Assembly (NCBI GenBank): GCA_038890745.1
Contig: JAWAFD010000002.1
Coordinates: 183,130-247,129, forward strand
Length of the DNA stretch: 64,000 nt
Direction of reading: 5' to 3'
DNA from: Candidatus Anstonellales archaeon
GTDB taxonomy: Archaea > Micrarchaeota > Micrarchaeia > Anstonellales > J096
In this document: in pieces, positions 1 through 64,000 of the stretch
How the letters are laid out: each line of letters starts with the position of its first letter
How positions within the stretch are numbered: the first letter of the stretch is position 1
The notes under the pieces: generated by a model
Databases searched by the model: none
What the model was told of the DNA's origin: nothing
The model's input: the letters and a program-made list of their open reading frames with translations, nothing else
Position numbers and translations under genes: made by a program

Positions 1-25
1 AAACTTTCCCTTCAAATTGTTAGCG

Positions 26-1711
26 ATGAAAAGATTGATCTTGCTTTTGTTTCTCTCATCCATAGTTTTTTCTGCTTATGGAAATATAGTTGACAATTCA
101 AACATAATCCGCAATGTTACCTCTTCAATCTCATACAAGGTTTATGCTGATACATTTGGCGTTAACCCTGATTTTGCGCTCATGCTCTGTGGGGCAAGCG
201 GGTATGCGGGTGCTGTGTATTCCGCGAATGTTTCGGGCGCTCCTGTTTACATAACCATAAGCAAAAACCTGAGTGCAGGGGCAAACTCAACACTAGTCTA
301 CACCTCTCAAAATGTTAACTCAACATGCAACCGCACACCGGTTGATCAGTTTGCATTTTCTCAGTTTCAAGACATCACCCGAACCCCAAGGGTGTATGTT
401 TCTGCCTTTCCCGGCAGAATTCACATTCTTTACTCTTCAAGCGTAGATGGCTCAAACCCTGAATTTGCAAAGGTTAATTATTCAAACGGCTGGCTGAAGG
501 GCGACTACTCTGTTACAAGAATTTTTGATGAGAACATCGCCCGAGTAAACGCAACGGTGAGTACGATTACTTTTGAAACAGATATGGGAACAATTACTCA
601 GAGCGCAAGCGACCCGGAGTGGGGTCTAAACTCCTCAACCGGAAGGAGCATGTTGATTGCTTTGTGCGAGGATGACTACGGTGATGTGTGCAGCGATGCA
701 GTGGTAATAAACTCTTCCTCTCAATTCCCAGCACGCTTAAACCTCAACCAGCCCATAGGGGATACCTCTCACTATGACAGATATGTTGTTGTGGATGGCT
801 TAGGCTATCCCATATGCATCGGTGCAGACCTTTATGTTTCCATCTCCACCCCAGGCTCTCTTGGATATGGAGAATCCGGAAATGTAAGTATTACGATTAC
901 AAACATCGGAAATGTCCGGGTTACAACAGATTTCGTGATCAACCTTTCTGTTTCAGGGCCCGGAGGGCACTACAATTATACCGAATGGACAATTACAGAA
1001 ACCCTACTTCCAGGCCAGAGCACAACAAGAAACTATACTTTCTTTGCAACCGGCCAGAGTGGAACATATACATTTAGAACTTTTGTTGATACGACGAATG
1101 TAATAAGCGAGTGCAACGAAGGGAACAACAACGCAACCGGGACAATTACCGTTGTTCCGAGAAGAGTTCTTCATGTTAAAATAGATGACAACGAAACATA
1201 CTATTTCCCTCAATGGGGATATCCTTACAATGTAACCATGTGGGTTACGGACAGCGACAACAACACCCTTACCGGATTAACCTTCAAAATTACAGAAACA
1301 AACGGCTTAAATCCATTTGTCCCAACTCAACTCTGGAACAGCTCCGGAACAGTGGTTGGGCTTAAGAGCTATTCCATAGGGGAATTCGGTTCAAACTCTT
1401 CTGGTTATGCCATGTTCACAATCATCCCAACCTGCAACAAGCTCTACACAACCTACATAAGCGAAAATGTGGATGTTTATGTAGGCAACTATTCCATTAC
1501 TGTGAATGTATACCAAGGCGGCTCTCCTGTTCCGCTCTATTTCAACGGCTCAACAGTGTATGACCACCCACTCTTTGTTTCAAACACCTCGTGCTCTGTT
1601 CCTCCATGGACAAACAACAAGGAGCTGGTGAATAAAGACAGGTACGTTCTTCCAATATACGACTGGCTGTATGAAGTTTATTCAATAATGAAAAGAATAG
1701 CAAACCCGTGA
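26..1711 (+). CDS. Secreted surface protein with CARDB-type Ig-like domain
   Basis: Signal peptide MKRLILLLFLSSIVFSAYG from ATG 26. CARDB-like segment ADLYV...ITNIGN...VDTTNVISECNEGNNNAT. Many N-x-S/T sequons. Confidence 0.75.
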   Translation: MKRLILLLFLSSIVFSAYGNIVDNSNIIRNVTSSISYKVYADTFGVNPDFALMLCGASGYAGAVYSANVSGAPVYITISKNLSAGANSTLVYTSQNVNSTCNRTPVDQFAFSQFQDITRTPRVYVSAFPGRIHILYSSSVDGSNPEFAKVNYSNGWLKGDYSVTRIFDENIARVNATVSTITFETDMGTITQSASDPEWGLNSSTGRSMLIALCEDDYGDVCSDAVVINSSSQFPARLNLNQPIGDTSHYDRYVVVDGLGYPICIGADLYVSISTPGSLGYGESGNVSITITNIGNVRVTTDFVINLSVSGPGGHYNYTEWTITETLLPGQSTTRNYTFFATGQSGTYTFRTFVDTTNVISECNEGNNNATGTITVVPRRVLHVKIDDNETYYFPQWGYPYNVTMWVTDSDNNTLTGLTFKITETNGLNPFVPTQLWNSSGTVVGLKSYSIGEFGSNSSGYAMFTIIPTCNKLYTTYISENVDVYVGNYSITVNVYQGGSPVPLYFNGSTVYDHPLFVSNTSCSVPPWTNNKELVNKDRYVLPIYDWLYEVYSIMKRIANP

Positions 1712-1715
1712 TAGG

Positions 1716-3590
1716 ATGAAAAAAATTTTTATCCTTGCCTTGCTTTTCTGCCTTACTTTTGCCCAGTACTACCAAGTCTATCTTGTTCTTGAGAATGAAA
1801 CCATCCACTCCCTTGTTTATGATAACCCATCATTTTCTTATGCAGATAACTCCATGGAAAACCCGAACATCTATGTCCGCGTTTGCGCCCTTAATGCGAG
1901 CGAGCTTCAGAACAAATGGGTCGCGCTTGTTTACGCAGACGGAACAAACGGCCAGTACATTGAAATAGACAACGGGCCCGTGCAAATAACCTCTGTTCCT
2001 CCAAGCTTGTGCGTTAATCTAGATGTGGACATTTCTTCTTTCAAAGCATGGTACCCATCCATCCCATTTGTGATAATTGCAGATAACAAAGCCCTTACCT
2101 CCTCGCCTACTCGATGGAAGCTTTCCCAATCTCGCGGATGGCTTGTTGGCAATTATACCATGAACGCAACCAGAATAGGAAATACTGTTTATGTTAATGT
2201 TACCGGCGCTGTTGATGATTCTTTTGCAACCTACATTGTTCCTGTTGTTGACTATCTTGTTGTTGGGACCGTTCAGAGCGATGGACTTACAACAACAGAT
2301 ACAAAAATAGTTAGGTTCAACCAAACAGCAACCCTTTCGCTCGGGGCTTACACAGGGAATTACACAATAATGATAAACGGGATAGGAGGAGAATTTCCAC
2401 CTTATGTAAGAATAATTTCCCCACAGCCAACAACCTACCCACCCGGCGATATTCCTTTTATTTTTACAATAATAGAATTCGAGCCTTTGGATTCCTGCTG
2501 GTATGTTTTAGATAGCCGCGCCTACACCCTTCCTGATTGCCATGCTTCCTACATCCTTTCCGGCCTTTCTGCCGGCTCCCATTCCCTTTGCCTGTATGCA
2601 AACGACACCTCGAACAGGATAGGAAGCGACTGCGTTTCCTTCTCAATCTCAGCTCCTCCTCCTCCTCCACCACCAGGTCCAGGAGGAATCGGAAAGCCAC
2701 CCAAGCCACCTCCTCCACCCATCCCTCCTGCACCAACATTCAGAATAATTCCTGAGGAGCTTTTCCTCTACCTTGAGCTCATCTATCCTTATGAAGCTTC
2801 GGACACTTTCTCCCTTTGCGCCGATTATGCTCTCTCCAATATTGAATGCGAAATTTCCGGTCCATACGCAGAGTATTACTCCGTGGAACTCTCATCACAT
2901 TCCCTTAACAACTCCTGCATTAATGGGACTGTTTCTGTAAAATTTCCAGTTTCGATTGCGCTTGATATTGATGAAAACGAAAACCTCCTATACTGCTATG
3001 CACAGTACGACAGCATTTCCTCTCTTGTTGCAAAGGGAAATGTGTATACTATTGTTCTAAAACCAGAGCTTGAATCCACAAACCTCTCATACTCTCTTTA
3101 CATAGGTCAGGAGATAAACGCAACCCTCCCCATCACAAACATAGGAAAGGCAAACGCAACAAACATCACGGTTGAAACCTCTCCAAAATATGAAGAGTGG
3201 CTTGGTGCCTACACGATAGGGAATATAGGGGTTGGAGAAACCCATTTCCTCTCCATCCATATTAAAGTTCCAGATGACGCCCAGCCAGGAAAATACAGAA
3301 TTCCGATTACTATTTCTGCAGAGAACGCGCGCGCAAAAACATATTATATAGAAATAACAGTAAAGCCAAAACCAGAGCTTATTACTTGCGCATTTGATTT
3401 CAATCTTCTCGCTACTATCTGGCCATTAATCCTAGCAATGCTCCAGCCCATTGCTGTTTTTGAGTATTACCGGGAAGATAAAAAATGGAAGGAAAAATCC
3501 CTCCGCCTCTCCTCCCTGAATGCCCTCATCCTTCTCATTGTTTGGCTGGTTATTTTCTACTTCATTGCCTCAAAATGCCTCCCTCTCTAA
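1716..3590 (+). CDS. Membrane-anchored surface protein (Ig-like domains, poly-Pro linker, C-terminal TM helices)
   Basis: Signal peptide, PPPPPPPGPGG linker, Ig/NEW3-like 'ITNIGKANATNI...VPDDAQPGKYRI' and two C-terminal hydrophobic helices. Confidence 0.75.
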   Translation: MKKIFILALLFCLTFAQYYQVYLVLENETIHSLVYDNPSFSYADNSMENPNIYVRVCALNASELQNKWVALVYADGTNGQYIEIDNGPVQITSVPPSLCVNLDVDISSFKAWYPSIPFVIIADNKALTSSPTRWKLSQSRGWLVGNYTMNATRIGNTVYVNVTGAVDDSFATYIVPVVDYLVVGTVQSDGLTTTDTKIVRFNQTATLSLGAYTGNYTIMINGIGGEFPPYVRIISPQPTTYPPGDIPFIFTIIEFEPLDSCWYVLDSRAYTLPDCHASYILSGLSAGSHSLCLYANDTSNRIGSDCVSFSISAPPPPPPPGPGGIGKPPKPPPPPIPPAPTFRIIPEELFLYLELIYPYEASDTFSLCADYALSNIECEISGPYAEYYSVELSSHSLNNSCINGTVSVKFPVSIALDIDENENLLYCYAQYDSISSLVAKGNVYTIVLKPELESTNLSYSLYIGQEINATLPITNIGKANATNITVETSPKYEEWLGAYTIGNIGVGETHFLSIHIKVPDDAQPGKYRIPITISAENARAKTYYIEITVKPKPELITCAFDFNLLATIWPLILAMLQPIAVFEYYREDKKWKEKSLRLSSLNALILLIVWLVIFYFIASKCLPL

Positions 3591-3641
3591 AGTTCTGCTA
3601 AAAGGGAAAGATTTTTATATTTTTTTCCCTATTAATTGTAC

Positions 3642-4940
3642 ATGAATTTTGAGGAGGTGAAGGAGTATCTTCTGGATTTTCAGAAAAGAGAAATGCCTGA
3701 GATGGTGGAGAGAGAGCTTAGGGTCGATGGTTCCGGAAGGATAGTTTCAATAATAGGACCAAGAAGGGCCGGTAAAACATTTTTTATGTACCAGAAAATG
3801 AAGGAGCTTATAAATTCCGGAAAGAAAAAAAGCTCCATACTTTACCTAAACTTTGAAGACCCGCGGCTTGTTGGAGTGAGTTTCAAAGACATCAAAGAGA
3901 TAGTTAAATTACACTGGCAGCTTTATCCGGATTCGACGAATGAGCAATTATACATTTTTGTAGATGAACCGCAAAATGTTGAAGGATGGGAGGTTGCAGT
4001 AAGGGGGCTGCATGATGATGGTTTTGTTGTTTTTCTGAGCGGCTCAAGTTCTAAACTATTAAGCAGAGAAATAGCAACCTCTCTACGCGGCCGGACGATC
4101 TCTTATACTCTCCTCCCATTTTCTTTTAGAGAGTTTATGAGAATGAAAAAAGTTTCTTTTGATACCAGTAGACTTGGCTCTAAAGAAAAGGCACTGCTAA
4201 ATTCCCTCTTCGAGGAATATGTCGTGTTTGGCGGGTTTCCTGAGGTTATAAAAGCAGAAAAGAAAGAAGAAAAGGAAAGAGTACTGAGCGAATACTTCGA
4301 TCTGGTTGTTTACCGCGATATTGTTGAACGATACAAGGTGAAAAACACCGCGCTCGTTAAATGGTTGATAAAGTCAACTCTTTCTTCTTTTTCAAAGGAG
4401 CTTAGTATCCATAAACTTTATCTCAATTTGAGATCTCAGGGGCTAAGCTTAAGCAAGAATACGCTGTATTCATATTTTTCGATGCTTGTAGACTCTCTTT
4501 TTGTTTTTCCAGTTTTCAGGTTTTCTTATTCAATAAGAAAAAGAGAGCTTTCTAAAGCAAAGGTTTATGCATGCGATGTTGGGTTCACAAAGCTTGTTGA
4601 GATCTCTCCAGAAAGAGGAAGGAAAATGGAGAATATTGTTTTCTTGGAACTTATGCGAAGAAAAAAACCTTTGGAAGAGATTTTTTATTGGAAAAATCCT
4701 CAGAATAAAGAAGTCGATTTTGTCGTTAGAGAAGGAAGTAGGACAAAAAAACTCATTCAGGTTTGTTCTAACATTAGTGATATGGAAGTGAAAAAAAGAG
4801 AGGTGGGTGCTTTAATAAAGGCATCTGAAGAGTTGAGATGCAGTGATCTATCCATCATAACCGATAGATATACAGGGCAAGAGAGAGTAAAAAGAAAAAA
4901 AATAAGTTTTGTTTCCCTGCCGGAGTGGTTGCTTTCATAG
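3642..4940 (+). CDS. AAA_14-family ATPase with DUF4143-type C-terminal domain
   Basis: Walker A GPRRAGKT, Walker B IFVDEPQ, SGSSSKLL, GGFPE and C-terminal EVDFV...IQV. Confidence 0.85.
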   Translation: MNFEEVKEYLLDFQKREMPEMVERELRVDGSGRIVSIIGPRRAGKTFFMYQKMKELINSGKKKSSILYLNFEDPRLVGVSFKDIKEIVKLHWQLYPDSTNEQLYIFVDEPQNVEGWEVAVRGLHDDGFVVFLSGSSSKLLSREIATSLRGRTISYTLLPFSFREFMRMKKVSFDTSRLGSKEKALLNSLFEEYVVFGGFPEVIKAEKKEEKERVLSEYFDLVVYRDIVERYKVKNTALVKWLIKSTLSSFSKELSIHKLYLNLRSQGLSLSKNTLYSYFSMLVDSLFVFPVFRFSYSIRKRELSKAKVYACDVGFTKLVEISPERGRKMENIVFLELMRRKKPLEEIFYWKNPQNKEVDFVVREGSRTKKLIQVCSNISDMEVKKREVGALIKASEELRCSDLSIITDRYTGQERVKRKKISFVSLPEWLLS

Positions 4941-4986
4941 TTAATCTTTTAAACAGTTCTGTACATACTTGGTTATGCGGGTGGGC

Positions 4987-7794
4987 ATGAGAATAGAATT
5001 CATCGTCCTGTCTTTACTTGTTCTTTTAGCCAGTACGTATGCTATCTCAGACTGTCAACAAATAACCGGAGAAAACCTTTCTCTTACTCTGGATAACAAC
5101 ATAGACGCACAGGGGAATGATTGTTTTTACATACAAGGAATAAACATAACCCTGGATTGCAGAAACTACCTTATTTATAACGCTTCCACTGCAATTTTAG
5201 TAAACAACTCCCACATGATAAATATATCCAGGTGTAAAATAGAAAATTCAACAAATGGTATCATTCTTCAAGTCCAGACCCCAACAGGCTATCCCGAATA
5301 CCAAGATCAGTTAGTAAGAAGAAATACTTCGGCCATTCTAACCAGCATTACAATAAACAATGTAACAAATGGAATTCTCATGAACAGAACCCATCAGAAT
5401 ACGATAAGGTTCGCAAACATAAGAAATTCCCAGAATGCCATTTCCTTATTCTATTCTTATGCAAACATTATAGAAAATTCAACAATTCAAAACAACCAGC
5501 TTGGTATTTTCATATATGATGCTGCCGCCAACGGCTCGCAGGCAAACGCAACCCCAATACTCGCAAAAGCAAAAGGTAAAGGAGTTAAAAGCGTGGACCC
5601 AGAGCCAGTAAACGACACTACTGTAATCCGAGGAAAGTACGGAAGCATAGTAAGGCACTGTACTTTTCAGAACAATTCTATAGGAATAGTTTTGAATCAA
5701 ACAGCAAACAATTCATTCTACAACAATCTATTCAACAACACCCAAAATGTTCTTTCAGATTCGTCTTCCAGCAATTTTGTTAATTACTGGAACTCTTCCT
5801 ATGACTGCTCTCAAAGAAGCATAATAAACGGAATGTGCAGAGGAGGGAACTATTGGAATGATTATTATGGGTATGATGATGGAACTGGTTCTCCTCCTCA
5901 TGATGTTTATTTTGATGATATTGGCGATACCCTTCTTCCATACATTCCAAACGGAGAAATTTCTGGGGATGAGCTTCCACTAACAAAAAACCTCCCACCA
6001 GATTGGGTTGCGTATTGTAGACAGATTACCCAGCCAGGAACATATACACAAAAAAGAAACATCTATGGTGTTATCTCATCCTCAAACAAGAAGTGCATAG
6101 AGGTTTTGGCTGACAACGTTACCCTCAACTGCGCCGGCTTCAACATCACAGATAACACGACCTATACAGATAGTTATGGAATTTACATTTCAAACTACAA
6201 CAATTTAACAGTTGCAAACTGTACTGTCCTTAATTACACAACCGGCTATTATGACAGAAATTCTTTCTATGGTGCCCTTTACAGAAATAACTTCTCAAAC
6301 GACAGATACAATCTTTATTTTGATGTGGACACCTCGCCCTACCCAAACCAAACAGAACCATTCCTTAAAACGATCACAACAGACAACTATGTTTATGGAA
6401 GAAAAGTATATTACTTCATCAACGGCCGAACTCCTGATGGCTACACTTGGCCTCCTCCTTATGATGCAGGATTTGTTGCACTGGTTAATGGCCAGAATAT
6501 TGTTGCAACCGGCTACGATCTATACAACAACAGTCCAGAGATGATTTTTGTAAATATCTCCAACCTTGAAATAAAAGAGAACAAAATATGGAAATCCGGC
6601 GTTGGTGCATACGTTCTTTTCAGCGAGAATGTTTATGTAAAAAACAACAATTTCACAAACAACAGCCTATACGAGATTTTCATTACCTACTCAAATTACA
6701 CAAACATAACCAAAAACCTTTTCTACAACACTTCAGGATATTCAATACTACTTTACAGATGCGACAATAACGATATTTTCCTAAACAATGGAACAAACTC
6801 AGGGTATCTAATTTCAGTTGCGTATGCAAACAACAGTTTAGCTCACGATAATTATGCAAACTATACGTCAGGCGGAATATGGTTCTCATATTCTACGTAC
6901 AACAAAATATATTCAAATGAGCTCTGGCTTGTGTGCGGAGGGCAGGCAGTAATAGGAAGCTCAAACGTTAATTACACTTTTGTCTTTTCTAATACCGGAA
7001 GCAGCCGATGCACATCCACACATCAATTTATATATATAGTTGGCACCAACCCGTCCCCTTCATGGGCGTACTACGGTGAGGTATATAACAATACAATCAA
7101 AAGATATCCCGGCGGAGTTACGTGGAATTCTGGGATTCATATAAACCGGGCGGGGTATTTAGTTGTCCATGATAATTACATTGAGGATGTACGGTATAGT
7201 GGTAATAGCGTTGGCATTCAGTTTCCATACGGAGCCGGTCATATTACTTATAACAACACAGTGATAAATGCCAGCAAATGTATGAGGGCGTTCATCTCAA
7301 ATTCCGAAACATCAAACAATACGTTCCGATACTGCGATATTGGTATAACGCTTGAATTTGCTACAGGCAATAGAATATACAATAACATGATACTGGATAG
7401 CATTACATATGGTTATGATGATTATATCAATGGCAATTGGTGGAGCCTTGGTCATATAAACTGCTCCCGTGGGCCGAATATAATCGGTGGTCCATGTTGG
7501 GGAGGAAACTTTTATGGAAACTATTCCGGATGCGATTCTAATGGCGATGGGATAGGAGAGACGTCCTATCCAATAAATGGTAGTGCTTATGCCGTAGACC
7601 CATACCCTCTTACAAACACCCCATGCAAATCTCAACCTCCACCCATTAAAGAACCAACCGAAATCAAACCCATTCAACCATCCCCAAAGCCTCTTCCCGC
7701 TCCGTCTGAGAAGAAAGACAGAAAACAGAACTCAACCTCTATTTCTGTAAATTCTACTGAAATTTCTTTACCAAGTTCCATCCCCATACACTAA
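4987..7794 (+). CDS. Secreted parallel beta-helix (NosD/PbH1-like) surface protein
   Basis: Signal peptide, Asn-rich beta-helix rungs, two GGNYW/GGNFY...DGIG-like cap motifs and a Pro-rich C-terminal tail. Confidence 0.8.
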   Translation: MRIEFIVLSLLVLLASTYAISDCQQITGENLSLTLDNNIDAQGNDCFYIQGINITLDCRNYLIYNASTAILVNNSHMINISRCKIENSTNGIILQVQTPTGYPEYQDQLVRRNTSAILTSITINNVTNGILMNRTHQNTIRFANIRNSQNAISLFYSYANIIENSTIQNNQLGIFIYDAAANGSQANATPILAKAKGKGVKSVDPEPVNDTTVIRGKYGSIVRHCTFQNNSIGIVLNQTANNSFYNNLFNNTQNVLSDSSSSNFVNYWNSSYDCSQRSIINGMCRGGNYWNDYYGYDDGTGSPPHDVYFDDIGDTLLPYIPNGEISGDELPLTKNLPPDWVAYCRQITQPGTYTQKRNIYGVISSSNKKCIEVLADNVTLNCAGFNITDNTTYTDSYGIYISNYNNLTVANCTVLNYTTGYYDRNSFYGALYRNNFSNDRYNLYFDVDTSPYPNQTEPFLKTITTDNYVYGRKVYYFINGRTPDGYTWPPPYDAGFVALVNGQNIVATGYDLYNNSPEMIFVNISNLEIKENKIWKSGVGAYVLFSENVYVKNNNFTNNSLYEIFITYSNYTNITKNLFYNTSGYSILLYRCDNNDIFLNNGTNSGYLISVAYANNSLAHDNYANYTSGGIWFSYSTYNKIYSNELWLVCGGQAVIGSSNVNYTFVFSNTGSSRCTSTHQFIYIVGTNPSPSWAYYGEVYNNTIKRYPGGVTWNSGIHINRAGYLVVHDNYIEDVRYSGNSVGIQFPYGAGHITYNNTVINASKCMRAFISNSETSNNTFRYCDIGITLEFATGNRIYNNMILDSITYGYDDYINGNWWSLGHINCSRGPNIIGGPCWGGNFYGNYSGCDSNGDGIGETSYPINGSAYAVDPYPLTNTPCKSQPPPIKEPTEIKPIQPSPKPLPAPSEKKDRKQNSTSISVNSTEISLPSSIPIH

Positions 7795-7837
7795 AATAGT
7801 TCATATTTATGTTTTTTTGTATTTTTTCGAGAGAGAT

Positions 7838-7858
7838 TGCGCGAAACCTTTTTAAACT
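7838..7858 (+). promoter_or_regulatory. BRE/TATA-like promoter of the small secreted subunit gene
   Basis: gcgaaa-cc-tttttaaac about 35 bp upstream of ATG 7889. GGTGA Shine-Dalgarno-like motif at 7879-7883. Confidence 0.55.
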
Positions 7859-7888
7859 TTATGGTAGACATTTCAGCAGGTGAAAAGG

Positions 7889-8593
7889 ATGAATGGAAAA
7901 TATCTCTTGATAGGCTTTATGGCTCTCTTAGTCCTAGCAGGAATAGTGGCGGCCAGTACACCAATAAACGCAAGCGTTTCGGCAGGACCGCAGCAAAGAT
8001 ACGCAATACCACATGGTGCAGCAGGTTCTGTTACGACTGAAGGTGGAAACGTAACACAAGTAAACCTTACGGGTACGAACTCCTCTACAGAAAGATGGGC
8101 TGGCTTCTACGGAAACCTTACGGGTTCCAACTTGGTACTCGGTGACAGCTCCGGCAATGCATTCTACGCATGGGCAGTTGGTAATCCAAACGAACTTTGG
8201 AAGGTCTACGCTTCTACCCAGAATGATGTTAACTGGGCAAACCTTGCTGCTGGTCAATGCGAAGCGGGTACGAATGTGTACAATTGGGTGTTCAATGGTG
8301 CCTGGGCAGACAACTATACAAATACATTCACACATTCAGGAGCAGACACATTTGCAGATGCTACAATAACTGCAAACTATACATTGACCTATGAGCATAA
8401 CGGTGCTGAAACTTGGCCGACATACCATCTCCAGGATGGTACAGGAACTGATGATGATGTGTGGGCAGCAAAAGTTTTAACCACTGCAACTGCATTCAAT
8501 GACGCAGCAGGTGTTGTGTACCAGCTCATGGTTCCTGCAAACCCAGCGGATAACACTTACGTGACCTATTACTTCTTCCTAGAAATAAACTAA
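7889..8593 (+). CDS. Small secreted protein; standalone copy of the domain found at the C-terminus of both giant proteins (candidate structural subunit)
   Basis: Signal peptide, GGNVTQVNL...TERWAGFYGN motif, ending YYFFLEIN. ATG chosen from SD spacing; the ORF track starts at GTG 7880. Confidence 0.8.
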   Translation: MNGKYLLIGFMALLVLAGIVAASTPINASVSAGPQQRYAIPHGAAGSVTTEGGNVTQVNLTGTNSSTERWAGFYGNLTGSNLVLGDSSGNAFYAWAVGNPNELWKVYASTQNDVNWANLAAGQCEAGTNVYNWVFNGAWADNYTNTFTHSGADTFADATITANYTLTYEHNGAETWPTYHLQDGTGTDDDVWAAKVLTTATAFNDAAGVVYQLMVPANPADNTYVTYYFFLEIN

Positions 8594-8604
8594 TCCGAGA
8601 GCCA

Positions 8605-8635
8605 TTCTTCCTCTTTTTTCTTTTTTTCCTTCTTG
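8605..8635 (+). terminator. Oligo-T archaeal terminator
   Basis: ttcttcctcttttttctttttttccttctt directly after the stop codon. Confidence 0.55.
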
Positions 8636-8646
8636 ATGCTGCATTT

Positions 8647-8700
8647 GTCGAAAAAATGAACAAAAATATTTGAATTCTGTCCAAAATTTCGACAACTTTT
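8647..8700. repeat. 54-bp direct repeat, copy 1 (imperfect palindrome), abutting the TATA box of the ATPase gene
   Basis: Identical to 9938-9991. Contains TTGTCGAAA...TTTCGACAA inverted arms. Confidence 0.95.
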
Positions 8701-8726
8701 TAAACCTTTCCCCATCCAAATCTCTC

Positions 8727-9938
8727 ATGGAAAACGAACGTATTTTTGAAAAATTATCGCTTGTCTTCACAACAAACCTTAGGATGGCAGAAAGTTTAGA
8801 GTACAAGAGATTTCTCTACCCTGTTTTAAAAAGCAAGATAGTAAAGAATAAGCTTATTCTACTTTATGGAGTAAGGGGGACGGGAAAAACAACCCTTATG
8901 CTTCAGGTTGCATCTGAACTAATGAAAGAGGGAAAAAGAGTTTTTTATTTTCCTCTTGATCATTGGGTATTCTCCCTTTCAACTTTTTATGATTTTGTTG
9001 AGTTTCTATATAAAAAAGGAATAGAATATATTTTTGTCGATGAGGTGCACAAATACCCGAATTGGGTTCAAGAGATTAAAAATATATATGATGGGTTGGA
9101 TGTGAAAATTCTTGCTAGCGGCTCAAACCCCTCTTTAATAATAAAGGGAAAATATGACCTTTCTAGACGGGTAATAGATCTTCAACTCCCCCCGCTTTCT
9201 TACAGGGAGTATATCGAAATGAAAACAGGAAAAAAATACATACCGCTTACGCTTGAAAAAATAGTAAATGAATGGGATTCTGTCCAGCGGACGTATCCAT
9301 ATGTTGATATTAGCGAATACATGCAGTACTCTATGCCATTTTTCCTAAGTACTGAAAGAGAGGAGTATGAAAAGAGTGTGATGAACATAGTTGAGAAAGT
9401 TGTCTATGAAGACCTTCTCTCGTATAATTTCAACACTACAACCATTCTTCATGCAAAATCGATCCTTGGGTACATAGCTTCCAACCCTGCTGGTGAGGTT
9501 AGCATTTCTTCAATAAGTGGAAGAATTGATGGTATGAGCAAGGGTAGTGTTGGTGAAGTTCTGAAAGCATTTGAAAGTATAGGGCTTATTCATTCTGTTC
9601 CTTCTTTGGTGCATGGTAAAGGTTTGCTTAGGCCCAACAAGAAATACTATCTTTCTCCTCCGTTCAGATGGTTTATATGCAAAATGAGTGGAAGGGATTC
9701 AGATATAGGTAGCCTGAGGGAGGATTTTTTTGTTTCTCATCTTTTCAACAGGAAGGTGGAGTATCCTTCTGAGAAGGGTGAGCCTGATTTTATTGTGGAT
9801 AGAAAATATGTTTTTGAGATTGGAGGAAAAACAAAGACAAAAAAGCAAATAATTGGAAAAAAGAATGCGTTTTTGGTAAAGGATGTAATGTTTTCGTATG
9901 ATTCTATTCCGCTGTTTCTGTTTGGCTACCTTTATTAG
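8727..9938 (+). CDS. AAA_14-family ATP-binding protein
   Basis: Walker A GVRGTGKT, Walker B IFVDEVH, C-terminal PDF...FEIGGK and IPLFLFGYLY. ATG 8727 lies about 25 bp after tttttaaa. Confidence 0.85.
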   Translation: MENERIFEKLSLVFTTNLRMAESLEYKRFLYPVLKSKIVKNKLILLYGVRGTGKTTLMLQVASELMKEGKRVFYFPLDHWVFSLSTFYDFVEFLYKKGIEYIFVDEVHKYPNWVQEIKNIYDGLDVKILASGSNPSLIIKGKYDLSRRVIDLQLPPLSYREYIEMKTGKKYIPLTLEKIVNEWDSVQRTYPYVDISEYMQYSMPFFLSTEREEYEKSVMNIVEKVVYEDLLSYNFNTTTILHAKSILGYIASNPAGEVSISSISGRIDGMSKGSVGEVLKAFESIGLIHSVPSLVHGKGLLRPNKKYYLSPPFRWFICKMSGRDSDIGSLREDFFVSHLFNRKVEYPSEKGEPDFIVDRKYVFEIGGKTKTKKQIIGKKNAFLVKDVMFSYDSIPLFLFGYLY

Positions 9939-9991
9939 TCGAAAAAATGAACAAAAATATTTGAATTCTGTCCAAAATTTCGACAACTTTT
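9938..9991. repeat. 54-bp direct repeat, copy 2, overlapping the ATPase stop codon
   Basis: Identical to 8647-8700. Confidence 0.95.
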
Positions 9992-10070
9992 GGTATCCCG
10001 ACCCTGAACGACGAAGAACAAAAGCCAACCTTTTTATACCTATCCTCGCAATTTTCCTTGGGTGTGATGC

Positions 10071-11828
10071 ATGAATGCGAAAGTGCTATTAGTTATATTA
10101 GCGTTGGTTCTGACGCTGGTTAACCCTACGCAATATGTAACCAACTCGAAGGATTGGAGGGATGTCTACCTGACCCTGCATTTTGCAGACCTTTCCGGAG
10201 AACAATCATTTTTTATCCGGAATGAGCTGCACGGAACAAAGGTTCTTCCTTACTTTATAAGCAAAAGCGAACCGGTAGTAATAGTTGAATCAGAAACAGA
10301 ACCATACGTACCAGATTACGAATCCTACCTAAGAACCCTCGGATTTAAAAATGTAACAACATTAAAGACCCAACACCCATACATTCTTCAGGAACAATTT
10401 TTAGAAATGCTAAAAAATAACAGCGTTCCTTTAACAGGTTTTGTTCTTATTGATGATGCTTATGGATATGATGCGGTAAGCGTTGCCCAGTATGCTTTCA
10501 AATACAAAAAATGGGTTTTGTTCACAACCAAAGAAAACAGGAACAGGATTTCATCTCTTTTGGAAGCAAACCCTGGCTATTCCATTCTTTTCTACGGACA
10601 CATGCGAAGAGAAATCGCAGATACCCTTTCAAAATTTAATGTTGAAAAAATAGACAACCAGAGCAGGTTCAAAAATAATATGGAGCTTGCGGAAAGGATG
10701 GTTAAGACAATAAATAGCCAGCAGATTCTTCTTACAAGCGGCGAGTACATAGAGCACGAGATCATGACCGGTGGGGATGGGAACGAAGTAATTCTTTTTG
10801 TTTCTTCAGACCGCTACCCGGAGGATATAATAAATTTCATACGAAAGCACAACATAAAATATGTTATCGTAGTTGGAAATGAGCTCATAAACACAGCAAG
10901 GGAGGTTAGGGAAGCGATGGGAGGAGAGATTACAGTAATAGCAAAGTATGGAATGGGTTTTGTGGGAGTTGCAGAACTGCAGGGCCAGATATATGCGTTG
11001 GACCTTTTCTACCTACCAAAATATCAGTTTAACCTTACTCCCATATCCGCAGTGTACAATCCTACTGCAAAAGAGCTTTACATCCGATTCAAAAACAACG
11101 GAAATGTAGGGAATTATTTCTACACTTCTGCGCCCATTGTTTTTGAGGATAGAACGATCACAACTGTAATAGATAAAGAAAACCAATACCTAGAGCCAGG
11201 TGATGAGAAGGTAATAGTCTACAGCGTGGATCTAACAGATTATATCAACAAAAAAATGTATGCACACCTTTATACTAAATATGGTGAGTCGCCTTATGAT
11301 ATGATGTATTATGTGCTTGAACCGGGAGCGGTGAGACCACCGTATAAACTACCGATTCTTGTTCAAGAATTTGTTGATAATTCAGAGCTTGAGATAACAG
11401 ATGGTTGGTACGATGACTTCTCAAAAGAATACATAATTCAAGTAAGCAACGTAGGTCCTGTTGATGCATACGCTAGAGGAGAGCTTAGAAATATTATAAT
11501 AGATGGTATTCCAACAACAAAAATCCAGAACGGCACGACTTTTATAAGAAAAGGAGAGACCTCTTCCATTCCAATAAAATTAGAGTTAACGGAAGAGGAT
11601 AAAGAGGTCAATAAGGTTGTCCATACCGTAGTCTACTACGGTGAAAAAGAGGATACTTTGATAAAAAGAGCAGAGAAGGATATTGAGCTAAAAGGAAATC
11701 CATGCATCCCGTCCATATTGTTGATAGTACTGCTGTTGATAGCTCTTATCATCGGCTACTATGTATGGAGAAAGAGAAAGGGGCATCATAGGGCAAAGGC
11801 TCACCACGAACACGCAGAAAGTAAGTAG
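10071..11828 (+). CDS. Membrane-anchored surface protein with cell-wall-binding-repeat-2-like alpha/beta domain and Ig-like domains
   Basis: Signal peptide, alpha/beta repeats (IDNQSRFKNNMELAE, ILLTSGE, VIVVGNELI), and a C-terminal TM helix followed by RKRK. Confidence 0.6.
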   Translation: MNAKVLLVILALVLTLVNPTQYVTNSKDWRDVYLTLHFADLSGEQSFFIRNELHGTKVLPYFISKSEPVVIVESETEPYVPDYESYLRTLGFKNVTTLKTQHPYILQEQFLEMLKNNSVPLTGFVLIDDAYGYDAVSVAQYAFKYKKWVLFTTKENRNRISSLLEANPGYSILFYGHMRREIADTLSKFNVEKIDNQSRFKNNMELAERMVKTINSQQILLTSGEYIEHEIMTGGDGNEVILFVSSDRYPEDIINFIRKHNIKYVIVVGNELINTAREVREAMGGEITVIAKYGMGFVGVAELQGQIYALDLFYLPKYQFNLTPISAVYNPTAKELYIRFKNNGNVGNYFYTSAPIVFEDRTITTVIDKENQYLEPGDEKVIVYSVDLTDYINKKMYAHLYTKYGESPYDMMYYVLEPGAVRPPYKLPILVQEFVDNSELEITDGWYDDFSKEYIIQVSNVGPVDAYARGELRNIIIDGIPTTKIQNGTTFIRKGETSSIPIKLELTEEDKEVNKVVHTVVYYGEKEDTLIKRAEKDIELKGNPCIPSILLIVLLLIALIIGYYVWRKRKGHHRAKAHHEHAESK

Positions 11829-11836
11829 TGGTGGAG

Positions 11837-14800
11837 ATGAATAAAAAAACAGCTGTTGCTCTGCTTGTTGCGATTGCGCTAGTGTTTGCTCTAACCAGCG
11901 AATACTCTATTTCCATCGACCGCTCAGAGTACTATGTTGGGGAAGCAGTAAACATTACAGTTACTATGCCCCTGAAGGTTTATGCAGTAAAGCTTTACAT
12001 AACGCTTCCCTCAAATGAGACTGAGGAAACCCCTGCTATAAGATGCCGTACCGGCCTATGCCTGTACCAGTATTTCCCGGATCAACCCGGCCATTATATA
12101 GTTGGTTTGTTTGACAGAAACATTTCGGTTGAGTTTGATGTTCTGCGGAATGAGAATGAAACAGCTCCTCCCCTGATTAACATCACACCCACCCTCCCCA
12201 GACTTTCTTACTATGATGAAAGAACAAACCTTACCTTCTTCTACTATCTCATCCCAACAGAGGAGGGATACGGAGACCTTATAATAGAAAATATCACTCC
12301 CCATCTTCCAGCTCTTGTTCTTAACAATTTCTCTCTAAATTCTTCGCTATTCATCCATGCCTATGAGCTTAATATTTCAGAAAACCAAACCATTCTTAAA
12401 ATAAAAAATTATTCCCAAAACATAAGTGAAAATATTTCTACGGAAGCAACCAACATTACAGAAAATCTTACGGAAAACATAACCGAAAATACTAGTGAAG
12501 AAATCGCGCTGGAAATAACGGAAACAAAAAACACCACAGAAGAAAACTTTTCTGAAATCATCAACGAAAACAACACAGGTTTAAACGAGACAGAAAATAT
12601 CACTGAAAATTTAACTGAAATAGAAAGCGAGACAGAGATCAGGAATCTTTACAATGTTATTTTTGTGAATCTTTCCGGCACGAACTTTTCCTATGCAGAA
12701 TACTACATTCTATTGGAATACGATACTCTTCTTTCCTGCGTCAATTTTACAAATGAAACCTGCGCGCTCTGGGAAAAAGCAAACTCCACACAAGATGGAA
12801 TTTTTGCAATTCTAAACTCAACCTCAGATTTCCTCGTTGCCGGTCAGCTTAACATATCCTATCCATTAGACATATCCGAGAATATTTCCTTGAATGTTTC
12901 GGAAGAGAATATCTCTGAGATAAACATCACTCCTCTTGAGGACGAGGTATACAAACAGCTTGAGATTGTTTTCATAGATATGGGTTTTGATTATTATGAG
13001 GATTTTTGGACCTATGATTCTGTTGAAGAGGAGGTTCAGGAGCTTTTAATACAGAATGCATTCTTTGTTGTTTATGATGAAAAAGGAGAGGGAAGGATAC
13101 CTGAATACATCATCTCTATGGTTGATGAAAAGCATGCGAATGTTGGTATTTTTAAACCCATCCAATCTGTTCCAGTCATCACATTTTATTCACTCTATTT
13201 AGATAAAGAGTTGAAAATGAGCGCCTATGATATAAACGACTCTGCGTTTGTTTTAGATACATATTATCTCTTTTATCCGTACGGCATAGTTTATGCTGAG
13301 AAAAAAGGCGAATATCTCTATTCCTGCGAAGATTTTTCCTATGACTACACATGTAGGACAGGGTTTAAAGAACTCAACTATACGCTACAAAAGGGCAAAG
13401 CGGTATTTAACATAACAAAGGAACAAAAACTATTTTTATGGACAGAAAAACCACTTACTATTCCTGGTGGGGAACAAAACGCCACAGAGCTCCTTCCCTC
13501 TATCAATATAAACATTTCAGATACTCGTGGAAAACAAAAAAATTATACCTACGAAATTTTAGAATACACTGGAAGATATGCCTCAGTAACTTTCTATTTC
13601 TCACCAGAAGAGCGGATTCATTCTATTACGCTTTACAACCTTTCTCTAAGCGGAGAGCCTTTCATATTGTTAGATGAATTTAGTAATAGTATTCTCTTGG
13701 TTGACCTTTCTAACTCTGATTTTGATTATTCTGTTGTGATTGCAAAGGATTATGGAGGAGACCTGTACAAGTGTAAAGAGTTTGATAAAAACTACTCCTG
13801 CTCAGGTGGATGGGAAAAATGGCCTTATTTTGCATCCGGTGGATACATAGTATTTAAACTCCTTCCTGAAGACCCGCTCTTTATTCAAACAATAAATCTA
13901 TCCACAGTAACTACTCTTAACATAATTGATCCGTTCGGCAATCCTGTAAACGGCTCCTATGAGATTTTGGACAATTCAACCGGTCTTGATGTCCAAATAA
14001 ATTTCAACTCCGGCCAGGTTTTGCAACTAACTATTTATGATATCCCAGATGATGGATATTCTCACACAATAGTTGTTGGGGATACTTTTGTAAATGATTC
14101 AGAAAACAACATGACCAATACTTTTGTAATAGACCTCTCAAACATTTCCTATAATTATTCTAATGTTGTTGCGAGAAATTCTGGAGGAGATTTATATAAA
14201 TGTTCCACATTTTCTTCAAACTTCTCCTGCCTTTCTTCCTGGGAGCTCTATCCATACACAAATAATGGAGTAAATCGTTCGTTTAATTTAACAGAAGGAG
14301 ATCCGATGTTTGGATATGAAAAAGAAGGAAACATTTCTATTTTTGATATTACTTCATGTACTGCGATTACAACTTCGGGCTATCACACTCTTGATAATAA
14401 CTTAGTAGGGAATACAAGTAATTCGATAGGTGGCTATTATTATTGTATTGCTATAAGGGTTAGTAATGTTGAGCTTAATTGTCAGAACTACGAGATAAGA
14501 GGAAACTCTGCAGGGAGTACTGTCGGCATAATAATATACGACCCTCCCCTTGCTATCAATCCTTTAACAAATGTTACAGTAAGGAACTGCAATGTCTTAA
14601 ACTACTCAAGAAACCTTATGATAGATTCTGCTTTGACAACCGATCATTCTCAAATTACCATCCGAGATTCTAGGTTTAACCTATCTTCTGGCAATTCAAT
14701 AAGAGTTGAGGATTGCGATGATTCTAATTTTACGAATTTGGTTGTTGATAGAACAAGCGATGGGGGTATACTATTCCTGACCGATTCTACTAATAATAGA

Positions 14801-17800
14801 GTAGTAAATTTCACTGGCTACAACTCAGCAAATTTTTTCATCATGGACTACAGCGGTTCAAACAACTTTACAAATATAACACTAAGAAACGGTGGATGGG
14901 CAGGGATATGGATAAGAGGAGTGGATAATTCAATAGTAGATGGTTTTGATATTCAAAACATAACAGAAAGCGGCGGAGTGGTATATGGTGGTATTTATGT
15001 TTCAAGTGGTGGCGATAATAATATAATAAGAAACGGAAAAATATACGATTTGGTTACCTATGGAATTCAAGTTAACGGAAGTTATAATAATACTATAACA
15101 AATGTTACAATATATAACTCTACTTCAGAAAGTGGAATATTCATTTATGAGGATACCGCAGATAACAACAAAATATACAATTCAACAATTTATAGGAATG
15201 CAGATTATGGAATATATGTAAATGGCGCAGATGACCTCCTTATATATAATACCAATATAGAAAACCATACCTCAGGATACGAGGTTTATCTTTATGCTCC
15301 AAGCAGTCTTGTTTCTGTAAGCAATATTTTAATTCAAAACAGCCGGTTTGTAAACAACAAATCCATAAATACGATGGGAATTAATGCAATATATGGCTCC
15401 AACATTACAGTTGATAACTCAACCTTTACAGGAATTTATATTGGTGCGTATTTCAACCAATCAAATACAATTACTATTAAAAATTCAACATTTTTGAGAA
15501 ACGGAAAAGCAGGGATATTTTTTGATTCCACAACTAGCTCTTCTGTTTTGGATAACGATATAAACGATACCTATTGGACTTCTGATGACCCAGGAGGAAT
15601 TTATCTAGGATTCTGCGATTGGAATTCAGTAAATTTTTACAAATTTGAAGGAGGAATAATTCTCTGCTACTCAAACTATACCCAAATTTCTTATAATTAT
15701 TTAAAAGGAAATGGAACATGCACAGACAATTGTATCGCTAACCACAATGGCTGCGAAGCAGGAATTTTTACTTACAACTCAAAACTAAACAATATTACTT
15801 ATAACATTTTCAGAAACTCAGGAGACAATTACGATTCTTTATATTTCTACTCTTACGATACAAACTATTGGTATAACGATCAAAACGGCACAGACCCATT
15901 AACAGGAAACAACAATGTAAATGATGGAATAAAATTAGACAATTCAAGAGGATTTAACATTTCTCACTCTAATTTCTCAAATAATCGTGAGTGGGGAATT
16001 TTTTTGACAAACTCTAACGATACTTACATCTACAACAATACTGCAAGTTATAATACCAATGTGGGTATTCGTTTAGCTAGCTCAGCAAACAACACAGTAA
16101 TCTACAACACAGCATTTAAAAATCAACAAGGATTTAGAGTTGAACAATTAGAAGCTATTAATAATATTTTCAAAGATAATACAGCATATAGCAACTCTTA
16201 CTACGGTTTCTACCTTTACTTTAGCTCCAACAACACCCTTTCCAATAACACAGCATATAGCAACTCTTACTACGGTTTCTACCTTTACTTCAGCTCCAAC
16301 AACAACACCCTTTCCAATAACACAGCATATAGCAACTCTTACTACGGTTTCTGCCTTTACTTCAGCTCCAACAACAACATCCTCTCCAACAACACTGCAT
16401 ATAATAACAATATTTATGGAATTTATCTTTATCAGAATGCAGACAACAACACAATTGTCAATAACACAATATATAACAATTCAATTTATCAACTACTTAT
16501 TAATGAAACCTATCCTTCTTATGATAACAAAATATACAACAACATCTTCAACGCTTCAGCGGGCCAAGGAGTAGTCTACGATTCAGGAACAAACTATTGG
16601 AACACCTCCTATGACTGCACAGGAACAAACATAATAGGTGGAGACTGCATAGGAGGAAACTTCTACTCTAACTACACAGGAGCTGATGATGGTTCAGGCG
16701 CAACCTATCCTCATAATATTGCAGGGGATGGAATTGGAGACAATCCAGATGACTACTATATCTATGGAGGAAGCAACATTGACTACCTTCCATTAACAAA
16801 TCTTAGAACTGCATGCTTCTATGCTGATACCTCAAACACAGTCTATACTTTAACAAGAAACCTCTATGGAAACAAATCAGACAGAATCTGCATTACAATA
16901 AATGCCTCAAACATTACTATAGATTGTAATGGCTACAATATTACAGGAACATACCCATACACAGGCTACACAATAGGAATAGGAAACTATGACTCAAGAA
17001 ACAATGTTACAATCAAGAACTGTTACATAACCAACTACACATTTGGGATATACGCAAACTTATCAAACCAATACAACATTACAAACAACTCATTAGTAGC
17101 AAACGGAAAAGCAGGAATTTTCTTTGATTCAACCGAAAACTCCACAATCTGGGATAATGATATAAACGATACCTATTGGACTTCTGATGACCCAGGAGGA
17201 GATTACTTCCAATTCTGCAACTGGAGTGCAGGGAATTTCTCAAGATTTGAAGGAGGAATAATTCTCTGCTCCTCAAACTATACCCAAATTTCTTATAATT
17301 ATTTAAAAGGAAATGGAACATGCGGTGGTGGCGGACCTGGCTGTGGGTCTAACCACAATGGCTGCGAAGCAGGAATTTTTACTTACAACTCAAAACTCAA
17401 CAATGTCACCCACAACACATTCAGAAACTCAGGAGACAATTACGATTCTTTATATTTCTACTCTTACGATACAAACTATTGGTATAACGATCAAAATGGC
17501 ACAGACCCATTAACAGGAAACAAAAATGTAAATGATGGAATAAAATTAGACCATTCAAGAGGATTTAACATTTCTCACTCTAATTTCTCAAATAACTATG
17601 AGTGGGGAATATTCTTTACATGGTCAAATGACTCCTACATATACAACAATACTGCAAGATATTGTGTAGGCTCAGGTGGAGTTGGTATTCGTTTAGCTCG
17701 CTCAGCAAACAACACAGTAATCTACAACACAGCATTTAAAAATCAAGAGGGGTTTAGAGTTGACTACTCAGAAGCTATTAATAATATTCTTAAAGATAAT

Positions 17801-20800
17801 ACAGCATATAACAACTCATGGTATGGTTTCCACCTTTCCTCCAGCTCCAACAACACCCTCTCCAACAACACTGCCTACAGCAACTCTTACTACGGTTTCC
17901 ACCTTTACTTCAGCTCCAACAACACCCTCTCCAACAACACTGCATATAATAACAATATTTATGGAATTTATCTTTATCAGAATGCAGACAACAACACAAT
18001 TGTCAATAACACAATATATAACAATTCAATTTATCAACTACTTATTAATGAAACCTATCCTTCTTATGATAACAAAATATACAACAACATCTTCAACGCT
18101 TCAGCGGGCCAAGGAGTAGTCTACGATTCAGGAACAAACTATTGGAACATTTCCTATGACTGCACAGGAACAAACATAATAGGTGGAGACTGCATAGGAG
18201 GAAACTTCTACTCTAACTACACAGGAGTGGATGATGGTTCAGGCGCAACCTATCCTCATAATATCTATGGAGATGGGATAGGAGACAATCCAGATGACTA
18301 CTATATCTATGGAGGAAGCAATGTTGACTATCTGCCATTAACGAACAACCAAACATTGTGCTTCTATGCTGATACCTCAAACACCGTATATACTTTAACA
18401 AGAAATCTCTATGGAAACAAATCAGATGGAAACTGTATTACCATAGTTGATTGGACTACAAACATTACAATAGACTGCAATGGGTATAATATTACTGGTT
18501 GGGGTGTAGGAAAGGGCATATTCTCTGCCTATTCAAGCCACAATACTATAAAGAACTGCAACATAAGAAACTATACCTATGCGATGGACTTAAGGGTAGG
18601 ACAAAACATTTCAGTTTTCAACAATAACATTACAAACAATACAAATGGAATTGCATTGATTGTAGACATAAAACATTCAAGGCTTTACAATAACTATTTC
18701 TATGATAACACTGGAAGCAGTTTTTACATGGTATATGGTTGCGATAATGTAAGTTTTTACAACAATACGATTGAAAAAAGTGGTGGTTGGGCTATTTCTC
18801 TCAGGGATACTACTACAAATTCAAGAATAGAAAACAACACTATTTTTAATGGAGATAATGTTGGTATTGGTCTTTATCCCAGCGACACTCTAAACAATAC
18901 AATAAAAGGAAATAGCATATATAACCAAGGTTCATATGGTATATATCTTAGTTCTGGCACTAACAATAACACAATTTCAGATAATATTGTTTATAACACT
19001 ACAAACTACCAAATTGCTATATCTTCTTCTAGCGACAACCTTATCTACAACAACATCTTCAACGCTTCAGCGGGCCAAGGAGTAGTCTACGATTCAGGAA
19101 CAAACTATTGGAACATTTCCTATGACTGCACAGGAACAAACATAATAGGTGGAGACTGCATAGGAGGAAACTTCTACTCTAACTACACAGGAGTGGATGA
19201 TGGTTCAGGCGCAACCTATCCTCATAATATCTATGGAGATGGGATAGGAGACAATCCACCAAACTATTCTATATACGGAGGAAGTAACTGGGATTATTTA
19301 CCACTTACCAATAACATAACTTATGCAAGATGCTTTTATGCAAACATTTCAAACACTGTTTATACGCTATCAGGAAATCTCTATGGAAACAAATCAGACA
19401 GAATCTGCATTACAATAAATGCTTCAAACATTACAATAGATTGCAATGGATATAATATTACTGGCAACCACTCGCTTACTGAAAACACTATAGGAATAGG
19501 AAGCTATGTTGGATGGGAAAATGTTACGATACAAGGCTGTCATGTGAGTAATTATACATACGGCGTATATGCGTATTCGTTTAATAACACGCTAATTGAT
19601 GAACTGAATTCTATCAGAAATCATTTTGGAATTTACCTCAATCAAACAACGAACTCAAACATTACAAACAGCAAGATAGAAGTTTATAATGAAACCGCAT
19701 GGAGTAGAGGAATCTATCTAGTAAATTCAAGCGGAATAAGAATTTCATCTTCTCATATAAACCGAACAGGTTTAACCTCTGCGCCATGGGCGATTGGAAT
19801 TATGCCGTGCGCTACAAACGATACTATAATTGAAAGTTCAAACTTTACAGATAGACTAACAAGGTCTATATTTGTAAGCATATGCAGAGAAGTCGACGGG
19901 ACAGAATTCCAAGCACCGACCTATAATCTTACAATAAAAGATAATCATTTCTGGAATACAGAAACTGTTATAGCCCTATGGGTTAATTATAACACTTCAA
20001 TAATCAATAACACAATTGAGTATTACAGAGGATATGGAATTGTTTCTGGGTATTTAGGTCTGCCAGGTGAATATTGGGATTTGCTCATAGAGAATAATAC
20101 AATAAGGAACGCTACTAATTGTCTAGATGACCCATCCTACTCAGGCCATATGACCGGGATATACATAGATACAAACAGCGGAGGATGGACGGTTAGGGGA
20201 AACAGAATAGAGTACATGCCTACATTGGGAATAGATTTGGATGGAGTTGGAGGGTATTCTTATGATATGCTTTTTGAAAATAATGTGTTCAATCATACTG
20301 GAGAGAATGATTATGGAGCGGGATGTAATCCAACTCCAAATATGGGTGGCGTTTATTTTGGAGGGATTGAAAATTCAACAGTGCAGAACAATATTGTTGA
20401 GAATTTTGGTTCATCGATTGGAATAAATTTTTGGTGGAGGGAAAACCAAAATGTTTTGGTTCAGAATAATACTGTTTTCAATGGGAATGCAACGGGAATT
20501 GGAGGGTCTGGAACTCAGAATAACATAACAGTTCGGAATAATACTGTTAGTTTTGCCCGAGCAGGTATTGGATTCAGTTCTACAAGCAATTCAGCTTTTT
20601 ATAATAACACAGTACACGATAATACTAAAGAAGGTATCGCTATTTCAAACGGGTATAATAATACATTGCAGGACAATCTTGCCTATGCGAATATGTACGG
20701 CATTTCGTTGAACAATGTTGTTAACCATACTTTGTTGAATAACAATATGACCAACAACCGATATAACTTCTATATAGAAGGTTCCAGTGTTCCACACTTT

Positions 20801-23701
20801 GTGCATAATATAACTACAGACAATATAGTTAGAGATACGGTTCTTGATTCTTCTGACAAATATATATATTATTATGTCAGGAATGTGACTGGGGACGGTT
20901 TGTATGATACTACAGAGCCAATACCTACAAATGTTGGTTTTATTGGAGTTGTTAACTCATCAGATTTCTTAGTTGAAAATGTTTCCCTGCACAATAACTC
21001 CCATGGGTTGTTATCTGTTCTTGCTAACAATGTAACTGCAAATAATGCTACATTTTACTATGAATACATAGGAGCATATCTGCTTTATTCAAGTAACCAT
21101 AATATAACGAACTTAAATTCTTCTTCTAATGGTGCAGGTGGATTTAGATTATACTATTCGGATAAAAATAATATAACGGATTCAGAGATAAAAAATAATG
21201 GCTTGTTTGGCGTTGATTTAAGATACACAAACAATACAATAGTCGAAAACAATCAGATTCACAATAATTCGTACTACGGTTTTAGAGGTTATGCTTCTTC
21301 CTATAGTAATAAAATTATTAACAATACGATAGGGTCGTTCCATAATATCAGCATTTATCTAAACAATGCGCCCTATACACTTATAGAGAACAATACAATT
21401 TATGAAAGTAACATTGATGGAATACATCTATTCATGAACTCTAATTGCAACATAATCAACAATTCCATTACTTCAAACACACAATATGGTGTTAGCATCC
21501 ATTACCAGTCTTCTAATAATACAATACTCTACAATACTATAACAAATAATGGCTACTCAGGACTCTACATCTTGATATCTGTAAACAACACTATTGCAGG
21601 TAATACTATTTCTGACAACACCCAAAATGGAATATATTTATTTGGGTATGCCAATGAAAACAATATAACAAACAATACTATCTCGGACAACTTTTTCAAT
21701 GGAATAAGGATAGAAGCTGGGTGTAGCAACAACCTCATCTACAACAACATCCTCAACAATACCTATAATACATATGACGATGGCACTAACTATTGGAACT
21801 ATTCCTACTGCCCAGGCGGGCCTAACATAATCGGTGGACAATGCATAGGTGGAAACTACTATTCTGATTATGATGGGATAGATGATGGAAGCGGCTCCCC
21901 ACCCATTCATAATATTGCAGGAGATGGAATAGGAGATAATCCGGACCAGTATGCGATAGGTGGAGGAAGCAACATTGATTACATGCCTTTGACAAATAAC
22001 CAACTAGGAATGAATTGCATGTATATAAATTCAAACACAAGCCTTCTTGCGAACTTGGTTGGAAACAAATCAGATAGGGCGTGCATTACGTTTAATGCTT
22101 CAAATATCTACTTAAACTGCTCCGGTTATAATATCACAGGAAATGTCTATGATCCTGAAAACAAAACATACGCAATAATGACAAACGGATTTGAAAACAT
22201 AAGCATAATAAACTGCCCAAACCTAACCAACTATTCTTTTGGAATATATGTTAATGGTACAAAAAATGCAACGATAAATAATGTAACCTCTTACAAAAAT
22301 ACCGATAGCGGGATAGGAATAGTAGACAACAGCAGCCAGATAGAAATATCAAATACAACCCTTCCTTTCAACACGGAAAATGGAATATTCATAAACTCCT
22401 CTTCCCAAGTGAACGTTTACTCAACAGAGATATACAACAATCCCTACTCAACCCTATTCAATGTAGGGATATACTCTCTAAACTCTTCCAGAATTTTAAT
22501 CTCAAATGCTTCAATATACAACCATAGCACCTATGGAATTTTGGCTTACGACACGTCACATATCAGCATTTCTGACTCCTACTCGATATTCAACCAAATT
22601 GCAGGAATGTATCTTAATGCAGGGAATAACCTTACGATGCAAAACAGCAACTTCTCAAACAATACAATATACGGTATAAGACTTAATGCTTTCGAAAACA
22701 TTACAGGAAACAATATCACAATACACGGAACCAGAGGGGATGAGGCATTTTTAGCAGACTATTCCTACAATGCAACCATCTCAAACTCTTCAATAAGCTT
22801 TAACTATCTTAACGCTATACGATTATTCACTTCTGCAAATTTCACATTCAATAATATCACAGCAAACAATAATACAAGAGGGATCTACATAAACGACTAT
22901 ACAAACGGAACAAGAATACTTAACTCTAACATAAGCTTCAACAGTGATAAAGGAGTGTTTTTCACACAAACAACAGATAATAATAGAATGGAAAACAGCT
23001 ATATTTGCTTCAATACCCAAAAGGATATAGATAATCAGGACGGAACAGATAACAACGGCTCATTGAACACATGCGACACATACTATCAGTGGAAGGATGA
23101 TGAACTGCCAGATGGATGCGCCATGACATGCACTTCTATATGGCATTATTTCTATGGAAATATTACTGGTTTGATTTTGCTTGGAACAAACTGGACAGAG
23201 CCAAAATTCATGTCCAACTGGACTCCTGCAATAGTGCACATGTATGTATTCCCAGAAGGAAATACAATAAGCTGGTTGGAACTTCAGGCATTAGGAAGAA
23301 AGGCAGATAATACAACAGCAAGCAATGATTTTGAAGAGGCGGACATAGCTTTGGGAATAGACCCTGCATTAGTGGATAGCATAAACAAAACATTCAGCAT
23401 AGATGGAACACTTCCAATAGAGAACACGACATATAGGGTATGGGGTAGGGATATTGCAAACATTTCCATCGCAAACTCAACGGATAACAAGAATTTCAAG
23501 ACAGGTATTTTGTGGGACACGAGCGATGGGGGAACAGAATTTACTTCTGCAGAGCATCAGGATTTGGTGTTTATGACAAATATTACATGGGACGGAGAAG
23601 GAAAATGGGGAACATATGATTATGAAATAAGAGTGCCTTCCCAGTTTGCCACCTATAATGGAGGAGCAGGTAGGGTTATAATTTATCTAGAGGTTCAATA
23701 A
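11837..23701 (+). CDS. Giant (~3950 aa) secreted multi-module beta-helix adhesin/surface glycoprotein
   Basis: Signal peptide, acidic NITEN linker, repeated LY(S/K)C...C...(WE) domains, successive beta-helix modules closed by GTNYWN...CIGGNFYS...GDGIGD...DYLPL caps, and the shared C-terminal domain. Confidence 0.85.
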   Translation: MNKKTAVALLVAIALVFALTSEYSISIDRSEYYVGEAVNITVTMPLKVYAVKLYITLPSNETEETPAIRCRTGLCLYQYFPDQPGHYIVGLFDRNISVEFDVLRNENETAPPLINITPTLPRLSYYDERTNLTFFYYLIPTEEGYGDLIIENITPHLPALVLNNFSLNSSLFIHAYELNISENQTILKIKNYSQNISENISTEATNITENLTENITENTSEEIALEITETKNTTEENFSEIINENNTGLNETENITENLTEIESETEIRNLYNVIFVNLSGTNFSYAEYYILLEYDTLLSCVNFTNETCALWEKANSTQDGIFAILNSTSDFLVAGQLNISYPLDISENISLNVSEENISEINITPLEDEVYKQLEIVFIDMGFDYYEDFWTYDSVEEEVQELLIQNAFFVVYDEKGEGRIPEYIISMVDEKHANVGIFKPIQSVPVITFYSLYLDKELKMSAYDINDSAFVLDTYYLFYPYGIVYAEKKGEYLYSCEDFSYDYTCRTGFKELNYTLQKGKAVFNITKEQKLFLWTEKPLTIPGGEQNATELLPSININISDTRGKQKNYTYEILEYTGRYASVTFYFSPEERIHSITLYNLSLSGEPFILLDEFSNSILLVDLSNSDFDYSVVIAKDYGGDLYKCKEFDKNYSCSGGWEKWPYFASGGYIVFKLLPEDPLFIQTINLSTVTTLNIIDPFGNPVNGSYEILDNSTGLDVQINFNSGQVLQLTIYDIPDDGYSHTIVVGDTFVNDSENNMTNTFVIDLSNISYNYSNVVARNSGGDLYKCSTFSSNFSCLSSWELYPYTNNGVNRSFNLTEGDPMFGYEKEGNISIFDITSCTAITTSGYHTLDNNLVGNTSNSIGGYYYCIAIRVSNVELNCQNYEIRGNSAGSTVGIIIYDPPLAINPLTNVTVRNCNVLNYSRNLMIDSALTTDHSQITIRDSRFNLSSGNSIRVEDCDDSNFTNLVVDRTSDGGILFLTDSTNNRVVNFTGYNSANFFIMDYSGSNNFTNITLRNGGWAGIWIRGVDNSIVDGFDIQNITESGGVVYGGIYVSSGGDNNIIRNGKIYDLVTYGIQVNGSYNNTITNVTIYNSTSESGIFIYEDTADNNKIYNSTIYRNADYGIYVNGADDLLIYNTNIENHTSGYEVYLYAPSSLVSVSNILIQNSRFVNNKSINTMGINAIYGSNITVDNSTFTGIYIGAYFNQSNTITIKNSTFLRNGKAGIFFDSTTSSSVLDNDINDTYWTSDDPGGIYLGFCDWNSVNFYKFEGGIILCYSNYTQISYNYLKGNGTCTDNCIANHNGCEAGIFTYNSKLNNITYNIFRNSGDNYDSLYFYSYDTNYWYNDQNGTDPLTGNNNVNDGIKLDNSRGFNISHSNFSNNREWGIFLTNSNDTYIYNNTASYNTNVGIRLASSANNTVIYNTAFKNQQGFRVEQLEAINNIFKDNTAYSNSYYGFYLYFSSNNTLSNNTAYSNSYYGFYLYFSSNNNTLSNNTAYSNSYYGFCLYFSSNNNILSNNTAYNNNIYGIYLYQNADNNTIVNNTIYNNSIYQLLINETYPSYDNKIYNNIFNASAGQGVVYDSGTNYWNTSYDCTGTNIIGGDCIGGNFYSNYTGADDGSGATYPHNIAGDGIGDNPDDYYIYGGSNIDYLPLTNLRTACFYADTSNTVYTLTRNLYGNKSDRICITINASNITIDCNGYNITGTYPYTGYTIGIGNYDSRNNVTIKNCYITNYTFGIYANLSNQYNITNNSLVANGKAGIFFDSTENSTIWDNDINDTYWTSDDPGGDYFQFCNWSAGNFSRFEGGIILCSSNYTQISYNYLKGNGTCGGGGPGCGSNHNGCEAGIFTYNSKLNNVTHNTFRNSGDNYDSLYFYSYDTNYWYNDQNGTDPLTGNKNVNDGIKLDHSRGFNISHSNFSNNYEWGIFFTWSNDSYIYNNTARYCVGSGGVGIRLARSANNTVIYNTAFKNQEGFRVDYSEAINNILKDNTAYNNSWYGFHLSSSSNNTLSNNTAYSNSYYGFHLYFSSNNTLSNNTAYNNNIYGIYLYQNADNNTIVNNTIYNNSIYQLLINETYPSYDNKIYNNIFNASAGQGVVYDSGTNYWNISYDCTGTNIIGGDCIGGNFYSNYTGVDDGSGATYPHNIYGDGIGDNPDDYYIYGGSNVDYLPLTNNQTLCFYADTSNTVYTLTRNLYGNKSDGNCITIVDWTTNITIDCNGYNITGWGVGKGIFSAYSSHNTIKNCNIRNYTYAMDLRVGQNISVFNNNITNNTNGIALIVDIKHSRLYNNYFYDNTGSSFYMVYGCDNVSFYNNTIEKSGGWAISLRDTTTNSRIENNTIFNGDNVGIGLYPSDTLNNTIKGNSIYNQGSYGIYLSSGTNNNTISDNIVYNTTNYQIAISSSSDNLIYNNIFNASAGQGVVYDSGTNYWNISYDCTGTNIIGGDCIGGNFYSNYTGVDDGSGATYPHNIYGDGIGDNPPNYSIYGGSNWDYLPLTNNITYARCFYANISNTVYTLSGNLYGNKSDRICITINASNITIDCNGYNITGNHSLTENTIGIGSYVGWENVTIQGCHVSNYTYGVYAYSFNNTLIDELNSIRNHFGIYLNQTTNSNITNSKIEVYNETAWSRGIYLVNSSGIRISSSHINRTGLTSAPWAIGIMPCATNDTIIESSNFTDRLTRSIFVSICREVDGTEFQAPTYNLTIKDNHFWNTETVIALWVNYNTSIINNTIEYYRGYGIVSGYLGLPGEYWDLLIENNTIRNATNCLDDPSYSGHMTGIYIDTNSGGWTVRGNRIEYMPTLGIDLDGVGGYSYDMLFENNVFNHTGENDYGAGCNPTPNMGGVYFGGIENSTVQNNIVENFGSSIGINFWWRENQNVLVQNNTVFNGNATGIGGSGTQNNITVRNNTVSFARAGIGFSSTSNSAFYNNTVHDNTKEGIAISNGYNNTLQDNLAYANMYGISLNNVVNHTLLNNNMTNNRYNFYIEGSSVPHFVHNITTDNIVRDTVLDSSDKYIYYYVRNVTGDGLYDTTEPIPTNVGFIGVVNSSDFLVENVSLHNNSHGLLSVLANNVTANNATFYYEYIGAYLLYSSNHNITNLNSSSNGAGGFRLYYSDKNNITDSEIKNNGLFGVDLRYTNNTIVENNQIHNNSYYGFRGYASSYSNKIINNTIGSFHNISIYLNNAPYTLIENNTIYESNIDGIHLFMNSNCNIINNSITSNTQYGVSIHYQSSNNTILYNTITNNGYSGLYILISVNNTIAGNTISDNTQNGIYLFGYANENNITNNTISDNFFNGIRIEAGCSNNLIYNNILNNTYNTYDDGTNYWNYSYCPGGPNIIGGQCIGGNYYSDYDGIDDGSGSPPIHNIAGDGIGDNPDQYAIGGGSNIDYMPLTNNQLGMNCMYINSNTSLLANLVGNKSDRACITFNASNIYLNCSGYNITGNVYDPENKTYAIMTNGFENISIINCPNLTNYSFGIYVNGTKNATINNVTSYKNTDSGIGIVDNSSQIEISNTTLPFNTENGIFINSSSQVNVYSTEIYNNPYSTLFNVGIYSLNSSRILISNASIYNHSTYGILAYDTSHISISDSYSIFNQIAGMYLNAGNNLTMQNSNFSNNTIYGIRLNAFENITGNNITIHGTRGDEAFLADYSYNATISNSSISFNYLNAIRLFTSANFTFNNITANNNTRGIYINDYTNGTRILNSNISFNSDKGVFFTQTTDNNRMENSYICFNTQKDIDNQDGTDNNGSLNTCDTYYQWKDDELPDGCAMTCTSIWHYFYGNITGLILLGTNWTEPKFMSNWTPAIVHMYVFPEGNTISWLELQALGRKADNTTASNDFEEADIALGIDPALVDSINKTFSIDGTLPIENTTYRVWGRDIANISIANSTDNKNFKTGILWDTSDGGTEFTSAEHQDLVFMTNITWDGEGKWGTYDYEIRVPSQFATYNGGAGRVIIYLEVQ
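15500..18500 (+). repeat. Tandem ~1.5-1.6 kb intragenic module duplication
   Basis: 15500-~16950 versus 17102-~18500, with long identical tracts such as 16382-16604 = 17927-18149. Confidence 0.9.
16177..16400 (+). repeat. Three tandem 66-69 bp beta-helix rung repeats (NTAYSNSYYGFYLYFSSNNTLS)
   Basis: Directly visible. The sister module has only two such rungs (~17800-17940). Confidence 0.85.
19046..19257 (+). repeat. Third copy of the module-cap coding sequence
   Basis: Identical to ~18080-18292 and near-identical to ~16535-16747. Confidence 0.85.
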
Positions 23702-23739
23702 ACGAAACCTTTATTATTCTTATCTCGGAATTCTTAACG

Positions 23740-26700
23740 ATGTCCATAAGGGTTTTGCGTTTTGCGTTTGCACTATTTCTACTTTTATCTATCTTCAACG
23801 CTGTTGATCTGAGTACCTGCGGTTCTCTCTCTTCAAATACCTACTACGAAGTAACTCAAGACCTTAATACTGGAGATTCCCAGACACCATGCCTTGTTGC
23901 ATACGGCGTGTCTAATGTTGTGGTAAATTTGAAAGGGTATTCTGTTAGAGGAATAAAAATACAAAACTCTGCAAATAACATTACAATAGAAAACGGTTCA
24001 TTAGCTCTTCCCGGTAATTATTTCGGATCTTTTGCTTACCTTAAAATATATATCCGCGATTCTTCAAATATTACTATAAAAAACGTTTCCCACTATGCCT
24101 ATTGTACATCCCCGGGATGTAGCGGCCCGGAGATAGCCAATTCAATGAATGTTTATTTCTACGAAGTTTCCTCCACCCTTCCATCTGATGCAAGAGGAGG
24201 CAACCCAAGCGTTTTTTTTGGTATTCAAAACACAACAAACGCTACATTTGAACGGCTTAAGTATTCTTTCCCGGACTCTCTCGGCCACTGCACAGCCTTG
24301 GCTTGGACAGCGATTCTTATAGATTCTTCGGGTTCTGGTGCTAAAAAATCAAACAATATTGTGATAAAACAATCAGAAATAACAGGTTCTTGCAATGGAA
24401 TACTTTCATATACAGAAAATTTGACGCTGTATAACAATATTATAGATACATACGACGTACAGATATGGCCGAAATATTGCAATAACAACATCACGAGCAA
24501 CATGGGAAAAAACTCGCTCTACCCGATTGTTTACATGGAGCACAACTCCTCCCAAACCTATTCTCCTGGGTCAGTTTCTCAGCTTATTTTCTGCAATATC
24601 TCGAATTTTCAGGTCACAGGCCCAACAGCAATATACGGAGGAATTCTTCTCGTTAACTCTTCGAACAATACATTTAACGGATTCTCAACAAACACGACAT
24701 ACACGGGAATAGTTTTTGACAGGAGCAAAGACAACAAGTTCTATAATGGTGGAATGCATAATGGAGTTTATGGGGTTTTGTTCTATGCAACAGATGGTGT
24801 TGCGTCCACAGGCAACTCATTTGAAAATACCTCGTCCTCTAATATCACAGACCGGGTGTTTGGAGGATGCGGAGTAAGAGGAGAGTGCGTGTGCAATTTT
24901 TCAGTAAAAAACGCCTCTTTGAATGGATTCCCTGCTTGGTTTAATACAACAACAAACGGAATTACTGTTTCGAATGTAAACCTAAATGAGCTTACTTTCT
25001 GCGATGTTGAAAACTCTACAGTGAGCAATGTCAATATAACAAACGGGACTGGCTTTTGGAGCTTTTCAAGCGCAAACATCTTAGTTGAAAACTCAAACAT
25101 TTCCAATGCTCATTATCATAATCTTTTCTCATACCTTGATGATAACATTACAATAAGAAACAGCGATTTAAGCTATTTCAGGGTTGATCCCTCAGCACAA
25201 TGGGCATACAGCCACTCTACTATGTTTTCGCGTTCTCAAAATATCACCGTCGAAAACATAACCTCATATGAAACGAACGGTTTCGCAGTTTATATCGGAA
25301 CTAATGCAAATGTTTTCAACTCAAAAATCATAAACACAAAATCTGGCGGATGCTACTACTGCAGTTTTTCCCTTGGTTTTTCAGGGACGAACGCATGGGC
25401 AGAAAACAATACCGTAATTTCAGATGAAACCAATCTCTATGGTATTGTCCTTGGGATAGCGTATAATTATTTGGGCGGAAACATAACAGCAAGGAATAAT
25501 ACGATAATGGGAAAATATGTCGGCATCGCATTGAGCAATCATCCAGGATATCCCCAGCCAAACAATAATATCGTGAACATTACGAGGAATCTAATCCAAA
25601 ACTCTTCCTATGGGATTATGATAAACCCGAGCACAACAAACATTACAGAAATAAGCTTCAACAGAATAGAAAATAAGATCGCATCCCGTGGAAGTACTGC
25701 ATGCATGTACTCTGTCGGCTCTTCATACAGAGGAATGAATGTATCCATATTCAACAATACAATGTACAATGCAACATATGGCTACTATGCCTCGTATGGG
25801 ATAAGAGACCATATATTCAATAATACGATATGCAATGTAAATACAGTTTTCTACCTCTACCACTCAACAGAAATATACATAGGAAACAATTCTATATGCG
25901 ATGATATATACACCCCCATAGATATAGTGAGCGATAATTCGCAGGAGTGCGCGCATGGAGTTAATTTCACAGTAAACGAAACAAACCCAGTTTATTTCAG
26001 TAACATAGATGATGTTGTTTTTGAAAACAACGACAGCATTGCGCAGATATTCTTGTGTAATGTGAGTAGAGCGCGGGTGCAAAACATCACGATGAGAAGG
26101 GAAAATGCCCAGTATGGCGTATGGGCCGTCCTCACACGATATAGCAACATTACAGATTTTAGATGTTATAACATGAACTCAAATGTGTATTGTGTTTATT
26201 TCAAGCATTTGGATTTTGAAAATAGAGTAAAGGATTCTATCATCGTGAACAATACATATGGCATAAGGATTTCTGAAAATTCAAACACCACGCATGTCTA
26301 TAACAACACCTTTGAAAACAACACCTATTCAGTTTATTTGGAAGGATACCTAAACAATATTTCAACCAACTCTTTCAAAAACCCAAAATCTGAGGGTGTA
26401 GAAGTTTATCTTTATGCCCTAAATTCAAATAATAATACAATAAGTAATAACACATTTACACAGTTAACTAATGGGTATGCTTTTAAGATCGTATATAAGT
26501 CAGCCTCCGGGAATGTTTTTGAGTGGAACACTGTTAATGGCCCGGGTGAATACTATAGCCCGATTTGGATATCCGGCCAAAGTAATACATTCAGATTTAA
26601 TACACTAAACGGCACAAAAACCAGCTCTGGTTTCCTAAACAGAGCAAACGGCTCTGTTTTTTACAACAACACAATAGAAAACTTCAGTGTCGGAATATAT

Positions 26701-28431
26701 AATGACTACCGGCCAGGATGGTATGCTGGGAACAATTCTCTCATATACCACAATTTCTTTAGAAATATTACAAACTATTATGTTTGGTGGGATTCGCACC
26801 TTACAGTATTTTTAAACACTTCAGTTTCAGGGGTTGCGCAGGGGAATTATTATGACGACATTCTAGAGTATCAAATATACGATTCTGATGATAATAGCTA
26901 CTGCGACTATGGAGACCAATACCCATACGGAAACCCGCCAACTGCAAAACTTCCTGCCACCCCGCCTTGGAAGGACTATGGACCCATAATCCTAGGAGGA
27001 ATATACGATCATCCTAATGGAGAGAATGAATCCGCCTATTCAGCATTCTACCTCAACAAATACATCTATGATTTGGAAAGGCACTACACTACTTCCTTTA
27101 TTCGCTATAACCACTCAACCCAAGGATTAAGACTTATGGTAAAAGGCCATTTCCATTTTGGGGACGTAAACATAAGCAATGCGAGCATATACACAGGTGC
27201 TTTGGAAACTGGCGGAAACTACACAGTTATAAACGCCACCTCTGCGGCGGGAATAAACGAAACCATCTCATTTTTTGTTCCAAACTTTTTGGACCAGGGG
27301 GTTTTTGTCTGCCCGAATGCAGAATCCCCGCAGGAGCTTACTTACAACTGCGAAGGATATACCTCTTTTGACATTACAGAATGCGAGGCAGGAACAACAA
27401 AAAATGGAATAACAGTGAATTTAATAACTTTCCTAGGTCAGGAATACTACAACATTACGCATGCTCAAAAAAGGGGAGGGGCAGGGGAGGAGATAGGTGC
27501 GAACCTTACGATATGGGACACGAGCGATAACGAGACAATTTGCCCAGGAGAAAACATTACATTTTTTGCAAACTATTCAAACGCAACTTCTGGTGAGCCA
27601 ATCCTGAATGCAGACTGCAACATAAGTTTTGAGGATGGGGTTTCTGCGATGATGTGGTACAACGACTCAAGTTTGCTTTATGAATACAACAGAAGCTTTG
27701 ATAACCCAGGAATATACTACTACAATGTCACATGCAATGCGACCGATTATCCAACGAGGTTTAGAGAGGACCATGCACAGGTTTTTATATGCGGGGTGTA
27801 TCTCTATGGAGTAAATGTTACGGTTATTAACATAAGCAAGTATAATTATACTTATGAGGTAGGGAGATATCCTCTTAGGCCAGGAAATATTACGAACCTT
27901 AATATAGACATGAATGTTTCTACAGAGAAATGGGCAGGCTTCTATGGCAATATCAGCAATGGAACATACTTAGTTTTAGGGGATGCGGTAGGAAATTTTA
28001 TGTATAAATGGCCATGGGGAGGGGAGGAAGGAAAGGGAAGGGTTGTGTGCACAAGCACAAACGGAAGTTTGTACTTCATCAACCTTACCGGTGCTCTTGG
28101 AAGCGAGATAGATACAGCATGGAATTTCCTTCCGAACGCGGCTGATTCTGGAACGAACACATTCAACCAGCAGTGCGACATTACTTTTGGCGCGTATACA
28201 ATACAAAATGCTGCATGCAGGCCTACAGGGTATTGGAATTTCTACACCCGTGCCCTCAAAATCTATCCGTGGCTTGGTCATAAGGACCAGATGGTATTCT
28301 GCACAAACATCACCTCTGCAACAAGCTTTGTGGATACTCCAGTTGATTTTGAGCTTATCGTTCCTACAGAATACGGAATGGGCAGCGGCCCTCCTTATGA
28401 AATATACTATTTCTATGTATCCATAGAGTAA
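23740..28431 (+). CDS. Large secreted beta-helix surface protein ending in the shared subunit-like domain
   Basis: Signal peptide, beta-helix rungs, an Ig-like domain and C-terminal PGNITNLNI...TEKWAGFYGN...YYFYVSIE. Confidence 0.85.
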   Translation: MSIRVLRFAFALFLLLSIFNAVDLSTCGSLSSNTYYEVTQDLNTGDSQTPCLVAYGVSNVVVNLKGYSVRGIKIQNSANNITIENGSLALPGNYFGSFAYLKIYIRDSSNITIKNVSHYAYCTSPGCSGPEIANSMNVYFYEVSSTLPSDARGGNPSVFFGIQNTTNATFERLKYSFPDSLGHCTALAWTAILIDSSGSGAKKSNNIVIKQSEITGSCNGILSYTENLTLYNNIIDTYDVQIWPKYCNNNITSNMGKNSLYPIVYMEHNSSQTYSPGSVSQLIFCNISNFQVTGPTAIYGGILLVNSSNNTFNGFSTNTTYTGIVFDRSKDNKFYNGGMHNGVYGVLFYATDGVASTGNSFENTSSSNITDRVFGGCGVRGECVCNFSVKNASLNGFPAWFNTTTNGITVSNVNLNELTFCDVENSTVSNVNITNGTGFWSFSSANILVENSNISNAHYHNLFSYLDDNITIRNSDLSYFRVDPSAQWAYSHSTMFSRSQNITVENITSYETNGFAVYIGTNANVFNSKIINTKSGGCYYCSFSLGFSGTNAWAENNTVISDETNLYGIVLGIAYNYLGGNITARNNTIMGKYVGIALSNHPGYPQPNNNIVNITRNLIQNSSYGIMINPSTTNITEISFNRIENKIASRGSTACMYSVGSSYRGMNVSIFNNTMYNATYGYYASYGIRDHIFNNTICNVNTVFYLYHSTEIYIGNNSICDDIYTPIDIVSDNSQECAHGVNFTVNETNPVYFSNIDDVVFENNDSIAQIFLCNVSRARVQNITMRRENAQYGVWAVLTRYSNITDFRCYNMNSNVYCVYFKHLDFENRVKDSIIVNNTYGIRISENSNTTHVYNNTFENNTYSVYLEGYLNNISTNSFKNPKSEGVEVYLYALNSNNNTISNNTFTQLTNGYAFKIVYKSASGNVFEWNTVNGPGEYYSPIWISGQSNTFRFNTLNGTKTSSGFLNRANGSVFYNNTIENFSVGIYNDYRPGWYAGNNSLIYHNFFRNITNYYVWWDSHLTVFLNTSVSGVAQGNYYDDILEYQIYDSDDNSYCDYGDQYPYGNPPTAKLPATPPWKDYGPIILGGIYDHPNGENESAYSAFYLNKYIYDLERHYTTSFIRYNHSTQGLRLMVKGHFHFGDVNISNASIYTGALETGGNYTVINATSAAGINETISFFVPNFLDQGVFVCPNAESPQELTYNCEGYTSFDITECEAGTTKNGITVNLITFLGQEYYNITHAQKRGGAGEEIGANLTIWDTSDNETICPGENITFFANYSNATSGEPILNADCNISFEDGVSAMMWYNDSSLLYEYNRSFDNPGIYYYNVTCNATDYPTRFREDHAQVFICGVYLYGVNVTVINISKYNYTYEVGRYPLRPGNITNLNIDMNVSTEKWAGFYGNISNGTYLVLGDAVGNFMYKWPWGGEEGKGRVVCTSTNGSLYFINLTGALGSEIDTAWNFLPNAADSGTNTFNQQCDITFGAYTIQNAACRPTGYWNFYTRALKIYPWLGHKDQMVFCTNITSATSFVDTPVDFELIVPTEYGMGSGPPYEIYYFYVSIE

Positions 28432-28471
28432 CCATAATGTTTAAAAACATATGTATACATAAAAAATAACC

Positions 28472-29332
28472 ATGAAATGGGGTAAGAAGATTGCGCTCGC
28501 TGCTGGAATTACTCTTCCTGCAATTGGTTTAGGAGCAAAAGAAGTAAAAGCAGATCCGTTTCCAGGTCAACCCCTCCAAGTTTCACACTTGGATCAACAG
28601 GCGATGGATTATCTTTATGGATTACGCCTTCCAATGATTATAGATAGTTTAAACGAAAGAATAACCATTTACAAGAAAATGTTACAGTCCGCCGAAAATA
28701 GATACCCTGACCTTACTTTTATTTCTCGCATCCTCTCCCAAAGTGGAGTTGCCATGGACCGCATAGGAGACCAATCCACTTTAATAACAGGAGTAACTTC
28801 AACACCAACAACAGCAATTGTTTCAGTAATGGATATTCTAGATATAAATAGTTCTGGTGTTGTTCAAGGCGTGAAGTTAAGACCAGAATATCGCAAGAAA
28901 GCAGTTTGGCTTTTCGGAGAGACAGAGGTATGCGAATTAGAGAACGCCCTCTCCAAACTTTTCACAAATACCATGGACGAGTACAGAGTTGATTATATAA
29001 GTCCGGGAGGGACGAGTAAGGGCCAGTCATCTTCCACTGTTCCAAAATGGTTAGATGCTCTTGATGGAAAGTATGTTTACATGCTTGTTAAAATAGTTAT
29101 GTTGGTTAATGGAATTAAACCGGAAGATGTTGCTGCTTACAGTAAAGACCTTGATACTGCGTATAAAGAGATTCTATGGTTAATGTTTCAGATCAATTGC
29201 GCGACCAAGGCAAAGAGTTTGGCAGAATGGCTATCAGAACACGGCGCTGACCCAAATATTCCATACGAAATAAAAATGCAAAAGTATGATGAATTAAAAA
29301 TATTACTTAAACAGCTGGGGATATACATCTAG
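28472..29332 (+). CDS. Hypothetical secreted protein
   Basis: 286-aa ORF with a basic/hydrophobic N-terminus ending VKA. Upstream tttaaa and downstream oligo-T. Confidence 0.65.
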   Translation: MKWGKKIALAAGITLPAIGLGAKEVKADPFPGQPLQVSHLDQQAMDYLYGLRLPMIIDSLNERITIYKKMLQSAENRYPDLTFISRILSQSGVAMDRIGDQSTLITGVTSTPTTAIVSVMDILDINSSGVVQGVKLRPEYRKKAVWLFGETEVCELENALSKLFTNTMDEYRVDYISPGGTSKGQSSSTVPKWLDALDGKYVYMLVKIVMLVNGIKPEDVAAYSKDLDTAYKEILWLMFQINCATKAKSLAEWLSEHGADPNIPYEIKMQKYDELKILLKQLGIYI

Positions 29333-29408
29333 TTCCCTCTTTTTTCTTTTTTATCCATTCCCATAAGCTTTATAAATATTAGAAGAGTAAGTAAATAACG
29401 GTGAAAAC

Positions 29409-32400
29409 ATGTTTGTTTTTCAGGCAGGTAAAAAAGCGCAAAAAATTAGGGAAGAGGAGATTTCGCCGAAACAGTATGTAAAAAATTTTTTAACTACAAA
29501 AGGCGTTTCTCTTGAAGGTGCTTGGGAAGATTTTTTTAATTTTATTGAAAAAAAAGGGAAAAGTGCAGATAATCCATACCTCGATATAATAGTTGTGCAA
29601 GGAGAAGAAAAAGCAAGTAAGCTCGCAGATGCTTTAACCATTCTTCATGATTATATTGCTCAATACTTCGGTGTAGATATCAAAATAAGCCGACAAGGAA
29701 AAGTAGTTAGTTTAGAGAGAGTTGATGTTATACCTCAAAAACCGGAAATCGCAGGTGTACCTTCAAAGCTCCCTCAAGCCCCGGCCCCGGCATATCAACC
29801 ACCCCAACCCTGGGAAGAGGTTGAGAGGGCAAAGGAAGAGCTCGGAAAGAAATATCCTACTGTTGTCGAGTTCCATTCTTCGCAGGAAAAAGACTACTGG
29901 CTCGCTCAAAGAGACCCTAACAAAGAAGAGTGGGAGGTTGTAGGCCCATTTAGAAGAGAATTTGACGATACCCTTCATGCTGAAAAGATAAGGGTTTATG
30001 CCACGAGTATGGGTAAGTATACAGCAATCTTGTGGGTTGTCCCAGACTACATTCATGCCCTCAAGTTTTATATTGATAATGCAAGAACCTACAATGCAAA
30101 GGACGCCTCAGCAGTGAGAGATAACTTAGGAGCGCCCGGTGGTTTTCTTGCAGCTCTTTTCAATGGTCAAGCAGATTTTTTAACTCACAAAAAAAACGGG
30201 GAACTTGTTAGGAGCTTTAAAGGTGATCCGAGAAAGTTGGCAGCATTTTTAAGCAGGGGATGGACAGGAGTGTTGTATGGTAGTGAGAAAAAGACGATAT
30301 CCAAACATTCCGAAAAAATAGACGAGCTAATGAACTTTGCTAAAGGTTCATTTGATAATTTAAGAGGAGTTCTTCCAGATGATAGTTGGGTTGCTTTTAA
30401 AGTCGGTGGAGAGGCCATGGCCGAGTATGCAATTCGACTTGGTCTCATAAACGAAAAGATAAGGGATGATTATGCGAATGCGTTTGCATTCGGAATGCTT
30501 GAGATCTCTTATTTTGAATCAGGTTTGTCACTAAAAGACTTTTTTGCTTGGTATAGAGGAGAAGATACAGGACGCATAGATCCTGATACAGTAATAAGAA
30601 ATATAATCAAGGTGAAGGAAGGAAATAAATATAGGCTTTTTTACGGTGGAGAGGAGATAACCGAACCTACAGAAATTGTTTTTAGCCCGTATAAAGATTT
30701 GATGATAACAGATAGCAGCGGTAATATGCTTGCCCATCTGCGCATTACCCATTCAAACTGGTTGTATAGGAGAAGTGCGTGGGAGGGAAATAAGGATTAC
30801 AGTGAATTAATTCAGAAAGGCGTGTTTAAAACATCCGTTGACAAATGGTCCTGGCTTGGAATAGGAGTGACCGTTATTTACCATCCAGTTAATAAAGAGA
30901 TTAGTTTTGATATTGTTCCTGGGATTTCAGAAGAGGTTTGGTTGGGCGGGGTTAAACCTAAGCCAGAAGAAATTAGACCTCCAGAGGAAAGAATGGCAAA
31001 CGCTTTTAGTATAGTTGGCGATAGAGAATTTCGGATTGTTGGAACCGGATTTAAAACAAACGGAAGGATAATAGCATATGGAGAAACAGATATAAAAGAT
31101 TTGAGGGATGATCCTAATTTCTCTCTTAACTATATCGCATATTCTTCTCCTCTCCCAAAACAGGAGATGTGGTTCCCCGGGTTAAGAGGAAAGAAGGAGA
31201 GGTATGTTGCGTATATTCTCCTTCCGGCTGGAGAAAGCATTCAAGACCGACTACCTTCCTGGATTAAAAAGTGTGAGAGTGGGATACAAAATGGAGCCTT
31301 TGTTTATGAGGATTACAGGTATGATCTCATTCTTACTACAAAGGACGGAAAACAGATGAACGTTCTACCGGGTGTTTCTGTAAACCTGATACAAAAGGGT
31401 CTTAAGCCAGAGTACCTCCAGTATGAAATTAATCCAGACGGTACTTATGATATTTATGTTTGCTTAAATAAAGATGGAGAGATAGTTAGACGGCCAGACC
31501 CTGAGAAAATTAGGAATAGAGAGTATTACATTGAGACAATAGCTACGGGGGTTAACACAGGAGGCTCTGAAATTGTGAGCGCTTCGTTTGTAGATAATAA
31601 AAGAACCGGGCTTGATATATATGCGGTTGTTAAATTAGACAAGGATGGCACAGCAACCCTTCAAGACGCTGCAAGGATCGTTGGCCATGAGTTTGACTAC
31701 AAATGGTTGGATGAAAAAGGATACAGAAAAGTGTATCTTGGTTCTCTTCCATCCTCCAGGGTTGTGGAAACCGCACCCGGGGAAAAATCATACCATATTC
31801 TCCCAACAGATATTAGTTCAGACTGGCAACCCCTTCTAGTTGGAACGATTCCTCCTGAATTGATAAGAGTAAGCGCAGATGGAAAAACAGGAGAATTTAC
31901 AGCAGAACTTTATCCGACTGTTGCGGTGCAGAAAGGAATAAAGAACTATTATGTAACCTACTACATGAATTATAAGGGGAAGCCGCCTGTTTCTTTTGAT
32001 TTTGCTGGCCTGCCTGTTTCTGTTGAGACGCTCGCAAGTAAAGACGCCGAAACAAGAAAAGCCGCGATAAGCCAACTTCTTTCACTCTCTCAGAATCCAA
32101 TGTCTTCTACTGAAGCATCAGACTATATGGGACTTATTTCAGAAGTAGAAGGAAAATGGAGGGACAGGCTTGATGAGGAAGATAGGAAAAACTTGGCAGC
32201 AGCAAGGGCTAACTTTGAAAGATACTCTGGAATAGCAAGAGGAGGAGAGATTGCGGCGGGGGTGAGCGAGAGACTACCTACGCTTCCGGAGCCGCAGTAT
32301 ACACTCTCTATGAATCAACAGAGTATTACTGGACTTACCACTGCAGATATTCCTTCGCAGTGGGATAGGATATGGGGGATTCAGGATGATCAAGCAAAAC

Positions 32401-33605
32401 TCCACCGATTTAGCGAAGCTGTTCATGCTCTTGGGGTAGGATTAATGTTAGATGTTGGGGAAGAGCGAGAAAAAGCAAAACAGTTTGGTTATGAATTTTT
32501 AAAGGCCTTCATCCCAAACCCAAAACCCTCATTTGAGGACCTTACCGAGGAGGAAAAAAATGCTATTGCTGCGATGGTTTATGGAAAAGACTATGGGCAG
32601 CTTGGCTCTGTTCAGAAAACAAATGTTGCGAAGATCTATTCATTGCTGATAAATGGGAATATAAAAGAGCTGTTCGAAACACCGGGTTTAATAGAGGCTA
32701 CAAATTTAGAAGGTATAGTAGATCCGATTTCTAAGATGGAATTTCTTTCTAAAATAAATGAGAATGTTATGAGTGTGGGGGACATTATTCTTGATTGGAG
32801 AAGTGGTGGTACTGCTGCAGGCGAGCTCGGTGCTCCGACAGCCGGGTTGGCTGCAAACCTAGGTGCTTTTGTTGACTTTATAGATACAGAGTATAAACGC
32901 GGGAGATTGCAGCTTATTAAAGTTGAAGAAACAGACCCAGAAACTGGAAAGAAAGAAATACACTATGCTTACGGTGGGCTTGATATTGCTGATAAAAGAA
33001 GGCTTGGTATAGAACCAAGACTGAGAGGAGAGATAACAGCACGTCTTCCAAGCGGCATTAAAGCAACCATAAAAGGCGGAGTTGGATACAGAGCAGAATT
33101 TGAAAAGGGTGAGCGAGGAAGAGGGAGATGGACTTCAAATGTAGGGATGGAGATTGGAGACATACGAATTCCACATACTAATGTTGTTCTTTTAATAAAT
33201 GGCGATTGGGGAAAGATACCTGCTCTTCGCGGTATGGAGGAACGCACTACTGTGAGCGGAACTGCATCCTTTAATCTTTTAGTTCCCCACTCAGCAACGA
33301 TAGGTTTGAGAAGAAGCGTATACACACGTGAGGGCGAGGTGGAAGAACTTTCTCCTACTGGAGTGGAAAGGACAGGTTTTGCAGTACTTACATCCACGCT
33401 ATACGAGACTCCTGAAGGTAGGAAGCTCTCATCCAATCTCTCTGCTGAGGTTGATAGATTGTCAAGGCAAGGCTGGAAGAGATGGGAGATTGGAGGGGAG
33501 TATCAGGTTGCTCCTGGTAAAACATTCTATGCGGGGATTGGACGTGTCAACACACAGCTAGGAATATATAATACTTTTAGGATTGGTTTTCGATTGAGGA
33601 TCTGA
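29409..33605 (+). CDS. Large hypothetical protein with C-terminal amphipathic beta-strand region
   Basis: 1398-aa ORF with tttataaa promoter and GGTGA SD. No motif recognised. Confidence 0.7.
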   Translation: MFVFQAGKKAQKIREEEISPKQYVKNFLTTKGVSLEGAWEDFFNFIEKKGKSADNPYLDIIVVQGEEKASKLADALTILHDYIAQYFGVDIKISRQGKVVSLERVDVIPQKPEIAGVPSKLPQAPAPAYQPPQPWEEVERAKEELGKKYPTVVEFHSSQEKDYWLAQRDPNKEEWEVVGPFRREFDDTLHAEKIRVYATSMGKYTAILWVVPDYIHALKFYIDNARTYNAKDASAVRDNLGAPGGFLAALFNGQADFLTHKKNGELVRSFKGDPRKLAAFLSRGWTGVLYGSEKKTISKHSEKIDELMNFAKGSFDNLRGVLPDDSWVAFKVGGEAMAEYAIRLGLINEKIRDDYANAFAFGMLEISYFESGLSLKDFFAWYRGEDTGRIDPDTVIRNIIKVKEGNKYRLFYGGEEITEPTEIVFSPYKDLMITDSSGNMLAHLRITHSNWLYRRSAWEGNKDYSELIQKGVFKTSVDKWSWLGIGVTVIYHPVNKEISFDIVPGISEEVWLGGVKPKPEEIRPPEERMANAFSIVGDREFRIVGTGFKTNGRIIAYGETDIKDLRDDPNFSLNYIAYSSPLPKQEMWFPGLRGKKERYVAYILLPAGESIQDRLPSWIKKCESGIQNGAFVYEDYRYDLILTTKDGKQMNVLPGVSVNLIQKGLKPEYLQYEINPDGTYDIYVCLNKDGEIVRRPDPEKIRNREYYIETIATGVNTGGSEIVSASFVDNKRTGLDIYAVVKLDKDGTATLQDAARIVGHEFDYKWLDEKGYRKVYLGSLPSSRVVETAPGEKSYHILPTDISSDWQPLLVGTIPPELIRVSADGKTGEFTAELYPTVAVQKGIKNYYVTYYMNYKGKPPVSFDFAGLPVSVETLASKDAETRKAAISQLLSLSQNPMSSTEASDYMGLISEVEGKWRDRLDEEDRKNLAAARANFERYSGIARGGEIAAGVSERLPTLPEPQYTLSMNQQSITGLTTADIPSQWDRIWGIQDDQAKLHRFSEAVHALGVGLMLDVGEEREKAKQFGYEFLKAFIPNPKPSFEDLTEEEKNAIAAMVYGKDYGQLGSVQKTNVAKIYSLLINGNIKELFETPGLIEATNLEGIVDPISKMEFLSKINENVMSVGDIILDWRSGGTAAGELGAPTAGLAANLGAFVDFIDTEYKRGRLQLIKVEETDPETGKKEIHYAYGGLDIADKRRLGIEPRLRGEITARLPSGIKATIKGGVGYRAEFEKGERGRGRWTSNVGMEIGDIRIPHTNVVLLINGDWGKIPALRGMEERTTVSGTASFNLLVPHSATIGLRRSVYTREGEVEELSPTGVERTGFAVLTSTLYETPEGRKLSSNLSAEVDRLSRQGWKRWEIGGEYQVAPGKTFYAGIGRVNTQLGIYNTFRIGFRLRI

Positions 33606-33609
33606 AAAC

Positions 33610-35409
33610 ATGAGAAATTTGCACATCTTAATATTGCTTTTTCTTCTTTTGCTTTCTCTTTCTTTTAGTTCAAAAACTTCAGATACTACAGTTTCTACAT
33701 CGCTTTACAAATGCAACACTGTAGAAAGTAGTTATTCAGTAAACACAAAACTCTATTTTAAAAATGTTTTCAAGGTTTCACCAGAAAGCGGCGTCGTGGT
33801 TTTGGACCCGGGGGAGGGAGGCACGCAATCAGACTTAGGAGATAATGCCGTAATCTGTCCAGGTAAAGTTACCCTCTCAAGCAAGGTGGATGGGGAATAT
33901 GCTCATGGATCTCAATGGAGCGCAACTGTTGATGTTTTATCTGGTGATGACTCTGGCTATGCTGACTACAATCAGGTATCGCCCGGAAGGTTTAAGTTTT
34001 CTTCAAATTTGTATCAGGACTACTACACCGCAACATGGGAATATGGCATTATTCCTGATTTCAATAGAGTAAACGAAAAGGTGAAATTTTGCTGGAAAAT
34101 AAACGACTGTACAGATGATACTACAAAAGGTGGGAGCGGGGGCGCGGTTAAATCAAAAATTAAGTTTTCTGCAGGTAGTCAAACCTATGAGACACCATGG
34201 CTAGAAAGTGATTCTTCTTCTTGGACGGTTTCTCTTAGTGAAGGTTCATATGAACTAAGCTCTGTTTTGAGTATAAATGGAGCAGTAATTGGAATAGCTC
34301 GGGACAATACACAAAATGATAATTATGATAGCACACATTTTTTTGCATTTACAAAGTTGGGTTTTTGTAATGATGACGGCGGTGCGTTCTCTACTTCCCT
34401 TCCTAAGGCCAGCATCCGCATACAAGTCCTTAACGCCAACGATGTGAGTATGGAGCTTGTCTCGCGACAACCCGGTGATCCAGTCCCGCTTCCAACAGAC
34501 ATGACAATCGTGGTAAAGAATACAGGGCCCATTTCAATAAAAGTTACTTCAGCATCCATAACGCCAGGCTATTCGATTAGAGAAATCTCAGGGTTTGGCG
34601 AAGAGATTCAAGCTGGCCATCAGCACACCATTAAGGTTCATCTTGAAGCAACCCAAACCCCTCCACCAGCGTCCGGAACGATAACTCTTAAATACCAGTC
34701 AGTTGGACCGACATGCGATGGAACAGTTAAAACAAAAGACCTTAACTTTGGAATAAGCACTGAAGTAGGAAAGCCAGACCTTTCCCCCAAAATAACCTGG
34801 CGCCTTCCCTTACCTTTCTACGAGGGTGATGCTGCTGGGATCACAATACATGACTGCAACCAACTCATTAAAGCAGGAGCGCACGACTCAACCTATTCCA
34901 TCAAAACCAATGATGGCAATAATATTATAAAAGAGGAAACGGTTCGGGTTGGAGAGCTGGATGCTGGCAAATGCCAACAGTTATATAATGGTAATGTTGT
35001 GTGTACAAAAAACATCATTGTTACGGTTTGCAGTGATGTTAAAAATGAAGTGGATGAAGGGGGCAATGAGGGTAATAATTGCATAACAGAAACGCAGGCA
35101 TGCTCTGGAGCAGAAGAAGCAGGCAACTGTACCATCACTCCATCATACGCAACCTTCATCCCGCCTTCAAGCAAATACTTTAAGCTTACCTGCGGCGCTG
35201 CTTACTGCACTGAAGCAAAATGGAAGCTTGAGGATTTAGATGAGCACGTTTCTGCTTCGGTTGATAATTATGGGGCAACGGTCTATGTTGATGCAGAGGC
35301 GCCTCCTCAAAAAGGAAGGCTCGTTGCCGATGCAAAATTGAATGAAGAAAAATACACATGTTCTTCTGTTATAGATATTATAGAGAGCGAGTGCGAGGAT
35401 TATATATAA
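33610..35409 (+). CDS. Secreted Cys-containing Ig/CARDB-domain protein
   Basis: Signal peptide and a CARDB-like KPDLSP...DVKNEVDEGGNEGNNC motif. Confidence 0.7.
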   Translation: MRNLHILILLFLLLLSLSFSSKTSDTTVSTSLYKCNTVESSYSVNTKLYFKNVFKVSPESGVVVLDPGEGGTQSDLGDNAVICPGKVTLSSKVDGEYAHGSQWSATVDVLSGDDSGYADYNQVSPGRFKFSSNLYQDYYTATWEYGIIPDFNRVNEKVKFCWKINDCTDDTTKGGSGGAVKSKIKFSAGSQTYETPWLESDSSSWTVSLSEGSYELSSVLSINGAVIGIARDNTQNDNYDSTHFFAFTKLGFCNDDGGAFSTSLPKASIRIQVLNANDVSMELVSRQPGDPVPLPTDMTIVVKNTGPISIKVTSASITPGYSIREISGFGEEIQAGHQHTIKVHLEATQTPPPASGTITLKYQSVGPTCDGTVKTKDLNFGISTEVGKPDLSPKITWRLPLPFYEGDAAGITIHDCNQLIKAGAHDSTYSIKTNDGNNIIKEETVRVGELDAGKCQQLYNGNVVCTKNIIVTVCSDVKNEVDEGGNEGNNCITETQACSGAEEAGNCTITPSYATFIPPSSKYFKLTCGAAYCTEAKWKLEDLDEHVSASVDNYGATVYVDAEAPPQKGRLVADAKLNEEKYTCSSVIDIIESECEDYI

Positions 35410-35471
35410 GCAATTGGCATTACCAGTGAAGGGTTGGACTTTGGGCAGAAAGGGGTAAGCTTAGCGCATGA

Positions 35472-35510
35472 AAATTACTTACCAATGGTAAGTAACTTAC
35501 CAGGGGTAAG
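35472..35510. repeat. 39-bp direct repeat, copy 1 (two tandem ACTTACC-N3-GGTAAG palindromes), abutting the TATA box
   Basis: Identical to 36594-36632 and followed by tttttaaac. Confidence 0.95.
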
Positions 35511-35540
35511 TTTTTAAACCTTTTGAATAACTAAAACCTT

Positions 35541-36617
35541 ATGTACTTTGACCCTGAGCCAAAGGAGAGTAGAAAGGACGTTTACAACTTTGAGCAGGAA
35601 TACGATGCGTTAAAAAAGTCAATACTTGGGCGGGATAGGATAATAGTCATAAAGGGACTGAGGAGAACAGGAAAAACTACGCTGATGAAGGTTGTATACA
35701 ATGAGTTAAAAGAAGCAAAATGTTTTATAGATGGTAGGGTGGTTGAGCCAAGACAGAGCGCAGTTTATTCTGCTCTTCTAAATGCCGTCGCAGGAGCAGT
35801 AACAGAGAAGTACGTGGGTGTAAAGGCAAGAGAAATAATTGAAGCGATAAGATTTGAGTTTATGGGTATTAGCCTTTCGTTAAAAAAGGAAAGAGCACTA
35901 CGTTTCTTTTCGGATGTAGATAAGGTGCTAGAAAGAAAAAAAGAAACCCTGATCGTGTTTATAGATGAAGTGCAGAGAATAAATCCTGGAAATATAGATG
36001 GTATAATAGCGCATGTGTTTGAACACACAAAAAACATAAAATTTGTTCTTGCCGGTTCAGAGATAGGATTACTGGATCAGGTTATAGGAACAGATGCTAA
36101 AAGCAGCTTATATGGTAGACCAAAAAAAATTATTCAAATACAAAAGTTAACTGAAGAACAGGCAAAGGGATTCCTAAGAAGTGGCTTTAAGCAAGCTGGT
36201 ATAAAGATGGAAGAGGATGAAATTGAGAGAGTAGTTGAGGTTCTTGATGGGGTAATAGGATGGCTTACGTTATTTGGGTACTATGCGATTGAGGAGGGAA
36301 AGAAGACCGCACTTAAGAAGGTTATAGAAGAAGGTGCAAAAATAACTGCAGAGGAGATAGAGAATTTTTTGAGAGGGAGGGAAATCGCAAGAAGGAAATA
36401 TCTTAGGATTATGGAAGGATTGGTTGCTGGGCTAAGATGGATCGAGGTGAAAAGACTTCTCGAAGCAGAAGAAGGAAAAAAAGTAAACGATAAAATGGTT
36501 TCAAAATATCTTGCAGAACTTGAGAAATATAGTTTCATAGTAAAAACAGATGGAAGGTATTTCCTTTCAGACCCCATGATACAAAGGGGCGTGAAATTAC
36601 TTACCAATGGTAAGTAA
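35541..36617 (+). CDS. Archaeal ATPase (ATPase_2-type P-loop NTPase with C-terminal winged helix)
   Basis: MYFDPEPK start, Walker A GLRRTGKT, Walker B VFIDEVQ, LAGSEIGLL, LDGVIGWL and C-terminal YLAELEKYSFI...YFLSDPM. Confidence 0.85.
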   Translation: MYFDPEPKESRKDVYNFEQEYDALKKSILGRDRIIVIKGLRRTGKTTLMKVVYNELKEAKCFIDGRVVEPRQSAVYSALLNAVAGAVTEKYVGVKAREIIEAIRFEFMGISLSLKKERALRFFSDVDKVLERKKETLIVFIDEVQRINPGNIDGIIAHVFEHTKNIKFVLAGSEIGLLDQVIGTDAKSSLYGRPKKIIQIQKLTEEQAKGFLRSGFKQAGIKMEEDEIERVVEVLDGVIGWLTLFGYYAIEEGKKTALKKVIEEGAKITAEEIENFLRGREIARRKYLRIMEGLVAGLRWIEVKRLLEAEEGKKVNDKMVSKYLAELEKYSFIVKTDGRYFLSDPMIQRGVKLLTNGK

Positions 36618-36632
36618 CTTACCAGGGGTAAG
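36594..36632. repeat. 39-bp direct repeat, copy 2, encoding the last residues and stop of the ATPase
   Basis: Identical to 35472-35510. Confidence 0.95.
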
Positions 36633-36646
36633 ATATAGGATACCAT

Positions 36647-37192
36647 CTACTCGCTTACGACCCCATAATAACTTACATTCATCTTTCTTATCCCTTCAAA
36701 GGTTTCCACATCGTTTCCTTCGCATGTTATAGTAAAAATAATCTCTCCCGAACAGCCCTGCATGCTTCCAGGATGTGTGAAGAGCCCGCACCTCTCGCCA
36801 TGGGTGTTCAGCCAATTTACCTTTTCCTGAATGTTGCTGGTGTTCCATGTTATTCCGTAGAATGCGTACTCTATTTTTTCACTTATGTTAAATATTCTAT
36901 TCTTCACCCAAACATCCCCAACCTTCACAGAGTTTCCGTTTATTTCCGTGTAGTTTAGGTTTGAGTTTAAAAAAGAAACCGGCGAGCGATAGTAATTGCA
37001 ATAGAGTAACATTCCGCTCTTTCCAATGGCATAGCTCTTATTCTGAAATTCATAAACCTCTCCTAATTCAATCCTTCCGGCTTGCAGCTCATCCACATTC
37101 TCGTGAACAAGAAGGAGAGCCAGGAGTATGGAGGCAATGATCAGAAAAATAAAAACTATCGCAGCCGGCGCGAATCCCTTTACTTTACCCAT
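36647..37192 (-). CDS. Pilin-like protein
   Basis: KVKG/FAPAAIVFIFLII class III-like N-terminus; last gene of the overlapping cluster. Confidence 0.6.
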   Translation of the reverse strand: MGKVKGFAPAAIVFIFLIIASILLALLLVHENVDELQAGRIELGEVYEFQNKSYAIGKSGMLLYCNYYRSPVSFLNSNLNYTEINGNSVKVGDVWVKNRIFNISEKIEYAFYGITWNTSNIQEKVNWLNTHGERCGLFTHPGSMQGCSGEIIFTITCEGNDVETFEGIRKMNVSYYGVVSE

Positions 37193-37566
37193 ATCACCCC
37201 ATTCCCTCCATCATAAAGCTCTATCTCAAACATGATTCCATCCTTTTTCGCATTCGGAAAATAGTTTGTTTCTATGTTTATTTCTCTTTCTTTGCATAGC
37301 GTATCAACATATACCGGAGCGCCATCCAATATTATATAATTCTCCCCCTCTGCGATGCTATCTGCAATGAGCAAAAGAATGCTCCTTCCATTATAGGTTT
37401 CTTTTTTTGCTTTTTCTATGGTTTGCAGCGCACCGATGTATTTATACGAAATCTCCATCTGCTTCTCAACTGCGCTTTCCCTTTCGGCCCCAACATACAT
37501 AAGGGCAGATGCCAAAACACCGAGTGCAACGATCCCCATCACTATACCTATTACATCATCCATCAT
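37180..37566 (-). CDS. Pilin-like/small membrane protein
   Basis: Single N-terminal hydrophobic helix and ATGA overlap with the upstream gene. Confidence 0.55.
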   Translation of the reverse strand: MMDDVIGIVMGIVALGVLASALMYVGAERESAVEKQMEISYKYIGALQTIEKAKKETYNGRSILLLIADSIAEGENYIILDGAPVYVDTLCKEREINIETNYFPNAKKDGIMFEIELYDGGNGVIWVK

Positions 37567-38015
37567 TCCAACACCCTTACCTTCCCATCCTCTTTAATTA
37601 CAAGGATATGGTGCGCTCCCGGCAAAAGCATTGCCTCGGTTGCGTTGCACGCTAAATTATAGCAAGTCTCCTCTTTGCATATTTTTTTTCCGCTTATGTT
37701 TATTCCACTTTCCACATAAACAGTTTCAAAAATTCTTTTTTCATTTAAGCAGACAACATCCATCGCTCCCTTAACCTTTGCTACATCCTCCCTTCCAGAA
37801 TGATAACCGCCGACAGAAAACTCTTTTCCTCCATACCCTAAGAATGTCCAGTTTTTTTCTGCATTTATTTTTAAAATTTGGAGGGCGTTCAGCATCTCCC
37901 TCTGTTCCCAATATTTATCATAAGCATTTACAACTAAAACATTCGCGAAGAAGACTATTGCGGCAATAAGAAAAACAAACATTACTTTTGGAAAGATATT
38001 CAGCTGCCCCCGCAT
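37563..38015 (-). CDS. Pilin-like protein (class III signal peptide)
   Basis: MRG/QLNIFPKVMFVFLIAAIVFF. Confidence 0.65.
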   Translation of the reverse strand: MRGQLNIFPKVMFVFLIAAIVFFANVLVVNAYDKYWEQREMLNALQILKINAEKNWTFLGYGGKEFSVGGYHSGREDVAKVKGAMDVVCLNEKRIFETVYVESGINISGKKICKEETCYNLACNATEAMLLPGAHHILVIKEDGKVRVLE

Positions 38016-38359
38016 GTAATCCTCTCCTTTCCAGAGCAATGGACCTCCTTCGTGAAAGTAAACTCACCGCTTGCGTTTAGTTCAAGCGGGTAGGGGAAGT
38101 AGCTCTCCTGCCCATCCACACCTGCGAAAACAACCCCTTTCCCTATAAACACCTTCCCCCCATACTCAAAACTCGCATTGCTCCATCCTTTTTCATAACT
38201 CTCCATTATCAAAAAGCTAACCTTTTTCGCAATATCATTTGCTAAAAATTTTTTCTGCTCGTTTATCTGAAAACTTATTGCGTTCCACATTATGGCAATT
38301 ACAATAAGAACAGCTACGAGAGAGCCAACATTCACTATAAAGTCGGTTGTTGCGGTCAT
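38000..38359 (-). CDS. Pilin-like/small membrane protein
   Basis: N-terminal hydrophobic helix and ATGA coupling. Confidence 0.55.
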   Translation of the reverse strand: MTATTDFIVNVGSLVAVLIVIAIMWNAISFQINEQKKFLANDIAKKVSFLIMESYEKGWSNASFEYGGKVFIGKGVVFAGVDGQESYFPYPLELNASGEFTFTKEVHCSGKERITCGGS

Positions 38360-38757
38360 CCTACCATTCCTTTTAGGCTCACTACACCATCCTTCTTCTC
38401 AAAAATGAATGTATATTCGTTTTCCACACCGGCAGGAACAAAAAGCGAAGTTACATTTGTTCGACAGGTAATATTTTTGCACAACTCATTCTTTCCGCTT
38501 ATGCAGAACTCATCATTATACCCGGTCATAACCAATTCCCCATAAACTTTTTTCTTAAAACTAAAACTGCTTTCGTCCGGCATGGAGCAGAAGGTCTCAA
38601 GCTTTCCGGAAAGCTCATCAAACAGTCTTTTCTGCTCATTAGAAATAAAATTTTCCTTAAAGGAGCCGAAAGCGTTCCAGTATGCCATTATCACTATTGA
38701 AGCGAAAATGAAGCTTGCAAGGATCCATATCCACAAACTCGGCGCATCTCCTTTCAT
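38356..38757 (-). CDS. Pilin-like protein (class III signal peptide)
   Basis: MKG/DAPSLWIWILASFIFASIVI and ATGA coupling. Confidence 0.65.
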   Translation of the reverse strand: MKGDAPSLWIWILASFIFASIVIMAYWNAFGSFKENFISNEQKRLFDELSGKLETFCSMPDESSFSFKKKVYGELVMTGYNDEFCISGKNELCKNITCRTNVTSLFVPAGVENEYTFIFEKKDGVVSLKGMVG

Positions 38758-39323
38758 TGGCATCTGAGCTCCCCTCTATCTGTTTGGGGGAAAGCGATCG
38801 TAAACCAATGATATGCCAAAAATTTATCATGACATTCTCCGGGGTCGAGAAGCTCATTCAGCCTTGCATTCAGCGCGCTTCCGCTTACACCCAAGCCAGA
38901 ATAATAAGAGCAGACTGCCTCGCTGCATTTTTTTGCATCAACATTAGGGCATTCTACAAGGATAAAGCATGGAACCCTTTTCTCGCATGCCCCAACCCCT
39001 CCGAGAGAAACCTCTGCGAAAACAGAGCTGTCCGTATAGTCGTTTTTGTCCCCATCTCCGTTTAGGTCTATCTCGTTGAATGAGGTGCAGAATTCCACAA
39101 GGTTTTTATTGCTCATGGATTTTTGATAGTTGCTGCATTTTGTCTCGCAATTTTGAACAATTTTCTGAACAGCCATCTTCTGCTCTTGTGTGAGCTGGAT
39201 TCCCTGAAGCTTCTCGCTTTCCTGAGCCATGTATTTTGTGAATATATCAAGCACTACATAAACAACAATGACCAAAACAAGCAGAACGAGCACAATCTCT
39301 AATGCCTTACTCTGTCCTTTCAT
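38754..39323 (-). CDS. Cys-rich pilin-like protein (class III signal peptide)
   Basis: MKG/QSKALEIVLVLLVLVIVVY, a DLNGDGD Ca-binding-like loop and many Cys. Confidence 0.7.
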   Translation of the reverse strand: MKGQSKALEIVLVLLVLVIVVYVVLDIFTKYMAQESEKLQGIQLTQEQKMAVQKIVQNCETKCSNYQKSMSNKNLVEFCTSFNEIDLNGDGDKNDYTDSSVFAEVSLGGVGACEKRVPCFILVECPNVDAKKCSEAVCSYYSGLGVSGSALNARLNELLDPGECHDKFLAYHWFTIAFPQTDRGELRCQ

Positions 39324-39361
39324 AAGAATCCCTCACGCTTTTATTTTTGCTGTTTGTGTTT

Positions 39362-39844
39362 TTAAACATATTCTTTTATTTCAGCAAAAACCTTCTTTTT
39401 CGTCTCCCCCCAAAAAAGCACCCTCTTTCCAAGCCCCTTGGCTTTTTCGATATCCTCCTCGCTGGAAACAACAACATCATTTACAAAATCAATCCCTTCA
39501 ACATCCTCCCAATTTTTTATTTTTCCAACAAGGAGTTTTTTGCCATCTTTAAAATTTTGAAGAATCCTGCATGGTAGATCCACAACAACCCTTGCCTTTA
39601 CGCCGAGCAGTTTTTTTATTATCCGTTCCTCGCACGGTACCTCAACCTGAATGTTTATTATGTAAGTAAGCTTATCGTAGATATCAAAATTCTTCATCGT
39701 TTTTATATCCAGATCCTTTATGTGCAGAAGCTTTACTCCGCTTTCCTTCATTTTTTTCGCGATAGCGAGCGGGTTTCCGACAAGCCTTGGTTGCGAATAG
39801 CAAAAAAATTGCTTATCCTTAAGAAGAAAAGCAAAGGCGTTCAT
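39362..39844 (-). CDS. Short HisA/HisF-related protein
   Basis: GNPLAIAKKMKESGVKLLHIKDLD...NFDIY...INIQVE...LLGVKARVV resembles the N-terminal half of the HisA/HisF barrel. Confidence 0.55.
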   Translation of the reverse strand: MNAFAFLLKDKQFFCYSQPRLVGNPLAIAKKMKESGVKLLHIKDLDIKTMKNFDIYDKLTYIINIQVEVPCEERIIKKLLGVKARVVVDLPCRILQNFKDGKKLLVGKIKNWEDVEGIDFVNDVVVSSEEDIEKAKGLGKRVLFWGETKKKVFAEIKEYV

Positions 39845-39891
39845 ACAGTAGACATCAAGCAAATATTTATAATATTTGTTATCTATTTTTT

Positions 39892-41319
39892 TTGGGTGAG
39901 AAATTGGCCGAAAGAGAGGTTGTAGTGGAAAAGAGAGGGGGTATGCTTACAACGATTCTTCTTGTTCTCATCCTTATTGGACTGGTTGTTGTGGCATACT
40001 TCCTATGGAAAGGAACGGCGGTTGGGAAAGTTGTTTATCTGCCGGAAGGGGAAGCAGGAAAGATTACAGAATCTGGTGGGAACACAGTGATAGCTGTTGA
40101 TTGTTGCGGATGTTATGATGGCGGCAAAACAATCAGAGGGTATTGCGATTGCGACCTTACATTCAGGCCTGTTTGCACAGAGGGCGGAATAACGTACCTG
40201 AACCCAGCAGCAGCGCAACAAGCAGGAGCGACCGTTGTTCACTACGGAGTGTGCGAAGAAGAAAAAGAAACATGCACGGATACGGATGGAGGAAAGAACT
40301 ACTATGAGTACGGAACAACCTATACATCAAAAGAGAGAGCTGCAGATTTCTGCGAAAAAACAACACTTGTAGAGTACTACTGCGAAGGCACTGAAATAAA
40401 GAAAGAAACATTCAAGTGCGAGTATGGATGTGAAAATGGCGCATGCGCAAGGCAGGGCTGCACAGAGACGGATAAGGGAGATGACCCGTACACATATGGA
40501 ATAGTGTATTTCGGAAACGTGAAGTATGAGGATTTCTGCGAAAAAACAATTCTCACTGAATACTATTGCGAAGGGAGTACCGTAAAAAACAAAACATACA
40601 GATGTGAAGGAATGTGCGAACGAGGCCAGTGCATTAAGCAGACATGCACAGAAACAGATAAAGGAAGGGACTATGAGACAAAGGGACAAACAACCGGCTA
40701 CCTTGATGGAGTATACGGACTGTACATAGACTACTGCACCCAGCAGACAGGAATGACAGCGCTCGTACCATCAAGACTTGTTGAATACTACTGCGATGGA
40801 AATGTTGTGAAAAAAGAAACAGTCGAGTGCGAAGCAGGAAAGGTTTGCTCTGATGGTAAGTGCGTTAAGCAGGAGGGATGCACAGAAACAGACGATGGAG
40901 ATGACATAGCGCACAAAGGTACAACGACAGGCTACCTTGATGGAGTATACGGAAGATATACGGACTACTGCACCCAAGACCAGTATGGCTATCCTATGCT
41001 TGTTGAATACTACTGCGATGGGAACGTTGTCAAATCCAGAACAGAGCAGCAGAACTGCCCAATGTGTGAAGATGGAGCGTGTGTTACTGTTGAAAGGTAC
41101 GCATGCAGCGATAGCGATAAAGGGAAGGAGAGCTACACAAAAGGGACCATAACATACACAATATACTACAGCAATGGAAGGCGTGAGAGCAGCACATACA
41201 CAGATTACTGCTATGATCAGAACAATGTTCTTGAGTACTATTGCATAACTGATGGATTTAGTTCAGAGATAATAAAATGCCCATATGGATGTAGAGACGG
41301 TGTGTGCATTGTTGGGTAG
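39892..41319 (+). CDS. Membrane-anchored Cys-rich repeat protein with a degenerate Kazal-like domain
   Basis: N-terminal TM helix, RPVCTEGGITYLN motif and five C-x-D/E-T/S-D-x-G...EYYC...C-x-x-G-x-C repeats. Confidence 0.75.
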   Translation: MGEKLAEREVVVEKRGGMLTTILLVLILIGLVVVAYFLWKGTAVGKVVYLPEGEAGKITESGGNTVIAVDCCGCYDGGKTIRGYCDCDLTFRPVCTEGGITYLNPAAAQQAGATVVHYGVCEEEKETCTDTDGGKNYYEYGTTYTSKERAADFCEKTTLVEYYCEGTEIKKETFKCEYGCENGACARQGCTETDKGDDPYTYGIVYFGNVKYEDFCEKTILTEYYCEGSTVKNKTYRCEGMCERGQCIKQTCTETDKGRDYETKGQTTGYLDGVYGLYIDYCTQQTGMTALVPSRLVEYYCDGNVVKKETVECEAGKVCSDGKCVKQEGCTETDDGDDIAHKGTTTGYLDGVYGRYTDYCTQDQYGYPMLVEYYCDGNVVKSRTEQQNCPMCEDGACVTVERYACSDSDKGKESYTKGTITYTIYYSNGRRESSTYTDYCYDQNNVLEYYCITDGFSSEIIKCPYGCRDGVCIVG

Positions 41320-41432
41320 TTAAAATTTTCCTTTCCTTTTCTTTTTTATCCATGTCTTAATTTTTCATAAAAAACCACTCAACATTTCAATGAGCAGCCC
41401 ACATAATTTTAAAAGAATTATCTACCAAATCG

Positions 41433-42827
41433 ATGAGCATGAATATTTTTGAAAACAAAGTGTTTTGGCTTATTTTTATTGTTCTTACAGTTTTGGTTGT
41501 ATCTTCATATATAGGTTTTGAGGAGAAGCAGATAATTTCCATTGTAATCCTAAGCTCCTTCATTTCAGGTACGCTGCTTTTCTGGGACCAGAGGCTTGCA
41601 TTTGCTTTTTTAGGTGTGAGCACTCTTCTGGTTTCTGGTGTTTTGGATGTGGAACATTTTGTCCATTTTGCATCACTGGACATTATCGCATTTCTCATTG
41701 CAATGATGGTTTTTATAGGCTATCTAGAGAAAAATAAACTTTTTGAGTTTATTTTGAGTGAGCTTATCCCGCCGCTATCAGGAAAGCCGAAATTTATGCT
41801 TGCCTTCATTCTTTTTATCTCCGCAGTTTTTGCAGCAATAGTGGATGAGGTTACCTCCATACTCTTTATGCTCAGTATACTACTCGCTCTTACAGGAAAA
41901 CTTCGCATAAATCCGGCCCCATTTATAATAATGGTTGTTTTTGCAACGAATATAGGCAGCAGCGCAACAGCCATAGGAAATCCAATAGGCGTTATGATAG
42001 CATTGAAGGGAGGTTTTTCTTTTTCTGATTTTATTGCGAATGCAACCCCCATAAGCATATCCGTGCTTGTTGTGGCAATCCTCCTTTGTTTTATCATATT
42101 TAGGAAAGAAATATCCGAGATGGAAAAGCGCGTTATCGATATGAAAAACGAAAAATTGTTTGAAAAGGTTTATATGGATTTTTCAATTTTTAGGTCCATT
42201 CTTGTTTTTTTGTTGGTTTTTGCGCTTCTCGTATTCCACCATCAGATAGAGGAGATGCTTCATCTGCAGAAGAACAACATGCTTCTCGGCGCTGCGTTTC
42301 TCGGCGCTGGGCTCGCAATACTCTTTGAGAGAGAAAAGGCTAGGAGCCTTGTAGAGACAAGGGTCGACTGGTGGACCCTTACATTCTTTATCATGCTTTT
42401 TTCATCCGTTGGTGCGCTGAAATATGTTGGGGTAACTTCATGGGCTGCGCAGAGGATCATTGCGCAATTTGGAAATGACCTGGAGGTCCTTACCGCAGTT
42501 ATTATGTTTTCCTCCGGTCTACTGAGCGCCATGCTGGACAATGTTCTTGCCGTTGCTTCATTCATTCCTGTTCTTGAAAGCATGAAGGAGCTGGGCATCT
42601 CTTCATCAGTATTCTGGTGGGCTTTGCTTTTCGGTGGAACTTTGTTCGGAAATCTTACCGTGATAGGAAGTACCGCGAATATAGTTGCGGTTGGAATTGC
42701 AGAAAGAAACTGGGGTATAAAAATAGGGTTTTTGGAATGGCTGAGGGCAGGGTTTATCGTTACCTTATTTACTACCTTTGTTGCACTTGGTTTGGTTTAT
42801 GTTCTGAACGGATTATGGGTGGTATGA
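41433..42827 (+). CDS. ArsB/NhaD (SLC13/CitMHS-like) family permease
   Basis: Many TM helices with ATNIGSSATAIGNP, SAMLDNV and GNLTVIGSTANIV motifs. Confidence 0.85.
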   Translation: MSMNIFENKVFWLIFIVLTVLVVSSYIGFEEKQIISIVILSSFISGTLLFWDQRLAFAFLGVSTLLVSGVLDVEHFVHFASLDIIAFLIAMMVFIGYLEKNKLFEFILSELIPPLSGKPKFMLAFILFISAVFAAIVDEVTSILFMLSILLALTGKLRINPAPFIIMVVFATNIGSSATAIGNPIGVMIALKGGFSFSDFIANATPISISVLVVAILLCFIIFRKEISEMEKRVIDMKNEKLFEKVYMDFSIFRSILVFLLVFALLVFHHQIEEMLHLQKNNMLLGAAFLGAGLAILFEREKARSLVETRVDWWTLTFFIMLFSSVGALKYVGVTSWAAQRIIAQFGNDLEVLTAVIMFSSGLLSAMLDNVLAVASFIPVLESMKELGISSSVFWWALLFGGTLFGNLTVIGSTANIVAVGIAERNWGIKIGFLEWLRAGFIVTLFTTFVALGLVYVLNGLWVV

Positions 42828-43286
42828 ATGGATGTTATAAAAAGAGATGGTAGGATTGAAAAGTTTTCTAAAGAAAAGATGGTAAGGGCGATAGTAAATG
42901 CTGGTGCAAAATTAAACGATGCTAAAGCTATTGCGGATAGGGCAGAAAAGGAATTCGGCAAGCGTGAAAAAATTAGTTCTTCCGAGCTCAGAAGATTTGT
43001 GATCTCAGAACTAGAAAAACTTGAGAAGGATATCGCTAAAAGATTTGCCGAGTTTGTAAAAGTAAAGAGAGAGATTGCTAAGACGGAGGAGTTTGACAAA
43101 AAACTCGTTGCACTTTGCGGTGAGAGCGGAGTGGTTAGACATGTTTATGGTGGGTATGAGATAGAGATCAATGATGAGATAGTTTTTGATTATTCAGCCG
43201 TATTTCTCGAACTCATAAGGATTAGAAAGATGAAAGTTTCCATCGAAGAGAGGGATGGAAAGATCGTCATCATTGCTCGACCATAG
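42828..43286 (+). CDS. ATP-cone domain protein
   Basis: VIKRDGRIEKFSKEKMVRAI...ISSSELRRFVISELE. Confidence 0.75.
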   Translation: MDVIKRDGRIEKFSKEKMVRAIVNAGAKLNDAKAIADRAEKEFGKREKISSSELRRFVISELEKLEKDIAKRFAEFVKVKREIAKTEEFDKKLVALCGESGVVRHVYGGYEIEINDEIVFDYSAVFLELIRIRKMKVSIEERDGKIVIIARP

Positions 43287-44520
43287 TTTTCAGTTTTTTT
43301 ATACATTCATTCAGGCTAGAAAACTCCTCCTTCCCGCTCTCCATGCTACGCAGTGTTATCTTTCCTTCTTTCTTTTCCTTCTCCCCAACAATCGCAACAT
43401 ATGGGATCTTAAGCGCATTCGCGTACTCAAACTGTTTTCTCAGATTCCTATCGTTCAAATCGACTTCTGTACATATTCCAGCTTTTCTTAATTCTTCTGC
43501 AATCTTCAAGGCATAGGGATAAAACTCCGGTTTAACATTTGCAACAAAAATTTTTGTTGTTGTTTCACGTGCGTTTTCTTCACCCCTTTTGTTTATTAAA
43601 TATATCAACCTCTCAATCCCAAAACTTATCCCCGTTGCATACTCCCCGCTTCCGTACAAACCAATCAATCCATCATACCTTCCGCCAGCAGCAACGCTTC
43701 CTATCTCCTCGCTCAGCTTCACCTCAAATATCGGCCCTGTGTAGTACGCAAGTCCCCTCACCAAAAACAGATCAACCTCTGCTTTTGGGAAATATGTTAA
43801 AATCTCCTCCAATTCCCTTGCCCCTTCTTCACTATACCTCGCCGCAAATTCAAGTTTTTCCCTATTCTTTCCCCCAACCTTTAAACTTTCTAATATCTCC
43901 TCAGTTTTTTTCATCCCAACTTTTCCTTCGAGCTCTTTCCTCACACCATTCTCTCCTATTTTGTCTATTTTATCCAAGCTTCTGAAAACATCCTCTCTCT
44001 TTTTTTCATCTATCCCCCAACTTTCAGCCAATCCATTTAGGATTTTCCTGTTGTTTAGAAGGAATTTTGCATTCTTCAATTCAAACCCCAGCCCTTTCAG
44101 TACATCGTAGGTTAAGTTTAGAAGCTCCCCTTCTGCCCGCATGCTTTTTGTCCCGACAATGTCTGCATCAGCCTGCATGAATTCTCTGTACCTTCCTTTC
44201 TGAGCCTCCTCATTTCTCCACACCTTTGCGATCGCATACCTCTTAAACGGTTTTGGAATCTCAAGATTGCTCGCAACGAACCTTGCAAGCGGAACGGTTA
44301 AGTCAAACCTTAATCCTATCTCCTCACCCTTTATTCTGAAAATCTGCTGCTTTATCTCTTCGCCGCTTTTTGCGGTAAGCACATCCAAAAATTCCATGGC
44401 TGGCGTATCCAGGGGTCTGAACCCGTATAGCTTGAATTTCTCCTCTATTTTCTCCACTACCCATTCTCGTATGAGCATTTCCTTTGGGCCAAAATCCCGC
44501 ATTCCTGTTGGTGTTTTCAT
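43270..44520 (-). CDS. hisS: Histidine--tRNA ligase
   Basis: PTGMRDF, LRFDLTVPLAR, GRYREFMQAD, RGLAYYTG, AGGRYD, GIERL and an anticodon-binding domain. Confidence 0.97.
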   Translation of the reverse strand: MKTPTGMRDFGPKEMLIREWVVEKIEEKFKLYGFRPLDTPAMEFLDVLTAKSGEEIKQQIFRIKGEEIGLRFDLTVPLARFVASNLEIPKPFKRYAIAKVWRNEEAQKGRYREFMQADADIVGTKSMRAEGELLNLTYDVLKGLGFELKNAKFLLNNRKILNGLAESWGIDEKKREDVFRSLDKIDKIGENGVRKELEGKVGMKKTEEILESLKVGGKNREKLEFAARYSEEGARELEEILTYFPKAEVDLFLVRGLAYYTGPIFEVKLSEEIGSVAAGGRYDGLIGLYGSGEYATGISFGIERLIYLINKRGEENARETTTKIFVANVKPEFYPYALKIAEELRKAGICTEVDLNDRNLRKQFEYANALKIPYVAIVGEKEKKEGKITLRSMESGKEEFSSLNECIKKLKTMVEQ

Positions 44521-44524
44521 GGGT

Positions 44525-44560
44525 TTATTCTTTCTTAAAATATGCTTTAAACCTATCGGT
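44525..44560 (-). pseudogene. Displaced duplicate of the last 12 codons of scpB (TDRFKAYFKKE*)
   Basis: 31/36 nt identical to 44792-44827 (TDKFKAYFKKE*); ends 4 bp before the hisS ATG. Confidence 0.85.
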
Positions 44561-44619
44561 AGAGGAACCAGGGGAACCTACGGTTCCCCCATTTCCTTCT
44601 AATCTCCCACCCCCTCCCT
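44561..44619. repeat. 59-bp direct repeat, copy 1, with GGGGAAC-CTACG-GTTCCCC hairpin
   Basis: Identical to 44687-44745. Confidence 0.95.
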
Positions 44620-44641
44620 TGAAACAGAAAATAAAATTTAT

Positions 44642-44686
44642 CGCCAGGGAGGAGATTTGAACTCCTAAGCCCTTACGGGCACCAGA
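44642..44686 (-). tRNA. 3' half only of a long-variable-arm tRNA, most likely tRNA-Ser
   Basis: Minus strand reads TCTGG (anticodon stem 3' side), GCCC-GTAA-GGGC variable arm, AGGAG-TTCAAAT-CTCCT T-arm, CCCTGGC acceptor strand and G73. No 5' half or anticodon is adjacent. Confidence 0.8.
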
Positions 44687-44745
44687 AGAGGAACCAGGGG
44701 AACCTACGGTTCCCCCATTTCCTTCTAATCTCCCACCCCCTCCCT
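44687..44745. repeat. 59-bp direct repeat, copy 2
   Basis: Identical to 44561-44619; abuts the tRNA half exactly. Confidence 0.95.
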
Positions 44746-44791
44746 AATTTTGTATAAATTAGTAGACGAAATATCATCGTTAAGAAGCGCT

Positions 44792-45259
44792 CTACTCTTT
44801 CTTAAAATATGCTTTGAACTTGTCGGTTAAATAAAGTTTTTTGCTCCTTCCTGCCTTCACCTGCTTCACAAACCCTTTTTCTGTTATCTCTTTTATGTAT
44901 TCATACATCTGCGTTCCGAGCACTTTCACAACTTCGCTCTTTAAAATTCCATCATGATTTGCAATATACGCGAGCACTTTCAGGGCACCTTTGCTTAGCT
45001 CTGTTTCTTTTGCAAACTCTTTTACAAAAGGCAGATATTCCTCCCTTACGCGCATTATGTACTTTCCGGCAATCTCCTTTATTTCAATCGCACTTCCCTT
45101 CTGTCTGTACTCCTCGCTAAGCTCATTTATTAGATTTATTATATATCCCGGTGCATCTATGCCTGTGATTTTTTTCAACTCCTCGGGTGCGATCTCCCGG
45201 GAGGACATAAAAAGGGCAGCCTCTATTACCCTTTTTTTGTCCAGATCTTGCTCACTCAT
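44792..45259 (-). CDS. scpB: SMC-Scp complex subunit ScpB
   Basis: IEAALFMS, LSKGALKVLAYIA and GRSKKLYLTDKF. Confidence 0.92.
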   Translation of the reverse strand: MSEQDLDKKRVIEAALFMSSREIAPEELKKITGIDAPGYIINLINELSEEYRQKGSAIEIKEIAGKYIMRVREEYLPFVKEFAKETELSKGALKVLAYIANHDGILKSEVVKVLGTQMYEYIKEITEKGFVKQVKAGRSKKLYLTDKFKAYFKKE

Positions 45260-45924
45260 GCCTTCATCGCCTCGGGCAGAATTTTTATGAAAATTTCTCC
45301 GAAATACTCATCCTGCCTTAGGTCTAGCTTCTCTTCCTGTGAAAGATGCAGAACTGGAAGAAGCTTTCTTACAATCTCCTTTGGTTCGCCGGTTTCTATT
45401 ATTGAAGAAAACATCACCCATCCCTCGCTGTCCATTTTTGCTATAAGGGATGACAAAACAGCATCTATTTCCTCCTGCATGTTTCTGTGCTCTATTTCAT
45501 AGAAAACCTCCTCAAGCTGGATTGTTTTTACAACATTTTTTCTCTCGTATTTCATTACCCTCTCCATTTCTTCAAGAAGCTCATTAAGCGTAATCGGTTT
45601 TTTGGGCGGTATTCTTGAAACCATCTCCAGCTGCGGAATCACCCCGGCATCTGAAATCGCCACATCTTCATTTCCGTTCTGCTCTTCCGCAGTGATTGGG
45701 AGGTACAAACTTTTGAATTTGAGAAGAATCGCGCATGCGAGAACGATGTTTGCCGGGAGCTCCAGCTCAACCTTGCGCATCTCCTTTATCTTTTCTAAAA
45801 ATGCGTCTGTAAGTGCAGAGATGTCAATATCCCATGGGTCAAGCTTTTTCGTTGTAATAAGTTCTACGAGCACCGTTCTCCATGTGGGTTTTTCCACTAT
45901 TTTCTCGATGTTGAGGGAGGACAT
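45256..45924 (-). CDS. scpA: Kleisin ScpA
   Basis: LDPWDIDISALTDAFL, AILLKFKS and LLPVLHL...LRQDEYFGEIFI. Confidence 0.92.
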   Translation of the reverse strand: MSSLNIEKIVEKPTWRTVLVELITTKKLDPWDIDISALTDAFLEKIKEMRKVELELPANIVLACAILLKFKSLYLPITAEEQNGNEDVAISDAGVIPQLEMVSRIPPKKPITLNELLEEMERVMKYERKNVVKTIQLEEVFYEIEHRNMQEEIDAVLSSLIAKMDSEGWVMFSSIIETGEPKEIVRKLLPVLHLSQEEKLDLRQDEYFGEIFIKILPEAMKA

Positions 45925-45987
45925 ACGTAGGTTTAATAAACTGTTCTGTTTTTATACTTTTTGGATGGTTAGTTTTCGGGTGATCAG

Positions 45988-47091
45988 ATGGCACTTGTAA
46001 AAGCGACAATTCTTGATTCAAGCGAACCCCTCTCAAAAGCACTGGATGAGCTTTTGACAACCGGGACCGCGGTTGTGATAACGAAAGGCGGAAAATATTT
46101 TGGAATAGTGGATGACAGAAACATCCGGGCTGGAATAAAGGACCCGAACAATGTTAAATGCGAGTCTGTTGCGGTTAAAGCACCAAGAATCTACCTCGAC
46201 CTTTCTCTGCCAGAAAAGATTTCTAGGTTTTCAGCCGGATATTTCAAAGCCCTCCCTGTTGTAAACAAGGATGATATTGTGCTTGGATTGTATACCATTG
46301 ATATGCTGCTACTCGATATGCTAAAGGAGAACGTTTTTTCCTCGCTTCCTGTTTCAGAATTCATGGCAAAGCCGGCCTATGCAATAGAACGAACAGAAAC
46401 ATTCGGCGCTGCAAAAACAAAAATGAAAAAACTAAAAACACATCATCTTGTTGTTGTTTCAAAAGGAAAGGTTGAGGGGGTGGTTTCAACGCACGATTTT
46501 CTTGCGTTCATCGGCCATTCCAGAGACAGGCAAGGTTTTCAATTGGTTAGTCAAATAACTAATGAAAACGACCTTCCTATATCTGACTTCCTCCGGGAAC
46601 CCGCGGTTCTTCTCTCCCCTAACATCAGCCTGAAAGATGCAGTAAGAGAGATGGCAGAGCGCAAGGTTTCCTACGCAGTGGTTGTGGATGAAAGCAGAAA
46701 ACCTCTTGGTATACTTTCTGCGTCTGATATAATAAAAGAAAGCACGAAGGTTTTCTCATATGTTCCTGAGGTTGTTGTTACCGGGCTTTCCGGAGAAGAC
46801 CTCTACCACCATGATGAGATAAAAAACGCAGTTGCAAAAGCCCTTGAAAAATTCTCAAAATCATTTGATATAAGCAAATGCACTGTGCATGTAAAAAAAG
46901 GAAAGTCAACCTACAAAATAGATGCAACCATTATAGTTGATCAGAACCCAATCCACATTACGATGGAAAAGTACAACATTGCCGAAACTACGCGACTGCT
47001 TGTAGATGAAATACTAACTGTGCTTAGAAAATTGAAGGATAAGAAAAGCGAAAAGAAAACAACCATCATTGAAGAGGAGGAGTATCTATGA
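45988..47091 (+). CDS. Tandem CBS-domain protein with C-terminal HPF/RaiA-like domain
   Basis: Four CBS motifs (YFGIVDDRNI, LPVVN, VEGVVSTHD, PLGILSASDI) plus a ~95-aa beta-alpha-beta-beta-beta-alpha tail. Confidence 0.8.
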   Translation: MALVKATILDSSEPLSKALDELLTTGTAVVITKGGKYFGIVDDRNIRAGIKDPNNVKCESVAVKAPRIYLDLSLPEKISRFSAGYFKALPVVNKDDIVLGLYTIDMLLLDMLKENVFSSLPVSEFMAKPAYAIERTETFGAAKTKMKKLKTHHLVVVSKGKVEGVVSTHDFLAFIGHSRDRQGFQLVSQITNENDLPISDFLREPAVLLSPNISLKDAVREMAERKVSYAVVVDESRKPLGILSASDIIKESTKVFSYVPEVVVTGLSGEDLYHHDEIKNAVAKALEKFSKSFDISKCTVHVKKGKSTYKIDATIIVDQNPIHITMEKYNIAETTRLLVDEILTVLRKLKDKKSEKKTTIIEEEEYL

Positions 47092-47507
47092 TAAGAAAAG
47101 GACAGGTTTCAACCGAGCTTATTGCTGTCATTGCCTTTGTTTTATTCCTATTCATTCCGGCGCTGTTTTTTGCGTACAGCAAATCCGGCGAGATAACAAA
47201 CGAGCTTGATATGAGAAAAGCCTATGTTTCTGTCGAGAGACTTTCCTCCCTTGCGAACTCCGTCGGCTATTGCGGTCAGAATTCATCCATAGTTGCTGAG
47301 ATAGATGTTCCAGGGAGTGTTGAAAAAATAGAGTTCAGGTCATACGGAGATGGTGGGGAGGTTGTTGCCCATCTTTTAGATGGCGGGGACATCGTGAAGC
47401 CGGTTTCCTTCCGGATAGAAGGTGATCCCCTTACTCCGGGATTTTACAGGATTGAGATATCCTCAGATGGAGAAAGGGTTTATGCAAAGAAATTCCCATC
47501 TTCATAG
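47088..47507 (+). CDS. Pilin-like protein (class III signal peptide)
   Basis: RKG/QVSTELIAVIAFVLFLFI with E at +5. Confidence 0.8.
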   Translation: MIRKGQVSTELIAVIAFVLFLFIPALFFAYSKSGEITNELDMRKAYVSVERLSSLANSVGYCGQNSSIVAEIDVPGSVEKIEFRSYGDGGEVVAHLLDGGDIVKPVSFRIEGDPLTPGFYRIEISSDGERVYAKKFPSS

Positions 47508-48679
47508 ATTAATCTTCCTTCTTTTATTACTGCCTTAACCTTCCCCCTAAGCTTCATCCCTTCGAATGGGCTCCATTTGCATTTTGTGTTGAGCTCCTCT
47601 CCTTTTACAACCCATTCCTTATTCAAATCCACAATGGTTAAATCCCCAACGAACCCTTCCTTTATTCTTCCAATCCCATTCAACCCAAATATTCTGGCTG
47701 GGTTCTCAGCCATTTTTTCTTCTATCTCATCCAAAGTAATCAATCCTTTACTGTATGCTGTTAGCATGAGCGCAAGCGAAGTTTCCAATCCAGGATACCC
47801 CTTTGCTCCCTCTGTTTTCTCCTTTTTAGTGTGGGGTGCGTGGTCTGTTGATATACAATCAATCTTGCTGATTATCCTCCACAGTTTTTCCACCACTTCC
47901 CTTTCCCTTAAAGGTGGGTTTACCCCTCCCCATTTTTCTGTTGCGCTCTCATCCAAAAACAAATAGTGCGGGGCTGTTTCAACACTCGCCCCAAACATTT
48001 TTGCTAGCATCACCTCTTCATACGAGGTTGCGTGCGCGATATGAATCTTTGCGTTTGCAATCTTTCCAAGAGCACATGCCTTCGCTATTCCAACAATTCC
48101 AGCAGGCCACCTTTTCATCTTTTCCTTTTCCATCGCATTTATCGTTTCCTCATCCTCCGCATGAAAAACAATTGTTTTTTTGAAATTTTTCAAATGTTTT
48201 ATTATATTTTGTTCATCATCCACTAGCAGATCCCCAGTCGTTTTTCCCATGTAGATTTTCAGCCCCCTTACCCCTTCTATTCTTTCAGCCTTTTTTACTT
48301 CTGCGAAATTGTTCTTTGTTGCTCCGAAATGAAAATACACCCTTGCAAGAGAGCTTTTCGCAAGCTTTATCTTTTCCTTAACCCTCGGAATTGTTATCGT
48401 TGGTTTGGGATTGTTCGGCATGTCTATGATGGTTGTTATTCCACCAGCTATTGCGGCCCTTCCTCCACTTTCAAAGTTTTCCTTATGCTCTGCTCCCGGC
48501 TCTCGGAGATGAACGTGCGCGTCCACCAAGCCCGGAAAAACAAACATCCCTTTTGCATCAAACTTTTCTTCCCCCTTCCCATCAAAAATTCCTATCTTTT
48601 TTATTTTTTTATCCACTAGAATATCCTTTTCAACTACTATCTTGCCATCATAAAAGAACCTTGCATTTTTTACTATCAT
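47480..48679 (-). CDS. pyrC: Dihydroorotase
   Basis: PGLVDAHVHLREPG, DMPN, HAED, VNPPLR and TDHAPH. Confidence 0.88.
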   Translation of the reverse strand: MIVKNARFFYDGKIVVEKDILVDKKIKKIGIFDGKGEEKFDAKGMFVFPGLVDAHVHLREPGAEHKENFESGGRAAIAGGITTIIDMPNNPKPTITIPRVKEKIKLAKSSLARVYFHFGATKNNFAEVKKAERIEGVRGLKIYMGKTTGDLLVDDEQNIIKHLKNFKKTIVFHAEDEETINAMEKEKMKRWPAGIVGIAKACALGKIANAKIHIAHATSYEEVMLAKMFGASVETAPHYLFLDESATEKWGGVNPPLREREVVEKLWRIISKIDCISTDHAPHTKKEKTEGAKGYPGLETSLALMLTAYSKGLITLDEIEEKMAENPARIFGLNGIGRIKEGFVGDLTIVDLNKEWVVKGEELNTKCKWSPFEGMKLRGKVKAVIKEGRLIYEDGNFFA

Positions 48680-48693
48680 CCTTTCCCTCTAGT

Positions 48694-50313
48694 TTATATA
48701 GGAATCGGGACGTACATCCCAATGTATCTCATTAATTTGTACAAAATTTTCCACCACCACTGGCTCCTTGTTTCTATTACTTTCAGAAGAGGTTTGAATG
48801 CTTGCTTCTCCTCCAGCCCCATCTTGCTCTCGGTTATCTTTACATGCTTTTTTCCATCCACCAGTGTTATCTCCTCCTGCTTTCCTATCTGCTTTTTTGC
48901 TTGCCCGTACCATGGCGGTAGGGTGGATTCTATCTTCTTTATTGCTTTAATGTAATCCCCTGTGTTTATGGGCCTTTCCTTTCCTGTTTTGAAAGCGATC
49001 CTCCATGGGATCGCAGCTGCCTCATCGCATACTGCTTTCAGGTCAGCAGAAGAATAACCATATGTCGCAAGCCCCAATCTCCACCACGGGATGTATTTTT
49101 CAACTGGTCTTTTTCGTGAATGAATCTTCAGTATCGCCACCCTTGACTTCAAATCCGGCTCAGGGATGTAGATTGTTTTGCTGAACCTTCCACTTCTCCT
49201 TAAAGCAGGGTCAACATCCCACGGTGCGTTTGTAGCAGCAATAACAAGAACATTCTCATTGTTCGCTTCTATCCCATCCATCTCAAACAGAAGTTGGTTT
49301 ATTGCTGTTCTCATGTACTGTTGTCCTTCCTGCTGATCCCTCCTTCCCCCTATTGCGTCAACCTCATCAAAGAAAATTATGCATGGCGCATTTTTTCTTG
49401 CAAGCTCAAAAACCTTATGGATGTTCTTCTCAGTGTTTCCAACATACATGTCCAATAGATCAGAGAGTTTTGCATTTATGAAACCCGCCTTACTCTCACC
49501 AGCAGCTGCTTTTACGATATAGGTTTTTCCGCATCCCGGAGGCCCATACATCAAAATTCCTCCTCCCCCAAGCTTTCCATACTTTCTTGCGAGGTCTGGT
49601 TTTAGCATTGGGTAAACGATCGCCTCCCTTATCTCCTCTTTCACCTTTTCCATTCCTGCAACATCCATGAATGTCATGTTTGGCTTCTGAAGCATCTTTA
49701 TGTCTGCTTTTCCTTCCCCGCCCGCCGTCTGCTCCTTCTTAGCTTTCGCTGCTTCAAGATGCGCTTTTGCCTCCACCAGTTCTGGGTTCAATTCAAGTGC
49801 CTTTTCATAATCCCTTATTGCTTCCTCCAGGCTTCCGGCATACTCATAAGCCAATCCTCTTAGATGCCATGCCTCTGCAAAATCAGGCTTAAGCTCGATT
49901 ACTTTTGAAAAATCTTCAACGGCTTTCTCATAGTTCTCAAGAGACGCATAACTGAGCCCCCTATTATAAAATGCCTTCATGTAGTGCGGGTTTAGCATTA
50001 TCGCCCGGTCATAGTCCTTTATCGCATCATTGAACTGCTGCTTTCTGTAATACGCATCCCCACGGTTATTGTATATTATCGGGTTTTTTGGGTCAAGCTC
50101 AGCTGCTTTCGTATAATCCACGATAGATTTATCATACTCTTTAAGCTTGTAATAACAGAGCGCCCTGTTGAAATATGCTTCTGAGAATAGGGGGTTTAGG
50201 AGGATCGCCATGTTGTAGTTTTCTATCGCCTTCTCATAGTCCTCTTTTTCATAGTATTCGTTCCCTATCTGATAGTATGTTCGTGCGTCTACATCGCTCC
50301 TTTTGGCTGGCAT
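48694..50313 (-). CDS. TPR-repeat plus single classical AAA+ module (CDC48/Vps4 clade) ATPase
   Basis: Five TPRs, GPPGCGKT, pore loop MYVG, IIFFDEVD and SRH ATNAPWDVDPALRRSGRF. Start placed at MPAKR. Confidence 0.85.
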   Translation of the reverse strand: MPAKRSDVDARTYYQIGNEYYEKEDYEKAIENYNMAILLNPLFSEAYFNRALCYYKLKEYDKSIVDYTKAAELDPKNPIIYNNRGDAYYRKQQFNDAIKDYDRAIMLNPHYMKAFYNRGLSYASLENYEKAVEDFSKVIELKPDFAEAWHLRGLAYEYAGSLEEAIRDYEKALELNPELVEAKAHLEAAKAKKEQTAGGEGKADIKMLQKPNMTFMDVAGMEKVKEEIREAIVYPMLKPDLARKYGKLGGGGILMYGPPGCGKTYIVKAAAGESKAGFINAKLSDLLDMYVGNTEKNIHKVFELARKNAPCIIFFDEVDAIGGRRDQQEGQQYMRTAINQLLFEMDGIEANNENVLVIAATNAPWDVDPALRRSGRFSKTIYIPEPDLKSRVAILKIHSRKRPVEKYIPWWRLGLATYGYSSADLKAVCDEAAAIPWRIAFKTGKERPINTGDYIKAIKKIESTLPPWYGQAKKQIGKQEEITLVDGKKHVKITESKMGLEEKQAFKPLLKVIETRSQWWWKILYKLMRYIGMYVPIPI

Positions 50314-50367
50314 ACATTTTCTATTAAAACATATACCTTTAAAATTTATTCCTTCCATTCTTCATTC

Positions 50368-50877
50368 ATGAAAGGACAAGCAGCCATGGAATATCTGATG
50401 ACCTACGGATGGGCGATACTCCTTTTGGTGATAGTTTTGAGCGTTCTTTTCGCCAGCGGCATTTTCACCCCCTCTCAATTTGTGAGGGAGGAATGCTCGT
50501 TTACCCCTGACCTTACCTGCGTAGCGGCGCAGTTGATAGATTCCGGAGCAGAGACAACTCTCATCGTGCGCGTAAAAAACAACTTCGGTTATCCTATAAA
50601 ACTTGATAAAATAACATACAAGACACAAGATTTTAGGGTCGATGGTGAAAAGGAATGGAGGCTAGACCTTTCAAAAAGATTAAACCAAGGGGAGACGTAC
50701 GATATTACTTTCAGCTTTAGAGGGAGCAGAAGGCCCAGCGAAGGAGAAATAAAAAAGATAAGCTCTCTCCTTACATACTACACCTGTGCTAACGAAATAA
50801 ATCCAACGTGCGCAGAGGATCCGGGTTATGCCCATTCCCTAAGCGGGAAAATAGTCGCAAAAGTACTCTATAAATAG
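50368..50877 (+). CDS. Type IV pilin-like protein
   Basis: MKG/QAAMEYLMTYGWAILLLVIV. Confidence 0.85.
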   Translation: MKGQAAMEYLMTYGWAILLLVIVLSVLFASGIFTPSQFVREECSFTPDLTCVAAQLIDSGAETTLIVRVKNNFGYPIKLDKITYKTQDFRVDGEKEWRLDLSKRLNQGETYDITFSFRGSRRPSEGEIKKISSLLTYYTCANEINPTCAEDPGYAHSLSGKIVAKVLYK

Positions 50878-51314
50878 TTCAGAAAACTCTCAACGATAAT
50901 TTTTTTCGCCATTCTTTTTCCGATCCCTCTACTCCGCAAATAGAATAGGATTTCTTCATCCATCTCTTGGATGGATGCGCCATGCCCAGCACGCGCATTC
51001 TCTTCGTATACCTCTATTGCAGGAACAACCTCTATCCTTCCCCCATCACTAAGCCCTTTTATGATCAGATTCCCTTCGCTTCCATCTGCACCCTTCTCAA
51101 TCCTAAGCCTTCCGGCGAGATTTACTTTTTTTCTCGCAAACCCTTTCAAAACAACATCGCTTTTGCTATTCTTCCCTCTGTGAAAGATCTCAATGTTTAC
51201 ATCTCTATCCTCAACCGCGAATCTCGCTTTCACCTCAGCGTTCTCCATAAGAACGATCCGCATGCTTTTCTTAGATGTTATCTCTTCTTTCCCGTAAATA
51301 ACCCTCTCCTCCAT
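50868..51314 (-). CDS. sufD: Short SufD-like protein
   Basis: VPAIEVYEENARAGHGAS...LFYLRSRGI; C-terminal part of the SufBD fold only. Confidence 0.75.
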   Translation of the reverse strand: MEERVIYGKEEITSKKSMRIVLMENAEVKARFAVEDRDVNIEIFHRGKNSKSDVVLKGFARKKVNLAGRLRIEKGADGSEGNLIIKGLSDGGRIEVVPAIEVYEENARAGHGASIQEMDEEILFYLRSRGIGKRMAKKIIVESFLNYL

Positions 51315-52598
51315 TCAACCACCTTCTATTTCCATCTTAAGGATTTTGTAGAACTCAAGCGCAAACTCTATCTTCAGCTCTTTTATAAACTCATCCACAA
51401 ACCCGTTCACAATCAACCCAACCGCTTCCTTTTCACTAAACCCCCTATTCTGCAAATAAAGAAGGGCCTCATCACTCACCTTTCCGACCTTTGCCTCATG
51501 GTTTATGTTTGCTTTTCCCTCAGCAACAGGAAAGCTTTTCGCAACCCCATCATTCACTATGAGAGAATCGCATTTTACAAAACTTTTCATTTTTTCATGC
51601 GGAGAAAAAACATACCCACGGTATATTGTTTCCCCACCATCCTTTGAGATTGATTTTGAGGTGATGTTTGAGCTTGTATTCTTTCCGAAATGCAAAACCC
51701 TTATTCCCGTGTCCTGCCGTTGATCTTTTCCTGCAAAAGAAACACTTACCCCATCTGTTTTTGCCCCATCCCCGACGAGCTCTATTGTTGGGTACGCCAT
51801 GGTAAGCTTGCTTCCAAGCATTCCGCTTACCCACTTTGCGTACGCGTTTTCCTCCAGCCTGGCCCTTTTGTTTGTCAGATTAACAACATTCCTGCTCCAG
51901 TTTTGGATTGTTGTAAATTTAAGCCTCGCATCTTTTTTCACAAAAACCTCGACAGCACCTGCGTGCAGGCTGAACCTGTGCCACACGGGTGCGGTGCAAC
52001 CTTCTATATACTCCGCCTCCCCTCCTTCCTCAACAATTATCATGCTTCTCTCAAACTGCGCTATCCTTTCCCTGCTTATGTAAAAAAATCCTTGAATCGG
52101 AAGTTTTACCTTTTTTCTTTTTGGAATGTAAAGGAAAACCCCACCGCTCCAGAGTGCGGTGTTTAGGGCAGATCCCAGATTGTTCGGTTTTATAAGCTTT
52201 CCAAAATGTTTTTTCACAATCTTCTCATATTTTTTTACAGCGGCATTCATATCCTCTAGGATTATCCCCTCTTTCTCAGCCCACTCTTTTAGATGGGCGT
52301 ACACGACCCCGTAATCGTACTGCGCACCCAACCCAGCAAGATATCTTCTCTCTACCTCAGGTATTCCAATCTCCTCAAATTTTTTCCTTATCTCCTCTGG
52401 TACATCTTCCCATCTCGCTGCTTTCGGTTTTTCTTCTATTTCCTTTATCATCTCCCTCCAGCTTATCGGAAGCTCTATTTCTTTTACTTTTCTCAGCGCC
52501 TCGACCCCCTCCATTCTCTTCCTTACCATCCACCTTGGCTCGCCATGCTCCTCGGAGATTCTTCTCGCAACCCCTTTTATCCTCTCAAAAACATCCAT
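51315..52598 (-). CDS. sufB: Fe-S cluster assembly protein SufB
   Basis: WSGGVF, QFERS, YIEGCTAP, TIQNWS, KCDSL and HEAKVGKV. Confidence 0.95.
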   Translation of the reverse strand: MDVFERIKGVARRISEEHGEPRWMVRKRMEGVEALRKVKEIELPISWREMIKEIEEKPKAARWEDVPEEIRKKFEEIGIPEVERRYLAGLGAQYDYGVVYAHLKEWAEKEGIILEDMNAAVKKYEKIVKKHFGKLIKPNNLGSALNTALWSGGVFLYIPKRKKVKLPIQGFFYISRERIAQFERSMIIVEEGGEAEYIEGCTAPVWHRFSLHAGAVEVFVKKDARLKFTTIQNWSRNVVNLTNKRARLEENAYAKWVSGMLGSKLTMAYPTIELVGDGAKTDGVSVSFAGKDQRQDTGIRVLHFGKNTSSNITSKSISKDGGETIYRGYVFSPHEKMKSFVKCDSLIVNDGVAKSFPVAEGKANINHEAKVGKVSDEALLYLQNRGFSEKEAVGLIVNGFVDEFIKELKIEFALEFYKILKMEIEGG

Positions 52599-52652
52599 GC
52601 GTTGTTTTGTTCATAGTTAGTTTTTTAAACCTTTAAGTTAAAAAAATAAACC

Positions 52653-53063
52653 ATGCTTCTGGACAGAAAAGACACGATAATAGTTAGAATGCTTAGGGAG
52701 GATTCAAAGACACCTCTAAAGAGCATGGCGCATGCGGTTGGGATGAGCGAAACTGCTGTAAAGAAGCGCATAGAGAACCTGAAGAGGAAAGGGGTAATAA
52801 GAAGGTTTACTGCTGAAATAAATGAGAGGATTATTGGGCTTGCGAGGGGGATCGTTTTTTTGGATGTAAGGGATGTAGAAAAAGCAACCGCTTTTATTAA
52901 GAGGCTTCCTTTCGTTTCTGCCATATTCCTTTCTTCAGGCTCTTCAAACCTGGTTGTTGAGATAGAATGCCCAGAAGGTTTAATCCAAAGGATTTTTGAG
53001 CGGATTAAAAAGATGGCGGGTGTCAGGCGTGCATCCTGTTCGATCATAGTGAGGCGGTTATGA
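52653..53063 (+). CDS. Lrp/AsnC family transcriptional regulator
   Basis: LDRKDTIIVRMLREDSK...VGMSETAVKKRIENLKRKGVIRRF HTH. Confidence 0.9.
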   Translation: MLLDRKDTIIVRMLREDSKTPLKSMAHAVGMSETAVKKRIENLKRKGVIRRFTAEINERIIGLARGIVFLDVRDVEKATAFIKRLPFVSAIFLSSGSSNLVVEIECPEGLIQRIFERIKKMAGVRRASCSIIVRRL

Positions 53064-53728
53064 TGCTAAAACTTGAGGGGTTGAGCGTTTTTGTTGATGG
53101 AAAAGAGGTTGTGCGAAATGTGACCGCAGGGTTTGAGGGCATCAACATTCTTATGGGTCCGAACGGCTCTGGGAAGAGTTCCCTTGCGTTTGCGATCGCA
53201 GGCCATCCGAAATACAAAACAAAGGGAAAGATTTTTTTGGATGGAGAAGAGATTTCAAGTTTAAAGCCGGAAGAGAGGGCTAAGCTCGGTATTTTCCTCG
53301 CATTCCAAAACCCGCCGGAGATTGAAGGGGTTTCTATGAAAAAGCTTGCAGGTATGCTTTCAGAAAAATATGAAGAGGAAGCGAAGGCTTTGGGTGTGGA
53401 GGACCTGCTTGAAAGAAGTCTAAATTATAAATTTTCAGGAGGAGAAAAAAAGAGGAGCGAGCTTTTTCAGCTCCTTCTCTTGAAACCGAGGTTTGCAATC
53501 CTGGATGAGATAGATTCTGGTTTGGATGTGGAGGGAGTAAAAAAAGTTTTTGAAGCGATGGAAAAATTGAGAAAAACATCATTCCTTTTTATAACCCACC
53601 ACCCGGAGACTGCTGAGATGATAAAAGCGCAAAGGGTTTTTGTAATGGTGGATGGGAGGTTTGCACACTCCGGCGGAAGTGAAATAATTAAAAGGATTAA
53701 GGAGGAGGGATATACATGGCTGGAATGA
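53060..53728 (+). CDS. sufC: Fe-S assembly ABC ATPase SufC
   Basis: MGPNGSGKSS, AGHPKY, LAFQNPPEIEG, FSGGEKKR and LDEIDSGLD. Confidence 0.92.
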   Translation: MMLKLEGLSVFVDGKEVVRNVTAGFEGINILMGPNGSGKSSLAFAIAGHPKYKTKGKIFLDGEEISSLKPEERAKLGIFLAFQNPPEIEGVSMKKLAGMLSEKYEEEAKALGVEDLLERSLNYKFSGGEKKRSELFQLLLLKPRFAILDEIDSGLDVEGVKKVFEAMEKLRKTSFLFITHHPETAEMIKAQRVFVMVDGRFAHSGGSEIIKRIKEEGYTWLE

Positions 53729-54915
53729 ATGTAAATAAAATAAGAAAAGATTTTCCATTCTTAAAAAGAAAAATAGTTTACTTTGATAACGCCGCTTCTT
53801 CCCAAAAACCTAAGCAGGTTGTGGAAGCGATGAGAAATTTTTATTATGAGCATTACTCGAATGTTCATAGGGGGCTGCATACACTCAGCGAAGAGGCAAC
53901 CTCCATGTATGAGAAGAGCCGTGAGATAATCTCAGGTTTTATAGGTGCAAAACCGCATGAGCTTGTTTTTACAAAAAACTCTACAGAAGCCATAAACCTC
54001 GTTGCCTACTCTTGGGCTCTTAACAGTTTAAAATCCGGTGATGAAATAGTTGTGAGCATTCTTGAACACCATGCCAACATAGTCCCATGGCAGTTTGTTT
54101 GCAGGAAAACAGGTGCAAAACTTGTCTACCTCGATATAGATGGGGAAGGTGTGATACCAGAAAAGGAATATGAAAAAATAAACAGAAAAACAAGGATCGT
54201 TTCTATTACGCATGTTTCAAATGTTCTCGGAACCATTCTTCCTGTTGACCATATCGCTAAGATTGCACATGATAACGGAGCATTGTTCTTGGTTGATGGA
54301 AGCCAGAGTTCCCCCCATATGCCTATCGATGTTAAGAAAATTGGTTGCGATTTTTTTGCGTTTACAGGCCATAAGATGCTCGGTCCAAGCGGAATAGGAG
54401 GGCTTTATATTAAAGAGGAGATCGCCGAGACCATCCCCCCATTTTTATACGGAGGGGATATGATAAAGGATGTTAATCTGTATGAAAGTGTTTTTGCAGA
54501 CCCTCCACAAAAATTCGAGGCCGGTACCCCGCAGATAGCCGAGGCCATAGGTTTGGCAGAAGCGGTTAAGTATTTGCAGAATTTAGGAATGAAAAATGTG
54601 CGCGAGCATGAGAAAGGACTCACCGCTCATGCCATAAAAAAACTTTCTTCCATTTCTTATGTTGAGTTCTACGGACCAAGGGATGTTGAGATCAGAGCAG
54701 GTGTAATTCCGTTTAATGTACAGAATTTCTCTGCAAATGATGTTGCGATGTATTTAGATGAAAAAAACATAGCCGTTCGTTCAGGCCTTCACTGCGCCCA
54801 TCCCCTCCACAGAAGGCTTGGGCTTAAATCAACTGCAAGGGCAAGTTTTTATATTTATAATACTGAAGAGGAAATAGATTATTTTGTTGAGATGCTTGAA
54901 AAATTAAAACGGTGA
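53716..54915 (+). CDS. sufS: Cysteine desulfurase SufS
   Basis: YFDNAASSQKP, EHHANIVPW, TGHKMLGP and RSGLHCAHP. Confidence 0.95.
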   Translation: MAGMNVNKIRKDFPFLKRKIVYFDNAASSQKPKQVVEAMRNFYYEHYSNVHRGLHTLSEEATSMYEKSREIISGFIGAKPHELVFTKNSTEAINLVAYSWALNSLKSGDEIVVSILEHHANIVPWQFVCRKTGAKLVYLDIDGEGVIPEKEYEKINRKTRIVSITHVSNVLGTILPVDHIAKIAHDNGALFLVDGSQSSPHMPIDVKKIGCDFFAFTGHKMLGPSGIGGLYIKEEIAETIPPFLYGGDMIKDVNLYESVFADPPQKFEAGTPQIAEAIGLAEAVKYLQNLGMKNVREHEKGLTAHAIKKLSSISYVEFYGPRDVEIRAGVIPFNVQNFSANDVAMYLDEKNIAVRSGLHCAHPLHRRLGLKSTARASFYIYNTEEEIDYFVEMLEKLKR

Positions 54916-54919
54916 AAAC

Positions 54920-55267
54920 ATGGGCACGTTTGATGAACTTTTGAAAACAGCCGAGAGCCCAAAGCACTATGGAAAGATGGATAATGCTACAAAAGAGGGG
55001 ATGGCTTTAGAATGCGGAGAGGCGGTTAAGGTTTTTTTGAAAATCGAAGGAGAGAGAATAAAAGAGGCAAAATTCTATGGCGCAGAGTCCATGCTCTCAA
55101 AAGCAACCGCAGAGATTCTCATGGAGTATGTAGAAGGAAAAAAGGTTGAGGAGATTAAAAAAATGCAGAAAGAGGATATGCTTAAACTGATTACGTTTGA
55201 GCTTACACCATCAAAGGAAGCGCTTGCTCTCCTTCCTTTTAACGCACTCAAAGAAGCGCTTAAATAG
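54920..55267 (+). CDS. SufU/IscU-like protein with degenerate metal ligands
   Basis: PKHYG, ECGEAVKVFLKI and KFYG; located directly after sufS. Confidence 0.8.
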   Translation: MGTFDELLKTAESPKHYGKMDNATKEGMALECGEAVKVFLKIEGERIKEAKFYGAESMLSKATAEILMEYVEGKKVEEIKKMQKEDMLKLITFELTPSKEALALLPFNALKEALK

Positions 55268-55272
55268 AACCA

Positions 55273-56979
55273 TCACATCTTTTCCACAACTTCTATTCCG
55301 AGCAAGCCCAGACCGTCTTTCAAAATTTCAGAAAATTTTTTGACAAGAAGGATTCTTTTGAGCTTTCCTTCCTCTGCCTGCAAAACCCGGTATTTTGAGT
55401 AGAATGAATGGAATAGCTTTGCCAATTCTAGAAGGTAGTCGGCAATAACATGAGGGTCCATGTTCCTTGCTCCATTCTCAACAACCTCATCAAACCTTCC
55501 AAGCTCTTTTATCAAAAACCTTTCATCTTCATTGTACCTATACGCATCATCTTTCGGCATTTTTCCGATCTTGTTCAAGATGTTTATGGCACGCACATAG
55601 GAATACAAAAGATATGGGCCAGAATCTCCCTCTGTGCTCAATGCCCGCTCCCAATCGAATAAAACCTCTTTTTCAGAGTGGATTCTTAGAAATGCAAATT
55701 TTATTGCAGCATTCACAATCGCCTTTGCAGTTTTTTCATCTTTTGTTTTTTCTTTCACCCTTTTCATCCCTTCCTCAAAAAGCTCATCTGCGGTATACCC
55801 CACCCATATCCCCTTTCTTCCCGAGAATCTCTCGCTTTCCAGTCTAACATGTGCATACGCAAGATGATGGTAGTGGCTTATTCCAAATTTTGCAAGAATT
55901 TCCTTTATAACCTGCTGCGGGAATTTTTGCTCTATTCCAATAACGTTTATGACAGTATCGGCATTCCCAAACCCCATTTCCTTTCCTTTTTCACTGCTTT
56001 TGTAAGCGGTTTTCCCATTTGGCTGTTTTATGAATTTCTCAAACTTTATTCCTTTTATCTTTCCAAACTTCCATAACGCGAATATTACATCCTTTCCTGT
56101 GTAGGTTGCTGTTCCATCGCTTCTTATCAGAATTTTTTCTCCTTGACTGCTCTTGAAGATATAGCAGCCTGCATTCTTTCCTTCCCTACAATACTCAAGA
56201 GCGTTGCTTTTCTTAAGCATCTCCATTCCATTCTCAAAAATGTTGCGCATTATGTTGCTTTCAAAAACGAGCACGTTATGGAATATCCCAAATTTGAATG
56301 CGGTTTCATACTGCGCCCTTACGCATTCCTCAGCCAGCCATCTTGCCTCTTCTATCTCTCCCATTTCCATTTTTACCAATGTTTCCCTCACTTTATTTTC
56401 AACCTCTTTATTTTCTTCCATGCTTTTAGCAATGTTCACATACTCCTTTCCCAACCAATGGTCTATCTTTCCCTCAACTTTTTTGTTTATCTCAAGATAG
56501 CTGTACAGGCTCTGCGCAAACTGCAATCCCAAATCATCTATATAATCCATCCTTTCAACATCATACCCTAAATACTCGTATATGTTCGCAATAGAGTTTC
56601 CCAATAAAGCATTTCTCAGATGGCCAACGTGCCATGGCTTGTTCGGATTGACGGATGGAAATTCAACAATCACTTTTTTTCCTATTTTTTTTCTTTTCTT
56701 TACCCTTTCTTTTACAACATTTTCGTAATATTCGTCCGATACATAAAAATTAATGTACCCATTCACCACCTCAACCCGAGCAAAAAGTTTGTTTTTTGTT
56801 TTGAATTCCCCAGCGATTTCTTTAGGATCCTTTCCCAATTTTTTCGCAAGCATGAAAGCGATTGTTGATGAGTAATCACCCATCCCTTTTTTTGATTCTA
56901 CAACAGTTTTTTCTGCGCTTTCTTCATCTATTTTGTAAAACTTTGCAATCTCTTTCGCTATCTCTTTTTTTATCTCCAT
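55273..56979 (-). CDS. argS: Arginine--tRNA ligase
   Basis: SVNPNKPWHVGHLRN, FSGRKG, GDSGPYLLYSYVRA and C-terminal LGIEVVEKM. Confidence 0.96.
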   Translation of the reverse strand: MEIKKEIAKEIAKFYKIDEESAEKTVVESKKGMGDYSSTIAFMLAKKLGKDPKEIAGEFKTKNKLFARVEVVNGYINFYVSDEYYENVVKERVKKRKKIGKKVIVEFPSVNPNKPWHVGHLRNALLGNSIANIYEYLGYDVERMDYIDDLGLQFAQSLYSYLEINKKVEGKIDHWLGKEYVNIAKSMEENKEVENKVRETLVKMEMGEIEEARWLAEECVRAQYETAFKFGIFHNVLVFESNIMRNIFENGMEMLKKSNALEYCREGKNAGCYIFKSSQGEKILIRSDGTATYTGKDVIFALWKFGKIKGIKFEKFIKQPNGKTAYKSSEKGKEMGFGNADTVINVIGIEQKFPQQVIKEILAKFGISHYHHLAYAHVRLESERFSGRKGIWVGYTADELFEEGMKRVKEKTKDEKTAKAIVNAAIKFAFLRIHSEKEVLFDWERALSTEGDSGPYLLYSYVRAINILNKIGKMPKDDAYRYNEDERFLIKELGRFDEVVENGARNMDPHVIADYLLELAKLFHSFYSKYRVLQAEEGKLKRILLVKKFSEILKDGLGLLGIEVVEKM

Positions 56980-57489
56980 CTACTCACCCAACTTAAATTC
57001 CTTTAATTTTTCGTATATCGGCCCTTGCGGGGTAAGGGTGCTTTTGTAGAGCACAAAACTCTTTGCGGTAAATTCTCCAAAATTTTCCTTTTCATACCTT
57101 TCAAAAAATTTTTTTGCATCTATTTTTCTCTTTACCCTTGCAATGGTTATATGACCTTCAAACCTTTCATTTCTCATCTTTAATGCATTCTCTATTTTTC
57201 TCACTAGCGGTTCAAGGTTCCCTTCTGCGCCAACCCACACAACGTTTATATACTCTCTACTCGGAAACGCACCCACACCACTCACTTTTATTTCAATCGG
57301 TTCGTTTTCAACCTTTTCAAGCGCAGAAACTATCCCGCTTTCATCTTCTCTCTCGCCAATAAATTTTATTGTGATGTGCAGGTTCTCTTTTGCAACCGGT
57401 TTTATACTTTCAGCTGGAAGTTCCTTCTCAATCGCAAAAATTTTTTCTTTTATCTCCGCAGGCAGGTCTATGCCTATGAACAGGCGCAT
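56980..57489 (-). CDS. thpR: RNA 2',3'-cyclic phosphodiesterase (2H family)
   Basis: MRLFIGI, HITIKF, HITIAR and STLTPQGPIY. Confidence 0.92.
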   Translation of the reverse strand: MRLFIGIDLPAEIKEKIFAIEKELPAESIKPVAKENLHITIKFIGEREDESGIVSALEKVENEPIEIKVSGVGAFPSREYINVVWVGAEGNLEPLVRKIENALKMRNERFEGHITIARVKRKIDAKKFFERYEKENFGEFTAKSFVLYKSTLTPQGPIYEKLKEFKLGE

Positions 57490-57539
57490 GGTTCTCTTTC
57501 TCTTTTTGGTTTTTAAAGATTTGCTCCCAACATCTTTTC

Positions 57540-58760
57540 ATGAATTTTGATTACATCAAAACACTCCATTCCCTCGGCGTAAAAGACGGAGAGACATATT
57601 ACGAAATCTCGAAAAATGTTAGCTTAGAAATTGTTGAAAAGAAAATAAAGAAAGAGGAGAATACAACTGAGGGTGTTGGGATAAGAATATGTGAAAATGA
57701 CCGTGTAGGGTTTGCGTTCGCCGAGAAGGAAAAAATTCTACAGGGAATAATCCAAGCAAAAAAGAACGCAAAACTATCGCGCGAGATAAAAAATTTTTCC
57801 TTTGCTCCGGGCGGAGATGTAAAAAATGAAGCGGGCGAGAGGAGGATCGAGGATTTTGGAACAGAGGAGCTTTTTGAAATATACGACAAACTAAAATCAA
57901 TCGCAAATGTGCATGCAGCAAACATTGTTGCAAACACAACCCAAAAAACAATAGAAAACACAAACGCTTTTCATGGAGAATTCAAAAAAAGAACATTCTC
58001 CATGTATGCGAACGTGATCCATGGAGCAGGAATGGCAACTATGGTTTTCGATTCCCTGAAACCTGAAGGGTGGGAGAAGGAGGCCGAGCTGCTAGATGAA
58101 AATGCAAAGATGATGAGCAGGGCTGAGCGGGTTAGAGGAAGATACAACATCGTTTTTTCTCCTAATGCTTTTCTAAGCTTTCTTTCCATTCTTATTCCTT
58201 CCTTTTCCTACGAAAACATAAGGAAAGGGGTAAGCATCCTAAAAGGAAAAATAGGAAAGAAAATCTTCACTGAAAAACTAAGCATCTTTGTTGCGCCCGA
58301 ACTTGAGCTTACGGGAAAAGAGCCTTTTGATGATGAGGGCGTAGTTGCGAAAAGAAAAGCGATTGTTGAAAACGGAAAAATTATCGATTATCTGTACAAT
58401 CTAGAAAACAGCGAGAAGGGAAAGTGTGGGAACTGCATGAGAATGGACTACTCCTCTCCGCCAACAATAGGTGTTAGCAATGTATTTATTGAAAAGGGAG
58501 AGGGATTTGATGAAAAATATCTATACATAAAGCATGCGCATGGGTTTCACACCGCAAACACCCTCACGGGTGAGTTTGGGATAAAGGTAAGCGAGGGATA
58601 TCTTATGAATGGAGAAAGTATAGAAAAAGGGGTAAAAAACATCTCATTTGCAGGAAATACCTTCGAATTCCTTAAAAACATTGAGGTTGGAAATAAATAT
58701 TATTCCTACTCGAACTATCAGGGTCCGCTGATACTCTTCAAGGAGGTCTGGGTAAATTGA
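57540..58760 (+). CDS. TldD/PmbA family protein (PmbA/TldE-like, no HExxxH)
   Basis: [25 protein letters not shown] and [10 protein letters not shown]. Confidence 0.8.
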
Positions 58761-60739
58761 AATACAAAACAACAGAGGAGATAGAAGTCCCAAAGCGCAT
58801 AATCGATCAGGTTATTGGTCAGGATAAATCCGTTGAAATAATAAAAAAAGCAGCAAGGCAGAGGAGGCACATCCTTCTCATAGGCCCGCCGGGAACCGGA
58901 AAAAGCATGCTTGCGCAGGGAATGGCTGAGCTTCTTCCTGTAAAGGATTTGGAGGATGTTCTCGTCTATCCAAACGAGCTTAACGAAAACGAGCCGATAA
59001 TAAGGACGGTCCCAACCTACCCGACGAAGGAATGGCTTCAGAAAAACCCACAGTTCATGCGGTACTATTCTCCACAGGAGCTTGCAACCATCGGATTGCT
59101 CAGCGATAAAAAAGACTATGCTTCACTGGCAAACATTCTCAAAATAGGTTTAGGAAGAAGGATTGTTTCCATAAAGGAAAAAGAGGAGGAAAGAACAAAC
59201 ATTACGCCATACATCTTACTTCTTCTTGCGCTCATAGGAATAGGGCTTCTTGTCTATCCCTTGGAAGAGAATGTGAAATGGTTTGCGCTGGCCCTTCTTC
59301 TGGGTTTCGGCTTTCTTTACATATTCTCTTCAATGTTCGCAAACATAGGGAGGTTTCCTTTCAAAAGAGATATGGGGCCAAAGCTTATCGTTGATAACAG
59401 CGGAAACATAAAAGCGCCTTTTGTGGATGGAACCGGCACAAAAGCAGGTGCGCTTCTTGGGGATATTAAGCACGACCCGCTCCAGAGTGGTGGGCTCGGA
59501 ACCCCTCCCCATCTTAGGGTAGAGGCGGGTGCTATCCACAAAGCAAACAAGGGAGTGCTTTTTATAGACGAGATCGCAAGCTTAAAGTTGAATTGGCAAC
59601 AGGAGATTCTTACTGCCATGCAGGAGAAAAAGTATTCCATCACAGGGCAGAGCGAGATGAGTTCAGGAGCTCTTGTCAAAACGCTACCTGCGCCTACGGA
59701 TTTTGTACTTATCGCAGCAGGCAATTTTCAGGATTTGCAGCACATCCATCCGGCGCTGAGGAGCAGAATACGTGGAGCCGGGTACGAGATATACATGGAA
59801 ACAGATATGGATGATAATGAACAGAACAGGGAAAAGCTCGTTAGGTTTGTGGCGCAGGAGGTAGTGAGGGATGGAAGGATCCCTCACTTCACAAAAGAGG
59901 CTGTTGACGAGATAATAGTTGAAGCGAGGAAGATGGCAGGTAGGAAGGGGAAGCTCACGATGAACCTCAGGGAGCTCGGCGGGCTGGTGAGGGCTGCCGG
60001 CGACATTGCAATAGAAAAAAACTCAAAGTACGTCTTACCCGAGCATGTGATTGCGGCTAAGAAAGTTTTCTCTCCAGTAGAATTCCAGATTGCTGAGAAG
60101 ATTGTTGAACAGAAAAAAGAATACCAAGTTTTCCTAAACAAAGGATATGCAACAGGAAGGGTAAACGGGCTTGCCGTCATAGGCCAGAGCTGGAAGGGAA
60201 TCCTTCTCCCGATAGTTGCAGAGGTTACCCCAGCCTCCTCAAAGGAGGAGGGGAAGGTGATAGCAACCGGAAAGCTCGGTAAGATTGCGAAAGAAGCTGT
60301 TGCGAATGTTTCAGCAATTCTCAAAAAATACGCCGGAAAAAACATAGCAACCGAAGACATTCACATACAGTTTTTGCAGACATACGAGGGTGTTGAGGGT
60401 GATTCCGCGAGCGTGAGCGTTGCTGTTGCGGTGATTTCTGCATTAGAGGGAATACCCATTGACCAGAGCATAGGGATGACCGGGAGTTTGGATGTGCGTG
60501 GTGAGGTCCTTCCGGTTGGCGGGGTTTCTGCAAAGGTGGAGGCAGCGATAGATGCTGGGATGAAGGCAATAATAATCCCAGAAAAGAATTTGAATGAGGT
60601 GTATCTTCCAAAAGAGAAAATGAAGAAGATAAAGATTGTTGGCGCAAAAAACATTGTTGATGTTATAAAATACGCTCTTAAGCAGTGCGAGAAGAAAGAT
60701 CAGCTCTTAAAAAGAATGAAAAGGGGTTTCAAATCCTAG
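58757..60739 (+). CDS. lonB: Archaeal membrane-anchored Lon protease
   Basis: [15 protein letters not shown], two-TM insert, LFIDEI, catalytic EGDSAS and [11 protein letters not shown] start. Confidence 0.96.
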
Positions 60740-61962
60740 GATTTTACAACTATTTTTTCTGTTATCTCAACTATTTCTTCAGCAGGTATGGATTGCTTTT
60801 TATTTACTGGACTGAGCACAAGCAGCTCGTTATGTTTTTCATCAAGCCTTATTGCTTTTCCTATATAACTCCCCTCCTCATCATAAACTTCCTTATCTTC
60901 TAGTTTTGAGCTGGAAATCACTTCTGTTTTTAGCATCCCTATTACATGGGAGCTTGCATACCCGGCCACGCCAGCAATAACTATCGTAAGGAGAAAATCA
61001 GCGAATGATACATAGGGCGGGCTTATGTTAGTAATCCACTTTGCACCGACCCTTATTATCATTGTGCTGAGGAGAACAACAGATATGTAGAGTGCGTTGT
61101 TTAGTACCTCGAATTTAAATCTCTTTATGAATGCGTCAAACATTTTTATCACAAAAAGAATGATGAGTACCCATGAAAACATGAGAACAAATGCATCCAA
61201 CGTGTATGCATATAGGCTTATTCCTATAAGCCCATACGCTACCCCGTAGATATATGCTTGGTACGCCATCCATAGCGATATGAGAAATAGGGCGGAGATC
61301 CCTGTGATGAATATAAGGTTTATTGCCCGGTCCTTTGAAACCTGCAAACCACCAAAAACCTCTGCTATTCTTTCATCAACGCCAAACCCCTTCAGCACCA
61401 AATATGTTCCGATAACTATTCCCAAATACTGCCATGGGATATTAAACAAAAACATTATAGAGATGAGGAGGATTATCAGCGCCGGTATCCCAAAAATTAT
61501 TTTCGCGTAGTAAGGGTCTTTGAGCTTTTCGAGAATTACAAAATAGGTTTTTTCAAGCTCCTTAGCCTGCTTAACGAAAACAACAACGTTTCCCTCCACT
61601 TTCATTCTACTTTTTATGACATGCATTATTGTTTCATCTCCCGCGCCATCAGAAACAACAACACAGCTTTCAGATGGGTGGGTTTTCAGAACCTTGTCCA
61701 GTTGTTTTGCTATTTCTCTGCTCGCCCTTATCCCCAAACTCTTATCCCCGGTGAGGGTTACTATCTCAACATCCTTTTCCCTCTTTTTTATTTCATCGTA
61801 GATGTTTATGGCTTTGAACATCACGTTTGCGTCTGGGTCCTCAGGGTCTGCAAGTGCCATTCTCGTTGCTGCCTTTAGATTCTCCTCCCTTCCAAAAACT
61901 GGCCCCTTCACCTTTGCCTTTTCCCATAAATCATTGTCTACATCAGTGGCTATTACGAGCAT
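60736..61962 (-). CDS. DUF373 family membrane protein with C-terminal PRC-barrel-like domain
   Basis: [34 protein letters not shown], multiple TMs and [10 protein letters not shown] tail. Confidence 0.85.
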
Positions 61963-62029
61963 AGCATAAATTTATAAATATCAAGTTTATTAAACTTATC
62001 CTTTAAAAATAAAAAGCAACGGTGATGGC

Positions 62030-62302
62030 ATGCAAGTGGAAATTATAAAACATTCAAAAGAAGAGCTTGAGTTTGAGATAAAGGAAAGCGACTCAGCCAT
62101 TCTTGAGCTTCTTACAAAAAGGCTAAATGAATATAAGGAAACAGAGTTTGCAGCGCAGAAAACAGAACACCCTCTCATAAGCAAGCCGAAGATGCTCCTC
62201 AGGGTAAAAAAAGGAAATGATGCAAAAAAGGTTCTTCTGAATGCAATAGACGAACTTCGGAAGGAGTTTGAGAGCATAAAAGAAAGGGTAAAGAAATTAT
62301 GA
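62030..62302 (+). CDS. rpoL: DNA-directed RNA polymerase subunit L (Rpo11)
   Basis: ELEFEIK...LELL...FAAQKTEHPL; 90 aa. Confidence 0.85.
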   Translation: MQVEIIKHSKEELEFEIKESDSAILELLTKRLNEYKETEFAAQKTEHPLISKPKMLLRVKKGNDAKKVLLNAIDELRKEFESIKERVKKL

Positions 62303-63267
62303 ACTGGGAAGATACCTTCCAGAAGTTTGCGAAGAGCAATGTTCAATTCTCGCTCCTTGTTATTCTTTTGGTTCTCTACCTGGTAACAAAGCACATATTT
62401 TTTGCAATTCTTACCCTCCTTTCATTCATCCTCATGCTTGCATCTGAGGTTTATTTCGGGGTGAAGAAGCATGGGATCAGGCATGAGATCATAGATACGA
62501 TAGTTGCCATAATTTTCGCCCTTGTTGTATGGTATGGTGCTTCTTTTCTTCTCAACACCTCCTCTCCGATAAGCGCTGTTGTCTCCTGCTCCATGCTACC
62601 CGCGATCCAGAGAGGCGACCTGATAATTGTTCAAGGAGTTTCAGACTATTCTGCATACGAGCTCAACATCACGCAAGCAGACTACTCTGCTCTTTTAGGC
62701 CATTCAGAGGCGGTGCATGGGGATAAAATCCTCTCGGTGAAAGGTTCTGTTTTCTCTTTCTGCCAGGCTGCTCCGGATGATCCGTTCTGTTATGAGTTTG
62801 CAACTAAACCCGAGGAGTTCAGCGAGAGCAGAGGAAATTTTGTATTTCAGTACGGAAGATGCCAGAGGAGAATAGGGGCTGATGTTTATAAGGAAGAGCC
62901 TTGCATAATGAATGTTTCATACAAAAACAAAACCTATCCCATAAAACTCTCTCATGATATAATCGTCTACCAACCAAACCCAAACGATGTTTTTGCCTTG
63001 TATGGAGATATAATCCACCGCGCATACTTTAAGTTGAATGTAGATGGAAAAACCTACTACCTTACAAAAGGAGACAATAACAACCTGCTGGACATTCAGT
63101 ACTATTCATATTATTATGAGATGGGAAACACGCCTGTCCCGGCAGACCGTGTAAAAGGAAAGGACCTTTTTCAGGTTCCTTTCTTAGGCTACTACAAGCT
63201 TTTTCTCTCTATGATGTTTTCAGAAGACCCTCAGTGCAACACGATTCTGATCTATCCGCATGAATAA
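62299..63267 (+). CDS. Archaeal signal peptidase I (S26B) with Cys-containing insertion
   Basis: VVSCSMLP, RGDL, IIHR, TKGDNN and VPFLGY. Confidence 0.88.
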   Translation: MNWEDTFQKFAKSNVQFSLLVILLVLYLVTKHIFFAILTLLSFILMLASEVYFGVKKHGIRHEIIDTIVAIIFALVVWYGASFLLNTSSPISAVVSCSMLPAIQRGDLIIVQGVSDYSAYELNITQADYSALLGHSEAVHGDKILSVKGSVFSFCQAAPDDPFCYEFATKPEEFSESRGNFVFQYGRCQRRIGADVYKEEPCIMNVSYKNKTYPIKLSHDIIVYQPNPNDVFALYGDIIHRAYFKLNVDGKTYYLTKGDNNNLLDIQYYSYYYEMGNTPVPADRVKGKDLFQVPFLGYYKLFLSMMFSEDPQCNTILIYPHE

Positions 63268-63289
63268 AACGCTGGCCAACGTACTAAAA

Positions 63290-64000
63290 CTATAACCTAA
63301 CTCCATAAGTTCTCTCGAAGCGTTTTGCAATCATAAAAACCTTATTATTATGCCTCCATTCAATATTATTTTTATTTAGGTAGTTTGCCCTCCTAACGGT
63401 TTTTCTAGCAGATTGCATCCATTGTTTTCCCATTTCAAGCATCTCTTCCTTATTTCCTTCGCTTACACACGCAAGCGCCCTTATTTTCCACCCCATATTA
63501 TACTCGCTATAACCAAGAATTGGAGGGAAAGAAAGAACAAGTTTTTTTACTTCTTCTCTAGTAAATTTAAGAACAAACCCATTATGGAAGGTCCTTTCTT
63601 TCTCCAAATTCCTAAGCTTCGAATTTACAGACTCCTCAGAATTACCCAAAGCAGCAGAACTACCAATCACTATCCTCCTTACCTCCTCTCTACTAAACCC
63701 ATAATTCTCCAAATTCCTAAGCTTCGAATTTACAGAATCCTCCGCATAACCTAAAGTAGTAGGCAATCCAATCACTATCCTCCTTACCTCCTCTCTACTA
63801 AACCCATAATTCTCCAAATTCCTAAGCTTCGAATTTACAGACTCCTCAGAATTACTCAAAGCAGCAGAACTACCAATCACTATCCTCCTTACCTCCTCTC
63901 TACTAAACCCATAATTCTCCAAATTCCTAAGCTTCGAATTTACAGAATCCTCATTGAGACCTAATACAGCAGGCAATCCAATCACTATCCTCCTTACCTC
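63290..64000 (-). CDS. mTERF-like 35-aa tandem repeat protein (5' end beyond the window)
   Basis: Open frame to the window edge with repeats EEVRRIVIG-[variable]-SVNSKLRNLENYGFSR. Confidence 0.75.
   Translation of the reverse strand, partial: EVRRIVIGLPAVLGLNEDSVNSKLRNLENYGFSREEVRRIVIGSSAALSNSEESVNSKLRNLENYGFSREEVRRIVIGLPTTLGYAEDSVNSKLRNLENYGFSREEVRRIVIGSSAALGNSEESVNSKLRNLEKERTFHNGFVLKFTREEVKKLVLSFPPILGYSEYNMGWKIRALACVSEGNKEEMLEMGKQWMQSARKTVRRANYLNKNNIEWRHNNKVFMIAKRFERTYGVRL
63600..64000. repeat. 105-bp tandem repeat, at least 4 units
   Basis: Units start at 63600, 63705, 63810 and 63915; they differ only in one internal patch. Confidence 0.95.

Follow-up and report, generated by a model that had tools for sequence, protein, structure and literature searches.

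The window, that is, the whole 64,000-nucleotide stretch that was analysed, comes from a genome of 990 kb (94% complete). Named homologues belong to Micrarchaeota/Anstonellales, the closest record being from Micrarchaeales (77%), and we treat the source organism as a DPANN archaeon. Four genes on the plus strand are the subject of this report: a standalone subunit of 234 aa (ATG at 7889; 7889..8593), recognised as an open reading frame with homologues, a membrane protein of 585 aa (10071..11828), a giant secreted protein of 3957 aa (11828..23701) and a secreted protein of 1563 aa (23740..28431). These reading frames lie where the preliminary description of the locus had placed them, and the motifs quoted there are present and align in order. 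The 234-aa protein, predicted to be a shaft pilin and called the S form below, consists of a Sec-type signal peptide (residues ~1-23), an N-terminal arm (~25-62) and a beta-rich core reaching to the C-terminus. Residues 46-60 of the arm, including invariant G53 (GGNVT motif; 8024..8068, plus strand), are a predicted donor strand, as judged from the domain forms and from covariation.

The giant and the 1563-aa protein are both beta-helix proteins, and profiles place a copy of the subunit domain at the C-terminus of each. In the giant, a predicted tip adhesin with 242 N-x-S/T sequons, it comprises the core only, from W3772 (C2 form; 23126..23701, plus strand). In the 1563-aa protein, a predicted shaft component or adaptor, it includes the arm (C1 form; 27808..28431, plus strand; HMM positions 24-224, E 6e-42). 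The 585-aa gene directly precedes the giant, just as had been proposed, and its stop overlaps the start of the giant by 1 nt. Subunit and partner genes are at most 400 nt apart in 37 of 44 loci; in the window they are parted by an AAA_14 ATPase gene (8670-9938), bracketed by 58-bp direct repeats at 8643-8700 and 9934-9991 (8643..9991 in all, plus strand). This ATPase gene is probably an insertion and lies outside the system.

Upstream of the subunit gene (7842..7883, plus strand), BRE-like (7842-7846), TATA-like (7849-7856) and Shine-Dalgarno-like (7879-7883) elements can be read from the sequence, and runs of T follow the stop codon. The gene had been described as carrying its own transcription and translation signals; these elements are indeed visible, but homologous genes showed no clear enrichment of promoter motifs in front of them (14/60, compared with 63/441 other genes), and a sigma-70 scan is unsuited to archaea. 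By codon usage the subunit gene ranks 135 of 888, almost no signal, and the ranking is uninformative because its range is tiny and its reference set impure.

Next, we compared the three domains. The 234-aa protein aligns with the tail of the 1563-aa protein at a phmmer E of 3e-15 and a local score of z 21.8, equalled by none of 1000 shuffles, in agreement with the alignment reported earlier. The kinship claimed for the tail of the giant holds by profile but not pairwise: the direct alignment has no significance (z 1.0, reached by 168 of 1000 shuffles), whereas the subunit HMM matches this tail at E 3.9e-7 and then 4.1e-12, and profile-profile comparison of standalone domains with giant-type tails gives 99.4% (E 8.5e-22). 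Sequence comparison thus confirms that the three domains are homologous, the giant tail being linked through profiles only. As described before, the three proteins have no membrane anchor and carry Glu as the last or third-last residue; none has a transmembrane (TM) segment past residue 30 (best 19-aa hydropathy 0.94, 1.16 and 1.67), in contrast to the 585-aa protein (2.85). The two fusions had been treated as carrying one and the same domain. They are homologous but not equivalent, the tail of the 1563-aa protein corresponding to a whole mature subunit with its N-terminal arm and that of the giant beginning at the first core strand, with no arm, and their roles are probably different.

Sequence searches of Pfam, NCBIfam and PDB gave no match to the shared domain, and neither the subunit nor its homologues match a pilin family. 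A class III signal peptide is absent from the window protein, a loose motif occurring in only 8 of 60 S forms; judged by these features the subunit is not a type IV pilin or archaellin, as had been concluded. In the limited library consulted we found no published description of the domain family, and the supplements of PMC8204110, a work on DPANN protein families, may list it unannotated.

Across the family, matches to the domain begin at four separate profile positions (~1-9, 17-28, 39-45 and 59-66), and four forms can be distinguished. The S form has a signal peptide, an arm of ~38 residues and the core; in the C1 form (1563-aa type, 12 cases) a passenger is followed by the full arm and the core; in the C2 form (giant type, 18 cases and 13 later ones, L053 and L041 being counted here) the passenger is followed by the core, never by the arm motif. 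The N form is usually membrane-anchored and has the second half of the arm straight behind its signal peptide, the first arm segment being missing: the median distance from signal helix to invariant Gly is 9 residues in N forms (18 of 23 scored) vs 31 in S forms (43 of 60 scored). This N-terminal, arm-bearing form was not recognised in the preliminary description. The arm motif precedes the first core strand in 42 of 52 scored S forms, 18 of 22 N forms, 12 of 12 C1 forms and 0 of 18 C2 forms, counts that come from profiles built on overlapping sets, with several loci per genome possible and related genomes not independent. It is likewise missing from the 13 further C2 tails. In one C2 protein (L081) a CARDB domain ends at 1214 and the core begins at 1219, so there is no space for an arm.

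Other traits follow the same division. The domain reaches the C-terminus of the protein in 58 of 60 S forms and in 28 of 29 forms of the C type. A C-terminal TM segment, present in 17 of 22 N forms, is seen in none of the 60 S or 29 C forms. Of the S forms, 51 of 52 retain a Trp hairpin behind the first core strand, as do all 30 C forms and 11 of the 13 further C2 tails; in N forms it is mostly lost, being present in 3 of 22 and in 1 of 7 of the Methanosarcinales set. Ala at the likely cleavage site is retained in 93% of 143 homologues, and the C2 tails have diverged to a subfamily of their own. We considered whether an internal copy of the arm occupies the groove of the N form itself (10/22 at p<=0.05 vs 0/52 in S forms); this copy was found in only 1 of 7 members of the independent Methanosarcinales set, and the idea was therefore not adopted as general.

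TM-less N forms (5 of 22, and 3 of 7 in Methanosarcinales) also exist. The five constitute one subtype and accompany homologues of two genes located at the beginning of the window (17..3590, plus strand), which encode a 564-aa CARDB protein and a 624-aa TM-anchored Ig protein. Homologues of these genes are found near subunit and partner genes elsewhere: they come after them in loci L045 and L049 and, for the 564-aa gene only, in L026, where the contig ends. A TM-less N variant, the 522-aa N-terminal-domain protein, is encoded ~2 kb upstream of the window (G000:C2:179303-180871), and these three genes are a probable accessory module. The genome has seven members of the domain family. A TM-anchored N gene is missing from the cluster in the window. 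Contig C5 carries another cluster, made up of a standalone subunit, a paralogue of the partner, a TM-anchored N-terminal form and a giant tail.

Profile search located the domain in 1,639 clusters at 50% identity. Among the Micrarchaeota, the phylum to which the window belongs, 49 of 201 genomes carry it. The corresponding figures are 60 of 201 for the phylum that includes a Woesearchaeota record and 20 of 190 for Methanosarcinales, the order that includes a Methanosarcinaceae record, and named loci also extend to Aenigmarchaeota and an ainarchaeum record. Among the Micrarchaeota genomes searched, two large families gave no match (0/56 and 0/36). Of the 20 Methanosarcinales genomes with a match, we fetched loci from 10; S form, partner and C2 form were there in all ten cases and an N form in eight, one of these a fragment. 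From the phylum of the Woesearchaeota record, where 10 of 60 positive genomes were fetched, we recovered standalone arrays of up to 7 paralogues, 5 of the 10 stretches having no partner gene. Tandem standalone paralogues occur in several genomes. The linkage of standalone domain, fusions and 585-aa family that had been predicted from one locus is thus found across three archaeal lineages.

The 585-aa protein, a candidate membrane-anchored chaperone or anchor identified by profile searches and co-occurrence, has a signal peptide, CWB2-like repeats, Ig/CARDB-like domains, a C-terminal TM segment (~545-567) and a basic tail, and a hairpin with invariant K292 is conserved throughout its family. 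It is encoded within 2 kb of a standalone gene in 40 of 44 loci. Among 201 genomes, 46 have domain and partner together, 3 have a domain without a partner, 1 has a partner without a domain and 151 have neither, the two being counted at different E cut-offs and related genomes not being independent. One genome (G002, 88% complete) has a partner and an N form and no standalone match. Identities of subunit and partner correlate across 45 loci (Spearman 0.35, null maximum 0.24), which shared descent accounts for.

The CWB2-like part is the largest region of the partner; in bacteria, CWB2 is a glycopolymer-binding module. Pfam CWB2 is matched by 14 of 34 partner members at E<=0.1 (best 9e-9), the window partner itself falling below the cut-off with E 0.045. 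The ~290 N-terminal residues of the partner family match the CWB2 triad of Clostridioides difficile SlpA (E 2.3e-6; PDB 7acx, 7acy, 9f8e); unlike SlpA, the partner is membrane-anchored and carries Ig-like domains. No PapD family is among the families listed for the partner proteins.

The AF2 model of the subunit (143 sequences, pLDDT 85.8) has a beta-rich core from residue 70; residues 28-69 show no strand pairing, at pLDDT 80-87. Covariation in 339 sequences, a low depth (Neff 292), places V48-F73 and T50-A71 among the 20 highest-ranking of 19,600 pairs in each of 10 subsamples; S47-Y228 covaries more weakly (rank 20-110), and further pairs are V55-S66 and R37/Y38-S66. These pairs indicate that the arm contacts the first and last core strands, both of which are present in the C2 tails. 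Pairs 48-73, 50-71 and 55-66 are equally compatible with an intramolecular hairpin (i+j = 121); strand exchange in trans is argued for because the C2 tails hold the partner strands yet have no arm. A short hairpin within the arm (pair 50-58) was unstable across subsamples and was dropped. Prediction of a four-copy subunit complex gave a median of 0.33, the mark being 0.42, and is counted neither way. In chaperone-usher pilins the donor strand sits at the first and last core strands, and in WxL pilins, too, it sits at the first. As far as the WxL preprint describes it, the donor strand there adjoins the last core strand as well (bioRxiv 10.64898/2026.10.17.759780).

From these data we consider it fairly probable that the cluster encodes a donor-strand pilus with a C2 protein at the tip, S subunits in the shaft, a C1 protein within the shaft as adhesin or adaptor, an N form at the base and the 585-aa protein as chaperone. 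The homology, the four complementary layouts, the linkage and the covariation are observed; polymerisation, polarity, chaperone action and adhesion are inferred from them. S subunits would polymerise head to tail, the N-terminal arm of each slotting into the core of the next. The giant, having a core and no arm, would cap the tip as an adhesin. The 1563-aa protein could enter the shaft via its arm-bearing domain, its beta-helix then projecting sideways, and the N form would terminate assembly and fix the fibre to the membrane. The membrane partner may hold unfinished subunits, by analogy with ElrE; whether it is such a chaperone or a plain anchor we regard as about evenly balanced. Points that tell against the pilus reading are the TM-less N forms, the standalone arrays that have no partner gene, the genome G002 with no standalone match, the missing TM-anchored base in the window's cluster, and the low depth and hairpin-compatible pairs of the covariation. 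The shaft and tip-adhesin reading proposed earlier fits and has become more specific, with arm-less tips, an arm-bearing membrane base and a membrane partner, while the lattice that was named beside it fits less well than a linear fibre.

The layouts, the linkage and the covariation would fit equally well if the domain were a docking tag for a short, fixed complex, in which a base, one or a few adaptors and an adhesin are strand-exchanged on the partner and no long fibre is made. Neither the codon-usage rank nor the promoter comparison gives a sign of high expression, and the giants are long enough to extend outward unaided. Yet the S form has both arm and core, so unlimited extension is possible in principle; the promoter-like and terminator-like signals of its gene are separate from the partner-adhesin operon, and several genomes have tandem paralogues. 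We regard such a stalk as unlikely.

Still less probable, in our opinion, is a two-dimensional lattice or coat of the subunit resting on the CWB2-like partner, with the fusions co-assembling as decorations. The resemblance of the partner to the CWB2 region of the C. difficile S-layer protein, the many paralogues in some genomes and the complete domain kept in C1 fusions speak for it; it leaves unexplained why one fusion class is always arm-less and the membrane-anchored class keeps the arm, and the search recovered the family from no more than roughly one genome in four. To a similarly small degree we credit a monomeric module, glycan-binding or serving as a folding or export aid that ends beta-helix proteins, in which the arm differences would reflect erosion of domain boundaries. 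The confident AF2 monomer, the divergence of the C2 tails and the hairpin compatible with arm-core covariation agree with it, but it would not explain why the domain is tied almost strictly to the partner, why each of the four forms starts at such a sharply defined position or why the four-gene set recurs in distant lineages.

The donor-strand pilus reading finds its closest parallel in the Elr/WxL pilus of Enterococcus faecalis and other Bacilli, for which the available description shows or models a logic of tip, shaft, base and membrane chaperone, in a system said to be confined to Bacillota (bioRxiv 10.64898/2026.10.17.759780). As far as that description goes, both systems have a standalone pilin of similar size and no usher, an adhesin with a C-terminal pilin domain and no donor strand, a base protein with a donor strand and a membrane tether, and a membrane partner in which two beta-sandwich domains are combined with a C-terminal helix. 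An Elr-type gene set is present in these archaea: an arm-less tip fusion, a standalone pilin, an arm-bearing membrane base and a C-terminally anchored partner. Measured against the same description, the archaeal base differs in keeping a whole, diverged domain, the partner has an extra CWB2-like region, the arm is ~38 residues long vs 15, and there are C1 fusions with an internal arm. At E<=1 the WxL domain (PF13731) is matched neither by 40 homologues nor by the genome; DUF916 and DUF3324 have no match in the genome at that threshold and are not among 25 of the 26 families listed for 34 partners; an LPxTG motif is found in none of 22 N forms, 17 of which have the C-terminal TM segment instead. 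The system is therefore not filed as WxL, and, with no match to WxL, DUF916 or DUF3324, a chaperone role for the partner is proposed by analogy.

For the Pam pili of CPR bacteria, PMC13278184 proposes, on the basis of a single operon, donor-strand pilins, a tip that only accepts a strand, chaperones with a TM anchor, and a terminator. These pili resemble the present system in belonging to symbionts with small genomes and in strand-donation logic, the comparison being one of descriptions, not sequences. Going by the same outline, Pam pilins differ in having two domains with an internal linker strand and paired chaperones, and no giant fused adhesin is described there.

Among archaea, Pyrodictium cannulae and AbpA bundling pili are donor-strand filaments. 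The Sulfolobus thread Saci_0406/0405 (PMC9715654) and Tafi (PMC11821415, PMC12337348) are described as such as well, and, as far as these descriptions go, share strand-donation logic and not sequence with the system reported here. PDB phmmer and profile searches for thread, AbpA-TasA, cannulae and Tafi gave only unrelated matches with E>0.5, and a Tat (twin-arginine) motif occurs in none of 60 S forms, unlike Tafi. A conserved chaperone-like membrane partner and giant beta-helix fusions are absent from the available descriptions of these archaeal filaments, which come from other host lineages.

The domain cluster is real and widespread, and its reading as a donor-strand pilus built from unnamed families is likely, the filament itself being predicted. 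More tentatively, and with somewhat less than even confidence, we suggest an independently evolved, chaperone-assisted archaeal pilus with an undescribed pilin fold, a CWB2-like-triad chaperone and giant adhesins on both tip and shaft, serving modular partner attachment in DPANN symbionts and some Methanosarcinales.

The four-gene set is a testable candidate for the means by which uncultured DPANN archaea locate their hosts and stay attached to them. It was recovered from about a quarter of the genomes searched in each of two DPANN phyla, as well as from 20 of 190 Methanosarcinales, and its swappable giant adhesins could determine the choice of partner. A culture of the organism is not needed for expressing and testing the small subunit and the ectodomain of its partner. 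If the donor-strand pilus reading is true, a pilin family unrelated in sequence to the known ones would join the donor-strand filaments, possibly together with a pilus chaperone in archaea.

A second complete cluster is present in the same genome, on contig C5 (L001:8136-16436, L001 being the locus fetched from that contig). It comprises a 223-aa standalone protein, a 557-aa partner and a TM-anchored N form of 676 aa, together with an arm-less giant tail that is truncated at the contig end. Its standalone protein and partner share only 33% and 27% identity, respectively, with the subunit and partner of the window. In three loci from other genomes (L091, L092 and L097), five to seven standalone paralogues form tandem arrays adjoining an arm-less adhesin tail, and in N forms from Methanosarcinales (L081:12043-13362, L082:8840-10282) the TM is preceded by a PGF-pre-PGF domain. 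Locus L042 is titled Methanosarcinales, yet its 0.8 Mb genome (G223) was among those sampled when the DPANN phylum was searched, and L030, from a 1.2 Mb genome (G224), is titled Acidobacteriota; both titles look wrong.

In the window, the subunit gene is separated from its usual neighbour, the partner gene, by an AAA_14 ATPase gene flanked on both sides by 58-bp direct repeats that are 98% identical to each other (8643-9991, repeats included). Further AAA_14/DUF4143 genes lie at window 3636-4940 and, adjoining the second cluster, at L001:12619-13899.

Immediately upstream of the subunit gene, a 941-aa secreted beta-helix protein is encoded (window 4969-7794). It lacks both the shared subunit domain and a TM, ends in a Pro/Ser-rich tail and has a near paralogue on contig C3 (E 4e-161). 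Proteins of 286, 1398 and 599 aa are encoded downstream of the cluster (window 28472-35409); neither paralogues nor homologues of these were found among the fetched loci, and only the 599-aa protein gave a match to CARDB, a weak one.

The stretch upstream of the window (L002) contains, about 10 kb away, an ordinary type IV pilus locus (L002:1822-8175, minus strand) encoding a type II/IV secretion ATPase, a protein with multiple TMs and three small pilin-like products. Next to it on the same strand (L002:8237-9811) is a gene for a 524-aa PPR protein (Pfam PPR, E 5e-81) with seven canonical repeats; PPR proteins are uncommon among prokaryotes.

Finally, a three-gene module spans L002:14304-15872 and window 17-3590, encoding a TM-less N form of 522 aa and proteins of 564 and 624 aa; the N form and the 564-aa protein have, as judged by eye, a C-terminal domain in common. 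In L045 and L049, from other genomes, this module comes after the core genes (subunit and partner). It possibly represents an alternative base.

Follow-up and report, generated by a model that had tools for sequence, protein, structure and literature searches.

The analysed DNA, called the window here, is the whole stretch of 64,000 nucleotides. On its minus strand scpB is followed by hisS, and a repeat of 59 nt, named R in the following, lies twice between the two genes. The identities of scpA, scpB and hisS were confirmed with Pfam, and all three genes are whole. The layout of the junction, read by an earlier note from the letters, was confirmed: the scpB end is followed by a spacer, R, the 3' half of a tRNA-Ser with its trailer, R, a second scpB end, 4 nt and the ATG of hisS. 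In the order of reading the features are:

44792..45259, minus strand: scpB, 155 aa, intact (PF04079, E 5.6e-33)
44792..44827, minus strand: in-frame scpB 3' end TDKFKAYFKKE plus stop, 36 nt, probably the incoming (replacement) copy
44746..44791, minus strand: unique spacer of 46 nt, likely the trailer that came along with the replacement scpB end
44687..44745, minus strand: R, spacer-side copy, 59 nt, purine-rich arm and imperfect hairpin
44641..44686, minus strand: tRNA-Ser(TGA) 3' half, 46 nt, variable arm unlike that of the resident gene
44620..44640, minus strand: T-rich trailer, 21 nt, identical to the trailer behind tRNA-Ser on contig C3
44561..44619, minus strand: R, second copy, 59/59 identical to the first, its 3' end abutting the displaced scpB end
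44525..44560, minus strand: displaced scpB 3' end TDRFKAYFKKE plus stop, probably the original end, with a likely role as hisS promoter
44546..44551, minus strand: TTTAAA, TATA-like hexamer with putative promoter function, 25 nt before the hisS ATG
43270..44520, minus strand: hisS, 416 aa, intact, ATG at 44520

The identity of the two 59-bp repeats and the 5/36 differences between the two scpB ends, four silent including the stop and one K/R exchange, had also been given exactly. The two 36-mers agree at 31/36 positions, and the next-best ungapped match in the 0.99-Mb genome reaches 25/36. Under random decay, at least four silent differences out of five have a probability of 0.002-0.015. The tRNA-Ser half starts 1 nt past the 3' splice site of the intron, with the splice position read from the gene on C3 and in the same-genus genome G001. 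A donor of the spacer 44746-44791 was sought in 19 genomes of the family and none was found.

R consists of a purine-rich arm and an imperfect hairpin, which reaches the 3' end of the repeat. The hairpin core, GGGGAACC-GTA-GGTTCCCC, is subterminal, about 10 nt from this end. As single-stranded DNA R folds better than its shuffled versions (z -3.57), as RNA not clearly so (z -1.11). It is asymmetric, has no inverted arms at the unit ends and carries no gene. An Rfam search with R gave nothing near the gathering score.

The genome (G000; 989,524 bases in five contigs, 93.8% complete) contains five copies of R, two at scpB–hisS, two on C3 and one on C4, four of them identical. In this search with the 59-mer, which had been proposed as a check, R turned out to be dispersed and gene-less, with fragments of gene ends adjoining its 3' end. 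Both orientations relative to the target genes occur. The pair on C3 stands behind an intact, intron-containing tRNA-Ser(TGA), the cognate gene that the earlier note had looked for, and this gene is followed by the same array of R and tRNA half. The order is gene, trailer, R, 3' half, trailer, R and finally the last 9 nt; the array adjoins an assembly gap and the locus has no scpB module. The array of R and half behind tRNA-Ser(TGA) is present in G001 as well. In G002, another member of the genus, an R homologue with shorter loop was observed behind tRNA-Ser (L271; G002:C4, ~22760-22830). It abuts the stop codon of a convergent gene of 570 aa, which is absent there in G000. The copy on C4 has two changes and lies antisense in the anticodon intron of tRNA-Trp. 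This tRNA-Trp (G000:C4:58110-58680) has a long, cassette-filled T-loop intron, and its anticodon intron is mostly antisense R. The anticodon intron of tRNA-Trp has another sequence in G002, and the tRNA-Trp of G004 has short introns only.

The tRNA-Ser half of the window and the gene on C3 have the trailer and the T-arm in common, but differ in the variable arm, with a GTAA loop in the window and CTTGT on C3. In G000 the GTAA type is found nowhere outside the window, and the tRNA-Ser genes of G001 and G002 have a variable arm like that on C3. A GCAA loop occurs in 4/18 other genomes of the family. The half in the window is a non-resident allele; its loop, of the GNAA type, is similar to the loops seen in other genera of the family.

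About 20 further loci of G000, nearly all tRNA genes as judged by eye, contain related hairpin cassettes, which form either T-loop introns or arrays on the downstream side. A further module at a foreign locus, comparable to that in the window, was found in G000. It consists of the last 25 nt of tRNA-Ala(CGC), of which three copies stand behind that gene on C1 and one is part of an array behind tRNA-Ala(GGC) on C2; the C2 copy has a locus-specific flanking base and lies near the contig end. In these regions (G000:C1:179294-179794, C2:313720-314089) the tRNA-Ala(CGC) 3' ends alternate with another hairpin cassette. At G000:C1:142135-142283 a segment of ~26 nt, belonging to the 5' region of a purL-like gene (so named by eye), recurs ~120 nt upstream. 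This duplicate lies at the edge of a cassette array and is possibly a decayed replacement of a 5' end. Two further repetitive regions were noticed: a long array with a period of ~75 nt and units ~69% alike (G000:C3:30880-35520), and tandem 105-nt coding repeats spanning an assembly gap at the end of the window (G000:C2:246729-247692).

The distribution of R was examined in the order, in the phylum and in viral and metagenomic data. With up to two mismatches the hairpin core was detected in 11/176 genomes of the order, G000 included, and the reversed core used as control matched none of the 176. A phylum-wide pattern was too strict and matched 4/401 genomes. The exact core, mostly after the same purine arm, is present in at least 129 viral stretches (~210 estimated), which by name and gene content are largely giant-virus contigs. 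Furthermore, it was found in 80 stretches of GTDB genomes from Micrarchaeota, Methanomicrobiales, Thermoleophilia, Peribacteria and others. The form of R seen in G000 and G001 was found neither in JGI metagenome contigs nor in viral contigs. On the giant-virus contigs L137, L134, L118 and L097 the same core lies in tandem units, with duplications starting just after the hairpin; the units of L137 also hold tRNA fragments.

For the detection of duplications, the 60 nt after the hairpin were sought in the 400 nt before it (score of at least 26, sequence duplicates removed). A duplication flanks R in 23/40 copies from Micrarchaeota and Altiarchaeota vs 3/143 control positions; the 40 copies include five from G000 and several per genome, which overstates their independence. 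The other 17 copies are without duplication, as are most giant-virus and bacterial copies. The values were 21/195 (control 26/536) for viral and 4/52 (control 12/186) for bacterial R-type copies, and 0/5 (control 1/21) for Methanomicrobiales. Inspected by eye, the 23 duplications comprise nine tRNA ends, three ends of protein genes, ten other cassettes and one trivial tandem match. In nearly all of them the duplication begins within a few bases of the 3' end of R, and the spacer on the 5' side varies. The length is variable (~18-70 nt), and the copies are exact, as in several family members (46/46 at L186, 18/18 at L030), or diverged. At L033 the 5' end of a protein gene is doubled, and three of four differences are silent (P 0.04-0.05). 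In the spacers of L033 and L191 the TATA-like box is unlike the native one, and the displaced gene fragment is near-identical. In our reading of these sequences, an imported end with its own flank would fit this pattern better than neutral decay.

R is a dispersed, gene-less hairpin repeat and likely a mobile element, which carries gene ends and leaves the entered genes intact. The simplest reading of the fixed 3' end, the variable 5' flank resembling gene ends, the tandem arrays and the foreign modules is that of units made up of gene end, trailer and R, which insert by homology and are exchanged between copies of R. We give this model an even chance of being correct. On release, the 3' end of R would be one boundary of the unit, and homology would direct the unit back into the matching gene or into another R. 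On entry at the matching gene, the gene would stay whole and its old end would be stranded behind R. In the window, a 141-bp scpB unit would have entered scpB, probably first, and a 126-bp tRNA-Ser unit would have followed, probably later, by a crossover of R with R. The reaction may take place at the 3' end of R, through cutting or joining by an enzyme that comes from outside the element. The intermediate may be circular or single-stranded, and the non-resident alleles may have been imported from related lineages. The model is supported by the duplication at the 3' end of R throughout the family, the empty site in G001, the tRNA-Ser arrays and the second foreign module. The mostly silent differences between the two scpB ends are also counted in its favour. 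Against it we count that an enzyme, a circle junction and a donor of the spacer were not found in the searches reported here, that 17/40 archaeal copies have no duplication, and that G002 has the duplicated scpB end but no R. The exact haplotype of the window, seen in none of the five sequencing runs described below, is counted on the same side.

The scpB–hisS junction was compared between relatives, since a different explanation could be that the duplication is old and arose in place. In G001 the junction is uninterrupted, as had been asked for: a single scpB end stands 4 nt before the hisS ATG, as the displaced copy does in G000. L015 of another family has the same tight junction. In G002 the scpB end is duplicated without R, and a different in-frame end is followed by a short spacer and the displaced copy. 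L265 has the same sequence there as G002. In L264 the scpB end is different again, and the intergenic region is separate. Neither the in-frame end nor the trailer is alike in any two of G000, G002 and L264. The displaced copies of G002 and G000 are 32/33 identical; members of the genus are ~78-80% identical in the compared genes. A hexamer TTTAAA/TTTTAA is situated 24-25 nt upstream of the hisS ATG in G000, G001, G002 and L264. It lies within the displaced copy; the in-frame copies have lost it (TTCAAA in G000). At the K/R position of ScpB, K is usual in the relatives compared, and G001 and the displaced copies have Arg.

Judged from these sequences, the displaced scpB end is likely to be kept as the hisS promoter, holding the TATA box. 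Such a role explains the persistence of the fragment, and the silent differences could then also have arisen in place. According to the explanation by an old duplication, R inserted once in the ancestor of the genus with a long target duplication and no allele was imported. The upstream copy would have stayed coding and drifted silently, the downstream copy would have been frozen as promoter, and gene conversion would have kept the R copies identical; G002 would have lost R and G001 would have collapsed back to one scpB end. The duplication without R in G002, with a displaced copy 32/33 identical at ~78% genome identity, is explained equally well in this way. The intact hexamer of the displaced copies with its constant spacing, the usual K at the position where G001 and the displaced copies have Arg, and the exact duplications elsewhere in the family point in the same direction. 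In contrast, R differs clearly between the species of the genus, yet four of the five copies in G000 are identical, and G000, G002 and L264 each have an in-frame end and a trailer of their own. The non-resident tRNA-Ser allele and the promoter-like spacers of L033 and L191 would also be left unexplained. Bootstrap values of 61 and 89 give the genus tree weak support, and it does not decide between the readings. We consider the old duplication in place unlikely. For the earlier note the comparison has two sides. It had named relatives with the duplicated scpB end but without the repeats as evidence against an inserted element; G002 has this form, and the other sister, G001, is uninterrupted. 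It had further called the end in scpB recoded; divergence in place, with the displaced copy as hisS promoter, can explain this too.

Five DNA runs from two studies (X1-X5) contain the locus, all as contigs; among the sequencing runs listed, none with the locus was an RNA dataset. The insertion in scpB is real and common to several strains, and the tRNA-Ser module varies between them. No contig of the five runs bridges the complete form with two R copies, and the exact haplotype of the window was seen in none of them. In X5, from the other study, a contig of 192 nt with depth 2 joins scpB, the spacer, R and 8 nt of the displaced end, a form with a single R; with 8 nt below the bridging rule it is suggestive only. 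X4, a strain ~1.5% divergent, shows R with four flanks: the scpB side, the hisS side and both sides of tRNA-Trp. No tRNA-Ser module is listed for X4, and its contigs fit a single R at scpB. In X2 and X3 the flanks are identical to the window, and the CTTGT module is the only one listed, without a GTAA module. X1 has the GTAA module as one piece of 137 nt with R at both sides and one trailer base different from the window. The depth of the R contigs is ~2.4-4.5x that of the flanks, which gives no sign of strong amplification, depth not being copy number. A circle or joint junction was not listed in the five runs, and contigs drop rare forms. The single-R contig of X5 and the contigs of X4 without the tRNA-Ser module are counted in favour of the tRNA-Ser unit as the later entrant, and the order proposed above, scpB unit first and tRNA-Ser unit second, appears probable.

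These data also bear on the question whether the tRNA-Ser module is an assembly chimera. An array variant from a mixed population would then have been routed via R into a real scpB insertion. This would agree with the missing contig across the two-R form, with the single R of X5 and the contigs of X4 that fit one, with the lack of a listed GTAA module in X2 and X3 despite flanks identical to the window, and with the assembly gap beside the C3 array. Counted against it is the length of R: 59 nt are shorter than common short reads. Moreover, the module of the window is not a copy of the assembled C3 module, from which it differs in the variable arm, and in X1 the GTAA module is bounded by R on both sides within the piece of 137 nt. 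The second foreign module, tRNA-Ala(CGC), has its locus-specific flanking base, though it lies near a contig end. On this evidence a chimera is decidedly unlikely.

Enzymes that might mobilise R were sought by profile searches in G000, G001, G002, G167 and G308, with G000–G002 82-94% complete. No match over the cut-off was obtained for tyrosine recombinases (PF00589) in G000, G001 and G002; among the five genomes two were found, both in G167. In the genus, represented by G000–G002, the search gave no match even for an XerA-like gene. Resolvases (PF00239, serine recombinases) gave no match over the cut-off in G000, G001 and G002, nor in G167 and G308. For the Y1 transposase (PF01797) 0/5 genomes matched, vs 6/14 of the control set. 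Reverse transcriptase (RVT_1, PF00078) was detected in 0/5 of these R-bearing genomes; one might be supplied by a host or virus. IS110 had no match in the five genomes. Nothing over the cut-off was found for the Y2 HUH transposase (PF04986) in the five genomes, the control set being likewise without match, and the Rep_1 search was uninformative, since its control set matched nowhere. GIY-YIG (PF01541) gave nothing over the cut-off in G000 and none among the recurring neighbours of R. A TnpB-like gene was present in G002 only, with short, weak matches in the other searched genomes. The search for DUF559 in G000 gave one weak match, away from R. This DUF559-like (PD-(D/E)xK-type) protein has 246 aa and an HTH (G000:C3:15358-16095, L308:1135-1872) and is not beside any R.

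The neighbourhood of R was also surveyed, the earlier note having suggested an integrase, transposase or reverse transcriptase next to other copies; no mobilising gene recurs beside R. The clustering of 876 ORFs at a distance of up to 700 nt from R-type copies gave, on inspection by eye, nothing beyond spurious frames and conserved genes of giant viruses or of housekeeping type. Pfam identified no transposase or recombinase among 50 ORFs near cassette loci, i.e. 49 of 157 listed, chosen by eye as unrecognised, and the DUF559 match.

A retro-type insertion was considered as well, in which an RNA ending in R, read-through or processed, was reverse transcribed into a nicked target. It would leave the 3' end constant, the 5' end variable and the duplication without a set length, and all three are seen; the tRNA-Ser module also begins 1 nt from the 3' splice site of the intron. 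The same single base stands against a spliced start. Furthermore, the five R-bearing genomes have no RVT_1 match, R occurs in both orientations relative to the target genes, and it folds well as DNA but not clearly as RNA. We regard this origin as very improbable. Least probable of all, and hardly to be expected, is the proposal of the earlier note, a 267-bp circle with two attP-like sites, brought into scpB or tRNA-Ser by a site-specific recombinase acting in trans: such a circle can be drawn from the anatomy, and integrase-bearing islands do restore gene ends according to the available sections of PMC4482086 and PMC3293823, but G000, G001 and G002 gave no match for a tyrosine or serine recombinase, the many unrelated targets with duplications of 18-70 nt have no common core, the tRNA-Ser locus is without scpB module, and the single-R forms indicated in other strains, with R joined directly to the displaced end in X5, make a dual-target circle of 267 bp probably not the unit.

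Going beyond the units inserting by homology, R might be the recognition arm of a homology-guided integration system common to DPANN archaea, some bacteria and giant viruses, a wider proposal which we put forward as a rather unlikely one. An enzyme would join the 3' end of R to a site matching the 20-70 nt carried beside R. The captured flank would reprogram the target, modules for unrelated essential genes would be interchangeable, and the window would be a natural product with two modules. Targeting by the carried flank, if it takes the place of a fixed att site, would make the enzyme a new type of programmable integrase. The hairpin core of 18-19 nt, common to giant viruses and scattered bacteria, points to a mobile recogniser.

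Several known systems can be compared with R. MITEs have terminal inverted repeats and a short target duplication of fixed length. Unlike these, R is asymmetric, has no inverted arms at the unit ends and is accompanied by duplications of varying length. It differs from SINE-like retroelements by the lack of an RVT_1 match in the five R-bearing genomes. For IS200/IS605 and REP/RAYT no target duplication is expected, and R has one in the 23/40 archaeal cases. The subterminal ssDNA hairpin of the IS200/IS605 type is present in R, but no Y1 gene was found with it. Ssn nucleases pair with oriented NTS/SRM hairpin repeats (PMC11893778). As far as the available sections of this paper go, R resembles Ssn/SRM, and likewise REP/RAYT and IS200/IS605, in being a short, dispersed hairpin that is patchy across taxa and has a conserved flank in a set orientation; these sections do not describe a duplication of gene ends for SRM repeats. 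Unlike Ssn/SRM, R is without a single-domain GIY-YIG gene flanked by hairpins.

In the model for ISCR1, as given in the accessible part of PMC7707992, circles originate at one fixed end, return through homologous recombination and produce tandem copies. R likewise has one fixed end and a variable captured flank, and the circle, homologous re-entry and tandem copies proposed for ISCR1/IS91-like elements follow the same logic as the model of units inserting by homology. In contrast to these elements, the R units are gene-less with 80-200 bp, and the captured DNA is a gene end; no Y2 was found over the cut-off, in the R-bearing genomes and the control set alike. The dusA islands (PMC4482086) and the SSV1/pNOB8-type elements in archaeal tRNAs (PMC3293823) are driven by integrases and restore the gene end, according to the available text of both papers. 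In the same way the target gene of R stays whole and a displaced direct repeat of the gene end, with copies that may be imperfect, flanks the insertion. Compared with the islands as described there, R has a constant part of ~60 nt, no cargo, no fixed att core and no integrase that was found. Its targets are many unrelated tRNA and protein genes, at 5' and 3' ends and in both orientations, and its modules exchange between loci.

Transposed archaeal tRNA introns and scattered tRNA fragments have been reported (PMC3293823; bioRxiv 10.64898/2026.10.13.758758). In line with the available parts of these sources, R makes up the greater part of the tRNA-Trp anticodon intron, T-loop introns are filled by sister cassettes, and a piece of a tRNA is found here at a remote locus. 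Unlike the introns described there, R is also located at the end of a protein gene, where splicing cannot hide an insertion. The route by which tRNA introns arrive is still open in Asgard archaea, as stated in the accessible text of 10.64898/2026.10.13.758758, and the R family offers a concrete DNA substrate for testing their arrival in archaea. No paper describing the R element was found in the literature searched, whose coverage excluded supplements and most subscription journals. R combines parts of integrase islands, ISCR1 and Ssn/SRM, but lacks in our searches the enzymes by which these are defined. To these systems the locus adds a nested foreign module, the variation of this module between strains and the remodelling, more than once within a genus, of the same protein-gene end. 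In a single genome, one repeat of 59 nt links the gain of tRNA introns, the scattering of tRNA fragments and the replacement of protein-gene ends.
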